A stretch of 64,000 bases of DNA from an uncultured archaeon (GTDB taxonomy: Archaea > Thermoproteota > Bathyarchaeia > Bathyarchaeales > Bathycorpusculaceae): contig CAWENF010000021.1 of assembly GCA_963810275.1 (NCBI GenBank), positions 64,001-128,000 of the forward strand, in the 5' to 3' direction. The translations under genes were made by a program, and so were the position numbers. Below are positions 1 through 64,000 of the stretch, piece by piece (position 1 is the first letter of the stretch; every line of letters starts with the position of its first letter). The notes beneath the pieces are model-generated. The model worked only from the letters and a program-made list of their open reading frames with translations, was not told where the DNA came from and did not search any database.

Positions 1-117
1 CAGGTGCAACACCCCAGGGGGATCTTGTCTTGTTTTTGGCTCTGGCGGGACTCTTTGAAACTAGACATCCTAGTTGCAAGACGCTATGAATCGCCCGCTG
101 AATCACCAAGCATACTT

Positions 118-216
118 ATGTCTTTTATTTCACCGCCAAAAAAATGCAGCTATTGCAAAGCGGAAGTAGATGACTCTACTGTTTTCTGCTCAAAATGTAA
201 CCATTCAGTTAAATGA
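118..216 (+). CDS. Possible small zinc-ribbon protein (32 aa)
   Basis: From ATG 118: MSFISPPKKCSYCKAEVDDSTVFCSKCNHSVK, a CxxC-x10-CxxC pattern. The upstream part of ORF 4..216 looks non-coding. Confidence 0.4.
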   Translation: MSFISPPKKCSYCKAEVDDSTVFCSKCNHSVK

Positions 217-408
217 GATTTGACCAAAAGCATATGCATAGAATCCGATTATCTATCAGACGTCAATCTACCGTTTAGCTATAACATGTAAATGGGGTAT
301 AAATTGAAACATGTGAACTGTTATTGCCTTATGGCGACAACATACCCTTATATGACTATATATTAACAGTCTTTTAGTACACTTTTACCCACGTCCCATT
401 ATATTCTG

Positions 409-2391
409 GTGAAGGACTTGGATTTTTCTATAATTTTCATTATAATACTCGAAGTTTTAATGGCGGTTCTTGCAGCATGGCTTATAAAAAAGGGCTCAGA
501 AATCAATTCGCCAAGGGAATCTTGGAAGGTGCTCTTCCCACTTGCCATGATGGTCGAGCTATTTGTCAGCATTGTCATTTACCTATACGTTCCAGAGGTA
601 CTCGCTGGATTAGCAGTCTCCAGCATGTGGATAATGCTTGTTATAGGCTTCCTTTGCGGCATAGTGTATTTTCTTGGACCTAAGACCATGGATGAAACCG
701 TTGGAGGGATTGTACGGGCAAAGTCCCTAATTAGCGCGTTGATCATCACCTTTGTTCTTTTGTTTGAATTATTCATGGGGTGGGCATTTGCGCTTCTTGT
801 AGGTACAATTCCAATCTCTGTTGACTTCCAAGGAATTTATTCAGCGCTAATTAGTTCTGCAAGTTCTTTCTGGTTTATTTTCATGACATCTATTGAGATG
901 GCAATTACTCTGTTTTTTGCAAGAAACAAGTTGCCAAAGGCATTCGTCGTGATAATGGCTTCTCAGACTTTGATAATGCTTCTTGCACCCACCTCGATTG
1001 CTAACTCTTTTTGGGTTGATTTCTCCTTGATTACTGGCAGCGCAGTTATGATTATTCTTTTTATTTACATTTTTGAATTCTTATACAAAAATCGAACTAC
1101 AAACTTGGGTGTTCTGAATTATCTGCTCTTTCTCTCGCTGGCCTATGCCTTAATGATGGCGGGTCAGTTTGTCTGGCTACTTAATGGTGACGCCACACTT
1201 TTTGTAGTGTCTATAATAGTGGAAATGGCAGTTTTCTTTGGAGTTATATTAGACGAAAGAAGACTTGCTTCTTCGCCTAGACGTTGGCAGTCAAGACCTT
1301 ACTGGGCCTTTGGAATCCTTGTTCTGTTATTTATATCCGAGTTCTTTATGGGAGCAGTCTTGGACATTCAGGCTTACGGGACAAGTTTTTTCACAAATAT
1401 GAATTTTGCTTCCGCGACAGGATCATTCATGGATGCCCTTAGCGCGGGCTTTTTCAATTTCATAACGTTCTTTAGCTCTATATCATTGTCGCCATGGTAT
1501 CTTATAATGATGGGAATAGAGATGGGAGCGCTTGTAGCTCTCAGAATAAGGTATACTCGAATACGTGAAATAAAGGTAATGTTTGCGCTTATGATTCTTG
1601 CCTATAGCCTATACACAGTACTTATACCTTATTTCATATTGCCCCAAGGAGTTCTTAGCCAAACACCATGGCTAGGTTGGAACATGGGGATAGGAACCGA
1701 AGGCGCCATTGTACCAACTATACTAACAGCGTTAATTGGCACATATCTGGTCAGCGGCATCCTTTCATTCCTTTTTGGCAGCAGGCAACTTTGCTCCGTA
1801 ATGTGCATGGCCCCTCTCATGTACCAAGGGACAACTATAGATGCCATGAAATCATTTAACGAAACCGGTCCGCTTGCACGTAGACTGCTCACCAACAAAA
1901 CCTCACTTTTTTACAAGGTGGTAGTATCGATAGTATGGCTCTCCTTGTTGGTTGGAGCAGTATTGTCCTACCTAACTGCAGTTGGAATTACAGATATCTC
2001 CGTATTTGGCATGGACCCAGCCTTTTTCCTATATTTATTATACTTTGGCTTTCTATGGTATATTTTATGGATGCTGATTCCCTTTGTCGGAACTTACGCC
2101 TGCGCGACAACTGGCATGTGTGGCTGGGGAGCATTCAACCAGCTTATATCCAGAGTGGGACTGTTTAAGCTAAAAGTAAAAGATAAATCAGTTTGTGTAC
2201 GCTGTTCAACGTGGGATTGTGCATGCGTCTGTCCTACAGGACTCACAAATTTGCCTTCCGAATTCATTGCCAAAGGTGAATATAAAAACTACAAATGCAT
2301 TGGCTGCGGGAACTGTGTCTCAGCTTGCCCATACAAAATTATGTCATTTTACGATGTAAGGCACTTCTTGAGGGAGAAGTTTCGAAATTAA
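409..2391 (+). CDS. Polytopic membrane protein with C-terminal 4Fe-4S ferredoxin domain (NapH/MauN/CcoG-like; resembles Sulfolobales SoxI/FoxG type)
   Basis: 660 aa with many TM segments. Cys motifs CSVMCMAP, CATTGMC, CVRCSTWDCACVCP and CIGCGNCVSACP. Confidence 0.8.
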   Translation: MKDLDFSIIFIIILEVLMAVLAAWLIKKGSEINSPRESWKVLFPLAMMVELFVSIVIYLYVPEVLAGLAVSSMWIMLVIGFLCGIVYFLGPKTMDETVGGIVRAKSLISALIITFVLLFELFMGWAFALLVGTIPISVDFQGIYSALISSASSFWFIFMTSIEMAITLFFARNKLPKAFVVIMASQTLIMLLAPTSIANSFWVDFSLITGSAVMIILFIYIFEFLYKNRTTNLGVLNYLLFLSLAYALMMAGQFVWLLNGDATLFVVSIIVEMAVFFGVILDERRLASSPRRWQSRPYWAFGILVLLFISEFFMGAVLDIQAYGTSFFTNMNFASATGSFMDALSAGFFNFITFFSSISLSPWYLIMMGIEMGALVALRIRYTRIREIKVMFALMILAYSLYTVLIPYFILPQGVLSQTPWLGWNMGIGTEGAIVPTILTALIGTYLVSGILSFLFGSRQLCSVMCMAPLMYQGTTIDAMKSFNETGPLARRLLTNKTSLFYKVVVSIVWLSLLVGAVLSYLTAVGITDISVFGMDPAFFLYLLYFGFLWYILWMLIPFVGTYACATTGMCGWGAFNQLISRVGLFKLKVKDKSVCVRCSTWDCACVCPTGLTNLPSEFIAKGEYKNYKCIGCGNCVSACPYKIMSFYDVRHFLREKFRN

Positions 2392-2610
2392 GTGCTATTG
2401 CAAAAAAGAAAAATCTCTTTTTACAACCTGCCAATTCAACTTCATCATGTAAGCCCTAAGCGTTCTTCCAACTTGGGGAAATAAATCCCATTAACCCTTA
2501 AGTGGATGCCCGCCTGTTCACCCATGCAAGTTTTGATTTTCAAATAAGGTATAATAGGTTCGCATAACAAATTATCTTTGAAAATTCTAGAATAAAGGAA
2601 GACAAATCCT

Positions 2611-4053
2611 TTGACAAGGAAGGGATTATATATATTTTTTGCGCTTCTGCTCTTGACTAACTTAATGGCTTCAATTTTGCTTGGAACATTAAACGTTGCT
2701 GTGGCAGAGCATCAAAACAGAGTAGACGCCATGGCAACCTCTCAATCCACTGACGACTGGCCAATGTTTCACCATGACGTTTACCACTCAGGTTATTCCA
2801 CATCCGCGGCTCCAACAACAAACCAGCTCCTTTGGAAATACGAAACCGGCAATATGGTTGAATCTTCGCCTATTGTCGCCAACGGCATAGTCTATGCAGG
2901 CTCTGATGACGGTTTTGTCTACACCTTGAATTCTTCAACTGGCAAATTGATATGGAAATACTCAATAGGTCCGATGGTGGATTCTTCGCCCGCTGTTGCT
3001 AACGACGTAGTCTATATCGGAGCACTAAATCGTGATGGCAACATAAGCATCATTTATGCTTTGAACGCTACAACAGGCATTCAAATATGGAACTTAACAA
3101 CATGCGGACCTGTAGGATCTTCTCCCACTTCCGCCAATGGCACAGTTTATGTAAGCGCCTACATCGGGTTTTTTAAAGGTGCAATTTATGCTTTGACCGC
3201 CGCAACAGGCGAATTAATATGGAACTACCAAACAGATGGAGGAATGGAATCTTCTCCTGCTGTTGCCAACGGCGTAGTCTATGTTGGGTCAAATGACTGC
3301 ATGGTCTATGCTTTGAATCAAGCAAGTGGAGCATTGCTATGGAACTTCACAACGGGCGGGAGTGTGACTTCTTCTCCCTCAGTTGCTAATGGTGTTGTAT
3401 ATGTTGGTTCATGGGATGATAACGTATATGCTTTGAATGCTGTAACTGGCAAGCTATTATGGAATTATACAACAGGCTTAAATGTGGGGTCATCACCCGC
3501 AGTAGTCGATGGCGTAGTCTACATTGGTTCAGAAGACGGGAACGTATACGCTTTGAATGCAGCAACTGGATCTTTAGTATGGGAATACACAACAAAAGGG
3601 GCAGTTTGGTCATCCCCTGCAGTCATTAACGGAGTGGTCTACATAGGGTCAGAAGACAGAAACATGTATGCCTTGGATGCTAAAACAGGCACACAATTAT
3701 GGAACTTTACAACAGGTAAACAAGTAGAGTCTTCGCCCGCTGTATCCAACGGAGTAATCTATGTGGGCTCAAATGATGGTAACGTATATGCCTTTGGAAC
3801 AAACACTGTGTCATCATTAAACCCAACCTCTAATAGCTCCCTTCAGCCATCGCCCTCAGCTTCTTTCTCAACGTTACTTATTGTCATACTCGCCATTATG
3901 ATTGCTGCAGTTATAACCATAGTCATAGCTTCTCTACCATTCAAGCGGAAAGCAAAAACAAACAGAAAAGCCGACAATATCCCCGAAAAAATAGAAATGA
4001 AAATGCCAAATTGCATAAAAACAGATTTTACTCAAAGTCTCAAACCTGAATGA
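2611..4053 (+). CDS. Membrane-anchored PQQ-like/BamB-type beta-propeller repeat protein
   Basis: Signal peptide, WPMFHHD motif, ~8 repeats of SSP(A/S)V.NGVVY.GS.DG.VYAL.A.TG.L.W, Ser/Pro linker and C-terminal TM. Confidence 0.9.
   Translation: MTRKGLYIFFALLLLTNLMASILLGTLNVAVAEHQNRVDAMATSQSTDDWPMFHHDVYHSGYSTSAAPTTNQLLWKYETGNMVESSPIVANGIVYAGSDDGFVYTLNSSTGKLIWKYSIGPMVDSSPAVANDVVYIGALNRDGNISIIYALNATTGIQIWNLTTCGPVGSSPTSANGTVYVSAYIGFFKGAIYALTAATGELIWNYQTDGGMESSPAVANGVVYVGSNDCMVYALNQASGALLWNFTTGGSVTSSPSVANGVVYVGSWDDNVYALNAVTGKLLWNYTTGLNVGSSPAVVDGVVYIGSEDGNVYALNAATGSLVWEYTTKGAVWSSPAVINGVVYIGSEDRNMYALDAKTGTQLWNFTTGKQVESSPAVSNGVIYVGSNDGNVYAFGTNTVSSLNPTSNSSLQPSPSASFSTLLIVILAIMIAAVITIVIASLPFKRKAKTNRKADNIPEKIEMKMPNCIKTDFTQSLKPE
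3214..3795 (+). repeat. ~120-bp imperfect tandem repeats encoding beta-propeller blades
   Basis: Units such as tatgctttgaat, tatggaa and tcttc(t/g)cc recur at 120-bp spacing. Confidence 0.75.
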
Positions 4054-4124
4054 TTGAAGTAGTGTCCATTAACCCACAAGTGGTTAAATATAAAGAAAAG
4101 CTCCTTATTCTTGGGCATGTGATA

Positions 4125-4553
4125 ATGAGCATGGACACTAGTAGTTTTACTTACATGAATAATTATCTTACTACAATATCCATTTCATTAATGCTAGTAG
4201 CTCTAGGGATCGCAATCAGCGGAATAGGTTTTGCCCGACTCAGAACCATGGAAGGACAAAAAGTTCATCGTTGGATGATGAGCGGAGGAGTCATTTTAAG
4301 CTTAATATCAATTTCCTTAGTCATGTTTCCTTCCCTGTTTATGTACTATTTAGGCGGTTACAGTATTACTTCTGGATTCTCAATTCTGCAGATAATTCAT
4401 TCAGTTGAAGGCGCTCCGGCGGTAGCATTATCTTTAATGTACCTCTTTAATGATTTACCTACACATACACGCAAATGGATGCGGATAACAGCTGTTCTAT
4501 GGATAACAAGTGTTGCACTAGGTGTAGCTGTCTATTGGACTATGCCATTTTAA
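4125..4553 (+). CDS. DUF420-like membrane protein (oxidase-associated)
   Basis: 4 TM helices, HRWMM and IH motifs. Converges on heme O synthase. Start moved from 4050 to ATG 4125 because a TATA-like sequence lies at 4085-4094. Confidence 0.7.
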   Translation: MSMDTSSFTYMNNYLTTISISLMLVALGIAISGIGFARLRTMEGQKVHRWMMSGGVILSLISISLVMFPSLFMYYLGGYSITSGFSILQIIHSVEGAPAVALSLMYLFNDLPTHTRKWMRITAVLWITSVALGVAVYWTMPF

Positions 4554-4554
4554 C

Positions 4555-5424
4555 CTAAACCACGCCCAAAACAATTTTATCAACTACAAGACCAAGCATT
4601 AAGGCTGCCAAGTAGGGCATAGATGCAAAGAAAACCCTAAATCCGTTTGCTTCAGAGGGCACCAAAGTAAGCCTTCTACTCTCAAGCAGTAGCCAAGCAC
4701 CCCCAGACAGCGCAAACAAAGTATACATGCCTCCAGCTAACCCCAGAACGGGTAATATTAAAGTTGACGCCACGGTAGCTATGTTAAAGAAAAAAACGAT
4801 CTTTGCCGTTAACCCTAAACCCGCCGTGACAGGAAGCATAGGAATCTTAGCCCGCCGATACTCAGCTACCTTCTTGATGGCAAGCCCCCACAGATGCCCC
4901 GGCGTCCAAAGAAAATCAACCGTTGAAACCAGAAACGGCAATGCACCCACAGAGTTCGCTACAGCTGTCCAGCCTGAAAGAGCAGCAAAGCACCCTGCAA
5001 GTCCACCTATGACCACATTCCAATTGCTTGTGCGTTTCAAAAGAATGGTGTATACCAACAGGTAAAAGATTGCCCCCGAAAACATCATGACAGCAGTTAA
5101 GGCGTTGAAAAAGTAGTAGCTCATACCTAAGCCTGCTCCAATTAGAAGCACTCCAAAAATCAATCCCTTCCCAGACGTAATCTTCCCTGAAGGAATTGCC
5201 CGCTTTGAGGTTCTCTGCATGAGCAGATCAGAGTCCCGGTCGTATACACAATTCAATGCGCCGCATCCTCCACAGGCTAGGTATCCAGCAAGACAAAAAA
5301 TCGTTAAATCTAACCAATTGATTGATGGATAAGCTGCAAGGAAGAAGCAAGTTATCCCAACCAGTAGGTTAAGCAACGTCACCTTGGGTTTGGTTAACTC
5401 TAAGTACTTGAGAATTTTATCCAT
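4555..5424 (-). CDS. cyoE: Protoheme IX farnesyltransferase (heme O synthase)
   Basis: Motifs LTKPKV, NCVYDRDSDLLMQRT..R.IPSG, YTILLKR, WTPGH and EY..A.IPMLPV. Confidence 0.95.
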   Translation of the reverse strand: MDKILKYLELTKPKVTLLNLLVGITCFFLAAYPSINWLDLTIFCLAGYLACGGCGALNCVYDRDSDLLMQRTSKRAIPSGKITSGKGLIFGVLLIGAGLGMSYYFFNALTAVMMFSGAIFYLLVYTILLKRTSNWNVVIGGLAGCFAALSGWTAVANSVGALPFLVSTVDFLWTPGHLWGLAIKKVAEYRRAKIPMLPVTAGLGLTAKIVFFFNIATVASTLILPVLGLAGGMYTLFALSGGAWLLLESRRLTLVPSEANGFRVFFASMPYLAALMLGLVVDKIVLGVV

Positions 5425-5445
5425 TTTCTCCTTACCTTTTGGCTA

Positions 5446-5949
5446 TCATCCATAATCGGCGATAATAGTAACCGTGCCCCAAAGCCCTTTTTCAGTTTGA
5501 CCAGAAATTGGGCTTGTATAGAAAAAGGAGGTACCTACAATGTTTGGGTTAAAAACAACCGAACCGCTTTCTCCTTGCTGTAATGGATTGCTAACTGACC
5601 CTATAGCTGCATCAAAGACTACGGAAGATTCTGATCGTCGATCATTTGTGATTTGGAAAGCATGCGGCATCTTTCCAATATTAATCACCGTTAAATTGAC
5701 TAAATCACTTGTTTTAAACCTAAGAGTTGGTCCTGGAGTTGATAATTTGTTTGGTTCAGTTCCAAATCCGTATTGTGTATCAGATATTTCTCCTGCATAA
5801 AGCGTGATGTTTAATGTTGGAATCTCAGATGAAGCTGTTCCAGCAATGTAAGGTTGCTGTATAGGTAAAAGCAAGAAGAGTGCTACTGCAACGATAAGCG
5901 CAATTGCACACGCTGCTATGACAACCAATGGATAATAAGACTTGTCCAT
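5446..5949 (-). CDS. Membrane-anchored cupredoxin-fold protein lacking type-1 copper ligands
   Basis: Paralog of 9295..9894 (TLYAG, PGPTL, PHAF), but FYTSPISGQTEKGLWG replaces YVCTVPGHISLGMWG. Confidence 0.8.
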   Translation of the reverse strand: MDKSYYPLVVIAACAIALIVAVALFLLLPIQQPYIAGTASSEIPTLNITLYAGEISDTQYGFGTEPNKLSTPGPTLRFKTSDLVNLTVINIGKMPHAFQITNDRRSESSVVFDAAIGSVSNPLQQGESGSVVFNPNIVGTSFFYTSPISGQTEKGLWGTVTIIADYG

Positions 5950-5952
5950 TCC

Positions 5953-6216
5953 CTATCGCCCCACCGAAAGTATAGCCGTAACAATTAACGTGCTAATAGT
6001 AATAATTGCCAGAAGCGGAAGCAGAGATATAACTTTTTTTTCATACCGCAAATTCATAAAAAAGGCAGCATTTGTAACAGCTTGTGAGCCAGCTAAAATG
6101 AGTATACTAACAGCTTTATATTCAACTGATAGAGCGGTTGTGAAAATATAGATCTCGCCAAAAGTTGCCGCTACTAATAACCCCCAGATACTTATGTACA
6201 ATGTTTTTCTGTCCAT
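5953..6216 (-). CDS. Heme-copper oxidase subunit IV (CyoD/CtaF family)
   Basis: 87 aa, 3 TM helices, Q.......FMNLRYE motif. SD GGAGTG upstream of ATG 6216. Follows subunit III. Confidence 0.85.
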   Translation of the reverse strand: MDRKTLYISIWGLLVAATFGEIYIFTTALSVEYKAVSILILAGSQAVTNAAFFMNLRYEKKVISLLPLLAIITISTLIVTAILSVGR

Positions 6217-6227
6217 TTTTTTCACTC

Positions 6228-7019
6228 CTATATCAAATAGAAAAGCGGGAAAAGAAAAATCCAAACAATGTCGACAAACGCCCAATAGATTCCAATAAGC
6301 TCAAGCGAAGTATGCGATAAAGGCGTAAATCGACCAGCAAAGCCTTTAGCCATAAGATAGGTAAGCCCACCTAAACCTATGCCTACATGAATGGCGTGTA
6401 ACCCCATCAATGTATAGTAACTAGAAGGTGCTAGTCCCCCAGTTATTACAAATCCGTTAGCAATCTCTCGCGGCCATTCGATGGCAAGTTTAACCATCAA
6501 AAATAACGAGCCTAAAGTGAAGGCACTTAGCAGCCCCATCTTTATGCCTAGTTGATCATTTTTTCTTGCTGATTGGACAGCAAGAACCATCGCCAGACTG
6601 CTCGTTAAAAGGAAAACAGTATTTACAGCCCCAATGACGACATTATGTGTCTCTCCAGCTACTGGCCACGTTGGGCTTCCTAATCGTACATATATATATC
6701 CGAAGATTATGCAGCCAAACAACACTATCTCGGACATTAGAAAAACCCAGACACCAATTTTCTCTTTGCTGGCAGTTTCAAAGGGCCATTTTTCTCTTAC
6801 GGGCTCCTTGACTACTGCATACTTGTCATGGTAGTCGTCTATGAACCATTTTACAACAGCACCCGCGATTATCACTAACCCAGCTATTGCAAGCGGGATA
6901 AACATGATAAATCCATATAGAAAAAGAATTGTACCGATCGCGATAACTACTGGAAGAAAAGTCCGTTTTTTTGGTTCTTCATCTATGGTGTTGTCCTGTT
7001 CATTCGTAGTCGTTGACAT
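6228..7019 (-). CDS. coxC: Heme-copper oxidase subunit III
   Basis: Motifs GVWVFLMSEIVLF, NTVFLLTSS, GLHAIHV and YWAFVDIVWIFLFPLFY. SD GGAGG upstream of ATG 7019. Confidence 0.93.
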   Translation of the reverse strand: MSTTTNEQDNTIDEEPKKRTFLPVVIAIGTILFLYGFIMFIPLAIAGLVIIAGAVVKWFIDDYHDKYAVVKEPVREKWPFETASKEKIGVWVFLMSEIVLFGCIIFGYIYVRLGSPTWPVAGETHNVVIGAVNTVFLLTSSLAMVLAVQSARKNDQLGIKMGLLSAFTLGSLFLMVKLAIEWPREIANGFVITGGLAPSSYYTLMGLHAIHVGIGLGGLTYLMAKGFAGRFTPLSHTSLELIGIYWAFVDIVWIFLFPLFYLI

Positions 7020-7020
7020 C

Positions 7021-8580
7021 TTAGCCGCCTCCTCCTTTTTCCACTGTTGATTCAGGCATGTCTGGTTCTGCCGAGATATAATCACCGGTCCATTCAGGTG
7101 CTACTGCATCCCACGGGTTTGGTTTGCAACGCTTGCCTCTAAAGGCGCTATGTCCAATATTTATAAAAGAAATTAAGAGAACAGGACCAAAGATAAGTGC
7201 GCCTATTGTAGCAACTAAATTAAAGGGCCACCATTCAGGATTGCTACCATAGCTGGCTACTCTTCTTGGCATGTCTACAAGCAAAAAGTATGGAAAATAA
7301 AGAACGTTGAAACCTAAGAACGAAAAAAGAAAAGTAATCTTTCCAATTTTCTCGTTGTACATTCTGCCTGTGATTTTAGGGAACCAGTAGTAGAGTGCAG
7401 CTACTAGACCAAAGATTGTGGTCCCCACCATTACATAATGAAAGTGTCCTACAACCCAGTAAGTACCTCTATAAGCATAATCCAAAGCTATTGAGGCCTG
7501 AAAAACACCTGTGATTCCGCCCAAAATTACGAAAAATAAAGCGCCCATTGCATAGAGCATAGGTGTAGGAATTTTCAAAGCGCTTTTGCGCAAAGTGAGA
7601 ATCAAACCAATAACTAAGCCCTCAAAAGGAACAGAAATCGCCATTGTCGTCAGGGAAAAAACTTCTCTAACTTGCAAGCTTATTCCTGTCATAAACATGT
7701 GATGGATCCATACTCCAGCACTAAGCACCGTAACTGCAGCCATTTCTATTATGAAAACTTTCTTCTGGAAAAGGGGTCTTTTACTGAATGTAACGAATAT
7801 CTCTGCTATGGCACCGAGAGCAGGGAGAACCACTATGTATACTTCGGGGTGTCCAAAAAACCAGAAAAATTGGTCCCATAAAAGTGCCCCCCCAAGAGGA
7901 CTGGAAAAGAATACAGTACCAAATACGCGGTCAGTAATAAGCAAGACAGCGGCTGCTGCTATGGGCGGAAAGGCAAAGAGCATCAGAAAATTTGTAAACA
8001 AAACAGACCAAGTGAACGGAGGCATTTTCCACCAGTGCATGCTTTTGATTCGTGTTCTAAGAATGGTAGTTATGAAATTAACTGAAGACATAGTAACTGA
8101 AGCCGCAAGTATACCTAACGCAAGAACACCAATAGCCATTCCAGGTTGCGGCATGTAAGCGCTTGTATTAAGCGGCGCATACATTGTCCAACCTGCTTGT
8201 GGTCCACCGCCTGGCAAAAATATGGTACTCACAAGCATAAGCCCGCTTAAAACGTACAACCAATAGCTCATTGCGTTTAATCTGGGAAAAGCCATTTCTT
8301 TTGCGCCTATCTGTGTTGGAACAAAATAGTTAGCCAAAGCTATTCCAAAAGGAGACAAAAACCAAAGAATCATTATCAAACCATGAAAACTAATGGCTTG
8401 TTCGTAAAGACCAGGTGTAAGAAGCCCACCATTTGGAACAGCCAGTTGGCCTCGAACCGTCTCCGCTATGGTACCGGCTAAAGTAAGAAAAAATATAGAA
8501 GTAACCAGATATAGAAGACCAACGTCTTTGTGGTTGGTAGTAGTTAACCATCTTTTTAGTGAAAACCCTTTTTCGTACAC
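7021..8580 (-). CDS. coxA: Heme-copper oxidase subunit I, A-family (A1-like GHPEVY)
   Basis: Motifs TTNHKDVG, FHGLIM, MAFPRLN, GWTMYAPL, WFFGHPEVY, WIHHMF, GHFHYV and MPRR. Confidence 0.97.
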   Translation of the reverse strand: MYEKGFSLKRWLTTTNHKDVGLLYLVTSIFFLTLAGTIAETVRGQLAVPNGGLLTPGLYEQAISFHGLIMILWFLSPFGIALANYFVPTQIGAKEMAFPRLNAMSYWLYVLSGLMLVSTIFLPGGGPQAGWTMYAPLNTSAYMPQPGMAIGVLALGILAASVTMSSVNFITTILRTRIKSMHWWKMPPFTWSVLFTNFLMLFAFPPIAAAAVLLITDRVFGTVFFSSPLGGALLWDQFFWFFGHPEVYIVVLPALGAIAEIFVTFSKRPLFQKKVFIIEMAAVTVLSAGVWIHHMFMTGISLQVREVFSLTTMAISVPFEGLVIGLILTLRKSALKIPTPMLYAMGALFFVILGGITGVFQASIALDYAYRGTYWVVGHFHYVMVGTTIFGLVAALYYWFPKITGRMYNEKIGKITFLFSFLGFNVLYFPYFLLVDMPRRVASYGSNPEWWPFNLVATIGALIFGPVLLISFINIGHSAFRGKRCKPNPWDAVAPEWTGDYISAEPDMPESTVEKGGGG

Positions 8581-8583
8581 TTT

Positions 8584-9246
8584 CTAACTTACTCCTTGGC
8601 TTGCAGCGGTCTGGTTTAGCCATTGAGCAAATGCTTGTTGACTCATGACTACTAGATTAGCATCCATGAAGGTATGTCCAATTCCGCAGAGTTCATAACA
8701 TTTAATTTGATAAGTGAGTTCATTCTGTCCCTCGAGGGAGGGCACGCTTAACCAAATGATATTGTATCTATCGGGTATAGCATCAGTTTTAATCTTGAAC
8801 TGCGGTAATCCAAAATCATGCATAACGTCCTTGCTTGTAACATTAAAAATAACAGTCGTATCCACAGGGATTCTACAATCAGTGGCTACAGTTACATTGT
8901 TTGGATAAGTGAATTCAAATGCCCACTGGAAGGCAGTAACATCGATAACTATAGCATTTGGATCATTAGGCGGTGTTTGAATTCCATAAGCAACTTGATC
9001 AGACAGTATCGATAAAGTGAAAAGTATACTTAAAGAAACCATGGCAAGAACAATTGCTTCTCTTGCTCTGGATTTGAAATGTACTTTAGATATCTTGAAT
9101 TCCCGTCGCCCGACGTTCTTACGGTTAACATAAGCATAATAAACCATATAGCCAACTACTATGCCGCCAGCTACTATCCCTATTATGAAAAATGGTGTGA
9201 AAAGATTGTAGTAAGTTTCCGCTGTCGGGGGAATCGGCAAACTCAT
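8584..9246 (-). CDS. coxB: Heme-copper oxidase subunit II with CuA centre
   Basis: 2 TM helices, FQWAF, DVMH and CYELCGIGHTFM. No CxxCH heme c motif. Confidence 0.95.
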   Translation of the reverse strand: MSLPIPPTAETYYNLFTPFFIIGIVAGGIVVGYMVYYAYVNRKNVGRREFKISKVHFKSRAREAIVLAMVSLSILFTLSILSDQVAYGIQTPPNDPNAIVIDVTAFQWAFEFTYPNNVTVATDCRIPVDTTVIFNVTSKDVMHDFGLPQFKIKTDAIPDRYNIIWLSVPSLEGQNELTYQIKCYELCGIGHTFMDANLVVMSQQAFAQWLNQTAASQGVS

Positions 9247-9294
9247 TTTTTATCTCCTTCAATAATTTTAAGTCTTAAAAAATCATAAAAACTG

Positions 9295-9894
9295 TTAACT
9301 GACCACTACATTGCCCCACATGCCAAGAGAAATATGTCCTGGAACAGTGCATACATAGTAATAGTTGCCTGCTTTGTCAGGAGTAAATGTAACTGACGCT
9401 GATGTGCCTGGCGGTATATAGCTAGATATGTTAATGCCTGCACCAAACAATGGTGAGTTGCTTGTCGCTTTTGTTGAGACTATTTCCCATGAATGTGGAA
9501 TTTTACCCGCATTATGAACAGTCATGGTATACGTTGTACCCGCCTTAAGGTGTAAGGTAGGACCTGGAGAAACTATACTACTTGCGCTATCTCCGTAGCC
9601 ATAGGTACCTGAACCAGAGGTAACTGAGCCAGCGTATAATGTTAAAGAAGTCTGGCTCCCTGAACCAGACGGAGCGGGAGAAGTTGATGGTGAAACTGAT
9701 GTAGAAGTGGATGGTGTAGAAGAGGGGGAAATTGATGGGGAGGATACAGGCGTTGACGTCGGCAGCACATTTGATGAATTGGGTAACGTGATTTCGTAAG
9801 TTATTACCCCAACAGCTATGATAATCACTGTTACTACGATTGCAGCGACGTACCAGCCTATGCTTATTTTGGTATCTTCTGTGTTTTCTGCCAT
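9295..9894 (-). CDS. Membrane-tethered type-1 blue copper protein (sulfocyanin/rusticyanin/halocyanin-like)
   Basis: N-terminal TM, Ser/Thr/Pro linker, ligands PHSW and YVCTVPGHISLGM. First gene of the oxidase operon. Confidence 0.9.
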   Translation of the reverse strand: MAENTEDTKISIGWYVAAIVVTVIIIAVGVITYEITLPNSSNVLPTSTPVSSPSISPSSTPSTSTSVSPSTSPAPSGSGSQTSLTLYAGSVTSGSGTYGYGDSASSIVSPGPTLHLKAGTTYTMTVHNAGKIPHSWEIVSTKATSNSPLFGAGINISSYIPPGTSASVTFTPDKAGNYYYVCTVPGHISLGMWGNVVVS

Positions 9895-9967
9895 ATTTTA
9901 TCACTCGCGATAAAAAATAGAACTTAAATAGTCACTATGGAAATAACTTTGATAAGCTGTTTAAGAG

Positions 9968-9995
9968 TGTGTGATTGCATTGATACAATCACATA
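9968..9995. promoter_or_regulatory. Palindromic operator candidate upstream of the oxidase operon
   Basis: TGTGATTG-N8-CAATCACA, a perfect 8-bp inverted repeat at 9970-9993, ~40 bp upstream of a minus-strand TATA-like TATTTAAG at ~9923-9930. Confidence 0.55.
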
Positions 9996-10064
9996 CCTTA
10001 TACTGCTGGTATAGATTTAAAGTCTAGAATACAAACGTGTTGGGTCTTAGTTGTTTTCATACCG

Positions 10065-10625
10065 CTAATGGCGAGTTCTTTGAAGAACATTTAAAATTTT
10101 ATTTGCACGATCAACCCAGCCTAATCCCGCATATAAATCAAGTTTTGAATCTAGAGGCATTACTGAAATATTATGGCCCACAACTGAAACATAGTCTGAT
10201 GAAATACTAATTTTGTCACCCCAATCCCAATTATCAATCTGAAGTTGCAAATCTCCATAAACTTTAACGGGAACATCGTTTACTTGGAAATCAAAATTAT
10301 AGCTTCGAATTTTAATCGGATACTCTTTCTGTTCAACCAAAGCTTTACGCGGAAGACATTCTACTTTGAATTCTATGTCTGAGGGGTGAAAATCTTTGAC
10401 TCTGATGAAAATTTCTTGAGCACCCTCTTTGGTTGTTATTATTTCTATTCTTTCGGGATCCACATCTACGGTTCTTATGGCTTCCCCTAAATCACCACAT
10501 ATCATCCAAGGCGTACTTATGTCACCGATTTTACCTTCTAAGGCAACCAATGCATCTATGTATTTCAAAGCTATTAATTTAACAGGGCGTTTAACATCTT
10601 TTTCTGAAGTTTCAATATAAATCAA
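10065..10625 (-). CDS. Hypothetical protein with nucleotidyltransferase-like fold and degenerate catalytic motif
   Basis: WMICGDLGEAIRTVDVDPERIEIIT resembles the W...GS.....G....P.DIDI.T NTase motif, with RIE in place of DID. Confidence 0.6.
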   Translation of the reverse strand: MIYIETSEKDVKRPVKLIALKYIDALVALEGKIGDISTPWMICGDLGEAIRTVDVDPERIEIITTKEGAQEIFIRVKDFHPSDIEFKVECLPRKALVEQKEYPIKIRSYNFDFQVNDVPVKVYGDLQLQIDNWDWGDKISISSDYVSVVGHNISVMPLDSKLDLYAGLGWVDRANKILNVLQRTRH

Positions 10626-10779
10626 GTTAATTATGACCTCTAAAATACTTAATATTAATTAAATACTCAATTTAAATCTGTGTATATGTATCATAACAGC
10701 AACTTTTATTGTAGGCACAACTAAGTAGACACATATGTTTTAAAGGACTTATTAGGATACTTAACTAGAGGTTTTTTTT

Positions 10780-11762
10780 ATGTCAACTGATGAAACGGCT
10801 AACGACCAGACTAAAGAGCAAAACAGCAAACCTATGGATAGACGACGCTTCATCAAGTATGGAGTCGCAGGCGTTATTGGTGCGGGTGCCGCAAGCGCTA
10901 TAGAAATACCAGTTTTGACAAATATGGTTAACGCTGACACGACTAAGGTGCAAGAGCTTCAAAGTCAAGTTAGCAGTTTAAACAGTGAAGTTAGCAGTTT
11001 GAATAGTCAAGTCAACACTAGATAAAACTCAACTTGCCGCCGCACAGAGTCAACTATCGGGTGCACAAGCAATTATTGACTTTAGCATTACGGAACAAAA
11101 AGAGCTTGAGGCAATTGTTGAAACAGTAATCCCCAACGATTCGTCTGGTCCTGGAGGGAAGGAAGCAGGCGTTGTCTACTTCATTGCCAATCAAATATCC
11201 ACAGATTATGGTAGTAACGCTAGGATGTACATGAAAGCGCCCTTTGTCCAACCTGGTTTAAGTGGCCCCGTAACAGTTGATGGAATAACATATCCTGAAG
11301 GCACATATGATGTTCCATTTTTCTCAGGCATGAAATACCAGTACAACCTAACTATGAGGGAGTTCTGGAGAGTAGGTCTTGGAAGGATTAGAGAAATATT
11401 CAAACAGCGTATTGGGCAAAAACTTTGAAGATTTAAACACAAATGACCGAACATCAATGCTAAACGACCTCTATGACAACAAGCCTAGCGACTTCAATGG
11501 AATTGTTCCCCGTGACTTCTTCCAAGAGTTGCTACTTATGACATGGTCAGGCTTCTTTATGGATCCCGCATATGGTGGTAACATAGGAATGGTTGGTTGG
11601 AAACTCACCGGTTTTAGTGGCGCTAACATGGGCAACGCATTCAACGATGGCAGAGATGTTTTAAAGTTGATGGTAGCCAGCACTCCAACAAGATATGCAC
11701 CGCATAGTTTAGGCGAATACCAAAAAACGCTAAAAATAATCAATGGAGGAACAAGTTCATGA
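10780..11762 (+). pseudogene. Gluconate 2-dehydrogenase subunit 3 (gamma)-like Tat protein, interrupted by two +1 frameshifts
   Basis: Tat motif DRRRFIK. After a shift at ~11020 the frame reads ELEAIVETVIPNDSSGPGGKEAGVVYFI...YG...MYMKAPF. After a shift at ~11379 it reads GFFMDPAYGGNIGMVGWKLTGF. Removing 2 nt gives 326 aa. Confidence 0.85.
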
Positions 11763-13567
11763 GCCAAGTAATCACTCATCCATCCGTAGACGTTGTCGTC
11801 TTAGGCTTGGGTGCAATGGGAGGAGTCGTAGCCACAGAGTTGGCTAAGGCAAACTACAAAGTAGTAGGTTTAGAAAGAGGACCTCAATGGGATTACTACA
11901 ATGATTTCTATGCCACGAAATATGATGAATGGGGCATAGGCATGATGCGCAAATACAGCGACCTATTGAGAACTTCAACAGTAACTATGAGAAACAACAG
12001 AAACCAGTTTGCCCAGCCCGTCCGTAGAAACACACCCCCAGTTGCAGGACAATTCACTTCAACAGGTTATGGTGTTGGAGGTGCATGTCAGCACTATTCG
12101 GGCAACATGGGGCGCTATTCACCATGGGTCTATGAGATGTATTCACAGACTGTGAACCGATATGGCTTAGATTTCCTCAACAATGCTGTACCTCACCAAG
12201 ACATCACTGATTGGCCAATGACATATAACGACTATGTTCCCTACTATGAAACATGGGAGCAGATGTGGGGAGTTTGCGGAACAAATGAAGGACCGCTTCT
12301 TCCAAGCCTAACAGGGTATCCTCTGCCGCCTCCACCAGACACGCCTATCGGAACAGCCTTCAAGAGTGCAGCCACAGATTTAGGATATACACCCTTCCCA
12401 ACACCACTCGCTTTAGCCTCTAAAGGCTTCGTCAACCAATACGGCGTAGCCGTTCAGCAATGCGCATATGATGGCTGGTGTGGAGCTGCATGCAACTATG
12501 TTTGTGAAACAGGTGCGAAAGCAAACACAGACTTTAGAGTTATACCTGCTGCTTTGAAAACTGGGAATCTCGAGATGAGACTTCACAGCTACATATTCCG
12601 ATTGGATACTGATAGTTCTGGAAAAATTACCGCTGCCCGCTACTATGACCCACAAGGCAGGGTTAACGTTCAACCCGCCAAGGTATTCTTCAACGGTCTT
12701 TGGGGATTCAATGCAGTAAAAATGATGCTGCACTCAGGAATCGGCACTCCCTATGACCCCGTGAAAATCACCGGTTCAATGGGTAGAGGACCAGCAACAG
12801 GAGACCCGGGTGCAGCAGTCAGAAGTGCCTCTGGAACCCTTAACATAGGAGCCAATGCGTATCCCGCAGGCAACGCTGGCGGAGGCTACTCAATTCGAGA
12901 CTTAGCTGATGACAACTTTGATCACACAGGCTTAGACTTTATCGGAGGCGCCTACCCGGTGGGCGTCGGAAGCTTCACAGGTGGAGGCCCAACGAACTTC
13001 TACATCTACGCAGCAAACCCAAACAAGAACATGATTGGAAGCACATTTAAAGCAGGCCTTAAAGACCATTTCCTGCCCACAAAAACAAAGCTAACACTTT
13101 CGCCTTATGGGATGTGGCCGCCGACAACCGATTGGTTCATTGATTTGGACCCACATTACACAGACATCTATGGAGACCCACTACCGAGATATACTATAGA
13201 TTGGGGCATGAACACCGTTAAATGCGCCAATTACCTTGCACCAATGTATGGCGATATACTGTCAAAAATGGGGGCAAGCAATGTTCAGGTCTCCAACCCA
13301 GTTAATACTGAAAGCCATATGACTACCTGGAGTATTCACATTCGAGGCGGTGCACGACTAGGAACTGATCCGGCAGTTTCCGTTTTTAACAAGTGGCAGC
13401 AATGCTGGACCAGCGACAACCTGTTTGGAGCAGGCGAATATTGTGACCCGACAGGCGATAACACAACTATCGGTGGAACGCATCCAGTAGGACCAACATC
13501 GTATGTTGCTGCTGAAGGCATAAAGAAATATCTGCAAAGCCCAGGTCAGCTTGTATCATCACCTTAA
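11759..13567 (+). CDS. GMC-family flavoprotein oxidoreductase (gluconate 2-dehydrogenase alpha-subunit-like)
   Basis: DVVVLGLGAMGG...LERG, GVGG, DWPMTY, Cys cluster CAYDGWCGAACNYVCETGAK, DLDPHYTDIYGDPLPR, H..GGARLG.DP..SV.N. ATGA overlap with the gamma gene. No signal peptide. Confidence 0.9.
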   Translation: MSQVITHPSVDVVVLGLGAMGGVVATELAKANYKVVGLERGPQWDYYNDFYATKYDEWGIGMMRKYSDLLRTSTVTMRNNRNQFAQPVRRNTPPVAGQFTSTGYGVGGACQHYSGNMGRYSPWVYEMYSQTVNRYGLDFLNNAVPHQDITDWPMTYNDYVPYYETWEQMWGVCGTNEGPLLPSLTGYPLPPPPDTPIGTAFKSAATDLGYTPFPTPLALASKGFVNQYGVAVQQCAYDGWCGAACNYVCETGAKANTDFRVIPAALKTGNLEMRLHSYIFRLDTDSSGKITAARYYDPQGRVNVQPAKVFFNGLWGFNAVKMMLHSGIGTPYDPVKITGSMGRGPATGDPGAAVRSASGTLNIGANAYPAGNAGGGYSIRDLADDNFDHTGLDFIGGAYPVGVGSFTGGGPTNFYIYAANPNKNMIGSTFKAGLKDHFLPTKTKLTLSPYGMWPPTTDWFIDLDPHYTDIYGDPLPRYTIDWGMNTVKCANYLAPMYGDILSKMGASNVQVSNPVNTESHMTTWSIHIRGGARLGTDPAVSVFNKWQQCWTSDNLFGAGEYCDPTGDNTTIGGTHPVGPTSYVAAEGIKKYLQSPGQLVSSP

Positions 13568-13631
13568 CTTCCCATTTCTTGTTTTCTTTGATTGCAATGA
13601 ATGGCTTTTTTCTTAATTAGTCTGCTATAAA

Positions 13632-14474
13632 TTGTGTTCTAAAATGAAGCAAATAGCTGTTATGACTCCGCTCCCAGTCCAATTTGACAATTTCACAGAA
13701 TACATTCTGAAGCAATGCTGGAATAGCCTCAATAATCAATTCATTCTCTCAGGTGACTTAATTCATGTTTATTTCTCATCAACCCCTAAACTGTACGATA
13801 AATATGCTACCTACCTTTCAGAAAATTTCAGGTTGCCCTACACTCTTCTTGAGGTCAAGCAAGTAAAAAGCGGTGTATTAGAGGGCAAGGATGCACGATT
13901 ACCTGAGCTAGTACATCACCGTAATGTATTACTAAACCAGGGCAAAAAGCATGATTACGCATTGTTTTTGGATTCTGATGTAATTTTAAGCCCAAATACA
14001 ATAAAAACATTGATTTCGGATCAAAAAGATGTTTCTGCTGGAATATTGCCGCAGGCACGCATTGCTTCCCCGATAAGAATCGAGGAGGGACAAGTCCAAA
14101 ACGCAGATGACATCGACGTTTTTTTAGCATTCGGAATATTTGATGCAAAATTTCTTTCCGTAACTTGGGGAAACATGCAGAAAGCGGATGCATCCGATGT
14201 TGTAGCGACAGCCTGCATGCTTCTGAGCCGGAAAATAATGAATGATAATCGAGTAGCTTTCCGCTTATTCCCCTTAGTTGATGGAAGTTGCTATTTAGGT
14301 GAAGACGTGGGCTATTGTCTTTCTGCTCTTCGCGCAGGTTTCACCGTTAACGTCAACCCAACCGTCTTTTGTGGTCATATGCGTAGAATACAAGAGCGGC
14401 TAGCAGCTTATTTACAAGTTACTAACGGCCAAAAGTGTACAATTAATTTTTTGTTTTGGTCTAAACCTCTTTAA
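13632..14474 (+). CDS. Glycosyltransferase family 2-like protein
   Basis: Motifs HRN, ALFLDSDV, TACMLL and GEDVGYC. Confidence 0.7.
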   Translation: MCSKMKQIAVMTPLPVQFDNFTEYILKQCWNSLNNQFILSGDLIHVYFSSTPKLYDKYATYLSENFRLPYTLLEVKQVKSGVLEGKDARLPELVHHRNVLLNQGKKHDYALFLDSDVILSPNTIKTLISDQKDVSAGILPQARIASPIRIEEGQVQNADDIDVFLAFGIFDAKFLSVTWGNMQKADASDVVATACMLLSRKIMNDNRVAFRLFPLVDGSCYLGEDVGYCLSALRAGFTVNVNPTVFCGHMRRIQERLAAYLQVTNGQKCTINFLFWSKPL

Positions 14475-14597
14475 ACTATTAGCAGCTGTAATAGTATACA
14501 CACAGCCTCATAGCTTTTTAACTCAACGTACCTCAAATAAAATAGCTAAATTTTGTAATAGGTGTGATCTGAATTATTATCAGATAAAGTAGCTATT

Positions 14598-15386
14598 GTG
14601 ATTGCAGCATTAGTACTCGTTTTCATAATTGTAGTGTCATTGATATCCTACGTGTACATTGTATTTCCCTTAACAAACACGAACACTACACCTCCAGCAT
14701 CCACGCCGACGAGCACACCTTTGTCTAAGCCAAGAATTTCAACTGATGTAAACTGGGGAGGTTATGCAGTAGCAACGAACTTCAGCCAACCGCTCCCGGT
14801 TGTAACAGAGGTTAGCGCATCATGGGTTGTTCCTCAAGTAAAAGCCTCAGCCACAGATACGTTTTTAGCCATCTGGGTAGGAATAGGCGGAACATTTGGT
14901 AACACATTAATTCAAGTAGGCACTGAGCAAGACAGCCTTAATGGACAGCCAACATACTATGCATGGTACGAACTTTTACCTACACCTTCAGTACCTATTT
15001 TCTCTGTCGCAATATCTCCAGGCGATAAAGTACTGGCGACAGTTAAACTATTAGATTCAGCTACAAATCAATGGTCGATTTATATAATCAACCTATCAAA
15101 CCAAGAAAGCTTCAACCAGACCTTCAGTTATACATCAAGTCAACTTTCAGCCGAATGGATAGTAGAGCGCCCGACTGTTAACGGAAAGTTCAGAGCATTA
15201 GCGGATTTTGGTCAGATAAGCATGTCAAACTGTACTTTAACGCTAAACGGGGTTTCTGGTGATTTAGCTGATTTCAATTATGTTAAAACGGTTCTTGTTA
15301 ACCAACAACGAATTCCACTTCTGAAAATTTCAGATGTCGGAAACGACAAAGCCAGCTTTACAGTAAGCTATCTACCCATTGCATGA
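14598..15386 (+). CDS. Peptidase G1 family (glutamic peptidase/eqolisin), membrane-anchored
   Basis: Motifs NWGGY, WVGIGG, LIQVGTEQD (catalytic Gln), AWYE and SAEWIVERP (catalytic Glu). N-terminal TM plus Thr/Pro linker. Confidence 0.9.
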   Translation: MIAALVLVFIIVVSLISYVYIVFPLTNTNTTPPASTPTSTPLSKPRISTDVNWGGYAVATNFSQPLPVVTEVSASWVVPQVKASATDTFLAIWVGIGGTFGNTLIQVGTEQDSLNGQPTYYAWYELLPTPSVPIFSVAISPGDKVLATVKLLDSATNQWSIYIINLSNQESFNQTFSYTSSQLSAEWIVERPTVNGKFRALADFGQISMSNCTLTLNGVSGDLADFNYVKTVLVNQQRIPLLKISDVGNDKASFTVSYLPIA

Positions 15387-15484
15387 TCCATTGTCCATTT
15401 TGTTTTTTTTTAATTTGTTACTGTACTAGCATTATAACAAAGCCTTTTTAGAAAAACCCGGCTCTTCCTTCTTGAGGATCTTTA

Positions 15485-16051
15485 ATGAAAAAAATGGCAA
15501 TATTTCTATTGGTATCTCTCATGGCAGCAGCATCTTTGACAATTGGTGCAGTACCCGTTGAAGCACAAGGGAACACAGCTAACATTACATTGTATGGTGG
15601 ACCTGTATCCTCAGGAGCCTCTGGAACCTATGGGTTTGGATACTCAGCAGACAACATAACCTCGCCTGGACCTACAATCACTTTGCACGATGGAGAAAAA
15701 GTAACAGTAACTTTTCACAACGTTGACACATCTTTGCCACACTCCTTTGCAGTAACCACAGGAAAAAGCGACAGCTCAACAGTGCTATTTAATTCTGAAA
15801 CTAACCCTGGAACATACGTTCAGCCTGGTCAAACAGCTACAGTGACTTTCACAGTCAGCGACAATGTTGGTGATTACTACTACATATGCAAAGTACCAGG
15901 ACACGTTGACTTAGGCATGTGGGGAAACTGTGTAATCGAAGCAGCCATTCCTGAATTTCCAATGAGTATCATGCTTATCTTTGTACTGGCTGCAGGAGCT
16001 GCAGTAGCGATTTCAGTGGCTCGAATTAAGACCAAACCTAAACTTGTTTAA
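15485..16051 (+). CDS. Secreted type-1 blue copper protein with PEF-CTERM sorting signal
   Basis: Signal peptide, PHSF, YICKVPGHVDLGM, then IPEFP followed by TM and a basic tail. Confidence 0.9.
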   Translation: MKKMAIFLLVSLMAAASLTIGAVPVEAQGNTANITLYGGPVSSGASGTYGFGYSADNITSPGPTITLHDGEKVTVTFHNVDTSLPHSFAVTTGKSDSSTVLFNSETNPGTYVQPGQTATVTFTVSDNVGDYYYICKVPGHVDLGMWGNCVIEAAIPEFPMSIMLIFVLAAGAAVAISVARIKTKPKLV

Positions 16052-16173
16052 CCCTATTTTTTTGATTTTTTTTAAAAATGCTATGGTGACTTCCAGACAT
16101 TAAAAATAACAGTTTTTAGGAGAAAGCCAACATAATCATTAACGCTATTAGTCCACTTCTTGAACAAGAATCT

Positions 16174-16548
16174 ATGACACTAGTTTTTGTCGCTTTAGGA
16201 ATCGGAATAATCGGCATGGCGATCGCTAGGATTAGAAACAGAGATTCCATTCAGCTACATAGGTGGACAATGACAGGCGCAATCGTACTAAACTTAATCG
16301 CAATAGGCGTTGTAATGCTTCCTTCACTGTTCATATTCTACCTTAGCCCAAATCTTGAAATGGCATCTTCTTTTTCGATTCTACAACTAATCCACGCCAT
16401 TGCTGGGATTCCAGCAATAACTTTTGCGTTAATATTTGCATTAAATGATCTGCCGAAACCTACTAAAAAATGGATGCGCATAACCGCTTCTTTGTGGCTT
16501 ACAAGCATAGCTTTGGGTGCAATAGTTTACTTCACTATGCCGAATTAA
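16174..16548 (+). CDS. DUF420-like membrane protein (paralog of 4125..4553)
   Basis: Shares VALG, HRW, PSLF, FSILQ.IH and NDLP..T.KWMRITA.LW with the paralog. May start at ATA 16132. Confidence 0.75.
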   Translation: MTLVFVALGIGIIGMAIARIRNRDSIQLHRWTMTGAIVLNLIAIGVVMLPSLFIFYLSPNLEMASSFSILQLIHAIAGIPAITFALIFALNDLPKPTKKWMRITASLWLTSIALGAIVYFTMPN

Positions 16549-16553
16549 GTTTT

Positions 16554-18110
16554 TCATTTTTTATGAAATTTTGCAATCTCTTTGGAAATCAGCAGTTCGT
16601 CGATATGGAGCATCAACGATGAAACTTCGTATGCACGTCTCACAATAGAACGTAAAACTGCAATAGACTGAGTGCAAACGCCTTCGGTGCATCCCTGCAC
16701 ACCAACACCATAGCTTGCCAAACCGCTATCATGAAGTTGACGTAGTTTTATGAGTATTTCTGTAGAATTTAAGCCATAGTTTTCAGCGAGACATCGAGGT
16801 ATATCAATCAATGCTTCAGCAAAGGCTTCTATAGCCAACTGATGCCTGTTTGGAATAGTCAATGCATAGCGATGAAGTTCTTGAGCTATCATAATTTCAA
16901 CTGCTCCAGCACCTGGCAAAAACTTAGGCTCTTTGTCAGAAAGCTTCAGAGTTATCAAACTATTTTTTATAGCAACTTCAAGCTCATCAAGAATACAGCG
17001 GGTATTTGCCCTTAACAAAAACGTGGCACCGCCACAGCCTTGAAAAGTAACAGTTTTTTCCAGATCTAACTTATCCACAGACAACGCTTCAGCTTTACCC
17101 ACATCATCTTTAGATAAGTCACTGATTAACGCTAAAACTTTAGCGCCAGTTGCCCTAGCAATGCCTTCTAAATCGTTTTTGGTCACACTTTCAATTGCAA
17201 AGATACCGTTCATTACCAAAGCAGTTTTCTGACGCTCTTCGATAGGCTGCGCAGAGACCAAAACATTGATTTTATGCTTGACAAGCACCTTCAAGTAACT
17301 ATTTTCTAATTTTTCTGTTACCTGATTTAATTGTTGAATTTGTTGATGATTTGTTATGTTAACCTGGATAGGAATGGGTCCTTCTCGCCGCATTTTAAGC
17401 TCCAAACGATTTATGCCTAAATGCCCACTGGTAACGGCAACTCGTAGATCTTTAACGTGATTAGGCATGTTTGGGTGAGCCTTATCCTTTCTTATAATAA
17501 TACCATCGATCAAAGTTGATTCTTGAGCACAGCAACCGATTTTTTTTATAAAACCTACATTATCGATGTCGAAGCTTCCGTTAGAGAAACTTCGGGTATA
17601 TGCTCGTCTAATCATCAAACGTAGTTTTGGCGTCAGAAGGTTTCTGCCACAATCTATAGAATCTAAAACATCACCGTCGCAACCTATTGATTTTGATTGC
17701 ATTTCCATAATTTCAGTGGCTTTTTTTGCCGCCAAACTATACCCTTCAACAATTGTATTGGGGTGTAATCCCATTGCGGATAGAGTGTCAGCCTGTTTTA
17801 GCAGAGCTGAAAGAAAAACTACAAAGCAGGCGGCGCCATCCCCGATTTCATTTCTCTGCATCTTTGCTGATTCCGCAACAATAATAGCGGGGGGATAATT
17901 AATAGCAAGTTCGTCTAAAATAGCAATTGAATCTTTTGTAACTTTTACTACTTGCTCTGGGCCACGGTTGTAGGTTACAAGCTTGTATGCACCTGTTGGT
18001 CCTATTGTGCTTCTTATTTTATCTGAAGCAAATATGGCTTGTTGAAGGTTTTGGGTCCATGCCTCTTTTGCGTTAAATCTGTTATAATTGGAAGAAATTA
18101 CTCGCTCCAT
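16554..18110 (-). CDS. Divergent group II chaperonin (TCP-1/thermosome-like)
   Basis: Motifs STIGPTGAYK, EIGDGAACF, LHPNTIVEGY, PGAGAVE, AFAEALIDIPRCLAENYG and MLHIDE. Confidence 0.88.
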   Translation of the reverse strand: MERVISSNYNRFNAKEAWTQNLQQAIFASDKIRSTIGPTGAYKLVTYNRGPEQVVKVTKDSIAILDELAINYPPAIIVAESAKMQRNEIGDGAACFVVFLSALLKQADTLSAMGLHPNTIVEGYSLAAKKATEIMEMQSKSIGCDGDVLDSIDCGRNLLTPKLRLMIRRAYTRSFSNGSFDIDNVGFIKKIGCCAQESTLIDGIIIRKDKAHPNMPNHVKDLRVAVTSGHLGINRLELKMRREGPIPIQVNITNHQQIQQLNQVTEKLENSYLKVLVKHKINVLVSAQPIEERQKTALVMNGIFAIESVTKNDLEGIARATGAKVLALISDLSKDDVGKAEALSVDKLDLEKTVTFQGCGGATFLLRANTRCILDELEVAIKNSLITLKLSDKEPKFLPGAGAVEIMIAQELHRYALTIPNRHQLAIEAFAEALIDIPRCLAENYGLNSTEILIKLRQLHDSGLASYGVGVQGCTEGVCTQSIAVLRSIVRRAYEVSSLMLHIDELLISKEIAKFHKK

Positions 18111-18499
18111 ATTCTATCAGCTTAGAATTTATAGATATACCAAGAGAGGGTTGTATTGGTTCCAAATAAGGTTACGTGACTACACAAATACAACTACAGA
18201 AACAGAGAAACAGGAAAAATCAGAGTTTCATAGATTAAAGAGGAATTGTCGTTTCAAAAATATAATACAAACGGCGAAAGAAAAAAATGATCACACCTCT
18301 TTAATTTAAGTCAGCAATTGATTGAGTACCTTAAAAATTTAAGGCTTAACGCTATACCCTTGTCTCACATTTCTGAGGAGACTAAGGTCTATACATAGTG
18401 ACTGTTCTAAACGCAACAATATCAATAATAGCAAACTTTCAAGGAAGGGAAAAAATAATTCTCCAAATGATACTGAGCTGCTAAGAAGCAAATAATATC

Positions 18500-19420
18500 C
18501 TATGCCAAGCTTTTGCCTATTATTAAACCTAAAATAAAACTAAATAGTGGTGCTACTATCCAGCCCACTACAATAGTGATAAATGGTTTTAGAGACATAA
18601 ATCGGCTCTTATACGTTAATCCTGCCCCAAAAACCGCTGCTGAGAGTGTCTGAGTATTTGAAAGCGGGATATTAAAAGCTGTAGCTATTTCAACCATTAG
18701 TGTGGACGCCAAGAGAGTAACAGTCGTATTGGGATACCGCATTAAGAAGAGTTCTTGAGAGACTCTTTTAATTTCACCTGCACTAAAATAAAACGAGCCA
18801 ATGAATATGGCAATAACCGCCCCAATTATGGTTGTTAGGCTAACGCTGCCCGTGGCAACTATTAGTCCAAGTGTGTTTGCACCAAGAACATATGCTGAAG
18901 AAAAAGAGAATACTATTATGGCTATTTTGTAGATTTTCAAGCGCTTCCAAATGTGTTTGGATTTTTTAAGGTGGAGGAGTTTTAATGCAAAATACGCAAA
19001 CAAAATAGCCACAACAGGCGCAATAAACCACATCACTACAACGTCAAATATATAACCTTGATTTATCAAACTCCCCCTCGCAATCGATAACCCTGCAAGT
19101 AAACCTGCAAGCGACATGGTATAAGAAAGCGGAACTCTCATAACATCAGCAACTATAAAAATTATTATAGTAACCAGAAGTGATGCTGCTTGAAGTTCTG
19201 GTGTAATATTTGGAAATAGATTTTCAACTGATTTTGTCATGAGTGTTCCTTGAATAAGCAGTCCACTTGTAAATCCAACAGCGCCTAAAAGGATTCCAAA
19301 ATTTTTTCTCAAAATTCTTGAACCTATCGCTGGGCCAACGCATGCCGATAAGTTATTTCCTGAAACTAACATAACCGTTAGAAAGGTTAGCGCGATTAGA
19401 GCAAGCGATATTAATGACAT
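18500..19420 (-). CDS. Inorganic phosphate transporter (PiT family)
   Basis: Motifs SGNNLSACVG, PLS, LGANT and IPLSNTQ. Downstream of a DUF47 gene. Confidence 0.85.
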   Translation of the reverse strand: MSLISLALIALTFLTVMLVSGNNLSACVGPAIGSRILRKNFGILLGAVGFTSGLLIQGTLMTKSVENLFPNITPELQAASLLVTIIIFIVADVMRVPLSYTMSLAGLLAGLSIARGSLINQGYIFDVVVMWFIAPVVAILFAYFALKLLHLKKSKHIWKRLKIYKIAIIVFSFSSAYVLGANTLGLIVATGSVSLTTIIGAVIAIFIGSFYFSAGEIKRVSQELFLMRYPNTTVTLLASTLMVEIATAFNIPLSNTQTLSAAVFGAGLTYKSRFMSLKPFITIVVGWIVAPLFSFILGLIIGKSLA

Positions 19421-19427
19421 TTTTTCC

Positions 19428-20112
19428 TCACTTAAGAATCGACGTAATTATTGAAACAATCAATTGTGAAGCATCCTCGCATGAGTCTAGAATGTCATCG
19501 GATTTATGAAGAACCTCTGAATAATGAAAAAACTGTAAGTACGTCAAATTTGGAGATATTCGGTACAGTTTATCGAAGCCTTGGTCTTTCACTTCGTCGC
19601 CCCTTTTCTTCTAATGCTTCGATTTCTTTAAGTAAACCAGCAGTTTCAGATTCATCGGACGTAGAGAGCATTTCCTTTAATTTTTGAAGAGACATTTGCC
19701 CAAAACTAAATATGTTCTCATATATCGACTCCCAGGCTGCTTCTTGATGTGCCTTAAAATCAATCGAGTGGGTTTCAGACATTCGATTTAGTTCTCTACT
19801 TATATAGTAATGGATATCGATAATATTGTCAGCAATATGGATGCATTCAAGAAAATTATCAATTATATTCGGGCTGATTGCGCCACCTGTAACCTCCTCG
19901 CTTAGTTTAAAAGCCATTTTATCAGATTTTTTTTCTAAAGCACGCACGCATTGCATGTGTGTAGATAACACATGTTCTTCATAGTTTGCCTTGAGCATTT
20001 CATTAATGATGGAATTTGTTTCAAGCGATATATCTATTATCTCTGAGAGTCCTTTGAAAACATTTTTTTCACCAACAACGAGAAGCCCATTCAAAAGTTT
20101 CATAAATAGCAT
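19428..20112 (-). pseudogene. DUF47/PhoU-like Pit accessory protein with one +1 frameshift
   Basis: Contains LEKKSD and ADNIID. An extra G in AAAAGGGG (~19600-19603) shifts the frame; the other frame continues EEKGDEVKDQGFDKLY...DDILDSCEDASQLIVSIITSILK* to 19428. Confidence 0.85.
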
Positions 20113-20472
20113 CTCCAAAAAATTGAAACAATCCTGTGTACTATAAACAGAGGTGGTCTTTAAAAATTAGACTTCAAACAAGATCAAAATCAACCAACCT
20201 TCAATTTGGTTGTTTTACAAGTACAGGCATTTCGTGTCTACTGGATAACTTTTATTATTTCAATGTATTAAGTTCTACGTTAAGCGCTAACCCGCCACCT
20301 TTCGAAGTTTTTTTCGCACACATTCATATTTTTGTTGCGATCGATGCAGTGAACCAACAGTACAGAGCAGCGATAAGCAAAGTCGCTTCTCTAATCAGGG
20401 AGAAATGCAAGTCTTCACAGCAAACTGACCGATGAATCTGTCTACAATGAGACGATTGTATTGCTTTTGTTG

Positions 20473-20856
20473 TTATTTTTTGGGTAAGTGTTTTTCAAAG
20501 TCCTCGTCGAAGTGGTCGATTAGGTTCTGTAAGCTCTCTGTAATTTCTTTCACTCGTTCTTTGGCATGCTTTTTGATTAATGCTGGGTCGAGTATGTCGT
20601 AGGTGTGATAGTATCCACCGCCTTTGATAGTTTTGGTTTGCTTGGTAACGAGGTTCAAGCTGACAAGTTTGGATAGGACGCGATGAACTGAACTTCGGTC
20701 TTTTTGGACTTCTGCGGCGATTTGGTCTAGATTTGCGTTTGGGTTTTTGACGACTGTTTGAAGTATTTCTATGTCAGTTGGTTTTAGATTATAGAGGCAT
20801 GTGAGCAAGTCGGTGCAAGATGCGCCTTTTTTTGTGAGCAGGATTATGCTTTCCAT
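20473..20856 (-). CDS. Winged-HTH transcriptional regulator (TrmB-like N-terminal domain)
   Basis: CTDLLTCLYNL, LDQIAAEVQKDRSSVHRVLSKLV and GGYYHTY. Divergent from thioredoxin. Confidence 0.85.
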   Translation of the reverse strand: MESIILLTKKGASCTDLLTCLYNLKPTDIEILQTVVKNPNANLDQIAAEVQKDRSSVHRVLSKLVSLNLVTKQTKTIKGGGYYHTYDILDPALIKKHAKERVKEITESLQNLIDHFDEDFEKHLPKK

Positions 20857-20888
20857 AGGTATGCAATGTGATTTCTAACATATAAACA

Positions 20889-20911
20889 GTATTGTTTTGT
20901 ATTGGCAATAC
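20889..20911. promoter_or_regulatory. Operator candidate in the divergent HTH/thioredoxin promoter region
   Basis: GTATTG-G-CAATAC palindrome at 20899-20911 plus an extra GTATTG half-site at 20889, between two divergent TATA-like boxes. Confidence 0.5.
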
Positions 20912-20963
20912 CGCAAGATATATTTGGCTGGTTGACCCTTATCTTATCAAGGAAGTGCAAGAG

Positions 20964-21071
20964 ATGGAGAAAAAATTAGAATGCCCACGAGGCATCCCAG
21001 AAGAGATGTGTGACCATGCTCCTACCTGCAACGTTTGGAAACTACGAGACGCAGCTAAAAATAAAGCATAA
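20964..21071 (+). CDS. Small Cys/His-containing protein (35 aa), not in ORF track
   Basis: MEKKLECPRGIPEEMCDHAPTCNVWKLRDAAKNKA*. Fills the gap between the promoter and trxA. Confidence 0.5.
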   Translation: MEKKLECPRGIPEEMCDHAPTCNVWKLRDAAKNKA

Positions 21072-21090
21072 TCACACTTGAGGGACATAT

Positions 21091-21498
21091 ATGTTTGAAG
21101 ATAAAGAGTTAGAACAAATAAAACAAAGAAAAATCCAAAAAATACTAGATCAAGCTGACCACCCAAAACAAATAAACATCCGCCCACTCAGCCTCGCAGA
21201 CGCCAACTTTGAAAATACCATGAAGACCAATCCACTCTTAGTTGTAGATTTCTGGGCGCCTTGGTGCGGACCATGCCGAACGGTCGGACCAGTAATTGAG
21301 CAACTAGCCGCAGAATACGCCGGCAAAGTAACCTTCGCCAAAATGAATGTGGATGAAAACCAAATTATCCCAAGCAGCTTTGCAATAAAGAGCATACCTA
21401 CAATCATCGTTTTCCATAATGGTCGTGAAGTGGAGCGAATAGTTGGGGCATACCCTAAAGCCCACATCGAAGCAACCTTCAAACAATATCTAGTATAA
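21091..21498 (+). CDS. trxA: Thioredoxin
   Basis: VDFWAPWCGPC and SIPT, with an N-terminal ELEQIK helix extension. Confidence 0.96.
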   Translation: MFEDKELEQIKQRKIQKILDQADHPKQINIRPLSLADANFENTMKTNPLLVVDFWAPWCGPCRTVGPVIEQLAAEYAGKVTFAKMNVDENQIIPSSFAIKSIPTIIVFHNGREVERIVGAYPKAHIEATFKQYLV

Positions 21499-21516
21499 TA
21501 TATGAGGCTATGAGAC

Positions 21517-22020
21517 ATGACTGAACCAAAAAATGGTCGACCAATTTTTTTCCCTGAGAAACTTGTTCATTGGGGAAATTTTGCTCTTTTTATATGGATT
21601 ATCCTTGATACAGTTGCATTCGCACTCTATAACTTCACAGTGGGACTCGTATTTTTCATACTCACGCTCATCCTGATCTACGGTGTCTTAAATATACTGG
21701 GCTGCCTGCGCCCCTGCTATAACTGCATAAAATGCACCCACGGAATGGGACGCTTAGCAGCATTGTACTTCGGCAGGCGCATCTTTAAAGACTACAGATA
21801 CAACTACAAGCTGCCCGGCGCAATATTTTTCACAATTTATATTGGCGCCTTCCCAGCAGCATTCGCACTTTACTCAACCCTACAAAATTTCACAACAATC
21901 AAAGTAGCGGTGTTTGCGGTACTCTTAGCATTCACTCTATATAGCGCTTTAACATGGCGACCGAAAAAATCTAAACCTGCACAAGCCGCTATCGCTAAGA
22001 CCCTCAATTTCCATCTTTGA
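21517..22020 (+). CDS. Membrane protein with Cys cluster
   Basis: 4 TM helices. CLRPCYNCIKCTHG lies between TM2 and TM3. Confidence 0.75.
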   Translation: MTEPKNGRPIFFPEKLVHWGNFALFIWIILDTVAFALYNFTVGLVFFILTLILIYGVLNILGCLRPCYNCIKCTHGMGRLAALYFGRRIFKDYRYNYKLPGAIFFTIYIGAFPAAFALYSTLQNFTTIKVAVFAVLLAFTLYSALTWRPKKSKPAQAAIAKTLNFHL

Positions 22021-22197
22021 CAAAAAGGCATCACTAACAATAGCCTGTAAAGAATTTCGAATATCATGCCCAACCATACCTGCAGTTGCATCTATGGCAG
22101 CTAAACGTTCAGAATCTCTGAGCTTGGTTGTTTGCTCATCAACAAGGTTCTCAAGAGTTATAGTATATTCTTGGAGTCTGTCTTTTGCCTCTATCAA
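21949..22197 (-). pseudogene. Histidine kinase HisKA fragment
   Basis: LRDSERLAAIDATAGMVGHDIRNSLQ closely matches the kinase segment at ~29130-29210. No sensor or ATPase domain. Confidence 0.8.
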
Positions 22198-22357
22198 ATG
22201 CCTCTTCGGCTTTTTTTAGACTGACAAAAAGGGTACTAAAAATTGACTGCTTTCACCAACGAAACAAAAAAATCATTTGCTGTAGCTAGTTCACAGTCAC
22301 ACAGCTTTATGAACGCTAAACCAGTTATAATAACTTAGAAAACGGAGAAGGCCATAC

Positions 22358-23065
22358 TTGTTAAAAGATTCGGCAAAAAACACAGCAGTGCTAATAGCTG
22401 CCATGAACGAGGAGAAAGGAGTCGGCTTAACAATCCAAGAAGTCTCAAACCACTTAACCACAAAACACATTTTGGTAATAGATGGCCACAGCAACGACCA
22501 AACACTAGATGTAGCAAAAGCCTTTGGCGCACAAACCCTCTCTCAGACGGGTAAAGGTAAAGGAGACGCAATAGCCCAAGCTATACCCTGGATGGACAAA
22601 AACATCGAGTTTGTAGTCTTAACAGATGCAGACTATACCTATCCAGCCGAATACCTGCCTAAAATGATCGAAATACTAGAAACCTACCCTGAAGTGGGCA
22701 TGGTTTGTGGCAATCGATTGTTTGGCAAAAGAGATAAGGAGGCTCTGCACTCAAAATTTTACTTTGGAAATAGAATGATTGCATTTGCGCATGGTTTTCT
22801 AAATGATATACAATTAGAGGATCCCTTGACTGGGCTGCGAGTTATTCGGGCTCAAATTTTTAGAGACTGGAAGGTAAAATCCAAAGGGTTTGATATTGAG
22901 GTTGAGCTTAACTCTGAGGTTCAAAAACAGGGTTATGAAGCGGTGGAGATTCCGATCAGTTATAGGCCTCGAATAGGGGATAAAAAATTAAAAATCAAAG
23001 ATGGTCTTACTATATTTAAAAGGATACTACTTGAAGCCATGAACTTTACCATTTATGTTGATTAG
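22358..23065 (+). CDS. Glycosyltransferase family 2 (DPM1-like)
   Basis: Motifs IAAMNEE, IDGHSND, GKG, TDADYTY, DPLTGLR, GFDIEVE and YRPRIG. Confidence 0.92.
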   Translation: MLKDSAKNTAVLIAAMNEEKGVGLTIQEVSNHLTTKHILVIDGHSNDQTLDVAKAFGAQTLSQTGKGKGDAIAQAIPWMDKNIEFVVLTDADYTYPAEYLPKMIEILETYPEVGMVCGNRLFGKRDKEALHSKFYFGNRMIAFAHGFLNDIQLEDPLTGLRVIRAQIFRDWKVKSKGFDIEVELNSEVQKQGYEAVEIPISYRPRIGDKKLKIKDGLTIFKRILLEAMNFTIYVD

Positions 23066-23363
23066 ACTGGGTTATGGCGCTCATTTCTAAAAAGATTTGC
23101 TTTATTGTGTTATCTCCTTTTTGTGTTAGTTTGTATTTTCTTTTAGCTCTTTTCGAAGTTATATCCCATTCGGATTTCACTAATTTTTCTTTTTCTAATT
23201 TTGCAAGTTCTCCATAGAGAGTTGAGTGGGGTAATAGGATGTCGTGCTTTTTTTTCAGTGATTTGTTTATTGCATATCCGTGCTTGCTGGTTTCTGGTGT
23301 TTCTTTTATGATATTTAGTAGTACACTTTGGAGTATTGCTCCATGCAAGAATCCTTTTTTCAT
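23046..23363 (-). CDS. PadR family transcriptional regulator
   Basis: Motifs HGYAI, STLY..L.KLE, V.SEW and RKYKLTQKG. Confidence 0.88.
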   Translation of the reverse strand: MKKGFLHGAILQSVLLNIIKETPETSKHGYAINKSLKKKHDILLPHSTLYGELAKLEKEKLVKSEWDITSKRAKRKYKLTQKGDNTIKQIFLEMSAITQSNQHKW

Positions 23364-23377
23364 TTTTCTCCTTCCTC

Positions 23378-23425
23378 AATATTTACGATATTAACTGATT
23401 TATTAAGTGTGAATATACGATATTA
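23378..23425. promoter_or_regulatory. Repeated operator candidate upstream of padR
   Basis: TACGATATTA direct repeat at 23384-23393 and 23416-23425, each inside an AATAT..ATATT imperfect palindrome, flanking an AT-rich TATA-like element. Confidence 0.4.
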
Positions 23426-23764
23426 GTGTGAGTGGTAGTCTAACCCCTACAACAACCAACCCCTAAGGAGCACAAAAAACAACTTTACATTAACAAAAAT
23501 AGTCAAAGAAATACAATCTATTTGTATTTTTTTCAAGGTATTGTTGAAGCTCACTGCTTGAGTATATAACAAAAAATGGCATAATCTTTCCCCACGGGAC
23601 AATTTCTTTCTTACTTAAAGAAATATGTAACAAGGCAATCATTTGATTTTTTGTTTAAATAGTCCTCAGAAAATTGCTTGATATGACTGAAGCGGACAAT
23701 TAGCCTATACAAGCAAATTAATAATATCATAAATTACATATATAGATAAAAAGCTATTGAGAGG

Positions 23765-24736
23765 ATGCTAAGGCTGACTAAATCAAGACAATTGGTAATA
23801 GAAACTAAAGCCTTAACCAAAAATTATGGAAGCATAAATGCGCTCGACTCTTTGTACCTTAAAGTTCCGCAAAACTCAATTTTTGGTTTCTTGGGTCCTA
23901 ACGGCGCCGGAAAAACAACTACCATGAAATTACTATTAGGATTAGCCAAGCCATCCTCAGGAACCGGCAGCATATTCGGACTAGACATGGTAAAAAAATC
24001 GATTCAGATTCGACAACGAATAGGATATTTGCCACAATATCCACGCTTCCCAAAACAAAAAACTATCCGAGAAATACTGAAATTTTCTTTAGGATTCTTT
24101 TTTAAAGGTCCAACTGATCAAGCTCGCAAGCAAATCGAAGAAATGCTCAGAATTGTCGATTTAACAGAAAAAGGTGAGAGATATATTGGGAATCTATCAG
24201 GAGGCGAACTACAACGCCTGGGTCTTGCTCAGGCTCAAATAAACGAGCCGGATCTACTAATTCTTGACGAACCAGCAGCGTCACTAGATCCGATCGGCAG
24301 AAATGACGTCCTACAAGTTATGAAGCGCCTAAGTAAAAAATCAACAATTTTCTATTCAACCCATATTTTAGATGACGTACAAAAAGTTAGTGACTCAGTA
24401 GCTATATTAAATCAAGGAAGACTCATGGCGCAAGGTCCAATAGAAAGCCTAATGTCAGCAGAAGAAAAATCGGTATATGAGGTAAAAATAAAGAACGCTT
24501 CCCAAGAATTGTATGAAGAAGTCTCAAACCTAAAATGGGTAACAAATATCAACAAGGTAACTAAAGAACTTCAGGAAAAATGGTTTATTGGAGTAAACAA
24601 TGAAAAAGAAGCCGAAGGTAAGCTGCTAAGATTCCTGCTCAAAGATTCCAAAGTAAATGTTTTAGAATTCAACAAACAAACCTACGAGCTCGAGGATATA
24701 TTCTTGAAATTAATAATGGACGGCAAAAAACCATGA
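23765..24736 (+). CDS. ABC transporter ATP-binding protein
   Basis: Motifs GPNGAGKTT, LSGGE, LILDEP and STH. Confidence 0.95.
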   Translation: MLRLTKSRQLVIETKALTKNYGSINALDSLYLKVPQNSIFGFLGPNGAGKTTTMKLLLGLAKPSSGTGSIFGLDMVKKSIQIRQRIGYLPQYPRFPKQKTIREILKFSLGFFFKGPTDQARKQIEEMLRIVDLTEKGERYIGNLSGGELQRLGLAQAQINEPDLLILDEPAASLDPIGRNDVLQVMKRLSKKSTIFYSTHILDDVQKVSDSVAILNQGRLMAQGPIESLMSAEEKSVYEVKIKNASQELYEEVSNLKWVTNINKVTKELQEKWFIGVNNEKEAEGKLLRFLLKDSKVNVLEFNKQTYELEDIFLKLIMDGKKP

Positions 24737-25527
24737 CCGAAAACGCTAAGACGATTCAATTAAAATCCGCTTGGAATTCAGGCCTAACTAACTTAGTAAG
24801 CTTTGAAATAGGTCATTGGTGGAAAACCAAGCGTTGGTGGCTGCAAACATTAGTCTGGGTAGCATTGATAGATGGTCCACTGGCTCTAGCAGTCTGGTTG
24901 AGTTCCTCAGAGATAGTTGCGACACAGCAAATAGTCTTTGATCTAACATCTTTAACATCAGTTTATGTAGGCATGGCTAGCTTTTTTGGTCCTTTTGGAA
25001 TAATAATTCTAATGCATGGATCTGTACTTGCAGAAAGACAATCAGGCATAACCTCCTGGATACTATCAAAACCAGTTTCAAGACTCGCATACATAGTTTC
25101 AAAATTTATTGGAAACGCAACAGGAATTCTATTTTCAATAGTCCTAATCCCCGGTATTCTAGCGTACTTAATACTCTCGATTGGGTTTGTTGGTAATTGG
25201 CTGCCTGCCAGTTTCTTAGGTGCTTTGGGATTAATCGCCATTGAAGCGCTATTCTACATTGCACTAACCTTGATGTTGAGCACCGTATTTAAACAACAGA
25301 TTCCAGTATTAGCGGTGGCCATAGGATTTTTCCTTTCTCAGCAATTTATTATCCTGGTTGTCCCAGCAGCTGTTAGTTTCTTGCCTCTTAGCCTTTCGGG
25401 GGTATTATTTACACCTTTAGCACTAACCCAAAAATTGGTTGCAGTCTTTCCTATATTGATAAACTTGCTCTGGATCGGTCTATTGATCTGCTTAGCTATC
25501 TACTGGTTTAAAAAGGAAGAATTCTGA
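24733..25527 (+). CDS. ABC-2 type permease
   Basis: 6 TM helices, ERQSG...ILSKPVSR. ATGA overlap with the ATPase gene. Confidence 0.9.
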   Translation: MTENAKTIQLKSAWNSGLTNLVSFEIGHWWKTKRWWLQTLVWVALIDGPLALAVWLSSSEIVATQQIVFDLTSLTSVYVGMASFFGPFGIIILMHGSVLAERQSGITSWILSKPVSRLAYIVSKFIGNATGILFSIVLIPGILAYLILSIGFVGNWLPASFLGALGLIAIEALFYIALTLMLSTVFKQQIPVLAVAIGFFLSQQFIILVVPAAVSFLPLSLSGVLFTPLALTQKLVAVFPILINLLWIGLLICLAIYWFKKEEF

Positions 25528-26068
25528 GCGACCGCATTTCTCTCAAAAATTTTAAAAAAGAGTGTTGTGCTCCGACTTATTGGAAATGAAGCCAATTATC
25601 AGTAGAGCTGTTACTTTGAATGAAGAGGCTTTGTACTTCATTGTAGCTATGGAGAAAATGATGAAATTAAGCCTGATATACTCAAATCAGTAAAGCGGAG
25701 AATTGAGGGTCTCCACACTTATTTTGTCCTTGCTTGATTACTTCCTATATCTATTAATGATTTTCGCCATTCTTAATGGTTTTAAAGAGCAAAACTGAAA
25801 TTTCATGATTAATAATTAGCGTGAGTTTACGTTCCTCAGTTTTAATGTTAACTGTTATATTGGCAGCCCCCGCAAGGAGATTGTTGATAATCGATGGCAA
25901 GCTGAACTATGAAGAACTTGGAGTTACTCAAAAACGCAGTTAAGCTTGTGTGGGAACTCTAAATAGAAATGTCAAAAGTTGTAACATAATAGCAGTAAAG
26001 AGGTAAAAAACCGCTTTTTTTTGCTGGTTCAAGTAGCATCTCGCCCATAAACCTGCTTTCACGTCGAA

Positions 26069-26419
26069 ATGCTTTTACATTTAAAAATAGATTTTATTGA
26101 TGTGACAAATTCTAATTATATCATGGTTCGTGTAATTTCTAATGTGTTAGAATCTCTTCCTGAGGGGGATCACTTCTATATAGAGCTCCAAAAATTGGGG
26201 CTTACAATTGAAGATATACCTTTAAACCTGTACGGTTTCCATGAAGCTCTTAAGAACACCTTTGGAAAACACCATTTCTCTGTTGAAAGCAAAATAATCA
26301 AATTTCTGCATGAAAGTACCAAACAGGGAATCTACGAAGAGGAAGACGCAGCTAAGATTGCCAGCCAACTTATCGGCGTATTTACTAAAGAACACGAAAA
26401 AGAGATAGAGAGCAACTAA
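26069..26419 (+). CDS. Hypothetical protein (DUF3227/NitrOD5-like signalling output domain)
   Basis: DIP....F..AL...FG.....VE..II pattern. Lies upstream of the hybrid kinase. Confidence 0.55.
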   Translation: MLLHLKIDFIDVTNSNYIMVRVISNVLESLPEGDHFYIELQKLGLTIEDIPLNLYGFHEALKNTFGKHHFSVESKIIKFLHESTKQGIYEEEDAAKIASQLIGVFTKEHEKEIESN

Positions 26420-26471
26420 AAAAGAGTTAAACCATAACTTGGTCAGGCAAAAGGAATTTATTAAGTTATAA

Positions 26472-29400
26472 TTGTATAATCAATTCTTATTTACGCTGGG
26501 TGAATTGTTACGGCAGACAAAACAGAAGCGAATTCCAAAAGAATCAACTGATAAAAAGAATGATGAATTTCCAATCGTTGGTATTGGCGCTTCCGCAGGC
26601 GGATTAGAGCCTATTAGAGAACTTCTCAGGTATCTTCCAAATACGTTAGGGCTATCTTTTGTCATCATTCAACATTTAGCGGCTGGACAAGAAAGCCTGC
26701 TACCCGAAATTCTTGCAAGATCCACCCAAATGCAAGTTGTCCAAGTTACAGATAACATGAAAGTTACAGAAAACCACGTCTATGTTATCCCACCGGGAAC
26801 AACAATGACCTTAGAAAACGACTGCCTAAAGCTTGTGCCAAAAGTCGCCTCAGAGAGACCGATTAACTCATTCTTCACTTCTTTAGCTATTGAACGAAAA
26901 TCACAGGCAATCGGAATAGTACTCTCAGGTTTAGGTAACGATGGAACTGAAGGACTCAAGGCAATCAAAGCCGAAGGCGGAATCACCTTTGCACAAGAAC
27001 CAAAAAATGCTCAGTACGCCGATATGCCCCGCAACGCTATTGACTCACAGGCAGTAGATTTCGTTCTCCAACCTGAAAGAATTGCAAAAGAATTAACGAT
27101 TTTAGCAAAACACCCTAATCTAATTCATGCCAAAGCAAAAGAACTGGAGATTCAACTATCCAAAGAAGAAACTGATCTTAGAAAAATACTCATGTTAATC
27201 AAAACCACTTTTGGTGTAGATTTTACCCACTACAAACAAACTACCATTAACCGTCGAATAACCCGCCGTTTGGTTATCAACAAATCAGAGAACTTGCGTG
27301 AATATGTGGATGTTTTACGCTCTAACAAAAAAGAGTTACAGACATTATTTGATGACTTGCTCATAGGTGTTACCAGTTTCTTTAGAGAGCCAAAAACGTT
27401 TGAAATCTTAAAACAAAAAGTGTTCCCTCAAATAATACAGGACAGATCATCAGGCAGTGAAAAGCTGCGTTTTTGGGTTCCAGCATGCTCAACTGGTGAA
27501 GAAGCATATTCTCTTGCAATCGCTCTTCAAGAATATCTTCAAGATAACGATATACTCAATATTAGCGTGCAAATATTTGGAACCGACGCAAACGAAAAAA
27601 GCATAGAGAAAGCACGCCAAGGAACTTATCCCAAAGCAATAGAAGAGAACGTTTCTGAAGGTAGACTCAAGCAGTTTTTCACCAAGTTTGATGGACGATA
27701 TCAGATAGCAAAGCCTATACGGGATATGTGTGTTTTTGCCAAACACGACATAACCACTGACCCGCCCTTCTCCAATTTAGATCTTATTATTTGCCGCAAT
27801 TTGCTAATCTACTTTGACCCCTACCTCCAAGAAAGAGTCCTGCCAGTGCTGCATTACGGGCTAAAACCCGACGGTTTTCTAGTCTTAGGTGAATCGGAAA
27901 GCGTCGGAAAGTTTCAATACCTCTTTGAACCACTCACCATAAAAAGCACCATCTTTAAGAAAAAACGAGCCCAGCCGCAAGCGGCCATAGAGACGGGAAC
28001 TTTTGTACCGTACACGGCTAAGAAAATCTATAATCCGCCTCAAAAAACAGATGCAATGACTTCATTAAAACAAGAAATCGATAATGAATTAATCGAGCAG
28101 TATGTTCCTGCAACATTGCTAACTAACAGCAATTTAGATATTCTCTTTTTCCGCGGTCAAGTTAACCCATACCTAATACATGAATCTGGCGCCGCAAGCT
28201 TCAATGTTAAAAAAATTGTTAAAAAAGAGTTAAGGCCACAGGTTCAAATGGCTATTCTTAGAGCGAAAAAAGAAAACAAAGCAGTTACTGATCGAGTTAC
28301 ATTCGAAGAAAAAGAGATAAATAGAATAGTGGAAATTCAGGCTAAACCGTTTAACGCATCAGAGTTCGACGAGACCTTCTTCTTCATAAGCTTCAAAGAA
28401 TCATCAGTCCCTGCGCTTAAAACTCTCATAAATGAGGAAGAACCGAAACTAGCGGGTGAGGATTTACGAGAAAAACAAATCCGTGAGTTAACTGAAGATT
28501 TGATCGCCTCTAAGCAGACCTTACAATCCATTATTGAATCGCATGAAGCAACAACAGAAGAGTTACGTTCAACAATAGAAGAAGCGCAATCAAGCAACGA
28601 AGCCCTTCAGAGCACTAACGAGGAATTGGAAACAGCTAAAGAGGAGTTGCAATCAAGCAATGAAGAGTTACAGACCCTCAATGAGGAACTAAAAAATCGT
28701 AACGAATTACTAACCTCAACAAATGATGACTTGGCAAACTTGATAAAAAACGTCGATACCACAGTTGTTATAGTGGATAACAATTTTACAATAAGGCGGG
28801 CAACCGCGTCAGCTTGGGGCGCCCTTAACATTCAGCCATCAGATATTGGGCATGCTATTTTTGCAACAAATATTGGAAACTTCATCAAGAACTTAGAAAC
28901 CAAGCTAAATAACGTAACTACAAACTTTACGCAGGTAGTGCAAGAGGTAGCAGGACAAAATGGTTTGTACTATGAGCTTAGAATTCGCCCATATTTGACT
29001 TCCAGTAAAAAAATTGCTGGAGCCGTCTTAACCTTCGTTAACATTACGGAAAGAAAGCTTCTTGAAATACAGCAAAAAGGTCACACAGAGAAGCTTGAGG
29101 CGCACGTTAAAACCCAAGAAGCCAAATTGATCGATTCCGAACGCATGGCAGCTATTGGCCAAACCGCCGGAATGGTTGGACATGACCTCCGCAATCCTTT
29201 GCAAACTTTAGTCGGCGAATTATACTTGGCGGAAAAAGCTTTAGAAGAATTACCTGATAGTGAGCAGAAAGACAGCCTACATGAAAGCATAGCGGCTATT
29301 TCTGAGCAGATGCATTATATGGATAAGATAGTTAGTGATTTGCAGACTTTCGTTAAGCCGGTTGAGGTACATAAAGAAAAAATCGATTTAGAGAAGAAAA

Positions 29401-29804
29401 TTTATGGTATTTTGTCGCAAATTGATGTTCCCAAAGGGATTAAAATTGATGTTGATGTTCACAAAGATTTCTCTTTAGAAGCTGATACTCAACTTCTCAG
29501 AAGAGTCCTCATAAATCTAGTGACTAATGCAATTCAAGCTATGCCCGAAGGAGGAAAAATAACTTTTGAGGCAAAAAGAATCAATGACGAGAGAGTGGAA
29601 ATTACTGTTGGAGATACTGGACTTGGTATTCCTGATGGGATTAATTCAAAAATTTTCACTCCATTATTTACAACTAAATCGCGAGGTCAGGGCTTCGGTT
29701 TAGTGGTATGTAAGAGGGTAATTGAAGCTCAAGGTGGAACGATAGAATTTGAGAGCCGAGTCGGCAAAGGAACAAAATTCAGAATAGAACTACCCATTCA
29801 ATAG
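26472..29804 (+). CDS. CheB-CheR-PAS-histidine kinase fusion
   Basis: CheB motifs GIGASAGG, QHL, SGLGNDG; CheR motifs VTSFFRE, CSTGEEAYS, CRNLLIYF; SNEEL coiled coil; PAS; GHDLRNPL; NLVTNAIQA; DTGLG; GQGFGL. Confidence 0.95.
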   Translation: MYNQFLFTLGELLRQTKQKRIPKESTDKKNDEFPIVGIGASAGGLEPIRELLRYLPNTLGLSFVIIQHLAAGQESLLPEILARSTQMQVVQVTDNMKVTENHVYVIPPGTTMTLENDCLKLVPKVASERPINSFFTSLAIERKSQAIGIVLSGLGNDGTEGLKAIKAEGGITFAQEPKNAQYADMPRNAIDSQAVDFVLQPERIAKELTILAKHPNLIHAKAKELEIQLSKEETDLRKILMLIKTTFGVDFTHYKQTTINRRITRRLVINKSENLREYVDVLRSNKKELQTLFDDLLIGVTSFFREPKTFEILKQKVFPQIIQDRSSGSEKLRFWVPACSTGEEAYSLAIALQEYLQDNDILNISVQIFGTDANEKSIEKARQGTYPKAIEENVSEGRLKQFFTKFDGRYQIAKPIRDMCVFAKHDITTDPPFSNLDLIICRNLLIYFDPYLQERVLPVLHYGLKPDGFLVLGESESVGKFQYLFEPLTIKSTIFKKKRAQPQAAIETGTFVPYTAKKIYNPPQKTDAMTSLKQEIDNELIEQYVPATLLTNSNLDILFFRGQVNPYLIHESGAASFNVKKIVKKELRPQVQMAILRAKKENKAVTDRVTFEEKEINRIVEIQAKPFNASEFDETFFFISFKESSVPALKTLINEEEPKLAGEDLREKQIRELTEDLIASKQTLQSIIESHEATTEELRSTIEEAQSSNEALQSTNEELETAKEELQSSNEELQTLNEELKNRNELLTSTNDDLANLIKNVDTTVVIVDNNFTIRRATASAWGALNIQPSDIGHAIFATNIGNFIKNLETKLNNVTTNFTQVVQEVAGQNGLYYELRIRPYLTSSKKIAGAVLTFVNITERKLLEIQQKGHTEKLEAHVKTQEAKLIDSERMAAIGQTAGMVGHDLRNPLQTLVGELYLAEKALEELPDSEQKDSLHESIAAISEQMHYMDKIVSDLQTFVKPVEVHKEKIDLEKKIYGILSQIDVPKGIKIDVDVHKDFSLEADTQLLRRVLINLVTNAIQAMPEGGKITFEAKRINDERVEITVGDTGLGIPDGINSKIFTPLFTTKSRGQGFGLVVCKRVIEAQGGTIEFESRVGKGTKFRIELPIQ

Positions 29805-30294
29805 TTTGGGTTTAGCGTTTAACTGGACCCCATAGTTTTATCATTTTGGTTTTCGCACATTTTCCTATAATTCCACATCGGTTTCGCCGCTTAACGCTTG
29901 TTGCAAGTTTTGTAACGATGGTCCCGATGGCATATAAAATTAAAAATGCAAACCAAAGACGAAAAAGATAATGATAAACAAAGTATTGATTACTTCTGCA
30001 ACGAAAAATGGTGTAACTACTCTAATTATAAAAATACATAAAAATGGGTTACAAGATAAAAACTCAAAAGTACAAACTCCAACCAATTCACAGGCTATTT
30101 GGGAAGAGTCATCGACTACAATAATAAGGTGCCTTACGGCAGAATGTAATGGAAGTAGACTACAAATTTGCATTACGAAAGCACGGATTTAGAGAGATTG
30201 AACCCAGAGTCGATGATTTACTTTATTTAAGCGAAATCCTCAGTTTGAGCCATGAACTCGCTTAAAAAATCATGAACAAAAAGGGATATGCAAA

Positions 30295-31035
30295 TTGAAG
30301 CAAAGAATTTTGCCCGTAGGATATAATGGTGCAAACAACACAGGCGCGGAAGCTAAGCTTCTGGTCGCCATCAATGAAATACGTTCAGTTCTTGGCCAAG
30401 ACGCCTGCATAACCGCACCTTCCTTAAACGAAGAAAACCTCCGCAAGTATCTCCAAGATGGCCCAACCCTTAAAATCAAAACAGTTCGACCATCTATATT
30501 TTTTGTTGACATCAGAAAACTCATCAAAGAAAACGACTTAATCATGCTTATTGAAGGAAGCACCTACATGGACACCTGGGGGTCAACTCTCCTTTGGTAC
30601 TATCTACTCGCCACAAGATACTCACATTCAATGAATAAACCCTGTATCGCCTACTCGGTAGATGAAGGCAGAGCGTCCCGTTTTAACCGTTGGCTAATTA
30701 GCCGCGAAGCAAGCAAAACTATCCTAATACTCGCAAGGACAAAGAACGCTGCTATACGGCGTCATGAATGGGGCGTGAAAGCTCCAATTGAAATCAACGC
30801 AGACAACGCGTTTGCGTTTAAACCCAACTATCAGGATCGCGACGTTCTAAAACGGGTTTGGCCTGAGGCATCCAATGCAGTAGGTATAGCCGCTGAAGAC
30901 ATCTATATGTGGCCTGTTCAGATTAAGCTTTGGGACAAAAAACAGTACTGCTACCGCTGGCCCTACTACTATCAGCATTCCAAGGTATGTCAAGAAAAAA
31001 GCGAATTATTAGTGGATGTTCTTGCCGCCTACTAA
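30295..31035 (+). CDS. Polysaccharide pyruvyl transferase family protein, possibly C-terminally truncated
   Basis: GYNGANNTGAEA N-terminal motif and ADNAF. Ends at 246 aa without an obvious C-terminal domain. Confidence 0.65.
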   Translation: MKQRILPVGYNGANNTGAEAKLLVAINEIRSVLGQDACITAPSLNEENLRKYLQDGPTLKIKTVRPSIFFVDIRKLIKENDLIMLIEGSTYMDTWGSTLLWYYLLATRYSHSMNKPCIAYSVDEGRASRFNRWLISREASKTILILARTKNAAIRRHEWGVKAPIEINADNAFAFKPNYQDRDVLKRVWPEASNAVGIAAEDIYMWPVQIKLWDKKQYCYRWPYYYQHSKVCQEKSELLVDVLAAY

Positions 31036-31156
31036 GAGATGGAGAAACAGAGATACAACGTATCACTAAACAAAAGGACATGAGTAAGAAAAGTGGTTTT
31101 TAAGCTTCGATACACAATACTATTGGTACTAGACTGTAACAATAAGGAGGAATATC

Positions 31157-31405
31157 ATGAGTAAATCAAGGCAAGGTGGAAGTTATGAGGGACGGCGTGG
31201 TCACGGCAAGGGTTTTAAACGTTGCCCAGTGGAGTTGGATGAAGAATTGGAAGTAGCAATTACGGAATTAAGCCCAAAAGGGGAAGGTATAGCTAGAAGT
31301 CAAGGCTACGTAATTTATGTTGCCGACACAAAACCAGGGGACATAGTAAAAGTAAAGATTAATAGATTAACCAACATGGCGGCAAATGCACAAGTGGTCA
31401 AATAG
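31157..31405 (+). CDS. Single TRAM-domain protein (RNA chaperone)
   Basis: PVE....EV.I......GEGIAR.QGYVIYV....PGD.VKVKI. SD AAGGAGG. Confidence 0.9.
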   Translation: MSKSRQGGSYEGRRGHGKGFKRCPVELDEELEVAITELSPKGEGIARSQGYVIYVADTKPGDIVKVKINRLTNMAANAQVVK

Positions 31406-31676
31406 ATTCGCTACTAAAAAGCGAACTAAAATCTGCCAAATCAAAGCATTTTATTACAATAAATATTTAAAAATTTGGCTAATTCTTAAAGAGTTTAAAT
31501 CCTTGTATGACACTATATAAATTTGAAGAGTCAACGATTTTGGAACTATAAAATGCTAAGTCTTCATTGTGTCAAATTCATCTCAGTTTGATTCTGAGAT
31601 AAAGCAACTCATTTGAATTCATAAAACGTTGACTACATAAAAAAACAATTACTGGATATTAAGGAGAGAATAAAAA

Positions 31677-33320
31677 ATAGCATATTTAACACAAACTCAA
31701 AGTGGTCAACCAGTCCTCATCTTGAAGGAAGGAACCACCAGAAGCAGAGGTAAAGAAGCCAAAAGAAACAATATTATGGCAGCCCGAGTAGTCGGTGAAG
31801 TACTAAAAACCACTTTAGGCCCACGGGGCATGGATAAAATGCTTATCGACAGCCTGGGTGACATAACAATAACTAACGATGGCGCCACAATTCTCAAAGA
31901 AATGGACGTGGAGCACCCTGCAGCGAAAATGATGATTGAAATCGCTAAAACCCAAGATGACATGGTAGGCGACGGAACCACGACCGCTGTTGTTTTAGCC
32001 AGTGAACTGCTCAGAAAAGCCGAAGAACTCCTTGACCAGAACATTCACTCAATTATTCTTGTGGCGGGGTACCGTAAAGCAGCACAGAAAACAATCGAAA
32101 TAATAGCAAAAAACGCTGTTGACATCGATGTTGAGGATAAAGAAATGATGATGAAAGTTGCTTTGACGTCCATGGGAAGCAAAGCAGTAGGTGGCGCTAA
32201 AGAGCACTTTGCAGAAATAGCTATCGAAGCTGTGAAACAAGTAGCCCAGAAGCACGGCGACCAGATGATAGCCGACATAGATAACATACAATTGGTGAAA
32301 AAGACAGGAAAAAGCCTCAACGAAACGCAACTCTTCAGAGGCATAATCGTAGACAAAGAGGTCATCAATCCGGGAATGCCAAAGAAGATAGAGAACGCGA
32401 AAATTGCACTTTTAGATATAGCTCTGGAGATTGAAAAGACCGAAATAACTGCGGAAATACGCATACACGAACCCAACCAAATGAAAGCCTTTCTAGACCA
32501 AGAGGATAACACCCTCAAAGAAATGGTGACCAAGATCAAAGCTTCAGGCGCAAACATTGTTTTCTGCCAAAAAGGCATCGACGATATGGTCCAGCACTTC
32601 TTAACTAGAGAAGGCATAATGGCCGGACGCAGAATCAAAGAGTCAGACATGGAAAAGCTCGCAAGAGCCACAGGCGGAAAAATAACCGCTAACTTGAATG
32701 ATTTGAAAACGGCTGACTTGGGATTTGCGGGCTTAGTGGAAGAGCGCAAGATCGGCGACGACAAAATGATTTTTGTCGAAAAATGCAAGGACCCTCATAG
32801 CGTAGCCATTCTCATCAGAGCAGGGCTTGAGCGAATGGTGGATGAAGCTGAAAGAATAATAATCGACGCTTTATCAGTAATTTCAGACGTTACAGAAAAC
32901 AACAAAATTGTCGCTGGCGGCGGCGCAATTGAAATCGAAATCGCCAAAGAACTCCGCAACTACTCAACCAAAATCGGGGGAAGACAGCAACTCGCAATAG
33001 AAGCCTTCGCAGATGCAGTCGAAGTCATTCCGCGCACTCTTGCAGAGAATGGAGGTTTACAACAAATCGACGTACTCATAGCGCTACGTCAAGTACACGA
33101 TAAGGAAGACGGCAAGTACATTGGCATCAACGTATTTACAGGTAAACTGCAAAACAGCATTGAAAATGGAGTCGTAGAGCCGGCGGTCGTCAAAGAACAA
33201 GCCTTCAAATCAGCCGCCGAATCAGCAGCCATGATACTACGCGTAGACGACATCATAACAGCTAAATCTCCAAAAGGCGGTCCAGGTGGACCAGACGGAA
33301 TGCCTAGTAGTATGGGATAA
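31677..33320 (+). CDS. Thermosome subunit (group II chaperonin)
   Basis: Motifs [25 protein letters not shown] and GGGAIE. The conserved N-terminus ([18 protein letters not shown]) extends to ATA 31677 behind SD AAGGAG. Confidence 0.95.
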
Positions 33321-33553
33321 GAATAAATTTTTCCTATATACCTTAAGGCTAAAGAAGTGATTAATTATGCCAAAAATATCCCAATTTTTACATTCAATAA
33401 TGAGAAAATGTAATATAGAATGGAACTTCTGGTGTTCCAAGCAGATATATAAGTGCACAAAATGTGGAATTAAAATTAGAGGATTTTTCAAGGAAAACGC
33501 GCTAAAATTTGTCTTGAGCGCACACAACCGGTGGCTTACGAAGAATTAGAGCG

Positions 33554-33727
33554 TCAATCGATTCCAGTTGAAAGAGAAAAAGCCGGCAGATACGTAATAT
33601 TGGAGAACTTCACAACCCATTCGTCCTGAGCTAATTCATTTAATTCCTTTTCAAAACTTGACTTAATGTTTTCCAAAAGATAATCGCCAGATTCGTCGCC
33701 CCAATAAACAACTTTGAATTCGTTCAT
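33554..33727 (-). CDS. Small DUF4177-like protein, possibly truncated
   Basis: From ATG 33727: MNEFKVV...FEKELNELAQDEWVV. Confidence 0.45.
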   Translation of the reverse strand: MNEFKVVYWGDESGDYLLENIKSSFEKELNELAQDEWVVKFSNITYLPAFSLSTGID

Positions 33728-33860
33728 AATAAAATCCTTACAGCCCATGCCGCTATTAATTAATTTAGCACTTGCTCTCAAATTCTTTACGAGCAGAAAT
33801 CCAAAAGGATTAGTAAGTGCAAAAGAAAAACATTGATTCCTCAAATTAAAGTTTCAGCAT

Positions 33861-34277
33861 TCAACATTTACGAGAAATCTGTTTTAGGTAACATTCCTTA
33901 CAAAAAGGGGTTTTGTATTTTTTTAATCTTTTAGACTCGAATATTTGCCCGCAGTCACTACATTTAACTTTTGCCGCTTGTTTTGGGTCAAGAAGCCTGA
34001 TCCTTTTTTCTATCTCTGTTTTAATTTCGTTATCATTCTCGGTTAATAACGCTTTTTTCAGCAAATCTAATGCAAAGTCAGTGCTTTTTTCACCGAAGAG
34101 TACACCAAATGTGTTTGGGTTTTTTCCTTTTACAAACTCAATTTTAAGCGGAAGCATGCAAACAAAATTCGCAGGATAATGCTGAGCTTTACTATAATCA
34201 ACTACTGCAAAGCGGTAGCTGGGTCCAGCATTTCTTGTGCCTGTATCGAATCTAAACGCCTGCAATTTACAATTCAT
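33861..34277 (-). CDS. Hypothetical protein with C-terminal zinc ribbon
   Basis: 138 aa ending in VKCSDCG...FCKECY. Confidence 0.75.
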   Translation of the reverse strand: MNCKLQAFRFDTGTRNAGPSYRFAVVDYSKAQHYPANFVCMLPLKIEFVKGKNPNTFGVLFGEKSTDFALDLLKKALLTENDNEIKTEIEKRIRLLDPKQAAKVKCSDCGQIFESKRLKKYKTPFCKECYLKQISRKC

Positions 34278-34297
34278 TAAACCGCCAGCTTACCTTT

Positions 34298-34516
34298 TTA
34301 CTTCCAATTTTTGCGTCGCCTAGACCACGCATCATTTTCATTATTAGAACTTGAATTAACTGTTCCTATGCTTCTTCCAGTGTTTGTTCTGGGCGTTCTA
34401 TGTTTAGGTAAGCACTCTCTGCAGTAAACAGGTCTATCAGGGGTAGGTTTAAAGGAAACAGTGGTTGTTTTGCCACAATCACTACATTTTATAACCGTCG
34501 AAACTCTATCAGACAT
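34298..34516 (-). CDS. CxxC-x17-CxxC domain protein
   Basis: IKCSDCGKTTTVSFKPTPDRPVYCRECL. Confidence 0.88.
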   Translation of the reverse strand: MSDRVSTVIKCSDCGKTTTVSFKPTPDRPVYCRECLPKHRTPRTNTGRSIGTVNSSSNNENDAWSRRRKNWK

Positions 34517-34614
34517 AACTTTGGTAATCCTGTTAATCCTTAGGCTAAAAAATAGCTCAAATTAACTTTTATCTTAAAGGCATACTTTGACATAAACATT
34601 TGGATACTCGACAG

Positions 34615-34888
34615 TCATTCTTTATTAAGAATTATTTAAATCCTAGGAACAATTCTCGATTTATTTTCGCCTTGTCTTAGCAGCGTCTCGGCAGTATCGA
34701 TTTCTATTTGTAACTTTAAGGTCTTTGATGAAGCGGTTTCTCAACATCAACGGTTGTTGTTATCGCTTGTCCGCGGGCTTTCAGATAACTACTTTTTGGT
34801 TATTTTAGAAGGCGGGTATAATTGATAACACACAACTCATGGATGGCTTGTTTTCAACGAAAATTGGATCGGCGGGTTCTTGTGTCAA
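34615..34888 (-). pseudogene. albA: Alba (Sac10b) DNA/RNA-binding protein pseudogene
   Basis: Pieces across frames: IFVENKPSMSCVLSII, LKARGQAITTTVDV, RNRFIKDLKV, IEIDT, RQGENKSRIV. Internal stops and frameshifts. Confidence 0.85.
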
Positions 34889-35254
34889 ACAAAAATTTGC
34901 TCTTGTTTTTGGCGTTCTGGAGTATGCCAAACAGTAAAACATTAACTCTTAGCCATTATACCTTCTTAATAAAGCAACGTGTGTCAACTCAAGTTGCTCG
35001 TTTGAATGTGTTTTAACCATAATTATAATTATATTACGTTATCCTGAAATAACAGGCTCACTATCTGCCATTGGCTTAAAGGGAACATTGGCGGTTTTGT
35101 CGCAGTCACTTCTTTTTATTTGGTTGAAGGTCTTTCAGAAATATGGGTTGATATGTTGAGTTTAGTCTCAATAGTAGCAAAGAATTAACCTGACAATTGA
35201 GATTACTTTGACATAAAGGTTTAGACCGAAGGTTCTGCTCGAATTATGTTTGAA

Positions 35255-35353
35255 TTAAGTAATCGATTCGTCAGCATTTTCATCAATGATTGCCCCTCGG
35301 ATTTTGCCGCCTCCCAACCGTTCTACCCTTTTGACAGGATTTTTATACTTCAT
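35255..35353 (-). CDS. Possible 32-aa small protein
   Basis: MKYKNPVKRVERLGGGKIRGAIIDENADESIT*, with SD GAGGTGA 6 nt upstream. Confidence 0.35.
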   Translation of the reverse strand: MKYKNPVKRVERLGGGKIRGAIIDENADESIT

Positions 35354-35511
35354 AATGCGTCACCTCAGAATAAGACACATCTATTTTTCCCGCTAACTCG
35401 CCATGCACTCCCACTTTATGTATGTCAGCAACTAACCCCTCGCTTCTCCCGCCTTCTTTGACTGTTTTTCCGCACTCAGTGCATTTAGCGTTAATTTTAA
35501 CTGTCCCTCCC

Positions 35512-35817
35512 CTACATTGTCAGATAATTATGGTTTTTAAGCCAGTCTGACTGGTTCTTTCGGTACCGCCAAAATATATCGCCCCTAGTTCCTGCTTGGA
35601 AATCCCAAGGCGAAACCAAAACAATGTCACCTTCTCTTATCCAAACACGTCTTTTTAGTTTACCTCTAACCCTGCATAGACGTTCCTTTCCATCTTGACA
35701 TTTAACCATGATTCTCTCGGCACCCAGCATTTTTACGGCTATGCCCAAAACATCGTTTGGTGAAGGAAGAATCATATTATTTAGGTTGCCTTCATTTGTT
35801 ATTTTTCGTTTTCCCAT
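35512..35817 (-). CDS. eif1a: Translation initiation factor aIF-1A
   Basis: MLGAERIMVKCQDGKERLCRVRGKLKRRVWIREGDIVLVSPWDFQ...GDIFWRY. Confidence 0.96.
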   Translation of the reverse strand: MGKRKITNEGNLNNMILPSPNDVLGIAVKMLGAERIMVKCQDGKERLCRVRGKLKRRVWIREGDIVLVSPWDFQAGTRGDIFWRYRKNQSDWLKNHNYLTM

Positions 35818-36184
35818 TTTATGTTGTCCAATGTGGCGTTAAACCACTTATAATCAGAATAATCCGAGAAAAAGCAGCTAAATTTTGGGTTTAGTCCTCC
35901 TCAAAAGAATTCTAACAGTACATTCATGGGTTAATCAACTATATTAGAGTATGCGCTCATAAAGGATATTTTGAGCTTAAAAACTCGTAAAAAACCTAAA
36001 ACAACCTTTTTTCATAAAAAACTTGATAAAACATTTTTTAATCGAAAAAAGGCCACAGATTTCAACCTTTATTAGTCTGATACAATGGTATTGTTAACTG
36101 AAGAGTCTCTATTATCCTCTTGGAATTGACTGATTGAATAATTGATTCTTTTCTAAACATAAAATAACGTAGAGGTAAATAGAA

Positions 36185-36319
36185 ATGTGTCAACTTAGAG
36201 TCGGTTTAGTTAAGAACTGCCGCAGATGCAAATCATCCGTACGGCCGCATTGCGAATTTAGAAAGAAAACTACCAAAAAAATCTATGCAAATAATGTCAA
36301 GAAGAAAGAAACAGCATAG
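36185..36319 (+). CDS. Small basic Cys-rich protein (44 aa), not in ORF track
   Basis: MCQLRVGLVKNCRRCKSSVRPHCEFRKK..., with SD GAGGT upstream. Confidence 0.45.
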   Translation: MCQLRVGLVKNCRRCKSSVRPHCEFRKKTTKKIYANNVKKKETA

Positions 36320-36796
36320 TAATTCCTTTCCTTTTTAGTTGCTTTCTATGAGTAAACATAGTCAGAAACCCTTTGAGCTATTAGAATGTAAAAGTTAAAT
36401 TTATAAAACGAGCAATTTATTCAGAGTCAGCGTTCACTTAATATATGGAAAATAAATACTTAATAAATAACTGATTGAGTGATAGTTTGAGTCACTTGTC
36501 TACTTTTTGAGCAAAAATCCTCGCACCTACTCAAATCATGTCAAGCGTTTCCTAAAAATTCCTTAAATTAAGTTGTTTATAAGCCTGGTAGTACATGGTA
36601 TAAGTGAAAAGCCCTTTTGCTTAGAATATAGCTAGTAACTTTTCTTGATTTCGTTAGAAGAGAGAAAAATGAAAAAAAATATTGAAGTATTAAAGATCAC
36701 AGGTGCCACATTTAGGTCATCTGCGAAAATCATTTCCAGTTTCTGCCCAGAAATAATATGTAGAGATGAAGATAACAATAAAAAAGGTGATTCAAA

Positions 36797-37021
36797 ATAT
36801 TTTGTGTAGGGGATTATACGCAGTGTCCCGAATGCACCAAACTGGGCCGTATTGTTTGGATCTCACAAAATAAACAGATTGTTGGAATCCAATGTTCAGC
36901 AAGTCATAGCACAGAAAGGGGACTTGATTCATATGGATTCCCAAGGAAGGCAGCTAAAGCGAACAAGAATAGTGTTTTTCTTGTTAAAACTGAATCAATA
37001 ATAAAACAGACAGAGATATAG
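36797..37021 (+). CDS. Small putative zinc-binding protein (74 aa) with apparent ATA start, not in ORF track
   Basis: (I)FCVGDYTQCPECTKLGRIVWISQNKQIVGIQCSASH... SD AGGTGA 6 nt upstream. In-frame stop 3 codons upstream. Confidence 0.6.
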   Translation: MFCVGDYTQCPECTKLGRIVWISQNKQIVGIQCSASHSTERGLDSYGFPRKAAKANKNSVFLVKTESIIKQTEI

Positions 37022-37025
37022 AATA

Positions 37026-37556
37026 TTGAAACAAAGTTATGCTCTCGCAAATAAAATAGCAATAGCTAATGCCGAGAATAACGGCCTTAATTTGTTGGTT
37101 AGTAATTTCTATGCAAAATATTCACGCTTTACCCTTAAAGCGCTAAGTAAAAGTCTTTTTCAAGAATTTCTATCCGACATACTAAAATTAGAGGAAATTC
37201 CCCACAGAAGTATTGATAGCATTCGTATTGAAATTTTTCCTGCACTAAGAAAAAATGGGTTAACTATTGCTGGAAAATGTAACACACTTAAGGGCAAAAT
37301 TCGTATTTATCCAAAACCTATGAGGTTTTGCGATGCATTTAGGAAGGAACATGGGCGATATTTATTGGTTGAGTACGCGGGAAGCAGAGCTAGAGCCGCG
37401 TTAATTCATGAGTTGCTTCACTTAAAATATGGGAGTGACGAGGTTAAGGTGCAAAAATTAACGAAGGAGTATTATTCGGAATTAATTAAAAAAGAAAATG
37501 TGAATAGCGCAAAGGCGTTATACGTGTGTAAGCTAATATTCGCATGTATGAATTAA
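37026..37556 (+). CDS. Hypothetical protein with HExxH (zincin-like) motif
   Basis: AGKC...KIRIY...ALIHELLHLKY..DE. Confidence 0.7.
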   Translation: MKQSYALANKIAIANAENNGLNLLVSNFYAKYSRFTLKALSKSLFQEFLSDILKLEEIPHRSIDSIRIEIFPALRKNGLTIAGKCNTLKGKIRIYPKPMRFCDAFRKEHGRYLLVEYAGSRARAALIHELLHLKYGSDEVKVQKLTKEYYSELIKKENVNSAKALYVCKLIFACMN

Positions 37557-37833
37557 TGTAAATTCAGAACTATTTGCTGCAAAGATCAACTCCCCCCAGG
37601 GTAAAAGGAATCTATGACATTAGTGAAGCCTGCTCTGAAGGGGAGCAGGATTTTTTTCCTCTCTTAAAGTAAGATAAGCGCTAATTCCTCGTCCAAACAA
37701 CTTAGTTGACATTCGGTTAACATTCAAAAGGTTCTGCACTAAGCAGAACACACAGTTCTTGAACTGCGATTTCACATTAATCATATCACACCGAAATGAA
37801 AGTTTAACTTCTTTGAGTTATAGTAAATAGATT

Positions 37834-38355
37834 GTGGTTAACATGCAATACGAAAACGTGATCTTTAAAAATTTCACAGGCTTTCACTGTAGGAAATGCG
37901 GAATATGTTGCATAAATCAACCACCAGATATTAACTTCAAAGAAGAAAAAAGAATAAAAACTGCAGGTTACAAAAATTTCATGCAAGACCCATCAAACCC
38001 AAAGAACCGAAACATTCGCAGAAAAAAAGACGGAAGTTGCTTATTCTTTACAAAAGAAAAAACATGTGAGATTAACTCTATTAAACCATCAATCTGCTTT
38101 CTAGAACCATTCATTATAACAGACTTTGATTATAGCACGAACAAGATTTTTATCGATTTAAATCCTTGCGCAATCAATGATTGTAAAGGTATCCTGACTG
38201 AGGAAAATGTAGCTATTGAAGAAATTGGTAAAGCCGCCCAAACTATCGTTTCGGACTGTTTAGAAATAGTCGCTGAGAAAACAGGGCTCTCAGTAAGTGA
38301 TAAGAAAGTTGCCTTTTTAACGAGGCAACTATTGAATGATTCAAATTTCATCTAA
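37834..38355 (+). CDS. YkgJ-family cysteine cluster protein
   Basis: FHCRKCGICC, GSCLFF and CEINSIKPSICFLEPF. Confidence 0.88.
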   Translation: MVNMQYENVIFKNFTGFHCRKCGICCINQPPDINFKEEKRIKTAGYKNFMQDPSNPKNRNIRRKKDGSCLFFTKEKTCEINSIKPSICFLEPFIITDFDYSTNKIFIDLNPCAINDCKGILTEENVAIEEIGKAAQTIVSDCLEIVAEKTGLSVSDKKVAFLTRQLLNDSNFI

Positions 38356-38384
38356 AATGAATATAGGGATAACCTGGTCCAATC

Positions 38385-38580
38385 CTAAAACACTGGAAAT
38401 CAAAATGTCCGCTTTGCCTAGTGAATGCTGTTGGAATATTGTATAGCACGGCTTTTGGAGGAACAGCTTTAACATCAACATCATGAGGCTGAGACTCAAG
38501 AGTATCCCAAAAAAACATTAAACAAAAGTTTCCTATTAGAAATAATACTTCTAAGCTCCATATCGCCTTCGTTAAGACCG
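38385..38580 (-). pseudogene. mgsA: Methylglyoxal synthase remnant
   Basis: Reads EGDMEL...LMFFWDTLESQPHDVDVKAVPPKAVLYNIPTA, then a frameshift, then KADILISS. Matches the recalled MgsA pattern FFWDP...PHD.DVKALLR.A...NIP.A....ADF. Confidence 0.8.
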
Positions 38581-38765
38581 TTAATACTCTTCATTAATGT
38601 TCATCCCAAAATGTAGTTTATGCGTAATATTGGGTGTTTACATAAAAAAATGCTGGTTTATCAGTATTAATGACCTCCCTTAACGAAATACTCACAGCAA
38701 CACCCCCCAAGCACCAGTAATACTTAAGGCTTAAATTACCCAAGAAGAATGACTAGCCGTATGAA

Positions 38766-39935
38766 GTGTTTTTAATGGTAAAGATTGTAGACGATGTTTT
38801 TTCAAAGGGGTTCATAGAAGTACAAGAGGATGACTCTGTTTCTTCTGTTCAATCACTTTTCAAAAAAGGGCTGCCGCCTGTTTTAGCAGTCTTTGACAGA
38901 AAAGGCAATTACAAAGGGGTTATTTCCCAAAAATCAATAAAGAGATCCAGTTTTGATGAATCTGGAACTAAAGTAAAAAATTTAACAAAATCCGCGCCCG
39001 TCGTTACCCTACAGGATACGCTAAGCAAAGTTGCTAAATTAATGATCGAAAGCGAAATTAGGCAACTTCCAGTTTACAGTGAAAACAAGCTCTTAGGTTT
39101 TGTAACTGACGAGGATGTTATCCATGGGGCCATTATGGAGCAGTGGGGGAATAAACATGTTGAAGAAATAATGACCAAGAAGCCTTTTGTCTTAGAAGAA
39201 GATGAATCATTAGGGACAGTGCTAAGCCTTATAAGAAGCGAAGGAATCTCGCATGTCCCCATAGTTAAAGAAGGAAAACTCGTGGGAATTGTGAGCCTAT
39301 CCGACATTATTAATAATGTTTTTCAACCCAAACATGTACAAAGGTTTGGTGAAATGGTTGGCCAAAAAGTTTCTGCTTTGAGTATTCCTGCAAAGGGGAT
39401 TATGGTGCAGCCTGTGGTCACTGTTTTGCCTGAATCTAAATTGCGAGACGCCGAGGAGCAGATGCATAAATTCAACATTTCATCTTTGGTAATTATAGGC
39501 AAAGGAAGACCAGTCGGAATCTTAACTAAGCGAGATTTTCTTGAACCTCTCGCGCAAATGGAAAAACCACCGGAAAGGCTTACTGTTCAGTTTTCAGTAA
39601 AAGATGTAGAGATTGATGAAACCCAAAGAAGCGCTGTTATGGACGACTTCGAATCGTTCACACACAGATACGGCGAAACTTTAGAGGCTGGTACGTTATT
39701 TGTCTACATGAAAACGCATGGCACAAACTTCAAAGGTGATCAGTTAATTCACTGCCGACTGCAATTTAGAACAAACAAGGGCGCGTTTTTCAGTTCAGGC
39801 GAAGGCTATGGGGTTGAACAGACATTTAAAATCGCGTTAGATAGGCTTGAGGGTCAAATTGTGAAGAGTACTGAATTAGCAAATGACCACGACTTTCTGA
39901 GGGGCTATTTGAGGCGGAGATTTCCGTTGACTTAA
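38766..39935 (+). CDS. Four-CBS-domain protein with C-terminal HPF/RaiA-like domain (candidate archaeal ribosome hibernation factor)
   Basis: CBS repeats (RQLPV..LLGFVT, SHVPIV..LVGIVS, SSLVI..PVGILT). C-terminus IHCRLQF...FSSGEGYGVEQTFKIALDRLEGQIVK. Confidence 0.8.
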   Translation: MFLMVKIVDDVFSKGFIEVQEDDSVSSVQSLFKKGLPPVLAVFDRKGNYKGVISQKSIKRSSFDESGTKVKNLTKSAPVVTLQDTLSKVAKLMIESEIRQLPVYSENKLLGFVTDEDVIHGAIMEQWGNKHVEEIMTKKPFVLEEDESLGTVLSLIRSEGISHVPIVKEGKLVGIVSLSDIINNVFQPKHVQRFGEMVGQKVSALSIPAKGIMVQPVVTVLPESKLRDAEEQMHKFNISSLVIIGKGRPVGILTKRDFLEPLAQMEKPPERLTVQFSVKDVEIDETQRSAVMDDFESFTHRYGETLEAGTLFVYMKTHGTNFKGDQLIHCRLQFRTNKGAFFSSGEGYGVEQTFKIALDRLEGQIVKSTELANDHDFLRGYLRRRFPLT

Positions 39936-40076
39936 TGCCGCTTGAACAAGCTCTTGATGTTTCGCTGTTTGTCACAACAAATTGTTAACGTCAAGACATC
40001 GCCTCTTTTTTTGGCTCTCTCCTCATTAAGAAATTTAAATACGCCGTCACAGTAACATGTTAGTGGAGATTTCATT

Positions 40077-40382
40077 ATGAGCAGTTTTTTAGTTTCTTTA
40101 CCCCCTAATTGGGCTGATTTCTTGAAAGGTTTAGCCGATGACCACGATGTTGACGTTAGTTTGGTTATTGGTGGATTATGCGATTGGGTTTTTTCTAGTC
40201 CTCAATACAAGAGGCAATTTGAAGTTTGGTTGGATAGTGTTTATCCGCTAAAAGGTCAAGCTGAAGATAGAGCCAGAGTTAAAGGTGAGCAAGCAAGCAT
40301 GCGTGAAGAAGCACGGCAAGATGAATCTGAAGAAGAAGTCCATGAGGATAGAAACTACAGTGAAGACAGAGAGCTGCATTAA
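40077..40382 (+). CDS. Hypothetical protein (possible ribbon-helix-helix N-terminus, acidic tail)
   Basis: SD GGAG and TATA TTTAAATA. N-terminus LVSLP......LK.LA.....DVS.VI. Confidence 0.65.
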   Translation: MSSFLVSLPPNWADFLKGLADDHDVDVSLVIGGLCDWVFSSPQYKRQFEVWLDSVYPLKGQAEDRARVKGEQASMREEARQDESEEEVHEDRNYSEDRELH

Positions 40383-40650
40383 TTATGGGGATCTAGAAGT
40401 CTTTTTTGGGTATATTCTTTTGTTCTGCTTACTAAATTAGTAATTAACTTTAGAAGTATATGCTCGATAGTGAATAAATTATATTTCAGTTTACTTTTTC
40501 CATTCGCAAACTCATTATAAATCGTAGAAAAATAGCGTTACTCACAATATTCAATGAGAATTTGCAAACGTTAGGTTTAAAGGAGGCGATAAGTAACTAT
40601 AGTTAAATACTGAGCTTTTTTCGAATTCGAAGCTTAAGTCGGTCTTACTT

Positions 40651-41679
40651 ATGAAACAGGTTTCTAAAAACTTAATCTCTAAAAAAAATGCACCTCACGT
40701 TTCGGAAAACTTGCGGATGGGCTTTAGGGTCTACAACGGGTTGATTTCAAATCTATGTGGTCATAAGGTTCCTTTTTTTTGCGGCCATAAATTAACCTAC
40801 AACTGTAATTTAAAATGTAAAATGTGTCCCTTTTGGAAGCGCATCAGTCCGGATTCCAGCTTAGAGCAGGAAAAAGCGATTCTAAAACAGATCTACAATT
40901 CGGGAGCTTGCGGAGTCGCCTTTGAAGGGGGCGAACCACTTCTTAGACGTGATCTGGTAGACATTCTTGCTTTTTCCCGGTCTCTGCCTTTGCATACAAG
41001 TCTAATAACAAACGGCACTCTGCTTAAATCCAGAATCAATGAGATAGCTCCCTACATTAATGGCGTCGTTTATGTTTCGTTGGATGGCTTAGAGAAGACC
41101 CATGATGCAATACGAGGGCTAAATGGATGTTTCAAGAAAGCAGTAGATGGCATAAATGCGGCAAAACAAAAAATTCCCGTAACCATCAACGCTACGGTGA
41201 TGGCTGAAAACGTTGACGAAATTGAAAGCTTGGTAGAGTTGGCTAAAGATTTGGGGGTAAAAATTTCTGTAGCTGTAGCCCATGAATACTGCAATTCCAA
41301 TGCTTCTTCCCCTACCCTTGACAGAACAGCCGAAATAGCGCATAGACTCATGGAAATGAAACGGCTAGGTTACCCCATAGTCAATTCAATCAATTACCTA
41401 AAAGTTGTGGCTAAAGAGAAAAACTGGAAGTGCAAACCATGGACTATGATAAACATTGACCCCGAAGGGAAGGTGGTTTTGCCCTGCTATGTGCACAACG
41501 ATTACGCGAGTAGTGTTTCTATCTTTGAAAACGGCATTAAAAATGCGCTTTCTGGATTTGAATGGAAAAAAATAGAAAACTGTCAAAAGTGCAGTTTACA
41601 CTGCTACGTTGAGCCTTCGCTTGTGCTTTCCAAAGATATTAGTGCTTACATGCACTGGGCATTCCACGTTAGCATCTAA
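40651..41679 (+). CDS. Radical SAM protein with C-terminal Cys-rich domain (PTO1314/DUF3463-like)
   Basis: Motifs CNLKCKMC, GGEP, TNG, VSLDG, C.PW...PC and CQKCSLHCYVEPS. Confidence 0.88.
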   Translation: MKQVSKNLISKKNAPHVSENLRMGFRVYNGLISNLCGHKVPFFCGHKLTYNCNLKCKMCPFWKRISPDSSLEQEKAILKQIYNSGACGVAFEGGEPLLRRDLVDILAFSRSLPLHTSLITNGTLLKSRINEIAPYINGVVYVSLDGLEKTHDAIRGLNGCFKKAVDGINAAKQKIPVTINATVMAENVDEIESLVELAKDLGVKISVAVAHEYCNSNASSPTLDRTAEIAHRLMEMKRLGYPIVNSINYLKVVAKEKNWKCKPWTMINIDPEGKVVLPCYVHNDYASSVSIFENGIKNALSGFEWKKIENCQKCSLHCYVEPSLVLSKDISAYMHWAFHVSI

Positions 41680-41689
41680 AGACCACCAC

Positions 41690-42178
41690 TCAAGCCCTGA
41701 CTGTTGGGATTAAGTAAGAATCTGCGAGTTGCTTCTGTTTTGTAGTAAGGTGTAAGCCCTTGCACAATTGATCTAAAATTTCTCTAAGCTCTTCAGCCTT
41801 ATCCTCCGGCATTTGCATAGTCGGACTCTTTCTTTCATAAGCCTCTAAAATAATTGTTAGTTGATCTATGTATTTTCTGTTTGCCATGATGTTTAATCGT
41901 TTCTTTCTAAAATTTTTCATCCATTCTGAAACGTTCTGTTCCGTTAAACGATCAATGCAAACATTTCCAACATGTAGTGTGTGAACTTCATCGCTTTTAA
42001 TGATTGAAATCTCCCATTCGGGATAACCTCCACACACATCACATCTCATTGTTGGTGTTGCAACATAATTATCGATTAAACGATATACCTTGTTCTTGTA
42101 CCTAAACGAGGGAATTCGCCGCAAATAAGTAGCGACCTCCCTATTCAACTCCAATAGAACCTCATCAGTTTTTGGCAT
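41690..42178 (-). CDS. Hypothetical protein with putative Zn site
   Basis: From ATG 42178 (SD GGAG): CDVCG...VGNVCID. Confidence 0.7.
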   Translation of the reverse strand: MPKTDEVLLELNREVATYLRRIPSFRYKNKVYRLIDNYVATPTMRCDVCGGYPEWEISIIKSDEVHTLHVGNVCIDRLTEQNVSEWMKNFRKKRLNIMANRKYIDQLTIILEAYERKSPTMQMPEDKAEELREILDQLCKGLHLTTKQKQLADSYLIPTVRA

Positions 42179-42437
42179 ATTTAGCGCTCCTATTTTGAAA
42201 TTAATTCTGTGAGCAAACAAAATATTTTTCCTTTGGCTGCTATTATTTCTCAATTGATTGTTAATAAAGTTCTCGTTACCCTTAATTGTGCTTATAGTTC
42301 GTTCATTAACTGACAACAAATTGTCTATTTAACAAGGAAACTTTACGATTTTTGATTTAAAAACTAGACATTGAAAAAGGAATTTTGAGGCATCTCTAAA
42401 AAGTTGAAAGTCACAACAGATCAAAGATTTCTAATTC

Positions 42438-42860
42438 CTACTTGACTATTGTAAATATAAGGATGAATTTTGTATCTTTTTCTTATTCTCCTTCAAAATG
42501 TAACGTTCCACCCATTGCTGCATTAATTTTTTTCACACTGCTAAGCCAATTTCTTGACATTTAGCTTTAGTATTGAAAATAGGGGCCGAAATCTATGCTT
42601 TAACCTCTTCACATATTGTGGTCAACCGTATTCCCTATAGTAATTAAAGACTTATCTTGCTGGTAGGAAGCGCTAACAGTTGGCTTTCCCTTCACTGGGC
42701 ATCGCTTGCAAAGCATTAGAAACAAGGTTAATTAATATCTTTACATAGCTGATGATCAAGTTTCAATTTGGGAAAGTCTGTCTACAAGAATTGAAGCAAC
42801 TATTTCCTTAGGTATAGTAATAGAGTATAAAACGTCTTGAAATAGTTTGACAACGCAACT
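42438..42860 (-). pseudogene. Degraded histidine kinase ATPase domain
   Basis: Pieces DFPKLKLD, LINLVSNALQAMPSEGK, PIFNTKAKCQEIGLSSVKK and AMGGTLHF...TKF, with stops and frameshifts. Confidence 0.8.
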
Positions 42861-42934
42861 TATATCCCTTAAATTATCGAATTAAGTGCGAGAAATTTAC
42901 ACCTGAGTTCGATTATAAATGCAGAGGTTTACTG

Positions 42935-43004
42935 GGGCGCTGAAGAGATTCAAGGAGAAACTTGCAAACCGCGACTCTGTAACTATTATCGCGCTTCAGC
43001 GCCC
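42935..43004. other. GC-rich inverted repeat, possible small structured RNA or terminator
   Basis: GGGCGCTGAAG (42935-42945) pairs with CTTCAGCGCCC (42994-43004). TTATAAA upstream, T6 tract downstream. Confidence 0.4.
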
Positions 43005-43076
43005 ACTCAGCCCGCTTTTTTACGTTTTCAGGGAAAACAAAAAAGAAAAGGGAAGGATGTTTTGGGTTTTTTCGGT

Positions 43077-45671
43077 TTATGCCTTTTTCAGGATAAGTAC
43101 ACCGACGACTGCGATTGCAATGATAATTGCAATTGCTGCTGCCACGATGTAGGTCATGAGATCGGCTGTTGTTGCTACGTTATTTATTGGGGTAGCTGTT
43201 GGTGCTGGAGTCACTATGTCTGAAGCGTAGAATGAGGTTTCTGCTGATGAGCCGAAGTAGCCGTTTGAGCCTTCAAAGACTGCATAGACTTGGTATGCTC
43301 CTGCGATGTCTGGTGCCCAATTGAGTGTGAACATACCGCTTGCATCGGTTGTTGTGGACCCAATTGTTCTGTAGTTACCATTTGCGTCCATAACATAGAC
43401 AGTAACTGGAACACCTGTTAAGTCGGTTGGTAGTGGTTGGTCTTCGTATAGTGCCGCCATGAAGTCGCTCATGCTTGCGTCTGAGACTGCTGGAACGCCA
43501 TTGGGATAACGCATTGCTTGCTCATTTTGATTAGTGCCTGCAGAGATATCAGTGACTGAACCACGGATAGTGATATATTCGCATACTGCTGCGCCAACAT
43601 CAGGAGCTGAAACAGTAGTCTTGGTTGGGCCTTTACCAACAGTGTAGAGTTGACTGTCATAGCAGTTATACATTACACCGTAGCCATCAGCCATAGGGAA
43701 TGATTGCATAGAGTTACCCAGACCACAAGCTGACCAGTCAAGCAAAGTCCAAAGTTCCTCACCAGTAGTAGCGTTTAGCGCTCGTGTTAGTGCTCCGCCA
43801 TAGAGTGGGTTTGAAGGTGAGTGCTCACCAGTGAAAGTGTAGAGTACGCCGTTGCCGAATGCTGCGATTTGTGTTGGGTAGTTGCCCCAAGGTCCGTTGT
43901 CTGCCATGTTAGTAGAGTTGCCTTCGCCGCCGTTGCCATAGGTCCACTGTAGGCTGCCGTCAAGCATAGAGTATGCATAGACGATACCGCCATATCCAGA
44001 GACATACAGATTACCGTTGTAAGGTACACCTGAGCGTGAGCTGTAGTATTGGAATCCATATTGTTCACCAAGAGGACCCCAAAGCTTCTCGCCGGTTGTT
44101 AGGCTGTAGCCTAAACGTTGGCCTGTTTCTGCGATTGTCATGGCAAAGGTCATTGTTGTTGGGTCAATTGGGTAGGTTGTGAACATTTGTGTTTGGTTGT
44201 TTGCTGGTGCATCGTACTGCTTCTTCCATAGTAGGTTGCCGCGTGAGTTAGCATCGTCGCTTAGCGCCCAGATTGTCCATGGATCATGGTTGGGTCTTGG
44301 CTGTGAAGTTGTTGCTAGACTGCTGCTTGCACCAAGAATTGCATTGCCTTCAACTACACCGATGATGCTTGGGTTTGTATCGCCAACAAGATCAGCGGTA
44401 ATAGTTTGGTTCCAGCTATAGCAAACATCAGAGGTGCCATCAAATACGCGTCCAGGTGCTGCCCAGACATCAATTGAGCTAGTGCTGCCGAAAAGTTTTG
44501 TCATGTTCCAAAGAGCTAGCCAGCCGGATTTTGCGGTTTGGTCGTAGTTGAGTTCGTAGATGAGCATGTCTCCGCCGTTCGTCATAACTTGCGCTCCGGA
44601 TGGAACGTTTGTTATGTTGAAGACCCATTTGCCGTCAAATGCGTTATAACCAACCCATGTTGTTGGCTGTCCGCGTCCGCCTACAGCCTGCCAGAGTATT
44701 GCTCCGCCTGGACCGTAGCCGTTGGCTGACTTGTAGTTAGTCATTGTTGCAAATGTTGGGTAAATGTTGTCATTGCTCCAGATTTCTTTGCCGGTTAGCA
44801 AGTCAACTGCGACTTCACCGCCGCCGTAGCCGCTATAGCCGGATGGTTTCTGGTAGTAGAGAACGCCATTAATAATGATCGGGTTTTGGAAACGAATGTT
44901 GTATGCCATGCCAGAATAGTATGCACCAGGTTCGTCAGCAGGTAATTGTGGTTCAGAGATCGTGCTGCCAAGTGAGCCACCAAACTCAACCGGTTTAGTC
45001 CACATAACGTGGGAAGTTAGAGGAACTGCGCCATTGTATTGGATGTAGCTTTGTGGTAGTGACATTAAGCTAGAGGATTGTGCAGATCCGCCTAGCCAGT
45101 TAGAGCCGATGGTTAATGCAGCAAAGGTATTTAGGTTCTGGTTTATTGGTCTAGCCCAGTACTCAGTTGGAAGTGGATTTTGTGGTAATATATTTACTGG
45201 TTCTTCTTGTACAACCCATTGGTATGTTGCGTTGGCTGGTGTGTAGTAGTCACCTTCGTAGGCGCCGCCGAAGTCGTAGGTTTGGCCTGGGAATAAGAAG
45301 GTAATATTGTAGGTGCCGACTTGTTCTGGTGTGTAAGGAAGTGCCTGTGCAGAAGTAGTGTCCTTAACTGTGTCGAATGTGAAAGTTTCTTCTGTACCGT
45401 CGGGAGCGGTTATGATGAATTTGTAGTTTTCAAAACGAACATCGTTGAATGCATTTGCCCCACCAATAACATAGTTAAGCCAACCGTAGATTAACCCGCT
45501 TTGACCAACACCGACAGGTGAAGGTGAAGCGAAGCAGTAAGCGACAGGTGTTATTTCCCATGCTGGGGTATGTGCTGAAGCTGTGCTATTTGTGAATAGT
45601 GCGCCGCAGATTGAGACTGATAGAATCGATATTATAACAATAGCTAGTGTTTTATTTTTTGATATATGCAT
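43077..45671 (-). CDS. Large surface-anchored PQQ-like beta-propeller protein
   Basis: Signal peptide from ATG 45671 (SD GGAG), LPTEYWARPI, repeated TG..LW blades, GVPAVSD, C-terminal TM. Confidence 0.9.
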   Translation of the reverse strand: MHISKNKTLAIVIISILSVSICGALFTNSTASAHTPAWEITPVAYCFASPSPVGVGQSGLIYGWLNYVIGGANAFNDVRFENYKFIITAPDGTEETFTFDTVKDTTSAQALPYTPEQVGTYNITFLFPGQTYDFGGAYEGDYYTPANATYQWVVQEEPVNILPQNPLPTEYWARPINQNLNTFAALTIGSNWLGGSAQSSSLMSLPQSYIQYNGAVPLTSHVMWTKPVEFGGSLGSTISEPQLPADEPGAYYSGMAYNIRFQNPIIINGVLYYQKPSGYSGYGGGEVAVDLLTGKEIWSNDNIYPTFATMTNYKSANGYGPGGAILWQAVGGRGQPTTWVGYNAFDGKWVFNITNVPSGAQVMTNGGDMLIYELNYDQTAKSGWLALWNMTKLFGSTSSIDVWAAPGRVFDGTSDVCYSWNQTITADLVGDTNPSIIGVVEGNAILGASSSLATTSQPRPNHDPWTIWALSDDANSRGNLLWKKQYDAPANNQTQMFTTYPIDPTTMTFAMTIAETGQRLGYSLTTGEKLWGPLGEQYGFQYYSSRSGVPYNGNLYVSGYGGIVYAYSMLDGSLQWTYGNGGEGNSTNMADNGPWGNYPTQIAAFGNGVLYTFTGEHSPSNPLYGGALTRALNATTGEELWTLLDWSACGLGNSMQSFPMADGYGVMYNCYDSQLYTVGKGPTKTTVSAPDVGAAVCEYITIRGSVTDISAGTNQNEQAMRYPNGVPAVSDASMSDFMAALYEDQPLPTDLTGVPVTVYVMDANGNYRTIGSTTTDASGMFTLNWAPDIAGAYQVYAVFEGSNGYFGSSAETSFYASDIVTPAPTATPINNVATTADLMTYIVAAAIAIIIAIAVVGVLILKKA

Positions 45672-45804
45672 TTTTCTTTCTCCTAATTTCGACATTGGTT
45701 TCTTCACGGAAGATTTTTCAATGCCTTTGCCCAACGAAATTCACAAGAACCTAATAAGATGGTGTTGGTTGGTTACCCTACAACAGGCATTCTTGCTTAA
45801 TTGC

Positions 45805-45821
45805 ACATTATGCCCTAATGT
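45805..45821. promoter_or_regulatory. Operator candidate between the divergent surface-protein and TrmB genes
   Basis: ACATTA-N5-TAATGT palindrome next to a TTTTATATA box. Confidence 0.4.
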
Positions 45822-45890
45822 ACGTTAGGTGCATCCATTTTATATATTAAAACCTAGCACTCAAGGATAAGCATAAGGAGTAAGATAGAC

Positions 45891-46766
45891 ATGGGTATGC
45901 AAGAAAAAGGGGATAACATAAACACGCTTGTGGAATTGGGGCTTACCAAAACACAGGCAAGAATCTATCTTACATTGGCAGAAAGAGGAATCTTATCCAT
46001 AAGACTGGTCGCAGAATACTCAGGTGTTGGCCGCCCAGAAACATACCGGGCAATGCTTGAACTTAACCATCGGGGACTAGCTGAAATGATTCTGTCGTCT
46101 CCAACAACATATAAACCGCTTCCAATACCCGATGCAGTAAATCTTTTAATGGAACAAAAACAGCAAGCGATATCGCAGTTAAAAGAAAAAACGAAAAAGC
46201 TTCTTGAAGATCATAAAAAGGAGACGATAAACCAAGCATCACTTGTTGAAAGAGAATTTGTTCTACTACCAAAAGGAAAAAGCGGCATCAATAAAGCAAT
46301 AGCAGCCATAAAAGCCGCTCAGTCGACTATAGAATTTATTATTTCAATAAAGAAGTTTAATCAATTACTTGTGATAGCAAGTGATGACTTAATTGAATCA
46401 GCTAAACGCGGCGTAAAAATATATCTTATTGTGGACAAAAACAACCTCAATAAATCATTATCAAAAATATTCAACAAATTATGCACTAATGCCTCCTTCA
46501 AATACATCGATAAGTTACCTAAGCCGTTTACAGCAGTATTTGATAATACAACTATTCTAATGGAAACTGCAGAAAACGATTTTTGTCAATCAACAATGCT
46601 TTGGTCTAATAATATTGTGTTTGTTGATACTATCCATAATTACTTCAAAGTTCTTTGGTCTTGCAACCAATCAAAAATGTTCAAACCTATGGTTGAATCT
46701 TTGGAAGGAGAAAAGTTTGAAATAGCTGATTTTCAACATGAAAGTTTAGACAATCCACTAAACTGA
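45891..46766 (+). CDS. TrmB family transcriptional regulator
   Basis: LGLT..QARIY..L and VGRPETYR...L...GL, plus a PLD-like C-terminal domain (MLWSNN). Confidence 0.9.
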   Translation: MGMQEKGDNINTLVELGLTKTQARIYLTLAERGILSIRLVAEYSGVGRPETYRAMLELNHRGLAEMILSSPTTYKPLPIPDAVNLLMEQKQQAISQLKEKTKKLLEDHKKETINQASLVEREFVLLPKGKSGINKAIAAIKAAQSTIEFIISIKKFNQLLVIASDDLIESAKRGVKIYLIVDKNNLNKSLSKIFNKLCTNASFKYIDKLPKPFTAVFDNTTILMETAENDFCQSTMLWSNNIVFVDTIHNYFKVLWSCNQSKMFKPMVESLEGEKFEIADFQHESLDNPLN

Positions 46767-47036
46767 GAGACCCATGCGTCTGAGAAACTCGTTTGTCTTA
46801 CGTATTTGAGCAAGACAGTTTAGTCCTTTCTCAGTTATTATAAGACCTTCGTTTGTTTTCTGAATTAATTCTAAAACTAAGAAATTATCTATGATTTTTT
46901 GGAATCTATCATAGGGAAGGTTGGCGCGGTGTGCAACCCTGGTAGGGCTAGCGCTACCAGAGTGTCCACCCTCATGATATATACTGTCGAGGATAGCAGA
47001 GTATATGTCTACTTTACTACGCTTGTTACCCGTCAA
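46758..47036 (-). CDS. Archaeal winged helix-turn-helix protein
   Basis: KRSKVDIYSAIL, TRVAHRANLPY and ITEKG. Confidence 0.85.
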   Translation of the reverse strand: MTGNKRSKVDIYSAILDSIYHEGGHSGSASPTRVAHRANLPYDRFQKIIDNFLVLELIQKTNEGLIITEKGLNCLAQIRKTNEFLRRMGLSV

Positions 47037-47739
47037 CCATTACTGACTCCTTACTCGCCAAGTAATATATCCTGATGAATAGCAGCAAACTGACAACTCG
47101 TGCAACTTGAGATGAAATCAAGCAAGCTTCACCACCTCCGTCTATATCCCAGATTAAGAAACAAAATTGGCATAGCCAGAGTAAACCAAAAGCTAAGGGT
47201 GCACTTATTAACCCGGACACGCTGCCAGAATTATTCTCAAACTTTCGGGTTATAAAGAAAAGGATGTATGACACCAAAAAGAGGTTAGCTACAGTAAATA
47301 TTATGTTATCAGAGTAAATGCCGGGCAATCCAGTTGGGCTAAGGAGCACTAAGAGCCCGAAGATGCAGATTACGGCAGCAATTGACCATCCGGAGATGTC
47401 CACAATCGTATGCTTTGTGTTCTTTGGCGTTTTGTTAGAGAGGAAATATGAGAAAGCGATTAGGGTGAACCCCCAAGTCTGTGTGACTACACGCACCCAC
47501 ATTAGTGAGGGGGATAAAGTCATCACATACGGATACAAAAGGTGTAGAAACAGAAAAAAGTAAGATATCGCCAGAAACAGGAAACCAATGGGTACCGCAA
47601 GCAAGTATAGGGAGCGTTGTGTTCGGTAAACTCTTAGGAATAGGTAGAAAAGAACACTTGCTAAAACAACCGAGATAGCCCCAATGGTGATGTGCACTTC
47701 ATTCAACAATAGCCAATGTGCCCCAGCGAAATTGAGCAT
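47026..47739 (-). CDS. 7-TM membrane protein (putative sensor)
   Basis: About seven hydrophobic segments. Overlaps the downstream wHTH gene. Confidence 0.75.
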   Translation of the reverse strand: MLNFAGAHWLLLNEVHITIGAISVVLASVLFYLFLRVYRTQRSLYLLAVPIGFLFLAISYFFLFLHLLYPYVMTLSPSLMWVRVVTQTWGFTLIAFSYFLSNKTPKNTKHTIVDISGWSIAAVICIFGLLVLLSPTGLPGIYSDNIIFTVANLFLVSYILFFITRKFENNSGSVSGLISAPLAFGLLWLCQFCFLIWDIDGGGEACLISSQVARVVSLLLFIRIYYLASKESVMVDG

Positions 47740-47862
47740 TATTCAATTTAAGCTTGTTTATAAATTAACAAAACGACTTCCACCTCTCCGTGGATGTATT
47801 TTTGGTTAAAGCCGATTTGGTAAAGTTATAATTAAAAAGAGGTAAATACAAGTCTCTACAGA

Positions 47863-49239
47863 TTAAGAGGAAAAGAATTTTCGCAATTCCTCAATTTTGT
47901 GTATCTCTATAGAGTTACTGGCATGCTCCCTAATTGTTCGCTCACCAGCAGTAAACAACACCGTCTCTTTATCAGCGATTAAATTCATTTCGCATAATTT
48001 TTGAGCAACCGCTGAAATCCTGTCTTTTTCATTTAAGTAATCGATTAAAACTGGCTTAACGCCAAAGACTAACTCCAACTGTTTTTTAACTTTTATGTCG
48101 GGAGTGACAGCAATTATTGGTTGCGTAATTTTTAAGCGTGCTATCATACGAGCGGTGTAGCCAGTCTTAGTTAAAGTAATAACACTATCAAGGGGCATAC
48201 TTTGGCATATTCCCTGTATTGCCTTGCTTATTGTGTCTGAGATGTTTATGAAGCGGGTACCTTCAACTTTGCTTTTAACTGCTGTTTCTGTTTCGTGCGC
48301 TATACGCGCCATCATATCAACCGCTTCGACAGGATATTGACCAATAGCAGTCTCTCCGGAGAGCATAACTGCATCTGAACCATCCAAGATTGCATTTGCT
48401 ACGTCGCTGACTTCAGCTCTTGTTGGAGTTGGCTGATGAATCATTGACTCCAGCATCTCAGTAGCTGTTACCACTAACTTGCCCCTTTGGTTACATTGTT
48501 TTATAAGGGATTTCTGTACAAGCGGAACTTTTTCGGGCTCTATCTCGATACCTAAGTCGCCTCTTGCAACCATTATCCCTGTTGCAGCTTCTAGAATTTC
48601 AGCAGCATTTTTGACGCCCTCTGAATTTTCAATTTTAGCAATTATGCCGCCTTCGAACCCGTGAGTTTGCGAAAGCTCTTCGACGTCTTTTGCATTTCTA
48701 GTAAAAGAAAGCGCAGCATATTCGACGGTGTGCTTCTTTGCAAAACGCAAAACTTCAAGATCTTTCTGAGATAGAGTTGCAACAGAAAGGTGCTTATTAG
48801 GAATGTTAACACCTTTGCCGTCTGCTATTACGCCACCAGTTAAAACGCGTAAATGTAGCTTTCGATTATCTTTTTCAACGATTACTGTTTTGATCTTTCC
48901 GTTATCGATGAAGATAACGTCGTTAACGTCTACTTGTTCATAAAAATCATGGTTAAAACCAGTCTCTTCCCCTCCGAAACCGACTTCAAATATGTCATCT
49001 CTATTGAGGTTTTTTGGCACTGTTGCTCTTAGTCTAATTTCAGGACCCTTGAGATCAAGAATTATTGGAATCTCGGCTACTTCACGAACACTTTCAATAA
49101 TTGACTGATACTGCTCAAAGTTTCCATAGGCAGTATTTATTCGCACTCCATTGATGCCTAAACAGAACATTTTTTTGATGGTTTCTTTTTGAAAGCTTAA
49201 AGGTCCAATTGTGCAAATAATCTTTGTCTTCTTAAACAA
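47863..49239 (-). CDS. pyk: Pyruvate kinase
   Basis: Motifs KTKIICTIGP, DLKGPEIR, IIAKIEN, IMVARGDLG, PTRAEVSDVANA and MLSGETA. TTG 49239 follows SD GGTGAT. Confidence 0.97.
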   Translation of the reverse strand: MFKKTKIICTIGPLSFQKETIKKMFCLGINGVRINTAYGNFEQYQSIIESVREVAEIPIILDLKGPEIRLRATVPKNLNRDDIFEVGFGGEETGFNHDFYEQVDVNDVIFIDNGKIKTVIVEKDNRKLHLRVLTGGVIADGKGVNIPNKHLSVATLSQKDLEVLRFAKKHTVEYAALSFTRNAKDVEELSQTHGFEGGIIAKIENSEGVKNAAEILEAATGIMVARGDLGIEIEPEKVPLVQKSLIKQCNQRGKLVVTATEMLESMIHQPTPTRAEVSDVANAILDGSDAVMLSGETAIGQYPVEAVDMMARIAHETETAVKSKVEGTRFINISDTISKAIQGICQSMPLDSVITLTKTGYTARMIARLKITQPIIAVTPDIKVKKQLELVFGVKPVLIDYLNEKDRISAVAQKLCEMNLIADKETVLFTAGERTIREHASNSIEIHKIEELRKFFSS

Positions 49240-49810
49240 TACATCACCAGAATACAATTGATAGAGATATTTGTGAGAATTAAAAGATGGTGGTCAAAAG
49301 TTTAAACTAAACCATATTAGGCAACGCAAAAGAACATTCATTGAGTTAAACGCCAATAGACTTTGAAGATATTCATTCTTTTCTTGCAGGTACTTTGAGG
49401 TTCAGTTTTTTATTAGCGCCTTATATTGTTACTTCTGTGACTTCATTGTTTTTCGACTAATGTTTCTTATTCCAAAAAATTCGACTGAAGTTAAACGCTA
49501 ATTTTATCTGCATAGTTTAACTAAGAAATAAGGAATAGAATAATACATGATTTCTTTAGAACAGATATTTCGGTAGATTGGGCGCATTACACAAATACCA
49601 GCGACAAAAAAAGACCCTCTCGTAAATAGCAATCCTCTAAAATTTTATCATCAGCTGCTCAAAAGCTTTCAGAAACAAAAAGAGTGTTGTTAAGCAAGAA
49701 ATCAAACCGACAATAATTGATAATAAAAATACGGGTGTTCAAATAACATAAGCTCTTTTAAGTCACTAAGTTTAATCTAATTATATAACCAAATTTTTGG
49801 TGGAAAAAGT

Positions 49811-50539
49811 ATGGGTGTAGGCGACGATTTCCATAACCAAACTAAGCATACCCGTCTTAGCTTAAGAGGCAACGGTTTGGATTGGGTAAACAAGCCAGAG
49901 ACTTACAAGAAATATTCAGAAGCCAAAACCGTAAAACTCCCCAAAGAATACATACCGCAGAACCTACATATAGGAGAGATTTTGAGGAAGCGTAGAAGCA
50001 TCCGCACCTACTCCAAAAAACCCGTTGCGTTGGCGGAATTGTCGTTTCTGCTCTGGGCATCCACTGGCATCCAGCGCACTGAACACGGCATGGAGTTCCG
50101 AACAGCCCCCTCGGCAGGCGCACTCTACCCAGTTGAAACCTATCTCTGTGTAAACAACGTCGAAGGCTTAGAGCAGGGGATTTACCATTATAACATACAA
50201 GACCATACCCTTGAACTTCTAAAAGAAGGGTTTTTCGGGCAGAAACTGGCGGATGCTTCACTTGGGCAGTTAATGTTGGCGGAGGCCCCGGTGGTTTTTG
50301 TATGGACAGGTTTTTTTGAGCGATCAAAATGGAAGTATCGGCAGAGGGCTTACCGATATATTTACTTGGATGTGGGCATTGTTGGCGAGAACTTGGCGTT
50401 GGCGGCTGTGGGTATTGGTTTTGGCTCCTGTCAGGTCGGAGCGTTTTTTGATGACGAAATCAACGCCATCCTCGATGTGGATGGAACCTCTGAGAGCACG
50501 CTTTACTTAAGCGTGGCCGGACATCCACAACAACCTTAG
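49811..50539 (+). CDS. SagB/ThcOx-family nitroreductase
   Basis: Motifs RRSIR, RTAPSAGALYP and YRYIYLDVG...ENL.L. Confidence 0.92.
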   Translation: MGVGDDFHNQTKHTRLSLRGNGLDWVNKPETYKKYSEAKTVKLPKEYIPQNLHIGEILRKRRSIRTYSKKPVALAELSFLLWASTGIQRTEHGMEFRTAPSAGALYPVETYLCVNNVEGLEQGIYHYNIQDHTLELLKEGFFGQKLADASLGQLMLAEAPVVFVWTGFFERSKWKYRQRAYRYIYLDVGIVGENLALAAVGIGFGSCQVGAFFDDEINAILDVDGTSESTLYLSVAGHPQQP

Positions 50540-50540
50540 C

Positions 50541-51413
50541 TCATACGTCTAGGAGCCTCTTGAGCCGCAGCACTAAACCCTCACGCTCGCTAGGCTGAGA
50601 AGTCCACATGCTACGATAATCACGAAACTGTTCCCCGCCGATTTTACGCTGCTTCTGAAGCTCACCCAGTAGCCGCATAAAACCCTGAAGATCAAGCTGC
50701 TCGTTGGTTACAGCACTTGCATGTTTGCGTTCGGAGTATGATTTGGCGCCTATGAGTTCGCTGTCTGGCGGCGGATAAGTTTCGTATAGGAACCTTGCGA
50801 AGTACAGTGGCGCCCAACAATTGGTTATGTGCAGACTGTTTTTGGCTTTAAGAAGTTCTTTAGTATAGTGTTCGTATTCTTGCCCCATAGAGAGGTACTT
50901 AGTTTGCCCAGAAGAGGTTTCAGAGATACGGTTCACGAAGTGCCGAAGATGTTGGTTGCAAAAAACCGGTAACACCGTCCCTTTTTCGACATTAAAACAG
51001 TAAATGATTCTTTTAGGCACCAACTTATCTTCTCCTACACCACCTATTCGTTCCCAACGTGCATCAACCTTTTCGGCCAAACTTTTTCGCTCATCTACCG
51101 CTATACGCAGCAGGCTTTTGAGATCGCTGATTTGCAGCCTTGCATTTCGATAAATGTTGCCGCTACCCAAGTTGGAGTAGCTAACGGGTTTAAGCGCCCG
51201 CTCAAGCAGCTGAAAGAATTCACCTACTTCGTCAGGATTGACTTTGTAGAGTTTGTCAGCGTCAAGCCACTCGATGGTTCGAAGGTTTTCGCTAAACGGG
51301 TACTTCTGGCGCAGCTCCTTTTGAGCGGATAGAGCTTTTTCTACGTCGTGGCGAGATATGCCCACTTTGTCGTACGCTGAGGCTTTCTCGAGCAGCAGGT
51401 TATTTTTAGACAT
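50541..51413 (-). CDS. Hypothetical protein
   Basis: 290-aa ORF with plausible composition and a TATA upstream. No recognised motif. Confidence 0.75.
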   Translation of the reverse strand: MSKNNLLLEKASAYDKVGISRHDVEKALSAQKELRQKYPFSENLRTIEWLDADKLYKVNPDEVGEFFQLLERALKPVSYSNLGSGNIYRNARLQISDLKSLLRIAVDERKSLAEKVDARWERIGGVGEDKLVPKRIIYCFNVEKGTVLPVFCNQHLRHFVNRISETSSGQTKYLSMGQEYEHYTKELLKAKNSLHITNCWAPLYFARFLYETYPPPDSELIGAKSYSERKHASAVTNEQLDLQGFMRLLGELQKQRKIGGEQFRDYRSMWTSQPSEREGLVLRLKRLLDV

Positions 51414-51536
51414 CTTTAACCGCCCAACAATACGTGGCTAACCATATAAAAATTGCAACCAACACGTCGGTAACAGGATACTTTGGGTGCAAAAACTATA
51501 ATACAACTGTCATTAGAATTTCCGTTGGGGTTATCC

Positions 51537-53042
51537 TTGACAGATAAATCCATAATCATTGTCGGTGCAGGCTTAGGCGGCTTAGCAACAGGATGCTACG
51601 CCCAAATGAACGGTTACAAAACCAAGATTTTCGAGATGGGAAACAAACCGGGCGGCGTTTGTGTGGCTTGGAAACGCAAAGACTACAACTTTGACTACGC
51701 CGTCCACAACGTCTTTGGAGTCACTACCAACCCACAAATAAAAAGCACCTACACACAGCTCTGGCAGGAACTGGGCGCCCTCAAAGACACTCCTACGTAT
51801 CAGTTTGAGGAGTTCGTACAAGTAGAGGACGTAGATGGAAAAAAACTCACATTATACACGGATATAAACAAGCTTGAAGCCCACCTCAAACAACTCGCGC
51901 CAGCGGACAGCAAAGTTATCGAGGAGTTCGTTGGGGCTGCAAGAAAAATCGGTGGACACGACTTGTTCGACGCCGTGCTTGGGGGAATTGGAGCAAAAAT
52001 CAAGCTGCTGCCCCTGATGGGATTACTGATGAAGTTCGGTAAAATCAACATCAAGGACTACGCTGAAAAATTCAGTGACCCCTTCCTCCGCAAAGTCATC
52101 CCCACCATCCAGTACGATATAGGCGAAGTCCCCACTTTGGTGCCGCTAATATTTTTGTCCACACAAAGCAAAGGGGATGCAGGCTGGCCCATAGGCGGCT
52201 CCAATGCGCTTTCAGGCAACATTACCAAACGGTACTTGGAGCTTGGCGGCGAAATAGCATACAACAAGAAAGTCACAAAAATCATTGTAAAAGACGGAAA
52301 AGCGGTGGGTGTACAGCTTGAGGATGGCTCGGAGCATTTGGCTGACCGAGTGGTCTCAAACGCCGACGGCTACCAAACAATTTACACCCTGCTTGAGGGA
52401 AAATACACCACCAACGCAATAGAAGCATACTTTAAAGCGTATCCGAAGATGCAGTCGTTTGGGCTGGAAGTCTGGTATGGAGTCAAGATGGAGCTAAAAG
52501 GCGAGCCGCATGCCATAGTGTGCTTCCTTGAGAAGCCCATAACCGTCGAAGACGTTCCCCGTGACAGGTTAGACATTGAAGTCTTCAACTTTGAACCAAC
52601 CATGGCACCTAAAGGCAAAACAGTCGTCAAAGTCGTTATGGAGTCCAACTATGATTACTGGAAAGCACTATCCGCGAACCCAAAAGCCTACAAAAAAGAA
52701 AAACAGAAAATCTCTGACCAATTCGCATCGGAACTGGAAAAACGGTTCCCAACATTCCAAAGCAACATCGAATCCATCGACGTAGCAACACCTCTGACGG
52801 CAGAGCGTTGGACGGCGCTGCATCGTGGCTGCCAAGCTTGGCCTGTACCCAAAGAGTTCCAAAAAGAAGTCAACAAAAACGGTTTATTCAAAACTCTGCC
52901 CAGGCTAGTGAACTTTTATGGTGTGGGACAGTGGGCTGGCGGTACGCTTGGGTTGACCACAGTTTCGCTGATGGGTCGCGACCTTGTGAAGACCTTCTGT
53001 AAGTTGGATGACAAAAAATTCGAAATCAAACCACCGAGTTAG
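51537..53042 (+). CDS. Phytoene-desaturase-like FAD-dependent oxidoreductase
   Basis: Motifs IIVGAGLGGL, PGG....W.RKDY.FD, PIGGS, DVATPLT and GQW. TTG 51537 is the likely start. Confidence 0.88.
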   Translation: MTDKSIIIVGAGLGGLATGCYAQMNGYKTKIFEMGNKPGGVCVAWKRKDYNFDYAVHNVFGVTTNPQIKSTYTQLWQELGALKDTPTYQFEEFVQVEDVDGKKLTLYTDINKLEAHLKQLAPADSKVIEEFVGAARKIGGHDLFDAVLGGIGAKIKLLPLMGLLMKFGKINIKDYAEKFSDPFLRKVIPTIQYDIGEVPTLVPLIFLSTQSKGDAGWPIGGSNALSGNITKRYLELGGEIAYNKKVTKIIVKDGKAVGVQLEDGSEHLADRVVSNADGYQTIYTLLEGKYTTNAIEAYFKAYPKMQSFGLEVWYGVKMELKGEPHAIVCFLEKPITVEDVPRDRLDIEVFNFEPTMAPKGKTVVKVVMESNYDYWKALSANPKAYKKEKQKISDQFASELEKRFPTFQSNIESIDVATPLTAERWTALHRGCQAWPVPKEFQKEVNKNGLFKTLPRLVNFYGVGQWAGGTLGLTTVSLMGRDLVKTFCKLDDKKFEIKPPS

Positions 53043-53131
53043 GGTTTTAAGAAAAAGCAAACGCCAAATAGCCCCATGTAGCGAGAGAAAAGTACACTTA
53101 ACCCATTTTACTATAAAGGTTCAATCGGCAG

Positions 53132-53515
53132 CTAGTGAAGCGCTAAACTCAAGGTTAGGATGACAAGGACGACCATTGTAATTGCCACGTACTTCCAGTT
53201 TTTCTCCCAACCGAAATAGATAGCCGAAGTTATGCCTCGAATATAAGGTGTCAAAACTAGGACAATGATGCCTAACGTCATGAATAGGAGGGCGTTCTCA
53301 GCAACGAAAAGATTCTGTAAATTAGCAACTACGAAGGCAAAAAAGTTCTCGCCCTGAATATAGACACCCGGATTGCTGGATACATCCACATTGCCGTATA
53401 CGCCAAAGTACAAGCCAATGCCGATAACTTCAAGCACCACGCTCACAACCACGCCAACTATGAGCAGAATACTAATGACGGTTTCCAGCTTTGATTCTTT
53501 ATCTTCGGTTGTCAT
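53132..53515 (-). CDS. DUF1634 family membrane protein
   Basis: GIIVLVLTPY.R motif. Coupled to the TauE gene. Confidence 0.85.
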   Translation of the reverse strand: MTTEDKESKLETVISILLIVGVVVSVVLEVIGIGLYFGVYGNVDVSSNPGVYIQGENFFAFVVANLQNLFVAENALLFMTLGIIVLVLTPYIRGITSAIYFGWEKNWKYVAITMVVLVILTLSLALH

Positions 53516-54339
53516 AGGGCAGTTACTCCTTTGTAGAGCATCTGAATAATCATCAGGGTAACGATTATCATGAAAAGGATTTTGAGGTGCTTATCATTGA
53601 AGCGGCACAGCAACCGTCCGCCAACGACTGCGCCAACTGTGACGCCCACTGCCATCGGAGCCATCAACGTCAAATTCAGCAGCCCCGAAAACAAGTAAAC
53701 ACTTACACCAGCCAATGCAGTCATGCCGATAACGAAACTGCTTGTGGCTGTGGAGACTTTAGCTGGAACTTTGAGAACCTTTTCGTGCACAATAACTTTG
53801 AAAGCACCTGCTCCGATGCCAAGCATACCCGCCGCTATACCCGCAACCAGCATGCCTGCTCCACCCAGCAAGGAGTTGGTGGCTTTGTAGTTGACTTGTT
53901 TGTTTTTGGATTTGTCAAAATAGCTGCCATGCAGTCCAAGCCATCGGGCTATGTGGTCCTGCTTTTTTGGCGGCGTATATTCTTCGAAGGATTTTCGGAC
54001 GTTATAAAACGAGGTGCATAGAAACGCTGCAAAGAGGAAATACAAGAAGATTGGCGCAATTAGGACGGTTATGGTTGCTCCAATAATTGCACCGATTATA
54101 GTAAACATTTCCAGATACATGGCAAGACGGATATTGGTTATTCGTTCTCTTACAAACGATGCTGCCGAGCCGCTTGAGGTAGCGATTATGGCGACCATGC
54201 CGCATGCGATGGCTTCCTGCACGGGAATACCAAACGCAACCAGAATGGGAGTGAGCATGCTAGCTCCGCCAAGCCCGACAAGAGACCCTAGGAAACCTAC
54301 CAGCACCGAAATTAGAAGTAGAGAAAGCATGTCAATCAA
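53512..54339 (-). CDS. TauE/SafE (TSUP) family exporter
   Basis: Motifs GSLVGLGG, IATSSG, GMLGIGAG and STATSSF. Confidence 0.9.
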   Translation of the reverse strand: MIDMLSLLLISVLVGFLGSLVGLGGASMLTPILVAFGIPVQEAIACGMVAIIATSSGSAASFVRERITNIRLAMYLEMFTIIGAIIGATITVLIAPIFLYFLFAAFLCTSFYNVRKSFEEYTPPKKQDHIARWLGLHGSYFDKSKNKQVNYKATNSLLGGAGMLVAGIAAGMLGIGAGAFKVIVHEKVLKVPAKVSTATSSFVIGMTALAGVSVYLFSGLLNLTLMAPMAVGVTVGAVVGGRLLCRFNDKHLKILFMIIVTLMIIQMLYKGVTAL

Positions 54340-54572
54340 AGCGCTGTCTCCACTCGTAAAAGAAAGTTAGGTCTTATTAAAACCACGCCTATCTAAATCG
54401 CGGGTTTTTGGATGTTTATACGTCGGTTTTTCGTTAACAAGAGTCACCTTATTACGGATTGTGATACCATAGTCTTCTTATAAAGCGGCATAACCAAACC
54501 TAATACATATCAAAACGCCCTTCTGCCAAAACATATATGCTGCATGCGACTCCATGCTTTCTGGGTAAGCAC

Positions 54573-54980
54573 ATGAAAAAACTCTTCATTTCAGGCCCCA
54601 TAATCGGAATGGAAAAACAGCAGGACTACCGAGCAGTCGTCACCGATATTGCCCAAAAAGTTGGTTTTGAAGTGATTGACCCGTGGAAGCGTGAACGAGT
54701 CATTTACAACGGGACGGAGGAGTGTTGGTGGGATAAGGTGCCGACGTTTGATTTTGTGCAACGGGACCTAGACGACGCTGACCGGTGCGACGTTATGGTG
54801 GTGTATTTGCCGATTTTGTCGGCGGGAGCTTGCATGGAGATGTTTTATGCTAAACGCAAAGGCAAACAGATCGTGGTGATTTCGACAATTAAGTGTTTAA
54901 GTCCATGGATCGTTTTCCATTCTGACGCCATAATCATCGATTTTGGTCAACTTGAGGCAACTCTAAAAAAGCTCATGTAA
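54573..54980 (+). CDS. Nucleoside 2-deoxyribosyltransferase-like protein
   Basis: LFISGPI, RDLDD...CD and SAGACMEMFYA. Confidence 0.8.
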   Translation: MKKLFISGPIIGMEKQQDYRAVVTDIAQKVGFEVIDPWKRERVIYNGTEECWWDKVPTFDFVQRDLDDADRCDVMVVYLPILSAGACMEMFYAKRKGKQIVVISTIKCLSPWIVFHSDAIIIDFGQLEATLKKLM

Positions 54981-55012
54981 CAAGAGTCTCGTAAAGCCTA
55001 TATCTGGCCAAG

Positions 55013-55600
55013 TTGACAAGTCAGTCGTTGGTGCATCCATTGGACGCGTTAACCGTAATGCTTATCGCTGTGGGGTTAGCGATGGATGCGTTTGCATTGT
55101 CGATTGCAAAAGGTATGACGGTAACCGCCAACAGGCGCAAAGCTGCAATGTTAACGGCGACGGCGTTTGGCGGATTTCAGATGTTTATGCCGGTGATTGG
55201 ATGGACAGCAGGTTTGGCTTTTGCAGATTTGATTTCGAGGGTGGACCATTGGGTAGCATTTTGGCTTCTCGCTTTTATCGGTGCAAAAATGATTTATGAA
55301 GGCACAAAAAAAGATATTGAAACCCAGAATGCTGCAGATTTGAAACTACATGCTCTGCTAATTTTGGCGGTGGCGACAAGCATAGATGCTTTAATAGTGG
55401 GTTTGAGCTTCGCATTTCTGCAAACGTCGATTCTGCTACCAATTGCAGCAATTGGGGGAGTAACCTTTGGTTTATCGTTTGTTGGTTTCTATTTCGGGTC
55501 GGGGCTTGGCAGACGGTTTGGGCATCGAATAGAAATCGGGGGAGGTGCCGTTCTTATTCTTATTGGGGTTCGAGTTCTGCTGGAACACCTGCTGGTTTAG
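55013..55600 (+). CDS. mntP: Manganese efflux pump MntP
   Basis: Motifs LAMDAFA, FQ.FMP, DHW and ATSIDAL. Confidence 0.92.
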   Translation: MTSQSLVHPLDALTVMLIAVGLAMDAFALSIAKGMTVTANRRKAAMLTATAFGGFQMFMPVIGWTAGLAFADLISRVDHWVAFWLLAFIGAKMIYEGTKKDIETQNAADLKLHALLILAVATSIDALIVGLSFAFLQTSILLPIAAIGGVTFGLSFVGFYFGSGLGRRFGHRIEIGGGAVLILIGVRVLLEHLLV

Positions 55601-55692
55601 ACTGCAAAAATCGCAGTTGTTCGTTCAGTTTGCAGCAACATAGGCTTAACAATTGTTTCAGGGTAGTGTAGGAAAATAAGGAGTATGATGAA

Positions 55693-55938
55693 GTGATATC
55701 CGCAGTGATTTTAGTCAATACAAATGTGGACCAAGAAAAAATTGTCGTGGAGAACATAAAAAACCTTGAAGGCGTCGAGGAGGCGCATGCGCTCTGGGGC
55801 GTGTATGACCTGCTGGTAAAGGTAAAAGCGCACTCCATAGAGAAACTCAAAGAATTCACCCAGTTGCAGCTTAAGCGTCTCATGGGGGTATCCACCACTT
55901 TAACCTTGATAATGGAAAACGAGTTAGAGGTGGATTGA
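55693..55938 (+). CDS. Lrp/AsnC ligand-binding (RAM) domain protein
   Basis: GVEEAH...GVYDLLVKV and GVSTTLTLI. Confidence 0.88.
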   Translation: MISAVILVNTNVDQEKIVVENIKNLEGVEEAHALWGVYDLLVKVKAHSIEKLKEFTQLQLKRLMGVSTTLTLIMENELEVD

Positions 55939-56109
55939 TCTGGCGACGCAGCAGATAAAGATAGTTAGCGCAAAAGAGTATATGCCGAGAATCAACGATG
56001 TTCACTTACCTTGCCAATGGCTAAACCACTGTGGCGACGGCAAATGCCCTGCTTTCAGAAAAAGAGCCAGGAATTTTTACTGCGCAAAAAAACACGTCTA
56101 ACTTGAACC

Positions 56110-57729
56110 CTAATTTTTCCTTTGTTTTTTATGTTTAAATTCCTCTCGCACTTGCATTTCTCGGCGTTTGCGGTTATAGCCTACTGAGAAGTCGTGGGTA
56201 GCGTCTCGGATTTTTCGCAGCAATAACATCATGCGGCTGTTTTTGTCAAAACTGTGCGGCGTGGGGTCATCTGGGTAGTAGAGTTCTTCTCGTTCCTTGG
56301 CTAGCCCAATCAGGGGGATTTGGACGCCGAGCTTGTCAAGTGCGGCTTTGGCTGCAGCTACCTGTCCAGGTCCACCGTCAAGGATTATTAAATCCGGCAG
56401 TTGATTGTGTTCGTCGAATTGTCGCTTATACCTGCGTCCAACCACTTCGTTCATGGCTGCGAAGTCATCTTGTCCAACAAATGACTTGATTTTAAATTTG
56501 CGGTAATTTTTTTTGTCGGGTTTAGCGTCCTTGAAGGCAACCATACCTGAGACGACGTGTTCGGTCCCTAAGTTGGAGATGTCAAAACACTCGATTACTC
56601 GGGGTACTGTGGGGAGATTTAGGTTGTTTTGCAAATCGATTAATGCAGAGTCGTATTCTAGGCTGAATTCCAAGTTCTTTTCCGCCAGCTTAAGCAACGC
56701 CAGCTTATCGGCTTTGCGTGGAATCGTCAGCGACACTGGCGCTAGTCGCCGTTGACTAAAGAACTCTTCGAGCGCCTGCTTTTCGGCTGGTTCCTGCCAG
56801 ACGGGCTTGTTTAGCAGGATTTCTCGAGGGATTCGACTAGAGGTGTAGTAGGCTTTTAGGAATTCCTGTTCCACTTGAGGCTGAGCGTCCACTGAGAACT
56901 CTCTTTTGCCCAACAATACACCTTTTCGAACGCCCATTTGCACCGCATGCATTTTCTCGCCGACCTGTCGAAATACCATGACGTCTTGGTCGAATCGGCG
57001 TTCGTTATCCACGATTTGCCTTTGGGTTAGGAGGCGGATAGATGCGACTTGATTACGCAGTTCCAGTGCAGTTTCGAACTGCATTGCCTGCGAAGCTGCC
57101 TGCATACGCTCGTTGAGCGTATCGAGCGTTGTTTGGTAGTTGCCACCCAGAAAGTCGCGTGCCTGCTGAACCTGCTCTGCGTACTGTTTGGATGTGACGT
57201 AGCCGACGCAGGGGGCACTGCATTGGTGAATGTGGTAGTTTAGGCAGGCGCGTTTGTGCATGTTTTTACAGGTCCTTAGTTTGTAGACTTTGGTTACGAG
57301 GCGCTGTAGGTCTTGGCGTGTGAAACCGTCTGTATAGGGGCCAAAAGATTCGAGTTTGCGACTGACTTTGCGGCTGGTGAGGATTCGGGGGAATTCCTCA
57401 CGGGTAAGGGAGATATAGGCGTAGGTTTTAGCGTCTTTTAGGTTAATGTTGTATTTTGGGGTGTGCTGCTTAATCAGTTTGTTTTCGAGCAGAAGCGCTT
57501 CGACTTCATTGTTTACGATGACCCAGTCGATCCTTCGAATATTCAAAACAAGCCGCCGAGTCTTAGCCGACTGATCCCTACCCTGAAAATAGCTTTTTAC
57601 TCGGCTACGCAGGTTTTTGGCTTTGCCAACATAGATGATTTCGCCTACTTCATCGTAATACAAGTACACGCCGGGCTCAGTTGGGATGTCGCCTGCTTTG
57701 AATTCGGATGGGTCAGCTAACGGAATCAT
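56110..57729 (-). CDS. uvrC: Excinuclease ABC subunit C
   Basis: GIY-YIG motif PGVY...IYVGKAKNLRSRV, plus IECFDISN and LDGG.GQ. No C-terminal HhH domain evident. Confidence 0.96.
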   Translation of the reverse strand: MIPLADPSEFKAGDIPTEPGVYLYYDEVGEIIYVGKAKNLRSRVKSYFQGRDQSAKTRRLVLNIRRIDWVIVNNEVEALLLENKLIKQHTPKYNINLKDAKTYAYISLTREEFPRILTSRKVSRKLESFGPYTDGFTRQDLQRLVTKVYKLRTCKNMHKRACLNYHIHQCSAPCVGYVTSKQYAEQVQQARDFLGGNYQTTLDTLNERMQAASQAMQFETALELRNQVASIRLLTQRQIVDNERRFDQDVMVFRQVGEKMHAVQMGVRKGVLLGKREFSVDAQPQVEQEFLKAYYTSSRIPREILLNKPVWQEPAEKQALEEFFSQRRLAPVSLTIPRKADKLALLKLAEKNLEFSLEYDSALIDLQNNLNLPTVPRVIECFDISNLGTEHVVSGMVAFKDAKPDKKNYRKFKIKSFVGQDDFAAMNEVVGRRYKRQFDEHNQLPDLIILDGGPGQVAAAKAALDKLGVQIPLIGLAKEREELYYPDDPTPHSFDKNSRMMLLLRKIRDATHDFSVGYNRKRREMQVREEFKHKKQRKN

Positions 57730-57995
57730 GAACTTCTGCCAATACTTATGTGACTAAAACGCTGGAGGCATTAAGCATTTCTCACATCGACAAAAAATTT
57801 TTGTTTTTTTGATTTTAGTTGCCGCCGTGGATCACTCTTCCTTAAAACCAACCATCTATGAAGCAGCGTCTGCTTTGGCGTTTGCTTTTCTGTTGCGTTG
57901 AATGCTGGTTGGCGCTGGTTGCGCTAAGCCCCGCCTGGCGTCATGGCTTTTAGGTTACTTTCTCTGATGCGCGTGTGGCTTAGTCTGGAAAATGG

Positions 57996-60893
57996 TTAGT
58001 CTTTGGCGGCAGTTGTTGCTTCTTCCAGTTTATGGTTGAATATCTTGTCTAGGAACATGCCTGTGTAGCTATGCGAAACCTGAACGACATCTTCGGGTGT
58101 GCCTTGAGCAAGAACTTGTCCGCCTGCTGCTCCGCCTTCTGGTCCGAGGTCAATTAGGTAGTCACAGCTCTTGATGACATCGAGGTTGTGTTCGATAATG
58201 TAGACTGTGTTGCCATTGTCCACCAAGCGGTTTAAAACGCGGATTAGGCGTTTGGTGTCGTCGAAGTGCAAGCCTGTGGTTGGTTCGTCAAGCATGTAGA
58301 CGACGTGCCCCGACTTATGCTTGCTGAGTTCGCGGGTTATTTTGATACGTTGGCTCTCTCCGCCAGATAATTGTGTGCTGCTTTGGCCAAGTTTGATGTA
58401 GCCTAACCCCACGTCAAGCAAGGTTTGGAGTTTGCGGTGTACCTTAGGGGTATTCTCAAAGAACTTTGCCGCCTCCTCAACCGTCATATCAAGCACTTCG
58501 GCGATGTTTTTACCCTTATAGAGCACGGAGAGGGTTTCTTTGTTGTAACGTTTGCCTTTGCATTCGCTGCACTGCACATAAACGTCTGGGAGGAAGTTCA
58601 TTTCAATGCGGATGACGCCGTCGCCTTGGCAGTTTTCGCATCTGCCGCCTTTGACGTTAAAGCTGAAGCGACCTTCTTTATAGCCGCGGGCTCTGGCTTC
58701 TTTGGTTTGAGCGAATATTTTTCGAATTTCATCAAAGAGCTTGGTGTAGGTGGCGGGGTTACTGCGGGGTGTTCTGCCGATGGGGTCTTGGTCTATTACG
58801 ATGACGTTACGCACCACCTCCGGCACGTCTAAACCGCCGTGTTTACCGACTTTATCAACTTGTTCGCCGAACATTTGGCGCAGGGCGGGGATTACGGTTA
58901 GGTTCATTAATGTGCTTTTGCCTGAGCCTGATACACCTGTGACGCCACATAGCACCCCCAATGGCAGTCTTACGTTTAAGTTTTTGAGGTTGTTCTCGCA
59001 TGCGCCCTTGACGTTGAGATAGTCGATTGGGGGTCGGCGCTCTTGGGGAATTTCGATTTTGATCTCGCCTGATAGGTATTTACCGGTTAAGCTACGCGGA
59101 TTAGCCATAACCTCTTCGGGGCTGCCTTCAGCTACGATGTGGCCGCCATGCACGCCTGCACCTGGTCCCATGTCTACGATGTAGTCTGCGTGGCGCATGG
59201 TGTCCTCGTCGTGCTCAACCACAATAAGCGTGTTGCCTAAGTCGCGAAGGCGGGCAAGAGTAGATATGAGTTTGGCGTTGTCGCGCTGGTGCAAACCGAT
59301 GCTCGGCTCGTCAAGAATGTAGAGCACACCCATGAGGTTGCTGCCAATCTGCGTTGCCAATCGGATACGCTGGGCTTCGCCGCCGCTAAGCGTTTTTGCG
59401 GCTCTTGAAAGAGATAAGTATCCTAAGCCCACGTTATTAAGAAAGCCTAAGCGCTCATTGATTTCTTTAAGCACCTGCTTGGCAATTGACATTTCCTTCT
59501 CGTTAAGCTTGGGCGGCAAATCCTTGAAGAAGTCGACTGCATCCTCAATTGACAGATCAGTCACATCAATAATACTTTTGTCCAAAATGTGCACAGCTAG
59601 CACGACAGGTTGGAGCTTTTTGCCGTTGCAGGCATTGCAGGGGCGGGCGGTCATGAATTTCTCGATGTCAGTTTTGCGCCACTCGCTCTCGGTCTGCCGA
59701 TAGAGCCGCATCGTCTGCGGGATGACGCCTTCCCAGCCGTCGCGCATCCACATGTTGGCACCGTTAGACCAGTTCGCGTTGATGGGTTCACGGTCACCGT
59801 ATAGAAGCACTTTGAGCTGTTCGCCAGTGAATTCCTTGATTGGGGTAAATACGTCGAAACCGTGTTTTCTGCCTACAGCGGCTATCTGCTGCGCACGCCA
59901 ACTGAGGTCCATTGTCCCCTTGTACACTGCCAAGGCACCATCCATTATGCTGAGGTTCTTATCAGGGATAACTTTGTCCGCAGTTACTTCGGTGATTTCC
60001 CCAAGTCCATGACAGACGGGGCAGGCGCCAAACGGCGAGTTGAAGCTGAACATACGGGGCTCAAGGCTTTCAAAGACGATTTCAGGGTGATTTGGACACG
60101 CACCAAAAGTGCTATACATGGTTTCGCCTTCGAAGCGTTCCAACTCCCGTTTTTCATCTGCATTAGTGTTTGCGGCGTCAATAACCACCATCGTGCCCTT
60201 GCCTGTTTTCAACGCTGCCTCGACCGCTTCGGCTATGCGGCTACGTTCGTCATCGCTGATTTCCACGGTATCGATTACAGCTTCTATCCAGTGTTTCTCA
60301 TAGCGGACTAGCTTGACTTCTTCTTTTATGTGGTCGGTTTCGTAAATTTTTTGGTCTACCCGGATTTTGGTGTAGCCCTCTTTTTTTAGGTCGTCAAAGA
60401 CTGATTCGTGGGTGCCTTTCATTCCGCGAATGATTGGCGCTAGGAAGATGAGGGTTTTGCCTTTTTCTGCCATGATAAGGCTGGCGATGTTTTCCGCGCT
60501 CTGCGGATGTATGGGGCTGCCGCATTTGGGGCAGTGATGCGTGCCAATGCGGGCAAAAAGAAGACGTAAATAATCGTAAATTTCGGTGACTGTACCGACG
60601 GTACTGCGGGGGTTCTTGCTTGTGCTCTTCTGCTCAATACTAATCGCAGGAGACAATCCGTCGATACTGTCTACATCAGGTTTATCCATCAAACCCAAAA
60701 ACTGCCGCGCATAAGCAGAAAGCGACTCGACATAGCGGCGCTGCCCCTCAGCATAAATCGTGTCAAACGCCAACGTGGATTTTCCCGAGCCAGAAAGCCC
60801 AGTGACCACTATGAGTTTGTTTCGGGGCAACTCTAAATCGAAGTTTTTGAGGTTGTGCTCCCGTGCACCCCTGATGGATATGTTGTCACGCAT
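57996..60893 (-). CDS. uvrA: Excinuclease ABC subunit A
   Basis: GAREHNLKN, GLSGSGKS, LSGGEAQR, second Walker A GVSGSGKS, and zinc fingers. Confidence 0.98.
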   Translation of the reverse strand: MRDNISIRGAREHNLKNFDLELPRNKLIVVTGLSGSGKSTLAFDTIYAEGQRRYVESLSAYARQFLGLMDKPDVDSIDGLSPAISIEQKSTSKNPRSTVGTVTEIYDYLRLLFARIGTHHCPKCGSPIHPQSAENIASLIMAEKGKTLIFLAPIIRGMKGTHESVFDDLKKEGYTKIRVDQKIYETDHIKEEVKLVRYEKHWIEAVIDTVEISDDERSRIAEAVEAALKTGKGTMVVIDAANTNADEKRELERFEGETMYSTFGACPNHPEIVFESLEPRMFSFNSPFGACPVCHGLGEITEVTADKVIPDKNLSIMDGALAVYKGTMDLSWRAQQIAAVGRKHGFDVFTPIKEFTGEQLKVLLYGDREPINANWSNGANMWMRDGWEGVIPQTMRLYRQTESEWRKTDIEKFMTARPCNACNGKKLQPVVLAVHILDKSIIDVTDLSIEDAVDFFKDLPPKLNEKEMSIAKQVLKEINERLGFLNNVGLGYLSLSRAAKTLSGGEAQRIRLATQIGSNLMGVLYILDEPSIGLHQRDNAKLISTLARLRDLGNTLIVVEHDEDTMRHADYIVDMGPGAGVHGGHIVAEGSPEEVMANPRSLTGKYLSGEIKIEIPQERRPPIDYLNVKGACENNLKNLNVRLPLGVLCGVTGVSGSGKSTLMNLTVIPALRQMFGEQVDKVGKHGGLDVPEVVRNVIVIDQDPIGRTPRSNPATYTKLFDEIRKIFAQTKEARARGYKEGRFSFNVKGGRCENCQGDGVIRIEMNFLPDVYVQCSECKGKRYNKETLSVLYKGKNIAEVLDMTVEEAAKFFENTPKVHRKLQTLLDVGLGYIKLGQSSTQLSGGESQRIKITRELSKHKSGHVVYMLDEPTTGLHFDDTKRLIRVLNRLVDNGNTVYIIEHNLDVIKSCDYLIDLGPEGGAAGGQVLAQGTPEDVVQVSHSYTGMFLDKIFNHKLEEATTAAKD

Positions 60894-60977
60894 TACTTTG
60901 ACTATTCCCTTCCCTGTTATGTGGCAGATTCTAGCAGAGTTTATACGCCCAGATTAGAACTTTGTTGCATCAAACTC

Positions 60978-62981
60978 CTAAATTTCGGGTTTAACCCCAC
61001 CAGATTCGGACTTCTCAATCTTCAAATCTAATTCTTTTTGCAGCGCCGAAATCGCATCCCGTAACTCAATCGCCTTTTCAAACTCCAACTTCTCAGCAGC
61101 CTCATGCATTTTCGCATCCAACTCTATGATTTGGCGCTGGATGTCGGATTTTGCAAGATGCTTAACACCTTTTATTGTAGATTTCTTGACATTGACGGCT
61201 TTAATGATGGTTTTCGGCGTGATGCCTTGCTTTTCGTTGTAACGTTTCTGGAAGTTACGGCGATAATAGGTAAGTTCCATAGCGCGTTTGATGCTATGGG
61301 TTTGGTTGTCTGCGTATAGGACGACTTTGCCGTTTACGTTTCGAGCTGCGCGTCCGATGGTTTGGATTAGGCTGCGTTCGTCTCGTAGGAAACCTTCTTT
61401 GTCAGCGTCCAAAATGAATATGGAGGCAACCTCGGGGATGTCAAGGCCTTCGCGGAGGAGGTTGATGCCAACAAGAATATCGAATTCACCTACACGCAGC
61501 TGGCGGATGAGTTCGATGCGGTCAAGCGAGTCTATCTCGCTGTGCATGTAACGCACGCGGAAGCCTTCCTTGACGAGATAATCGGCTAAGTCCTCAGCCA
61601 TTCGCTTGGTTAAGGTGGTAATTAGGACCCGGTCGCCCCGCGCAATTGTCTTTTTCGCTTCAACCATGAGGTGCTGCATCTGTCCTTCGATAGGCTGCAC
61701 TTCCACGATAGGGTCAAGCAAACCTGTGGGTCGGGTAATCAACTCGACGGGTGCGCCGCTTTTACCCAATTCATATTCTGCGGGTGTTGCAGATACGAAT
61801 AAGACTCGTCCCATCTTCGCCTCAAACTCTTCAAACTTCAACGGACGGTTATCCAATGCACTGGGCAGGCGGAAACCGAAATCAACCAAGTTCTTTTTGC
61901 GGCTGAAATCACCGTTGTACATGCCCCGTGCCTGCGGGATGGTCTGGTGGCTCTCGTCAATGATTAGGAGGAAATCTTTGGGGAAGTAATCCACCAAAGT
62001 GAACGGGGGAGCGCCTGGTGGGCGTCCGTCGAAGTGACGGCTGTAATTTTCCATGCCTGAGCAGAAGCCGATTTCCCGTATCATTTCAAGGTCATAGTTA
62101 GTGCGCTGTTTGAGCCTTTGTGCTTCAAGCGGCGGGAGTTCTGGCAGTCTCCGTTCGAGTTCCTGCTCGATGTGCTCCAAGGCGAGGGCTTGCTTCTCTT
62201 CAGGTACGACGTACTGGCGGGCGGGGTACAGGGTGAGTTTGTCAAGGCTATTTTTGACGTTACCCGTGATTGTGTGGACCTCTTTGATTTTACCGACTGT
62301 GCTGCCTACGAGTTCGACGCGAATTATGTCGTTTTCGTAGGATGGCACAACGTCTACTGTGTCTCCACGAACGCGGAACCTGCCTGGCTCTAAGACCAAG
62401 TCGTTGCGTTCGTACTGCATGTCTACGAGTTGGCGGATGAAGCTTTGTCGGCTCAGCTCAGCGCCCACTTCGAGCGCTACAGACATGGAGCGGAAGTCGT
62501 CGGGGTTGCCCAAGCTGTAGATGCAGCTAATCGAAGCCACGATTATGGTGTCGCTTCGACTCACAATCCCCGAGACGGCGTGCATACGCATCTTTTCAAT
62601 TTCTTCGTTAACGTCGGAGTCTTTTTCGATGTACATATCCTGCGCTGGCAGATATGACTCAGGCTGATAGTAATCGTAAAATGAAATGAAGAACTCAACT
62701 CTGTTGTGGGGGAAGAGTTCTTTTAATTCGCCATAAAGCTGTGCAGCAAGAGTTTTGTTGTGCGCCAAAATCAACGTGGGTTTCTGAAGCTTGTTAATCA
62801 CGTTTGCCATAACAAAGGTTTTGCCGCTACCCGTGATACCCAGCAGCGTCTGCTTGTCGTTCGCCTTGTAGTTCTCCACTAACTGGTCCACCGCTTTATC
62901 TTGGCCGGGAGACATTTTGTATGGGGAAACAAGCTCAAACTGCATGATTTCTTTACTTCCTATAATTTCAGATTCACCCAA
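60978..62981 (-). CDS. uvrB: Excinuclease ABC subunit B
   Basis: GITGSGKT, YDYYQPE, DESH, QTIGRAARN and a C-terminal UVR domain. Confidence 0.98.
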   Translation of the reverse strand: MGESEIIGSKEIMQFELVSPYKMSPGQDKAVDQLVENYKANDKQTLLGITGSGKTFVMANVINKLQKPTLILAHNKTLAAQLYGELKELFPHNRVEFFISFYDYYQPESYLPAQDMYIEKDSDVNEEIEKMRMHAVSGIVSRSDTIIVASISCIYSLGNPDDFRSMSVALEVGAELSRQSFIRQLVDMQYERNDLVLEPGRFRVRGDTVDVVPSYENDIIRVELVGSTVGKIKEVHTITGNVKNSLDKLTLYPARQYVVPEEKQALALEHIEQELERRLPELPPLEAQRLKQRTNYDLEMIREIGFCSGMENYSRHFDGRPPGAPPFTLVDYFPKDFLLIIDESHQTIPQARGMYNGDFSRKKNLVDFGFRLPSALDNRPLKFEEFEAKMGRVLFVSATPAEYELGKSGAPVELITRPTGLLDPIVEVQPIEGQMQHLMVEAKKTIARGDRVLITTLTKRMAEDLADYLVKEGFRVRYMHSEIDSLDRIELIRQLRVGEFDILVGINLLREGLDIPEVASIFILDADKEGFLRDERSLIQTIGRAARNVNGKVVLYADNQTHSIKRAMELTYYRRNFQKRYNEKQGITPKTIIKAVNVKKSTIKGVKHLAKSDIQRQIIELDAKMHEAAEKLEFEKAIELRDAISALQKELDLKIEKSESGGVKPEI

Positions 62982-63122
62982 GCAGAAGCATTAATAAATT
63001 TTTGCACCAAACCACTCAAAATACGGGTACTCCGAGTTTGTGCAGAAAAAATGAATCCAGTGAGACGGTTGTTTCAAAATATTCCTTAACTACCCCAAAA
63101 ACGCATACTATAGTGTTGATTG

Positions 63123-63533
63123 ATGCATAAAACCAGAATCTTACGTTAGTTTTAATCCTAATAGCAATAGTTACGTTGCCAGCAGCAGTCACTTTCGCAA
63201 ACGCCCAAACAAACCACCAAACAAAAGAAGAACTTGTCGCTGTCGCTCAAAAAGCAGATAGTCAAATTCAAAACTTAATCACGAAAGTTTATGCAGACCC
63301 CTAAGTGATGCAGAAATAGAAGACGCTAACCTCACTATCCAGTTGGTGGATTACGTAACACAGTACCTAAATGAAGGATCAAAAAGGCTATCTAAAGCCC
63401 AAGAAGCACTCAAAAAACGGATTATTCAGCAGCTTCAGATTGGGCGTTGGCAGCGCTTGAAGTTTTCAGAAATACCTACAGCAATATAGAAGGCATCGCG
63501 GAGGCGGCAGGTACCGTTAGCAATTCTGTTTGA
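63123..63533 (+). pseudogene. Degraded secreted helical protein
   Basis: Signal-peptide-like LVLILIAIVTLPAAVTFANAQ, followed by helical segments broken by a stop (~63302) and frameshifts. Confidence 0.5.
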
Positions 63534-63639
63534 ATAAACAAAAGTTGCTGGATGCTATAGAGGGGGAACTCTGAAACTTCATTGATTCAAAGCAGCAATA
63601 GAGCTGGCGTCAGTACAAAAGCGGCAAATAGAAATGAAG

Positions 63640-64000
63640 TTATTTTTTAAGTTTAACTTGGTTTTCCAGCCCGATTTTCGTTACTTCAACCAATTCAAGT
63701 TTCTCAAGTCGCTTAACAAGCCGCCAGAGACTCGTGCGGGGCATGTCCGGGAATTGTTGTCGGATTTCAGCTTCAAAAGCGCTGCCGCCTTTTTCGGCGA
63801 GAAAGTGAATGACTTTACGATCTTCATTCATCAGCTGGGGATTTTCGTTTAGGGCTTTTTTTAGGTTAAACTGAGGTTTGCGTTTTATTAAAAACATTGT
63901 AAAGGCAAGGGCAGCGCCTGCAACGCAGATTATTGCAACTATTATGTACTCTACAGGTAGGACATTAGAGTTAAGCGCAGCAGGGGTAGGGTAAGTTTGT
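63640..64000 (-). CDS. Membrane-anchored winged-HTH protein (COG2512-like), 5' partial
   Basis: Frame is open to the window edge. TM YIIVAIICVAGAALAF, then EDRKVI..L...GG....EI....PRTSLWRLVKRLE. Confidence 0.85.
   Translation of the reverse strand, partial: QTYPTPAALNSNVLPVEYIIVAIICVAGAALAFTMFLIKRKPQFNLKKALNENPQLMNEDRKVIHFLAEKGGSAFEAEIRQQFPDMPRTSLWRLVKRLEKLELVEVTKIGLENQVKLKK

Follow-up and report, generated by a model that had tools for sequence, protein, structure and literature searches.

Several archaeal oxidases are known to operate with blue copper proteins, including sulfocyanin SoxE with SoxM in Sulfolobus, halocyanin in haloarchaea and plastocyanin-like proteins in ammonia-oxidising archaea; quinol feeds these systems via Rieske/cytochrome b. 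In Paracoccus, methylamine dehydrogenase reduces amicyanin, from which electrons pass through cytochrome c551i to an aa3 oxidase. Known members of the fructose, glucose and gluconate 2-dehydrogenase family use a cytochrome c subunit, and these enzymes carry a 3Fe-4S cluster and deliver electrons to ubiquinone. Bathyarchaeia are usually counted as strictly anaerobic. Among oxidase assembly factors, CtaM (DUF420) is reportedly present in Staphylococcus aureus. In Bacillus subtilis, CtaM/DUF420 is described as required for assembly of both haem-copper oxidases (PMC13344008). Another order of Bathyarchaeia, Houtuarculales, already has published haem-copper oxidases: aa3-type enzymes are described in Houtuousia (PMC10321748) and Ca. 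Paludivitaceae (PMC11619403). According to PMC10321748, Houtuousia alone possesses cytochrome c oxidases.

Herein, a stretch of 64,000 nucleotides (the window) from an uncultured archaeon was analysed by Pfam and NCBIfam profile searches of its ORF list (ORFs of 70 aa or more in the first 22 kb and of 110 aa or more in the remainder). Positions 1-18110 hold an oxidase/cupredoxin/dehydrogenase cluster (Table 1). Judged from its sequence and genomic setting, this oxygen-reductase gene cluster in a Bathyarchaeia genome is real, conserved and native to its genus. We read it, with modest confidence, as an A1-type O2 reductase island with a periplasmic branch running from a dehydrogenase through blue copper and CuA to O2. 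The original prediction had listed complete subunits II-I-III-IV, haem O synthase, two DUF420 genes, a membrane 4Fe-4S protein and a Tat-linked GMC dehydrogenase, all of which were recovered; the last is a GMC-like gene preceded by a small subunit with an RRRF signal, its Pfam GMC score (GMC_oxred_C, 18.2 bits) lying under the cut-off. The probable Bathyarchaeia lineage was likewise borne out by kinship, the genome belonging to the same genus as a MAG taken to be Candidatus Bathyarchaeota archaeon.

Table 1. Features of the oxidase/cupredoxin/dehydrogenase cluster, in window positions.
Feature	Position	Strand	Evidence
tatC 3' end (Tat translocase)	1..216	+	5'-open ORF; PF00902 123.3 bits at G000:C21:63367-64032
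660-aa polytopic Fe-S membrane protein	409..2391	+	Fer4_7 and Fer4_10, residues 590-644
DUF420 paralog (CtaM-like)	4050..4553	+	PF04238 17.6 bits, under cut-off
Haem O synthase (CtaB/CyoE)	4555..5424	-	TIGR01473 250.3 bits (cut-off 210.3); NF003349 251 (cut-off 246)
Cupredoxin-fold protein, membrane-anchored, ligand-less	5446..5949	-	Cu-oxidase_3 27 bits
Oxidase subunit IV-like (COX4_pro)	5953..6285	-	PF03626 31.4 bits (cut-off 28.9)
Oxidase subunit III (COX3)	6228..7085	-	PF00510 67.5 bits
Oxidase subunit I (COX1), A1-type	7021..8580	-	PF00115 428.8 bits
Oxidase subunit II (COX2)	8584..9246	-	PF00116; TIGR02866 148.8 bits (cut-off 147.7)
Type-1 (blue) copper protein, membrane-anchored	9295..9894	-	PF00127 36.9 bits; SoxE 29.4 bits
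Soluble 186-aa protein, nucleotidyltransferase-like	10065..10625	-	L014 ortholog: PF10706 22.5 bits (cut-off 21)
Dehydrogenase small subunit, Gluconate_2-dh3 family	10780..11762	+	RRRF twin-arginine signal; PF13618 45.5 bits (C-terminal piece)
FAD/Fe-S dehydrogenase large subunit (GMC-like)	11759..13567	+	FdhL 7W2J/8K6K E 4e-17; FAD-GDH 6A2U E 2e-11
Second type-1 copper protein	15485..16051	+	Cu-oxidase_3, Cu-oxidase_2 and SoxE matches
DUF420/CtaM-like assembly factor	16174..16548	+	PF04238 33.5 bits (cut-off 30.5)
Divergent group II chaperonin (thermosome) paralog	16554..18110	-	PF00118 325.9 bits

The oxidase retains the residues expected of an O2-reducing enzyme. In subunit II the CuA site is complete and no cytochrome c domain is attached, and the CuA motif H...CxExCxxxHxxM is kept in the window copy and five aligned relatives. 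Subunit I, whose best solved relative is subunit I of B. subtilis aa3-600 (E 3.8e-115), carries the haem and CuB His ligands together with the HPEVY motif; in the relative L014, subunits III and I are fused in one 777-aa ORF. The DUF420 gene beside the thermosome paralog is syntenic with the oxidase in four relatives, and the other DUF420 gene of the island matches the same ortholog in relatives with 45-56% identity. Like CtaM of B. subtilis and S. aureus, these are small four-helix DUF420 membrane proteins encoded beside haem-copper oxidase genes. Unlike CtaM of those bacteria, they are accompanied by a third genomic copy adjoining a cbb3 cluster, and the search for a Sco partner gave no hit.

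The genome has three cupredoxin genes, and every one of them is located in the island. The product of the gene adjoining subunit II has an N-terminal anchor followed by a Ser/Thr/Pro linker and is a candidate electron donor to CuA, while the second type-1 protein combines a signal peptide and a C-terminal anchor with the expected copper ligands. An alignment of 19 cupredoxin homologs shows no variation in the ligands His, Cys, His and Met, and matches of the island proteins to the SoxE and rusticyanin profiles are weak. The original count of three cupredoxins holds for the fold; copper ligands are kept in two only, the third protein having lost Cys/His/Met and containing a single Cys, within its anchor, and one His. 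Its orthologs retain C..H..M in four relatives (L014, L094, L095, L101), and the motif is lost in L096 as well as in the window copy. As in the archaeal blue-copper systems named above, an A-type CuA oxidase is encoded alongside an anchored type-1 copper protein with no soluble cytochrome c; unlike those systems, no cytochrome b was found here.

The dehydrogenase resembles FdhSCL of acetic acid bacteria and Burkholderia (7W2J), FAD-GDH (6A2U) and gluconate 2-dehydrogenase in its large FAD subunit, which has an N-terminal GxGxxG motif and no signal peptide of its own, and in a Gluconate_2-dh3 small subunit whose Tat signal, also present in the consensus of 39 homologs, serves both subunits. As for export, tatC was found directly upstream of the island, in an open frame of 256 aa that extends into the window. 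The Cys cluster of the large subunit aligns to the 3Fe-4S-binding region of FdhSCL and FAD-GDH, and the catalytic His is conserved: among 38 homologs, C235, C241, C249 and H528 never vary, and 90% or more have C245. The island protein differs from those enzymes in that its cluster motif contains an additional, fourth Cys, its host is an archaeon and its similarity to the solved proteins amounts to only about 65 bits. Its gene neighbours also differ: they include cupredoxins, a thermosome paralog and a nucleotidyltransferase-like protein, and no gene for a multihaem cytochrome c was found nearby.

The small-subunit gene spans three frames in the window vs one in relatives. One base fewer is present at position 11022 in contigs from three runs (X1 and X4, DNA; X3, RNA), and at position 11377 in contigs from X1 and X3. 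Removing both extra bases computationally gives one 326-codon frame with 58% identity to the L014 ortholog. The breaks are therefore read as assembly indels, two 1-base insertions, since independent contigs lack both bases and a single frame is restored. In addition, contigs from two RNA libraries, matching at 95-100%, span segments of GMC and its small subunit, of coxII and of the second cupredoxin (15558-16112); at the level of contigs, with DNA carry-over possible, they offer a weak hint of island expression.

Taken as a chain, these components would work as follows. The dehydrogenase would be folded and loaded with cofactor in the cytoplasm, possibly aided by the thermosome paralog and the nucleotidyltransferase-like protein, and exported by Tat through the signal of its small subunit. 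Outside the cell it would oxidise a sugar- or polyol-type substrate, and its Fe-S cluster would hand single electrons to the anchored blue copper proteins, which would in turn reduce CuA for O2 reduction by the oxidase. Topology prediction places every partner on the outer face of the membrane: the CuA site, the cupredoxins with their anchors and the dehydrogenase exported by Tat. An exported dehydrogenase of sugar type is the probable electron source of the oxidase, with blue copper proteins as carriers. The chain put forward in the original prediction agrees with this topology and with gene linkage, and the step from GMC through copper to CuA, deduced from linkage only, is plausible. In a host with CODH/ACS and no cytochrome b found, it would form a short quinone-independent branch; no known quinone pathway is reported for Bathy-6 MAGs in PMC11697101. 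If this holds, the branch removes O2 and, should the enzyme pump protons, conserves energy under microoxic conditions. A parallel is the Paracoccus methylamine chain, likewise an exported dehydrogenase feeding an A-type oxidase through blue copper and bypassing the quinone pool; that chain, unlike the island, is bacterial, starts from a TTQ rather than an FAD/Fe-S enzyme and passes through c-type cytochromes.

Distribution within the genus largely follows this pairing. Across 101 genus genomes, A-type coxI occurs in 26; a cupredoxin accompanies it in 26/26 (vs 15/75 genomes without it) and the GMC dehydrogenase in 20/26 (vs 3/75), counts that overstate the support because related genomes are non-independent observations. 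The refuting outcome named in the original prediction, GMC and cupredoxin genes failing to co-occur with the oxidase, was thus not observed, and the synteny that it expected in relatives is present, gene order being kept in L014, L094, L095 and L101. The pairing is nevertheless not obligate, since six of the 26 oxidase genomes lack the dehydrogenase and three genomes carry the dehydrogenase alone. On these grounds the small subunit, large subunit, nucleotidyltransferase-like protein and thermosome paralog could constitute a separate extracellular sugar-oxidising unit with another acceptor, leaving a functional oxidase and cupredoxins to some other donor. Such a separation would also suit the distant GMC homolog loci L203, L207 and L208, which have no oxidase genes within 6-7 kb, the thermosome paralog, which tracks GMC (22/23 GMC-positive vs 3/78 GMC-negative genomes) more tightly than the oxidase (20/26), and the NapH-like Fe-S protein, an alternative redox partner in 8/26 A-type genomes. 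However, coxI and GMC lie within about 3-5 kb of each other in 19/20 co-carriers, all 23 GMC-positive genomes have a cupredoxin, and in two genomes without A-type coxI (G360, G388) the thermosome paralog, cupredoxin and GMC are still adjacent. No gene for cytochrome c or any other carrier was detected next to GMC, nor was a cytochrome b detected that could supply the oxidase with electrons from quinol. We therefore regard independent units as unlikely.

Metagenome loci extend these observations. The small subunit precedes GMC in 44/44 loci with enough upstream flank, the 186-aa protein lies downstream of GMC in 25/34 with enough flank, and in 22/30 with at least 1.3 kb downstream the thermosome paralog, oxidase cluster or cupredoxin directly follows GMC. 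ORFs with two or more CxxCH motifs numbered 0/77 in seven metagenome loci with GMC homologs. Among more distant GMC homologs, one has a divergently oriented plastocyanin-type gene beside it and three adjoin MFS sugar-type transporters.

A further question concerns energy conservation. The K-channel stretch of subunit I reads SVPFEGLVI vs SIPTGVKIF in the aligned chain, the canonical Lys and Thr being replaced in the clade as a whole, and congeners differ at the D-channel Asp; the enzyme may therefore take up and pump protons differently or less well. A non-pumping oxidase might then serve only to remove O2 and protect O2-sensitive CODH/ACS metabolism, with no respiratory support. Retention of CdhC, which supports an anaerobe-type background for this host, fits that role, as does a short donor chain that skips every coupling site except the oxidase. 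Against it, the enzyme keeps subunits III and IV as well as the Glu of helix VI (HPEVY), and a conserved Glu two residues away from the replaced Lys could serve an altered channel. Moreover, even without pumping, an oxidase with donors outside and protons taken from inside still forms a charge gradient. O2 removal as the sole function thus appears distinctly unlikely.

Haem supply bears on whether the island is active at all. The window had been described as free of c-type cytochromes, Rieske/cytochrome b, haem A synthase (CtaA) and Sco, and none of these families was found among its scanned ORFs. Cytochrome-c-free status applies to the window and not to the genome, which has a separate cbb3-type oxidase with haem-c subunits: contig C6 encodes CcoN, a CcoO with two cytochrome c domains joined to it (three CxxCH motifs), the beginning of CcoP, and a haem lyase resembling CcmF/NrfE. 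The genome-wide search yielded no cytochrome b for complex III and, at 92.6% completeness, neither AhbAB nor ferrochelatase. Of 38 genomes of the genus that carry an oxidase, 25 lack AhbAB, and its presence is not associated with the oxidases (13/38 with vs 23/63 without). CtaA was found neither in this genome nor in five congeners, a weak negative since the same model also missed Sulfolobus acidocaldarius. Without such genes the island could be a decaying or conditionally useless relic, inactive here unless haem is scavenged from outside, and the ligand-less cupredoxin points the same way, as do G022, in which coxI, coxIII, ctaB, hyp186 and GMC are each in many pieces, and G365, with 14 stop codons within the thermosome paralog. 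Against decay, every oxidase gene in the window is an open reading frame, the sole broken gene is accounted for by assembly indels, catalytic residues are conserved across 26 genomes and 67 metagenome loci, and the RNA-library contigs match the island. Furthermore, hemB lies in three frames in the assembly, so indels occur elsewhere too and fragmentation in relatives may therefore also be error. Decay is accordingly judged very unlikely.

A foreign origin, whether through a chimeric contig, raised earlier as a possible refutation, or through contamination of the bin by an aerobic organism, could draw on CheckM-type contamination of 4.45% and on GMC being found in none of 300 other genomes sampled in the phylum (which fits past acquisition from outside), but is scarcely credible given that the island lies inside a 295-kb contig with an archaeal 16S rRNA gene, canonical thermosome, pyk and uvrABC, has the G+C of the rest of that contig (0.39-0.46), shows no joints in aligned contigs from DNA and RNA runs, and recurs in 26/101 genus genomes, G012 sharing the flanking PHO4 and PhoU genes.

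Related oxidases occur elsewhere in the phylum. A coxII-I-III-IV core is present in 29/43 sampled genomes of one Bathyarchaeia family, presumed to represent Houtuarculales, with coxI 48-53% identical to that of the island, and a coxI family 36-39% identical is found in 43/43 genomes of another sampled family, which we suspect to be ammonia oxidisers. At five loci of the first of these families (f35) and at the single f26 locus (L134), tblastn detected no cupredoxin, GMC, DUF420 or thermosome paralog within about 10 kb. Unlike Houtuousia, for which loss of the Wood-Ljungdahl pathway is reported, the window genome keeps CdhC.

Accessory genes complete the island. The terminal thermosome gene, suggested earlier as a lineage marker, proved unsuitable: it is a diverged paralog found alongside the dehydrogenase, not a housekeeping copy, with 28.5% identity to the canonical thermosome (31722-33320, PF00118 586.8 bits) and GDGTTT changed to GDGAAC. 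For the 186-aa protein, conserved beside the dehydrogenase, the window copy has no Pfam match, and an atlas lead points to PF10706 clusters. The 660-aa membrane protein has about 14 hydrophobic segments and a C-terminal 2x[4Fe-4S] module, with NapH/MauN scores of 40-42 bits over residues 439-648, far under the cut-off. Found in 11/101 genus genomes, eight of them with an A-type oxidase, and adjoining coxI in several, it is possibly an accessory part in redox or copper handling. Atlas look-alikes of this protein, as a lead only, occur in Nitrososphaerota and Thermoplasmatota.

The first 18 kb of the window (positions 1-18110) hold an island in which genes for an A1-type oxidase, blue copper proteins and a flavoprotein dehydrogenase lie side by side. 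Nearly all genes of the original prediction were borne out by the ORF listing, Pfam and NCBIfam. The 3' end of tatC opens the window.

Features of the island and of the remainder of the window (window positions)
Feature	Position	Strand or orientation	Remark
tatC 3' end	first 216 bases		Tat translocase
660-aa polytopic protein (Fe-S membrane protein)		convergent from left on minus-strand oxidase set	two 4Fe-4S motifs
PQQ-repeat beta-propeller	2611-4053	convergent from left	between Fe-S protein and DUF420 paralog
DUF420 paralog		convergent from left on minus-strand oxidase set	
Haem O synthase (CtaB/CyoE)	4555-5424	minus	above curated equivalog cut-offs; TIGR01473 250.3 bits, cut-off 210.3
Second cupredoxin-fold gene	5446-5949	minus	
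COX4_pro gene	5953-6285	minus	
coxIII	6228-7085	minus	
coxI	7021-8580	minus	PF00115 428.8 bits
coxII	8584-9246	minus	TIGR02866 above cut-off
Cupredoxin	9295-9894	minus	
186-aa protein	10065-10625	minus	family unclear
Small subunit	10780-11762	plus; divergent, to right	Gluconate_2-dh3; RRRF twin-arginine signal
602-aa flavoprotein	11759-13567	plus; divergent, to right	after small subunit
GT2-like gene and A4 peptidase		divergent, to right	right of flavoprotein
Third cupredoxin	15485-16051	divergent, to right	
DUF420 gene		divergent, to right	after third cupredoxin
Cpn60/TCP-1 gene (thermosome paralog)	16554-18110	divergent, to right	after DUF420 gene
CheB-CheR-PAS-kinase fusion	26472-29804		1110 aa
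Canonical thermosome	31722-33320		
Low-G+C stretch	33320-37026		about 3.7 kb
Second PQQ-repeat beta-propeller	43077-45734		

The flavoprotein had been classed as a GMC dehydrogenase, and its match to that family is weak (Pfam GMC_oxred_C, 18.2 bits, under the cut-off of 24.6). In phmmer searches its best solved relatives were the fructose dehydrogenase large subunits 8K6K and 7W2J (E 4e-17), and the FAD-glucose dehydrogenase 6A2U was matched at E 2e-11. Across 38 flavoprotein homologs the catalytic His is conserved, C235, C241 and C249 are invariant and C245 is kept in at least 90%; this Cys motif aligns with the Cys-rich stretch of FdhL, a putative Fe-S centre. The small subunit matches PF13618, the window piece scoring 45.5 bits and eight intact homologs 68-106 bits, and the homolog consensus carries an RRxFIK twin-arginine motif. 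The island enzyme shares with the FdhL and FAD-GDH complexes an FAD large subunit, a Cys cluster and a Tat-signal Gluconate_2-dh3 small subunit. Those complexes also possess a multihaem cytochrome c subunit, whereas the island dehydrogenase is without one: the genome's only ORF with at least two CxxCH motifs is a cbb3 subunit on contig C6, and none of 77 ORFs has as many in seven metagenome loci with dehydrogenase homologs. In the fructose/glucose dehydrogenase family, single electrons pass from the Fe-S cluster to the cytochrome c subunit. Complex prediction for the large subunit, small subunit and cupredoxin domain of L014, a Candidatus Bathyarchaeota relative of the same genus, returned a score of 0.00, an uncontrolled result that gives no answer and counts neither way.

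In the window, the small-subunit gene runs through three frames, against one frame in relatives. Logan contigs of four public runs (X1 and X4, DNA; X2 and X3, RNA) were compared with window positions 1-20000, X1 holding 65% of the search words. The base at 11022 is missing in the X1, X4 and X3 contigs and the base at 11377 in those of X1 and X3; removing both leaves one open frame of 326 codons, which shares 58% identity with an intact ortholog across 300 residues. A pseudogene is ruled out, since the contigs of three runs lack those bases and their removal restores one frame, and the breaks are an assembly error. Furthermore, X1 contigs show single-base indels relative to the window at 65, 15402 and 19599, and hemB (C2 of the window's genome, 18824-19729) is split across three frames, so the deposited assembly contains consensus indel errors that create false frameshifts. 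This calls for caution over fragmented genes in similar assemblies. In one relative (locus L101, G022:C3:60000-79999), coxI, coxIII, ctaB, the 186-aa gene and the dehydrogenase lie in many frame-shifted pieces amid intact neighbours, and the thermosome paralog of another (G365:C14:124786-126351) contains 14 stop codons; for these two cases, we could not tell island decay from poor consensus.

The count of three cupredoxins holds for the fold, while copper ligands are found in only two of the three products. The proteins of the first and third genes (9295-9894 and 15485-16051) keep the His, Cys, His and Met type-1 ligands, which are invariant in 19 homologs, and both are predicted from hydropathy to lie outside the membrane, tethered through an N- or C-terminal anchor. 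The product of the second gene (5446-5949) has lost the Cys, His and Met ligands that its orthologs keep in four of five relatives, and it is ruled out as a copper carrier in this genome.

The window copy of coxI carries the FHGL, GHPEVY, HHMF and GHFHY motifs with the six His ligands of the low-spin haem, the high-spin haem and CuB. The GHPEVY motif, with the cross-link Tyr and the helix-VI Glu, is invariant in all nine aligned sequences, and the haem/CuB histidines together with HPEVY identify the enzyme as A1-type. In the HMMER alignment, helix VIII reads SVPFEGLVI where 6KOC chain A (B. subtilis aa3-600) has SIPTGVKIF, so that Leu stands in place of Lys and Phe in place of Thr at the K-channel positions. 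Both residues are also replaced in the four genus relatives aligned. Two residues upstream of the lost Lys (coxI about 314-325), a conserved Glu occurs in the genus and in another family (L134), and the coxI of locus L136 has Asp at that position. The canonical VPSGVKVF is retained by a second type of oxidase, from a different Bathyarchaeia family. The window and L014 have the D-channel entry Asp (NHKD), and three other loci (L094, L095 and L096) have Arg or Gln there. CoxII has the full binuclear CuA motif, H...CxExCxxxHxxM, in the window and five relatives, and is free of a cytochrome c domain.

The respiratory equipment had been described as cytochrome-c-free, which is true of the window ORFs scanned and not of the genome, where C6 encodes a cbb3 cluster with a haem-c CcoO. 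On this 13.2-kb contig (locus L097, 7304-13199), a CcmF/NrfE-like haem lyase, a third DUF420 gene, CcoN, CcoO and the start of CcoP, which is cut by the contig end, were identified. CcoO is fused to two cytochrome c domains (PF02433 FixO, 117.5 bits, cut-off 29.6; three CxxCH), and CcoN matches TIGR00780 at 274.5 bits, under the cut-off of 583. Orthologs of 71-87% identity occur in genus genomes, one of them a single contig, and the cluster is therefore not contamination. In all, 11 other genomes of the genus have orthologs, single-contig genomes among them. C-family reductases are described as sparsely distributed in Archaea in the accessible text of PMC11214002. A phage terminase large subunit and a TIR-domain gene are encoded on C6 as well.

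Cytochrome b was not found in this genome, nor was Sco. CtaA was found neither in this genome nor in five oxidase-bearing congeners (0/5), a weak negative because the model also missed the Sulfolobus acidocaldarius control. ALAD (hemB) is present, in pieces, and AhbA/B and ferrochelatase were not found in this genome; the AhbA/B model matched exactly the three haem-making archaeal controls. Of the 101 genus genomes, 36 have the AhbA/AhbB pair (sirohaem decarboxylase, archaeal haem pathway), whose distribution does not follow that of the oxidases: the pair is present in 13/38 oxidase carriers and 23/63 others. It is absent from 25 of the 38 carriers, including genomes 96-100% complete. CdhC of CODH/ACS is also encoded in the window's genome.

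Gene order is kept in four relatives: thermosome paralog, DUF420, cupredoxin, coxII-I-III-IV, cupredoxin, ctaB, 186-aa protein, dehydrogenase and small subunit. The flanking PHO4 and PhoU genes recur in one of the four, and in a fifth relative, which has no dehydrogenase, the Fe-S membrane protein adjoins coxII. Across the genus, the expected association of dehydrogenase and cupredoxins with the oxidase was recovered. These counts cover 101 genomes including that of the window, repeated draws being assumed to be the same set as handles recur; the genomes are related and thus non-independent, which makes the counts descriptive and not tests.

Occurrence of island genes and oxidase types in the genus
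Gene	All genomes	A-type carriers	Other genomes
A-type coxI	26/101		
cbb3-type coxI	12/101, plus one unassigned fragment	1 among 26	11 among 75
Dehydrogenase (GMC)	23/101	20/26	3/75
Cupredoxin	41/101	26/26	15/75
Fe-S membrane protein	11/101	8/26	3/75

Altogether, a haem-copper oxidase of any type is present in 38 of the 101 sampled species. The dehydrogenase lies 3-5 kb from coxI in 19 of 20 co-carriers, and all 23 dehydrogenase carriers possess a cupredoxin. In other families of the same order, coxI was found in 0/16 genomes. In the class, 32 of 301 genomes have a related coxI, 29 of them from one family (48-53% identity), whose examined loci contain the cox core only, some with ctaB. In a phylum sample, coxI of other families showed 51-54% identity, and one family (43/43 carriers) 36-39%. 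A search of 300 other genomes of the phylum yielded no dehydrogenase.

Metagenomes supplied 67 loci whose dehydrogenase homologs are 43-73% identical. Wherever the flank is long enough, the dehydrogenase gene is preceded by that of the small subunit (44 of 44 loci), and in 25 of 34 loci the 186-aa protein comes after it. Thirty loci extend at least 1.3 kb downstream; the thermosome paralog comes next in 10 of them, ctaB with the oxidase in 9, a cupredoxin in 3, and another gene or nothing in 8. The neighbourhoods of more distant homologs are archaeal (A-type ATPase, H+-PPase). Three such homologs (45-53% identity; L203, 8375-11592; L207, 9480-12691; L217, 11159-11521) are adjoined by one or two MFS sugar-type transporters. 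In another locus (L198), the homolog is divergent to a plastocyanin/azurin-type gene (4768-5550), with no oxidase genes in the flank.

The Cpn60/TCP-1 gene of the island is 28.5% identical to the canonical thermosome further along the window and reads GDGAAC in place of GDGTTT. This paralog occurs in 25 of 101 genus genomes, that is, in 22/23 dehydrogenase carriers and 3/78 others, and it stays adjacent to a cupredoxin and the dehydrogenase in two genomes without A-type coxI. In 10 of the 30 metagenome loci it comes after the dehydrogenase and the 186-aa protein. The divergent paralog belongs to the island. Its use as a housekeeping anchor or taxonomic marker is ruled out, given its restriction to 25/101 genomes and its tracking of the dehydrogenase. 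From its sequence, the 186-aa protein looks nucleotidyltransferase-like: one ortholog matches PF10706 at 22.5 bits and an atlas lead agrees, the window copy giving no Pfam match even at E up to 5.

Across the 20 kb compared, the only genes matched by X2 and X3 RNA contigs (95-100% likeness) are those of the small subunit, the dehydrogenase, a single cupredoxin and coxII. These are assembled contigs and not read depth, covering 4/30 bins (X2) and 8/30 bins (X3), with uncovered parts uninformative; they give a weak hint of island transcription. Two 31-base X2 pieces on coxI were disregarded, as they continue into unlike sequence.

The host genome comprises 2.26 Mb in 28 contigs, with 92.6% completeness and 4.45% contamination. 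The window's 295-kb contig also bears an archaeal 16S rRNA gene, the canonical thermosome, pyk and uvrABC; no tRNA was found by ARAGORN in the whole window. The one close coxI relative that is named, at 69% identity, belongs to the Candidatus Bathyarchaeota archaeon MAG of L014, which we take to be the same assembly as G205, a member of the same genus by genome kinship. The proposed Bathyarchaeia host stands. In the supplement of PMC10321748, all five bins sharing the isolate prefix of this MAG fall into subgroup 6 (Baizomonas of those authors; GTDB g__RBG-16-57-9). The L014 relative is a probable member of this subgroup (Bathy-6); an SSU gene was not found in its genome.

Haem-copper oxidases of Bathyarchaeia are reported from the order Houtuarculales in the accessible text of PMC10321748 and PMC11619403, the former presenting them as exclusive to Houtuousia. 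The reports found thus place them in a different order, and here they occur in 38/101 species of one genus. On the strength of genes for SOD and pyruvate oxidase, a microoxic life has been proposed for some Bathy-6 (PMC7110647, accessible sections), and the main text of the Bathy-6 genome paper PMC11697101, as far as available, discusses O2 traces and names no terminal oxidase. Two papers on mud volcanoes assign oxidases to bacteria only. No published report of these oxidases in Bathy-6 was found, although the supplements of PMC11697101 or table S7 of PMC10321748 could list cox genes. Likewise, supplementary gene tables aside, no report of a dehydrogenase-cupredoxin-oxidase island was found.

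Blue-copper-fed archaeal oxidases and periplasmic dehydrogenase-to-cupredoxin chains are of known kinds. For the proposed chain from dehydrogenase through copper and CuA to O2, the parts and their sidedness are supported by sequence, and the electron path itself is inferred. Electrons would pass from the substrate to FAD, the Fe-S cluster, blue copper, CuA, the haems and finally O2. This path is favoured because the cytochrome c subunit is absent and, in each genome that has the enzyme, anchored blue copper proteins beside a CuA oxidase are the sole carriers encoded alongside it. The flavoprotein dehydrogenase would have taken blue copper in place of its cytochrome c partner, one of two testable oddities of the module; the other is a thermosome paralog travelling with one exported enzyme. 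The DUF420 proteins may act as CtaM-like assembly factors; CtaM is needed by both B. subtilis oxidases, and copper export has been proposed as its role (PMC13344008, accessible text). The Fe-S membrane protein would be an optional accessory. The MFS transporters that adjoin the distant homologs suggest a sugar-type substrate or product. Because CODH/ACS is retained, microoxic use or O2 removal is favoured over an aerobic lifestyle. If the island functions as proposed, these archaea could burn sugars or polyols with O2 traces at the surface of the cell, needing neither quinones nor a bc complex, and their niche at oxic-anoxic interfaces, along with their role in lignocellulose turnover, would be reinterpreted. 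The most unusual leads are the thermosome paralog and the missing haem pathway.

A more far-reaching account, which we consider unlikely, is that a large Bathy-6-type genus respires through a branch free of both quinones and cytochromes. A Tat-exported FAD/Fe-S sugar dehydrogenase, its cytochrome c subunit swapped for anchored blue copper, would feed an A1 oxidase with a re-built K-channel; a divergent chaperonin paralog and a nucleotidyltransferase-like protein would form its own pre-Tat maturation set; and the branch would work only on scavenged haem, made into haem O, in an acetogen-type archaeon. Within this account scavenged haem would be required, because most carriers lack known haem b/haem A synthesis. 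The facultative haem-dependent respiration of lactic acid bacteria is comparable, the host here being an acetogen-type archaeon instead.

Several further features of the window were observed. The island's PQQ-repeat beta-propeller has a signal peptide and a C-terminal anchor, scores far under PQQ dehydrogenase cut-offs and is not kept in the islands of the relatives examined. The low-G+C stretch is the window's lowest (0.34-0.38) and contains a single ORF of at least 110 aa. In addition, one fusion protein joins a CheB methylesterase, a CheR methyltransferase, a PAS domain and a histidine kinase.

What the first reader, a model, noticed from the sequence alone, without database searches (positions are those of the whole stretch)
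7590..7850. Oxidase subunit I has lost the canonical K proton channel and gained a Glu in helix VIII
Seen: helix VIII reads TTMAISVPFEGLVIGLILTL. It aligns without gaps to the recalled A-family sequence [20 protein letters not shown], giving Thr->Phe, Gly->Glu (7621-7623) and Lys->Leu (7615-7617). The helix VI Ser is also Ala (GAIAEI vs GIISHV). All six His ligands and the cross-linking Tyr are intact. Established: the K-channel Lys is near-invariant in A-family oxidases and needed for turnover. Inference: a variant subfamily with a rerouted proton path, altered pumping stoichiometry or altered substrate handling.
Basis: partly seen in the sequence, partly recalled or inferred. Interest (0 to 1): 0.85.

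Follow-up and report, generated by a model that had tools for sequence, protein, structure and literature searches.

The report
Archaeal oxidase with lysine-less proton channel
This respiratory oxygen-reducing enzyme really lacks the textbook proton-channel lysine and carries a buried glutamate instead, but that is the fixed signature of a large, already catalogued archaeal oxidase group, not a one-off oddity.

Summary
CoxI (7021-8580, minus strand) aligns without gaps over helix VIII to solved A-family oxidases and reads F319/E320/L322 where they have T/G/K, and A259 where they have Ser. All six His ligands, Tyr248 and the D-channel residues are present.

It is not decay. In a masked-site tree of 187 sequences, the query sits in a clade of 67 (support 1.0) that mixes Bathyarchaeia, Aeropyrum/Desulfurococcales, Nitrososphaeria, haloarchaeal I+III fusions, Marsarchaeota and Thermoplasmata. 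All 67 lack the Lys.

The loss is already tabulated by Degli Esposti et al. 2021 (PMC8239418) as a "modified" K-channel for Aeropyrum, Marsarchaeota and Thermoplasmatales COX1-3. An Aeropyrum aa3 oxidase has been purified.

One feature I did not find in print. Every clade member has exactly one carboxylate on helix VIII, at position 313 or 320 (seven residues apart, same helix face), never both or neither: 67 of 67, and 120 of 120 in each of two samples that partly overlap the tree set. Ser316 lies between them and is near-invariant. The two positions switched at least six times.

Most likely this is a working O2 reductase whose Lys path is replaced by a carboxylate/Ser path. That mechanism is inferred and untested. 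I rate it a new member of a known kind, of modest interest.

The parts
7021..8580 (-). coxA: heme-copper oxidase subunit I, A-family (HPEVY, A1-type), 519 aa
   Evidence: AF2 model has pLDDT 83 and pTM 0.88. The Foldseek top 50 are all A-family chains, TMq 0.81-0.89.
7594..7677 (-). Helix VIII (residues 302-329 in the model), holding M313, S316, F319, E320 and L322
   Evidence: Helix limits from DSSP on the model; residue states.
7621..7623 (-). E320 (GAG): the carboxylate at the position that is Gly/Ala in Lys-type enzymes
   Evidence: Gly 69, Ala 12 and Ser 1 of 82 Lys-type sequences. Glu/Asp in 43 of the 67 clade members.
7633..7635 (-). S316: clade-specific Ser between positions 313 and 320 on the same helix face
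   Evidence: Ser in 66 of 67 clade members, against Ala in 74 of 82 Lys-type sequences. Ser in 120 of 120 in the second sample.
7615..7626 (-). F319-E320-G321-L322: canonical Thr and Lys replaced by Phe and Leu
7801..7851 (-). Helix VI segment H244-P-E246-V-Y248 ... A259-E260: CuB His, D-channel Glu and cross-link Tyr kept, K-path Ser replaced by Ala
8584..9246 (-). coxB: subunit II with CuA motif (C..ELCG..H..M)
   Evidence: (PF00116)
6228..7085 (-). coxC: subunit III. The probable true start is the ATG at 7019, one base after the coxA stop. It is a separate gene here but fused to subunit I in many relatives.
   Evidence: (PF00510)
5953..6285 (-). coxD: prokaryotic subunit IV
   Evidence: PF03626
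9295..9894 (-). Membrane-anchored blue-copper protein (plastocyanin/sulfocyanin-like), a candidate electron donor
   Evidence: PF00127, PF06525
5446..5949 (-). Second cupredoxin-like protein
   Evidence: weak PF07732 match
4555..5424 (-). ctaB-like UbiA prenyltransferase (heme O synthase)
   Evidence: PF01040, E 4e-51

Best explanation
The gene encodes a functional A-family (A1, HPEVY) heme-copper O2 reductase, probably of a Bathyarchaeia archaeon. It sits in a coxB-coxA-coxC-coxD operon with two cupredoxins and heme O synthase. It belongs to an old, mostly archaeal clade, the 'COX1-3' or Aeropyrum type. In this clade the canonical K-path residues (Ser in helix VI, Thr and Lys in helix VIII) are fixed as Ala/Gly, Phe and an aliphatic residue, while the D-channel (N84, E95, N102, E246) and the Tyr-His-CuB/heme site are kept. 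In place of the Lys, the clade requires one carboxylate on another face of helix VIII, at position 313 or 320, together with Ser316.

Shown here: clade membership, conservation and the either/or rule. Inferred: the carboxylate with Ser316 forms a substitute proton-delivery route or internal proton donor towards the Tyr248/heme-hydroxyl region, doing the job of the Lys in the reductive half of the cycle. Electrons would enter from a blue-copper protein through CuA.

My confidence is about 0.9 for 'conserved clade trait of a working oxidase' and about 0.4 for the carboxylate-relay mechanism.
For: The protein is A-family by sequence and fold. Ligands, Tyr and D-channel residues are present. A CuA subunit II and the operon partners are present.

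The 120 closest homologues (56-100% identity) have no Lys at 322 and carry an acid at 320 (116) or 313 (4).

A tree of 187 sequences was built with the eight channel columns masked. It gives a clade of 67 with support 1.0. All 67 lack Lys, and all have exactly one acid at 313 (24) or 320 (43). At least 6 switches between the two positions are needed by Fitch parsimony.

A second sample found with a profile of distant clade members shows the same: 120 of 120 without Lys (74 with the acid at 320, 46 at 313, none with both or neither) and Ser316 in 120 of 120. It includes cultured haloarchaea.

Positions 313, 316 and 320 lie within 60 degrees of each other on a helical wheel, next to the most conserved face. 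In Lys-type enzymes 316 and 320 are small (Ala 74 of 82; Gly/Ala 81 of 82).

Outside the clade, three lysine-less sequences that are sister to a Lys-type one have independently gained Glu313.

The genome has only one other heme-copper oxidase, a cbb3 type, so this is its only A-type enzyme. A clade member from Aeropyrum pernix was purified as an aa3 oxidase (cited in PMC3062577).
Against: No coordinates of the model were available to me, so I could not measure whether E320 points towards Tyr248, the heme hydroxyl or a cavity. On an ideal helix, 320 lies about 100 degrees from the canonical Thr position and 160 degrees from the Lys position, so it is not a like-for-like replacement. Phe at 319 would block the classical route to the Tyr.

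The subunit II Glu at the K-path entrance is not conserved across the clade (rough alignment). Another large lysine-less clade (Lys->Gln, bacterial I+III fusions) has no such acid (34 'no Lys, no acid' sequences), so a carboxylate is not a general requirement after Lys loss.

No member's proton uptake or pumping has been measured, to my knowledge. That Aeropyrum pernix K1's own enzyme has Glu320 is inferred from an Aeropyrum MAG and from the six tabulated positions for A. camini; I did not read it directly.
Confidence: 0.6

Rival explanations
1. All chemical and pumped protons enter through the intact D-channel, and there is no K-type path at all. The helix VIII carboxylate has another role, such as hydrogen-bonding the hydroxyethyl group of the archaeal high-spin heme after loss of the Thr, charge compensation for heme reduction, or helix packing.
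For: The D-channel residues are fully kept. Phe319 and Ala259 remove the classical polar chain. 320 is not on the Lys face. The subunit II entrance Glu is not conserved. The Lys->Gln clade manages without any such acid.
Against: A buried carboxylate that is obligatory, single and movable by two turns along one face, always with Ser316, looks more like a relay along a polar stripe than a fixed hydrogen bond to one group. In canonical enzymes, loss of the Lys nearly abolishes turnover (passages in PMC12901375), so some substitute is expected.
Confidence: 0.27
2. The enzyme has changed chemistry (NO reductase or another substrate) and no longer needs the K path.
For: Some NO-reducing families derived from oxygen reductases have altered channels, and sNOR has a conserved Glu in an unusual place (PMC11214002, section 8).
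Against: Those families lack the cross-linked Tyr or alter the active site. Here Tyr248 and all three CuB His are present. The clade is classed as A-family in that paper's own sequence list, which includes Aeropyrum camini and Caldiarchaeum. An Aeropyrum member was isolated as a cytochrome oxidase.
Confidence: 0.03
3. The copy is decaying under relaxed selection, or the changes are assembly errors.
For: None beyond the departure from the textbook motif. The genome is a draft (28 contigs, 92.6% complete, 4.45% contamination).
Against: The reading frame is open with all ligands kept. The motif is identical in independent contigs from many sources and across phyla.
Confidence: 0.01

Closest known systems
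Aeropyrum-type archaeal COX1-3 oxidases ('Aeropyrum COX13', 'Marsarchaeota COX13' classes of Degli Esposti et al. 2021, PMC8239418; A. pernix AoxABC aa3 oxidase)
   Same: They fall in the same tree clade. They share the same pattern at the tabulated K-path positions: Tyr kept, Ser->Ala, Thr->Phe, Lys->aliphatic and an acid at the position after the Ser (compared). Aeropyrum and Desulfurococcales sequences read PFE(M/L)A, with Glu at 320 as here.
   Different: Subunits I and III are separate genes here and in three close relatives; most of the clade is fused. The host is Bathyarchaeia-like, a group not in that paper's tables ('Bathyarchaeota' had 0 hits in its supplements). The published table has no column for position 320 or 313, so the carboxylate rule is not recorded there.
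Canonical A1 aa3/caa3/bo3 oxidases (R. sphaeroides, P. denitrificans, B. subtilis aa3-600, bovine)
   Same: Same fold, six His, HPEVY with the D-channel Glu and cross-link Tyr, D-channel Asn/Asp set and CuA subunit II; 35-39% identity.
   Different: K-path Ser/Thr/Lys are replaced by Ala/Phe/Leu, and the Ala...Gly pair at 316/320 is replaced by Ser...Glu. The His-Asp pair at 371/372 (the Mg/Mn site by recall) is Arg-Gly. Trp326 and Phe324 are lost.
B-family ba3 oxidases and their K-channel analogue (T. thermophilus: Y237, S309, T312, Y248, Y244, II-E15; list seen in Dataset S1 of PMC11214002)
   Same: No Lys. Counting along the ungapped helix, the Ser at query 316 is at the position of ba3 S309. 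This assumes ba3 T312 matches the canonical Thr, which I recall and did not align here.
   Different: The B-type Thr/Thr and Tyr residues are absent (Phe319, Leu322, Ala259). The D-channel and HPEVY are kept. Sequence similarity to ba3 is weak (E about 1e-9).
Other lysine-less A-family clades (Lys->Gln bacterial I+III fusions; acidophile 'rus-operon' type; CyoCAB A2 type)
   Same: They show that A-family enzymes can lose the Lys.
   Different: They are separate clades in the tree. The Gln clade has no helix VIII acid. Three unnamed bacterial sequences have Glu313 but keep the Thr.

Membership tests
A-family heme-copper O2 reductase, subunit I | Six conserved His ligands for the low-spin heme, high-spin heme and CuB | tested here: met
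   H66, H244, H293, H294, H379 and H381 in the alignment; PF00115 E 3e-128.
A-family heme-copper O2 reductase, subunit I | Cross-link Tyr one turn after the CuB His in helix VI (HPEVY) and the D-channel Glu (A1 subtype) | tested here: met
   H244-P-E246-V-Y248.
A-family heme-copper O2 reductase, subunit I | D-channel entrance Asp and Asn residues | tested here: met
   N84, E95 (Asp in relatives) and N102 align with the conserved N/D/N of Lys-type enzymes. Equivalence to R. sphaeroides numbering is recalled.
A-family heme-copper O2 reductase, subunit I | K-channel Ser (helix VI), Thr and Lys (helix VIII), as in Table 2 of PMC3084760 | tested here: not met
   A259, F319 and L322. The published classifiers still place such enzymes in family A with a 'modified' K-channel.
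A-family heme-copper O2 reductase, subunit I | Closer to solved A-family than to B- or C-family chains | tested here: met
   phmmer E 4e-115 (aa3-600) against about 1e-9 (ba3). The Foldseek top 50 are all A-family.
A-family heme-copper O2 reductase, subunit I | O2 reduction and proton pumping activity | not testable with these tools
Activity is known only for an Aeropyrum clade member, from passages of PMC3062577.
Archaeal COX1-3 'modified K-channel' clade (Aeropyrum/Marsarchaeota type) | Groups with named Aeropyrum, Marsarchaeota and Thermoplasmata sequences in a tree | tested here: met
   Clade of 67, support 1.0, channel sites masked, midpoint root.
Archaeal COX1-3 'modified K-channel' clade (Aeropyrum/Marsarchaeota type) | Ser->Ala/Gly, Thr->Phe and Lys->aliphatic at the tabulated positions | tested here: met
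   The query has A, F and L. Clade frequencies are; the published rows are.
Archaeal COX1-3 'modified K-channel' clade (Aeropyrum/Marsarchaeota type) | Subunit I fused to subunit III | tested here: not met
   Separate adjacent genes here, as in P0004, P0006 and P0007. The closest relative, at 86% identity, is fused.
Archaeal COX1-3 'modified K-channel' clade (Aeropyrum/Marsarchaeota type) | One helix VIII carboxylate at 313 or 320, plus Ser316 (a feature defined here) | tested here: met
   E320 and S316 in the query. The rule holds in 67 of 67, 120 of 120 and 120 of 120 sequences.
B-family (ba3-type) oxidase | No D-channel; K-analogue Tyr/Ser/Thr/Thr residues | tested here: not met
   The D-channel is kept. 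Only the Ser (316) matches; 319, 322 and 259 are Phe, Leu and Ala.
Heme-copper NO reductases (cNOR, qNOR, eNOR, sNOR and others) | Loss of the cross-link Tyr and/or an altered CuB/FeB ligand set | tested here: not met
   The Tyr and three His are present. The criteria come from passages of PMC11214002.

The most novel reading that the evidence does not exclude
The obligatory single carboxylate on helix VIII (position 313 or 320, always with Ser316) marks a fourth, undescribed kind of proton-input path in heme-copper oxidases: a carboxylate-based substitute for the K-channel inside otherwise A-type enzymes. It would be shared by the aerobic oxidases of ammonia-oxidising and other Nitrososphaeria, Marine Group II, many haloarchaea, Aeropyrum and Bathyarchaeia, and gained independently in a few bacteria. 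If so, the usual assumption that these abundant archaea respire with textbook A-type energetics would need testing.
Probability: 0.25. Interest if true: 0.65.

Novelty: new member of a known kind. Interest (0 to 1): 0.35.

Why it matters
As given, the finding is a correct reading of a clade signature that is already tabulated, so it changes little. The residual value is the either/or carboxylate rule with Ser316. It offers a concrete, mutable candidate for how lysine-less A-type oxidases deliver protons. It applies to the main oxidases of ecologically dominant archaea, including genetically tractable haloarchaea, so the question can be tested directly.

Tried and rejected
(1) Measuring whether Glu320 lines a path to Tyr248. 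The AF2 model was made, but no coordinates reach the script box, so only secondary structure, confidence and helical-wheel arithmetic could be used.

(2) The search for related loci with the single protein returned mostly canonical bacterial oxidases matched by chance peptide patterns.

(3) The regex motif parse missed 8 of 120 sequences. These were read from alignment A1 instead.

(4) Subunit II entrance Glu. The alignment of the TM2 start is rough. The query and one Bathyarchaeota relative have a Glu nearby (AREA), while most of the clade has none. I draw no firm conclusion from this.

(5) Names for the bacterial Glu313 sequences: the cluster look-up gave none.

(6) Literature. Hemp & Gennis 2008 and Han et al. 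2011 are not held, and I did not try Pereira et al. 2001. Searches found no description of this carboxylate. It may still be described in those unseen works, in the PDF figure S7 of PMC8239418, or in its earlier companion papers.

(7) Decay and NO-reductase readings were considered and rejected (see rivals).

(8) Rows dropped. 18 of 160 sequences were dropped for poor coverage before the tree. Locus L188 was dropped because its fragment is only 352 aa. Loci L192-L194, L197 and L198 yielded no ORF with the HPxV[YF] motif in the forward frames.

Full report
**What is there.** The minus strand between about 4555 and 9894 carries a respiratory oxidase operon:
- a membrane-anchored cupredoxin (9295-9894);
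- subunit II with a CuA motif (8584-9246);
- subunit I (7021-8580, 519 aa);
- subunit III (ORF 6228-7085, probable ATG at 7019, one base after the subunit I stop);
- subunit IV (5953-6285);
- a second cupredoxin-like protein (5446-5949);
- a UbiA-type heme O synthase (4555-5424).

Subunit I matches Pfam COX1 over its whole length (E 3e-128). Its best solved relatives are A-family enzymes: B. subtilis aa3-600 at E 4e-115, then mycobacterial, Thermus caa3, Paracoccus, Rhodobacter and mitochondrial oxidases. T. thermophilus ba3 scores only about 1e-9. An AlphaFold2 model (pLDDT 83, pTM 0.88) matches only A-family chains in the Foldseek top 50, with TMq 0.81-0.89.

**The observation.** The HMMER alignment to aa3-600 is gapless through helix VIII and puts query PFEGL opposite PTGVK. 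The six His ligands and Tyr248 are present, as are the residues that align with the D-channel Asn/Asp/Asn and Glu: N84, E95, N102 and E246. Numbering in R. sphaeroides or P. denitrificans terms is from recall, cross-checked against the column heads of the published table.

**Not decay, but a clade signature.** Of the 120 best homologues (56-100% identity), none has Lys at 322. 116 have Glu at 320 (PFE[GA] in 112, including P0065, and PTE in 4) and 4 have Gly at 320 with Glu at 313 (TTE...PFG). These counts come for the 112 sequences the regex parsed and for the other 8. Named members are Bathyarchaeia/Bathyarchaeota MAGs plus one Chloroflexota MAG.

A search of 1.84 billion cluster representatives gave more distant relatives. 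I aligned these together with named loci from GTDB genomes. I then built a FastTree LG+gamma tree of 187 sequences with the eight channel columns removed, rooted at the midpoint. The query lies in a clade of 67 with support 1.0. By record titles or cluster names, the clade holds:
- Bathyarchaeia;
- Aeropyrum, Acidilobaceae and Desulfurococcales;
- Nitrososphaeria, Thaumarchaeota, Aigarchaeota and Caldarchaeum-related sequences;
- Halorubrum and other Halobacteriota I+III fusions;
- Marsarchaeota;
- Sysuiplasma and Thermoplasmata;
- a Marine-Group-II-like Euryarchaeote;
- Hydrothermarchaeota.

All 67 lack the Lys. The other 120 sequences are 82 with Lys, 34 with neither Lys nor an acid (mostly a bacterial I+III clade with Gln at that position, named Martelella, Hoeflea and Actinomycetota), and 4 with Glu313. 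The sample is biased towards relatives of the query, so these are not family-wide frequencies.

**Already known.** Degli Esposti et al. 2021 (PMC8239418) tabulate K-channel variation position by position. I read passages of the text and all of Supplementary Tables 1 and 3. 'Aeropyrum COX13', 'Ca. Marsarchaeota COX13' and 'Thermoplasmatales COX13' are listed as K-channel 'no, modified'. The row for Aeropyrum camini (Y A A F S D) matches position for position what I read in an Aeropyrum MAG, and the query would read Y A L F G E. The main text speaks of the K-channel being lost seven times in family A under one scenario.

Passages of PMC3062577 state that Ishikawa et al. 2002 isolated an A-type aa3 oxidase (aoxABC) from A. 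pernix. I did not see that paper itself. Murali et al. 2024 list Aeropyrum camini and Caldiarchaeum sequences as A-family and record one A-family enzyme in a soil Bathyarchaeia genome (supplement passages). It is not independent evidence.

**What I did not find in print.** The published table has no column for the Gly position, which is query 320. In the clade of 67, every sequence has exactly one acid at 313 (24, all Glu) or at 320 (43: 32 Glu, 11 Asp), and never both or neither. Fitch parsimony needs at least six changes between the two states and reconstructs 313 at the base of the clade.

A second sample, found with a profile of twelve distant clade members, gave the same result. Of 120 sequences (116 new), 74 had the acid at 320 and 46 at 313, none had both or neither, Ser316 was present in 120 of 120, and none had Lys. 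This sample includes cultured haloarchaea (Halogranum, Haloplanus, Halosimplex, Haloarcula, Halogeometricum, Haloferax), which read PFDLM.

Ser316 is the sharpest clade marker: Ser in 66 of 67, against Ala in 74 of 82 Lys-type sequences. Positions 313, 316 and 320 span 60 degrees on an ideal helix, beside the most conserved face. In Lys-type enzymes 316 and 320 are small residues (Ala, and Gly/Ala), which suggests close packing there. Three unnamed lysine-less sequences outside the clade, sister to a Lys-type one, also have Glu313, which points to convergence.

My searches found no description of this carboxylate. Hemp & Gennis 2008 and Han et al. 2011 are not held, and figure S7 of PMC8239418 itself is not readable here.

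**Mechanism.** Shown: an intact O2-reductase active site, an intact D-channel set, a CuA subunit and cupredoxin neighbours. Also shown: fixed replacement of all three classical K-path side chains, and an obligatory, movable helix VIII carboxylate with Ser316.

Inferred: the carboxylate and Ser316 form a substitute route or internal proton donor towards Tyr248 and the heme hydroxyl. Counting along the ungapped helix, Ser316 stands where ba3 has S309 of its K-analogue. The ba3 residue list was seen; the register T312 = canonical Thr is recalled.

Against this reading:
- 320 is about 100 degrees from the Thr position and 160 degrees from the Lys position.
- Phe319 should block the old route.
- The subunit II entrance Glu is not conserved in the clade.
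- The Lys->Gln clade needs no acid.

The main rival is that all protons use the D-channel and the acid serves the heme hydroxyl, charge balance or packing. I could not decide between the two readings, because model coordinates are not exposed.

**Verdict.** This is a new member (Bathyarchaeia, with split I/III genes) of a known lysine-less archaeal A-type oxidase clade. The either/or carboxylate rule is a testable lead of moderate interest.

Noticed in passing
own genome G000 contig C6:9858-11111 (locus L002, 1426-2865 +, and the next ORF 2862-4253): The genome's only other heme-copper oxidase is a cbb3-type CcoN (PDB best hits 9g6b and 3mk7, E 1e-64 to 1e-66). It is followed by a protein with three CxxCH heme-c motifs. 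A C-family oxidase in a Bathyarchaeia-like archaeon is uncommon.
   Followed up: partly
window 7465-7470 (residues R371-G372 of CoxI): Lys-type enzymes have a His-Asp pair here (82% and 87%); by recall these are the Mg/Mn-site ligands. In the archaeal clade it is Arg-Gly (Gly in 67 of 67), so the non-redox metal site is probably absent.
   Followed up: no
relatives P0107, P0110, P0114, P0115 (58% identity to the query, I+III fusions, PTE[MI]A motif): This subclade has Leu where all others have the first low-spin-heme His ligand (query H66) and Gly at the nearby Met. The low-spin heme may be ligated differently or lost.
   Followed up: no
window 7017-7085: Subunits I and III are separate genes with a one-base spacer (stop at 7021-7023, ATG at 7019). 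The closest relative (86% identity) and most of the clade are I+III fusions. Three other contigs end subunit I at the same place, so the split looks real.
   Followed up: partly
window 8296-8298 (residue E95): The D-channel entrance acid is Glu in the query. It is Asp in the other 29 sequences of alignment A1 and in nearly all others.
   Followed up: no
window 4050-4553 (+), and L002 850-1290 (-): Small multi-pass membrane proteins with no Pfam match lie beside both oxidase operons. They could be heme A synthase/DUF420-like assembly factors. I did not test this.
   Followed up: no
tree, bacterial I+III fusions (for example P0147, P0152, P0184): A large bacterial clade (Martelella, Hoeflea, Actinomycetota by cluster names) has Gln in place of the K-channel Lys and altered D-channel Asn positions. 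An earlier scan note (e1-5171054) describes the same clade.
   Followed up: partly
window 2611-4053 (+): A secreted or anchored PQQ-like eight-blade beta-propeller protein lies next to the oxidase operon.
   Followed up: no

Follow-up and report, generated by a model that had tools for sequence, protein, structure and literature searches.

Two overlapping genes in the window (the whole 64,000-nucleotide stretch of soil archaeon DNA analyzed here) encode what we take, on balance, to be the alpha and gamma subunits of an archaeal direct-electron-transfer FAD dehydrogenase of the fructose dehydrogenase (FDH)/FAD-glucose dehydrogenase/gluconate 2-dehydrogenase family, for which we propose export and an electron route through cupredoxins. 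Bacterial direct-electron-transfer FAD dehydrogenases are trimers of alpha, gamma, and cytochrome c subunits and are widely used in biosensors. The initial annotation had described the genes as a gluconate dehydrogenase-like pair, and this description holds, with a hitch-hiker gamma subunit bearing a Tat signal and a signal-less GMC-type FAD flavoprotein as its members:

10780..11762, + strand: gene of the gamma (hitch-hiker) subunit, from open reading frames, the Pfam domain Gluconate_2-dh3, run contigs, and an alignment with 9 relatives
11759..13567, + strand: gene of the alpha subunit, a GMC-fold FAD flavoprotein of 602 aa, from PDB sequence matches, an AF2 model, and Foldseek

The gamma gene lies directly upstream of the alpha gene, and the stop codon of the former shares bases with the start codon of the latter (ATGA). 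Parts of both genes are represented at 95 to 100% identity in contigs from three RNA runs, which hints at expression. NCBIfam searches with alpha, gamma, and the neighboring protein N (see below) returned nothing above the cut-off. A literature search found no paper describing an archaeal module of this kind, and PMC10924467 mentions the gamma fold for bacteria only.

In sequence comparisons with the PDB, alpha matches the FDH large subunit (E values of 4e-17 to 7e-17) and the alpha subunit of FAD-glucose dehydrogenase (2e-11). When the AF2 model of alpha (pLDDT 81) was compared with known structures by Foldseek, the best matches were 8k6k_A (FDH; 1.4e-32) and 6a2u_B (the FAD glucose dehydrogenase of Burkholderia cepacia, BcGDH; 4.5e-27), with TMq values of 0.67 to 0.70; the top nine are all FDH or BcGDH, and pyranose oxidases rank next. 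The glycines of the FAD-binding GxGxxG motif (G16, G18, and G22) do not vary among 37 sequences, and the Rossmann motif, running from residue 9, leaves no room for a signal peptide, in agreement with the earlier claim that alpha lacks one. Two further sites relate alpha to characterized enzymes:

12461..12505, + strand: Fe-S motif C235-x5-C241-x3-C245-x3-C249, including Asp238 (residues 235 to 249), which aligns with the Cys-rich 3Fe-4S region of FDH
13337..13339, + strand: His527, aligned by HMMER with the catalytic His1147 of FDH and invariant in 37 sequences

The four cysteines of the motif are invariant in 37 sequences, as are H112, H527, and H575, and Asp is the residue commonly found at position 238 within the clade of alpha. 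Passages of PMC6719666 give C212, C218, and C222 as the cluster ligands of BcGDH, with an identical C-x5-C-x3-C spacing, and set out the roles of the Fe-S cluster, His105, and the gamma subunit in that enzyme. The Cys cluster of alpha is the predicted Fe-S site of the family, of either the 3Fe-4S or the 4Fe-4S kind; the initial annotation was right that a cluster is present but not that it is unusual, as these are the four invariant cysteines of the family's site. In the AF2 model, the Fe-S loop is placed at a pLDDT of <50. His112 aligns with the His of the GVGG..H segment of FDH and is the likely counterpart of the flavin-linking His (His105 of BcGDH). HMMER aligns Asn1190 of FDH with Gly572, the invariant His575 being three residues beyond, and on the basis of the sequence the second catalytic residue of alpha is uncertain. 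The segments TTWSIHIRGG and GGTHPVGPT, at first taken to be divergent parts of the active site, are both present but are typical within the clade and hold the invariant His527 and His575.

Examination of the gene neighborhood revealed that the pair belongs to a conserved module made up of cupredoxin(s), gamma, alpha, N, and T, alongside which the clade of the window has a CuA-type heme-copper oxidase operon. The components present in the window are the following:

4555..5949, - strand: UbiA-family (heme O synthase-like) gene and the cupredoxin-fold protein B0, from Pfam
5953..9246, - strand: heme-copper oxidase genes COX4, COX3, COX1, and COX2, from Pfam
9295..9894, - strand: cupredoxin B1, with an N-terminal membrane helix, an S/T/P linker of ~60 aa, and a type-1 copper domain (His, Cys, His, Met); Pfam Copper-bind, 5e-9; SoxE, 6e-7
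10065..10625, - strand: the conserved third gene, N, whose cytoplasmic product of 186 aa has a TM1012-like nucleotidyltransferase fold, from AF2 and Foldseek
15485..16051, + strand: cupredoxin B2, with a signal peptide, a copper domain, and a C-terminal P-E-F plus hydrophobic tail, from Pfam and alignment
16554..18110, - strand: T, a divergent thermosome (group II chaperonin) paralog; Pfam Cpn60_TCP1, 5e-97

B1 and B2 match the Pfam families Copper-bind, SoxE, and Cupredoxin_1, share the invariant H134 and C182, and possess a C-x-x-P-G-H-x-x-x-G-M tail; with all of the ligands in place, they are predicted to be type-1 (blue) copper proteins. B1 orthologs adjoin gamma in relatives. B0, when its sequence is inspected by eye, has none of the Cys, His, and Met copper ligands, and the translation of COX2 contains a motif that we take to be of the CuA type. 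The N protein was modeled with a pLDDT of 91 and matches 2ewr in Foldseek (E value of 8.4e-13); its gene follows alpha in 45 of the 61 loci that extend 700 nt or more downstream. The T protein scores 308 to 663 bits against 27 full- or near-full-length locus-linked T proteins (492 to 533 aa) but only 190 to 207 bits against the five other paralogs of the source genome. This division extends to what we presume to be the nucleotide-binding motif of group II chaperonins, GDGTT, which reads GDGAAC in T, GDG[VIA][STA]x in all 27 of the locus-linked orthologs shown, and GDGTT[ST] in the five other paralogs. All 11 genomes of the genus that have alpha also have T, and such strict co-occurrence is a rare indication that a group II chaperonin may be dedicated to one client.

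The neighborhood counts, which were drawn from related lineages and are not independent of one another, extend this pattern to the copper proteins and the oxidase. Cupredoxins were counted with a custom profile, a PF00127 search of the source genome having come back empty even though PF00127 matches B1 directly, so that this search was judged insensitive. With our profile, a cupredoxin was found in 34 of the 45 loci flanked by 5 kb or more and in the source genome at four open reading frames, three of which lie within 6.5 kb of the pair (12-kb windows holding one amount to 1.8%). Within the genus, a B1-like cupredoxin is found in 11 of 11 genomes with alpha versus 10 of 50 others, and COX1 of the module type is found in 9 of 11 versus 2 of 50; alpha, T, the cupredoxin, and COX1 lie on the same contig, within ~10 kb. 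Because one genome of the genus (G075) combines alpha with T and a cupredoxin yet gave no COX1 match at an E value of ≤1e-40, the oxidase appears to be a nonobligatory partner. The presence of dehydrogenase, cupredoxins, and an A-type oxidase together in about one-sixth of the genomes of the genus suggests that O2 respiration is gained or lost as one island.

In the window, gamma is distributed over three frames (10780-11025, 11003-11428, and 11376-11762) separated by two +1 shifts within 355 bp, and Gluconate_2-dh3 (PF13618) is split by Pfam over the last two (profile positions 3-65 and 52-135). The presence of the gamma domain in the small subunit had been recognized correctly, but the two shifts had been passed over. 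Each of them coincides with a single base:

11022, + strand: extra base of the window at the first apparent frameshift, missing from the contigs of runs X1 and X3, with a loose end of X2 consistent with this
11377, + strand: extra base of the window at the second apparent frameshift, missing from the contigs of X1 and X3

The comparison was made with the Logan contigs of X1 (DNA), X2 (RNA), and X3 (RNA), the depth and coverage gaps of which were not counted, and none of these contigs has the frameshifted form of gamma found in the window. The contigs of X1 and X3 additionally read G>C at 11372, X1 being otherwise identical to the window over nine contigs, and the X2 contig stops at 11021, where its loose end agrees with the first deletion. 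Since the run contigs are without the extra bases, the true gamma gene is one intact frame of 326 codons. This read-supported gamma aligns end to end with nine relatives, and the a/d register of its heptads (see below) runs on across the first frameshift site. The shared direction of the two shifts might recall programmed +1 ribosomal frameshifting, but the extra bases are simply missing from both DNA and RNA contigs, on account of which we rejected this explanation, and gamma occupies a single frame in all nine relatives inspected and in the metagenome loci; we regard it as vanishingly improbable.

A further reading of the shifts is that the pair is a decaying pseudogene, with gamma truly broken, alpha no longer exportable, and the island in the course of being lost. 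Export of the enzyme would fail in the assembled strain if the frameshifts are genuine. The closeness of two shifts in the window sequence is in keeping with decay, as are the state of G022, a genome of the same genus in which alpha is in seven fragments and COX1 in two, and the patchiness of the module (of the 61 genomes of the genus, 11 have alpha). However, the frameshifted form is seen in no run, X1 and X3 being without both bases; no damage is seen in alpha, N, B1, the oxidase genes, or T; and every invariant residue of the clade is retained. On these grounds, we find decay quite improbable and proceed with an intact gamma.

The N-terminal part of gamma combines an export signal with an extended coiled-coil segment:

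10834..10899, + strand: Tat signal, consisting of M-D-RRRFIK, a Gly/Ala-rich h-region, and then A-S-A, from the translation and kept in relatives
10939..11089, + strand: heptad (coiled-coil) linker of ~7 heptads rich in Q/S/N/T/L, from the frame 1 and 2 translations and their periodicity
10963..11012, + strand: 21-bp tandem repeat coding for heptads, 2.4 copies (Tandem Repeats Finder; score of 79, 86% matches)

The RRRFIK motif and the hydrophobic stretch noted in the initial annotation both exist, but the supposed helix corresponds to the Tat signal's h-region. In Pfam, the gamma N terminus weakly matches the Rieske TAT signal (E value of 0.0078), and tatC and tatA are located just upstream of the window (C21:62981-64032). 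A Tat signal on gamma, none on alpha, and the nearby tatA and tatC support the outward-facing enzyme envisaged previously. Heptads encoded by 21-bp repeats ahead of the gamma domain had likewise been seen correctly: the repeat-encoded heptads are composed of S/Q/N/V/L, and large hydrophobic residues in the read-supported linker, which spans the first frameshift site, show a 3.5-residue periodicity with a z of 7.9, a value reached in 0 of 2,000 shuffles. The linker has weak Pfam matches to LPP and TolA_bind_tri, and its length is highly variable among homologs, ranging from 3 to ~16 heptads.

The gamma stalk may anchor the enzyme to the membrane. The signal may, however, be cleaved, because the conserved A-S-A after the h-region resembles a signal peptidase site, in which case the coiled coil would be no membrane stalk and the heptads might di- or trimerize a soluble alpha-gamma complex or dock it to a coiled-coil protein or the S-layer. 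The small-x-small A-S-A comes right after a short (~15 residues) Gly/Ala-rich h-region and is kept in close relatives, and the linker's matches, weak as they are, are to trimeric Lpp and TolA-binding coiled coils. The twin-arginine signals of bacterial gamma subunits are cleaved. Such subunits are described in passages of PMC6719666 as hitch-hiker proteins with an N-terminal twin-arginine signal peptide, which also favors cleavage here. Conversely, the I-E-I-P sequence around and after the putative site is unusually conserved for a discarded signal, and both this gamma and some homologs have weak matches to the Rieske Tat anchor, which is uncleaved. We consider cleavage a plausible alternative to anchoring, with slightly less than an even chance of being correct. 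The linker, quantized in heptads, offers a way to test for a molecular spacer in the archaeal pseudoperiplasm.

The absence of a cytochrome c subunit from the locus, noted earlier for the pair itself, extends to its relatives: across 89 related loci, neither a match to the cytochrome c query nor an open reading frame with at least two CXXCH motifs was found near the pair, and the window gave the same result. The archaeal pair is thus without the three-heme subunit that serves this family as electron acceptor and membrane anchor. A cognate cytochrome c encoded elsewhere, which the initial annotation had named as grounds for refuting its view, is half borne out: the source genome does encode one c-type cytochrome, a FixO- and CcoP-like protein beside a COX1-like gene, which is the sole open reading frame with at least two CXXCH motifs and accounts for the sole PF00034/PF13442 matches; it is, however, a three-heme CcoO/P-like subunit of a cbb3-type oxidase rather than a dehydrogenase subunit. 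Contamination as the source of the contig encoding it (C6) was considered and rejected, the protein being encoded within the chromosomes of 6 of the genus's 60 other genomes, some of them assembled as single contigs. No PF13442 or PF00034 matches were obtained in five alpha-bearing relatives (genomes 92 to 96% complete; controls positive). A search for archaeal AmoA (PF12942) yielded no match, and its control was silent as well, so that it is uninformative.

On the basis of the conserved neighborhood and the co-occurrence described above, we infer that the dehydrogenase transfers electrons to the blue copper proteins. A complex prediction for alpha, the gamma domain (P0210 residues 100 to 322), and the B1 domain (residues 83 to 199) scored 0.00 against a mark of 0.32 and, having been run without controls, counts neither way. 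In the mechanism that we propose, alpha would fold in the cytoplasm and take up FAD and the Fe-S cluster there, possibly aided by N and T, and would then dock to gamma and be carried out via Tat. On the outer side of the membrane, the flavin would oxidize an alcohol such as a sugar or polyol, with electrons passing from FAD to the Fe-S cluster, on to B1 or B2 as the membrane-tethered type-1 copper protein, and through the CuA center of the oxidase to O2, so that quinone, complex III, and cytochrome c would be bypassed. If the signal is kept as an anchor, the coiled coil would fix how far the head stands from the membrane; if the signal is cleaved, the coiled coil would oligomerize the complex.

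An exported enzyme might instead dispense with cupredoxins, reacting with O2 as an oxidase in the manner of the pyranose oxidases, which follow FDH and GDH in the ranking of structural matches, or reducing quinone via an unrecognized membrane partner. Because the source genome makes a c-type cytochrome, the three-heme CcoO/P-like protein, transfer to cbb3 cytochrome c domains could also be envisaged, in that genome alone. Further, cupredoxins went undetected in 11 of the 45 well-flanked loci. Nevertheless, the four invariant cysteines at what is a surface Fe-S site in the family imply outward transfer to a protein partner, and, of the 11 genomes of the genus that have alpha, the cbb3 cytochrome was found in just one and the cupredoxin in every one. 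We therefore think it unlikely that the enzyme avoids the copper proteins.

Extending the cupredoxin route, we tentatively suggest, as a somewhat unlikely but comprehensive interpretation, that the module is a self-contained, patchily inherited respiratory island that takes electrons from an outside substrate to O2 in a mostly oxidase-less genus. The dehydrogenase, borne on a length-tunable stalk, would pass electrons to tethered blue copper proteins and these to the CuA oxidase, with no quinone, bc complex, or cytochrome c, and the island would bring its own chaperonin paralog and a maturation factor of nucleotidyltransferase fold for folding and cofactor loading prior to Tat export. If true, this would be a second natural wiring of an Fe-S flavoenzyme to the respiratory chain, with gene-linked blue copper replacing the heme subunit, and a simple model for the oxidation of external substrates by archaea with few or no c-type cytochromes.

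Among known systems, the closest is the membrane-bound fructose dehydrogenase of Gluconobacter japonicus (FdhL/FdhS/FdhC; 7w2j, 8jej, and 8k6k), which provides the best sequence and fold match of alpha and shares with the archaeal pair the GMC fold, the Cys-rich Fe-S region, the aligned catalytic His, and a small partner with a Tat signal. Alpha is only ~20% identical to it, however, and the archaeal motif has four cysteines (C-x5-C-x3-C-x3-C) with a four-residue insert relative to FDH. FDH is anchored by a three-heme cytochrome c subunit that takes the electrons, whereas the archaeal pair has none and carries a coiled-coil linker on gamma. The gamma-alpha(-beta) enzyme BcGDH (6a2u and 8grj), matched by alpha at 2e-11 in sequence and 4.5e-27 in fold, is similar in the spacing of its C-x5-C-x3-C 3Fe-4S ligands, the His for covalent FAD, and the Tat hitch-hiker gamma, as far as passages of PMC6719666 describe them. 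It differs in having a three-heme beta subunit, in the disulfide bond of its Cys213 with gamma, the archaeal gamma being Cys free in all three frames, and in its His/Asn catalytic pair, near the Asn position of which the archaeal proteins have the invariant His575.

Cupredoxin-dependent terminal oxidases are known in archaea from sulfocyanin with the SoxM-type oxidase and from halocyanin, and the donors in these systems are quinol-oxidizing complexes. The module resembles these systems in that B1 and B2 match Pfam SoxE (sulfocyanin) and adjoin a CuA-type heme-copper oxidase, but the proposed donor here is an exported FAD/Fe-S dehydrogenase in place of a quinol-oxidizing complex. Methylamine dehydrogenase, a TTQ enzyme, uses amicyanin, which passes electrons to cytochrome c. 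The passage of electrons from an exported dehydrogenase to a gene-linked type-1 copper protein, as proposed here, is reminiscent of that pair, although the TTQ enzymes are an unrelated family and amicyanin hands its electrons on to cytochrome c.

The gene pair encoding gamma, a Tat-signal small subunit with a coiled-coil linker and a Gluconate_2-dh3 domain, and alpha, a GMC-type FAD flavoprotein, very probably specifies an exported FAD/Fe-S dehydrogenase. The stop of gamma overlaps the start of alpha (ATGA), and the pair lies in the following setting.

Gene layout of the window (ORF listing and Pfam)
4555-5424, minus, UbiA-family gene
5446-5949, minus, B0, cupredoxin-fold protein
5953-6285, minus, COX4
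6228-7085, minus, COX3
7021-8580, minus, COX1
8584-9246, minus, COX2
9295-9894, minus, cupredoxin B1
10065-10625, minus, N, 186-aa protein
10780-11762, plus, gamma, small subunit
11759-13567, plus, alpha, flavoprotein
13632-14474, plus, GT2-like gene
14598-15386, plus, peptidase A4
15485-16051, plus, cupredoxin B2
16174-16548, plus, DUF420
16554-18110, minus, T, Cpn60_TCP1 protein

Immediately upstream of the oxidase operon (409-4053, plus) come two genes: the first product, of 660 aa, has a 4Fe-4S dicluster domain at its C terminus, and the second is a 480-aa PQQ-like beta-propeller protein. The GT2-like glycosyltransferase and the peptidase A4 family protein between alpha and B2 (13632-15386, plus), the latter with a Thr/Pro-rich N-terminal region, are outside the conserved module in the other loci compared.

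The core formed by alpha and gamma belongs to a known family. In phmmer comparisons with PDB sequences, alpha matched the large subunit of fructose dehydrogenase (FDH; E 4e-17 to 7e-17) and, at E 2e-11, the alpha subunit of Burkholderia FAD-GDH. The fold predicted by AlphaFold2 from a 37-sequence alignment (mean pLDDT 81, pTM 0.88) had FDH and FAD-GDH as its nine top Foldseek matches (E 1.4e-32 to 1.3e-26), with pyranose oxidases next. In the alignment, His112 falls on the flavin-linking His and His527 on the FDH catalytic His1147; His575 is invariant in the 37 sequences, and HMMER aligns FDH Asn1190 three residues upstream of it. Two active-site segments that the initial annotation had regarded as divergent are both present in the window and take the form that is common in the 120 homologs closest to alpha. 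Its database relatives at E<=0.001 number 693, with dozens at 64-91% identity, and the named close ones are either "gluconate 2-dehydrogenase alpha chain" or Bathyarchaeota, Thaumarchaeota and Nitrososphaerales MAG proteins; in the class, 18 of 301 genomes carry alpha, and these represent 4 of 107 genera.

The Cys cluster of alpha, also present as reported, had been called unusual; in the alignment it falls on the FDH Cys-rich region. The corresponding region of the Burkholderia cepacia FAD glucose dehydrogenase (BcGDH) holds a surface 3Fe-4S cluster by Cys212, Cys218 and Cys222, through which electrons from FAD reach the heme subunit (PMC6719666). The C235-x5-C241-x3-C245 motif of alpha has the spacing of the ligands given there and is followed by a fourth Cys, C249, all four being invariant in the 37-sequence alignment; Asp238 is usual in the clade of alpha, with Cys instead in the first two genus relatives examined. 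BcGDH has an alpha-gamma disulfide, whereas the fourth Cys of alpha cannot form such a bond, because Cys is absent from all three frames over which the window divides gamma. A four-ligand Fe-S cluster in alpha is possible.

The RRRFIK motif and h-region described for the small subunit are found in the window, as are the 21-bp repeats (a tandem repeat at 10963-11012 of 2.4 copies and 86% identity). The assumption of a single ORF fails there: in the ORF listing, frame 1 runs to a stop at 11025, frame 2 spans 11003-11428, and frame 3 spans 11376-11762, with the Pfam Gluconate_2-dh3 profile divided over the frame 2 (positions 3-65) and frame 3 (52-135) pieces. We compared contigs from four public sequencing runs with window positions 10000-14000, and the frameshifted form was seen in none of the four. 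The nine contigs of a DNA run (X1) lack a base at each of positions 11022 and 11377 and carry G>C at 11372, with no other difference from the window; an RNA run from a slightly different strain (X3) has the same two deletions, and in another RNA run (X2) a contig breaks off at 11021, where its loose end of 11 bases is consistent with the deletion at 11022. Minus the two extra bases, gamma is one frame of 326 codons that aligns full length with gamma proteins from nine related loci, and its heptad register is unbroken across the first frameshift site (11022). Given the run contigs, the alignment and the heptad register, the shifts are either errors of assembly or a variant private to the strain that was assembled, and the population has gamma intact. 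As an alternative account of the three frames, programmed frameshifting is ruled out by DNA and RNA contigs that lack the extra bases.

The proposed coiled coil was upheld. In the window linker, large hydrophobic residues recur with a 3.5-residue period (z = 7.9, matched by 0 of 2000 shuffles), and of the 90 homolog linkers that have 28 residues or more, 63 show this periodicity at p<=0.05. In all nine gamma relatives from the loci, the domain is preceded by a Tat motif, a Gly/Ala-rich h-region and a linker rich in Q/S/N/T/L. The distance from RR to the conserved I-P-x-D, measured in the 104 of 120 database homologs in which both motifs were found, is 59-146 residues (median 74), with common values of 63/64, 67, 70/71, 74, 77, 80, 84, 91, 98 and 112 that step by about 3.5 or 7 residues; in the window it is 91. 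On the basis of this periodicity, the presence of the linker in homologs and the spread of distances, the coiled coil predicted from the sequence is real, conserved and variable in length, and the 21-bp DNA repeat could be one way for the length to change. Its role as a membrane stalk would depend on retention of the Tat signal: the A-S-A motif that comes next to the h-region appears compatible with cleavage, and the strongly conserved residues behind it appear compatible with a signal that stays in place. The tatA and tatC genes lie directly upstream of the window (contig C21, 62981-64032, ending at window base 32), about 11 kb from gamma.

In agreement with the view that the pair has no cytochrome c subunit, a cytochrome c-like ORF was found in 0 of 89 related loci. 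The initial annotation had set a cognate cytochrome c encoded elsewhere against its own reading; the genome does encode a c-type cytochrome, but it is a cbb3-type oxidase subunit on contig C6. Matches to Pfam cytochrome c families in this genome are confined to that 529-aa protein, also its only ORF with at least two CXXCH motifs; the assignment, made from sequence, follows from its FixO and two cytochrome c domains and from the neighboring COX1-like and cytochrome c assembly genes. Contamination was rejected as its source, since the protein is in 6 of 60 other genus genomes, in some within single-contig chromosomes. Among the genus genomes, only that of the window has it together with alpha, and PF13442 and PF00034 had no match in five alpha-bearing genomes that are 92-96% complete. 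The cbb3-type cluster (C6, 7304-12805; L022), comprising a cytochrome c assembly protein, a COX1-like subunit and the fused FixO-dihaem cytochrome c, is found in 7 of 61 genus genomes.

To define the conserved neighborhood, loci were gathered from species genomes (9), metagenomes (79) and genus relatives (2), with alpha in 89, and their ORFs were labeled by phmmer and a cupredoxin profile from Pfam-confirmed seeds. Type I loci (the clade of the window, 65-72% identity) have the layout B', gamma, alpha, N, UbiA', B', COX4', COX3', COX1', COX2', a gene set identical to that of the window in a rearranged order; type II loci (50-54% identity) read B', B', gamma, alpha, N, T. N falls within three ORFs after alpha in 45/61 loci with at least 700 nt downstream, and T or oxidase genes follow in 36/44 with at least 2.5 kb. 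A cupredoxin is present anywhere in 34/45 loci with at least 5 kb of flank and among the three ORFs before alpha in 21/37 with at least 2.4 kb upstream. In the window's genome, three of the four cupredoxin-profile ORFs lie at 5.4-16 kb of the window, against a baseline of 1.8% of 12-kb stretches of the genome with such an ORF. Alpha occurs in 11 of 61 genus genomes (fragmented in one); the T paralog occurs in 14 (11/11 alpha-bearing, 3/50 others), a B1-like cupredoxin in 21 (11/11 and 10/50) and the window-type COX1 in 11 (9/11 and 2/50), counts that overstate independence because these genomes are kin. The four genes share a contig within about 10 kb. In one relative (G022, contig C3, 66-77 kb; L005-L012) the island appears to be decaying, with alpha in seven fragments with stops, gamma in pieces and COX1 in two fragments; T is full length despite this.

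N, inverted and upstream of gamma in the window, gave a model (pLDDT 91) whose predicted fold best matches the uncharacterized TM1012 nucleotidyltransferase (8.4e-13), with antibiotic nucleotidyltransferases weaker; its Atlas neighbors are archaeal hypothetical proteins. T is a divergent thermosome paralog: with the 27 locus-linked T proteins of full or near-full length it scores 308-663 bits, with the other five thermosome paralogs in its genome 190-207 bits, and it has GDGAAC where the locus-linked orthologs (27/27 aligned) have GDG[VIA][STA]x and the five paralogs GDGTT[ST]. The 2.26-Mb genome has six Cpn60_TCP1 genes, one at window 31674-33317. Inspection found no signal peptide in N or T, and the two might help alpha to fold or to take up its cofactors before it is exported by Tat.

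In B1, a helix is predicted at the N terminus, together with an S/T/P linker some 60 residues long; in B2 and in many orthologs of B1 there is a putative signal peptide, along with a C-terminal hydrophobic tail with P-E-F/Y. P-E-F/Y, a hydrophobic stretch and basic residues end the cupredoxins at 15485-16051 (plus) and in L019, L020, L028-L031 and L054, tails that we take to resemble the archaeosortase PEF-CTERM sorting signal. B0, inside the oxidase operon (5446-5949, minus), keeps the first His when read by eye, with no Cys, His or Met at the B1/B2 copper-ligand places, and may be a structural oxidase subunit. The COX2 translation contains a putative CuA-type motif.

The enzymes nearest to alpha are sugar oxidizers. 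We lean slightly toward a route via cupredoxin, in which electrons from the substrate would pass by way of FAD and the Fe-S cluster to a type-1 copper protein that is tethered, then to the CuA site of the oxidase and finally to O2. What is observed is the alpha/gamma family, the gene intact in reads, the nearby Tat genes, the absence of a heme subunit and the conserved neighborhood. The literature found held no description of four features: the lack of a heme subunit, the link with cupredoxin and oxidase genes, the variable coiled coil and the two accessory genes.
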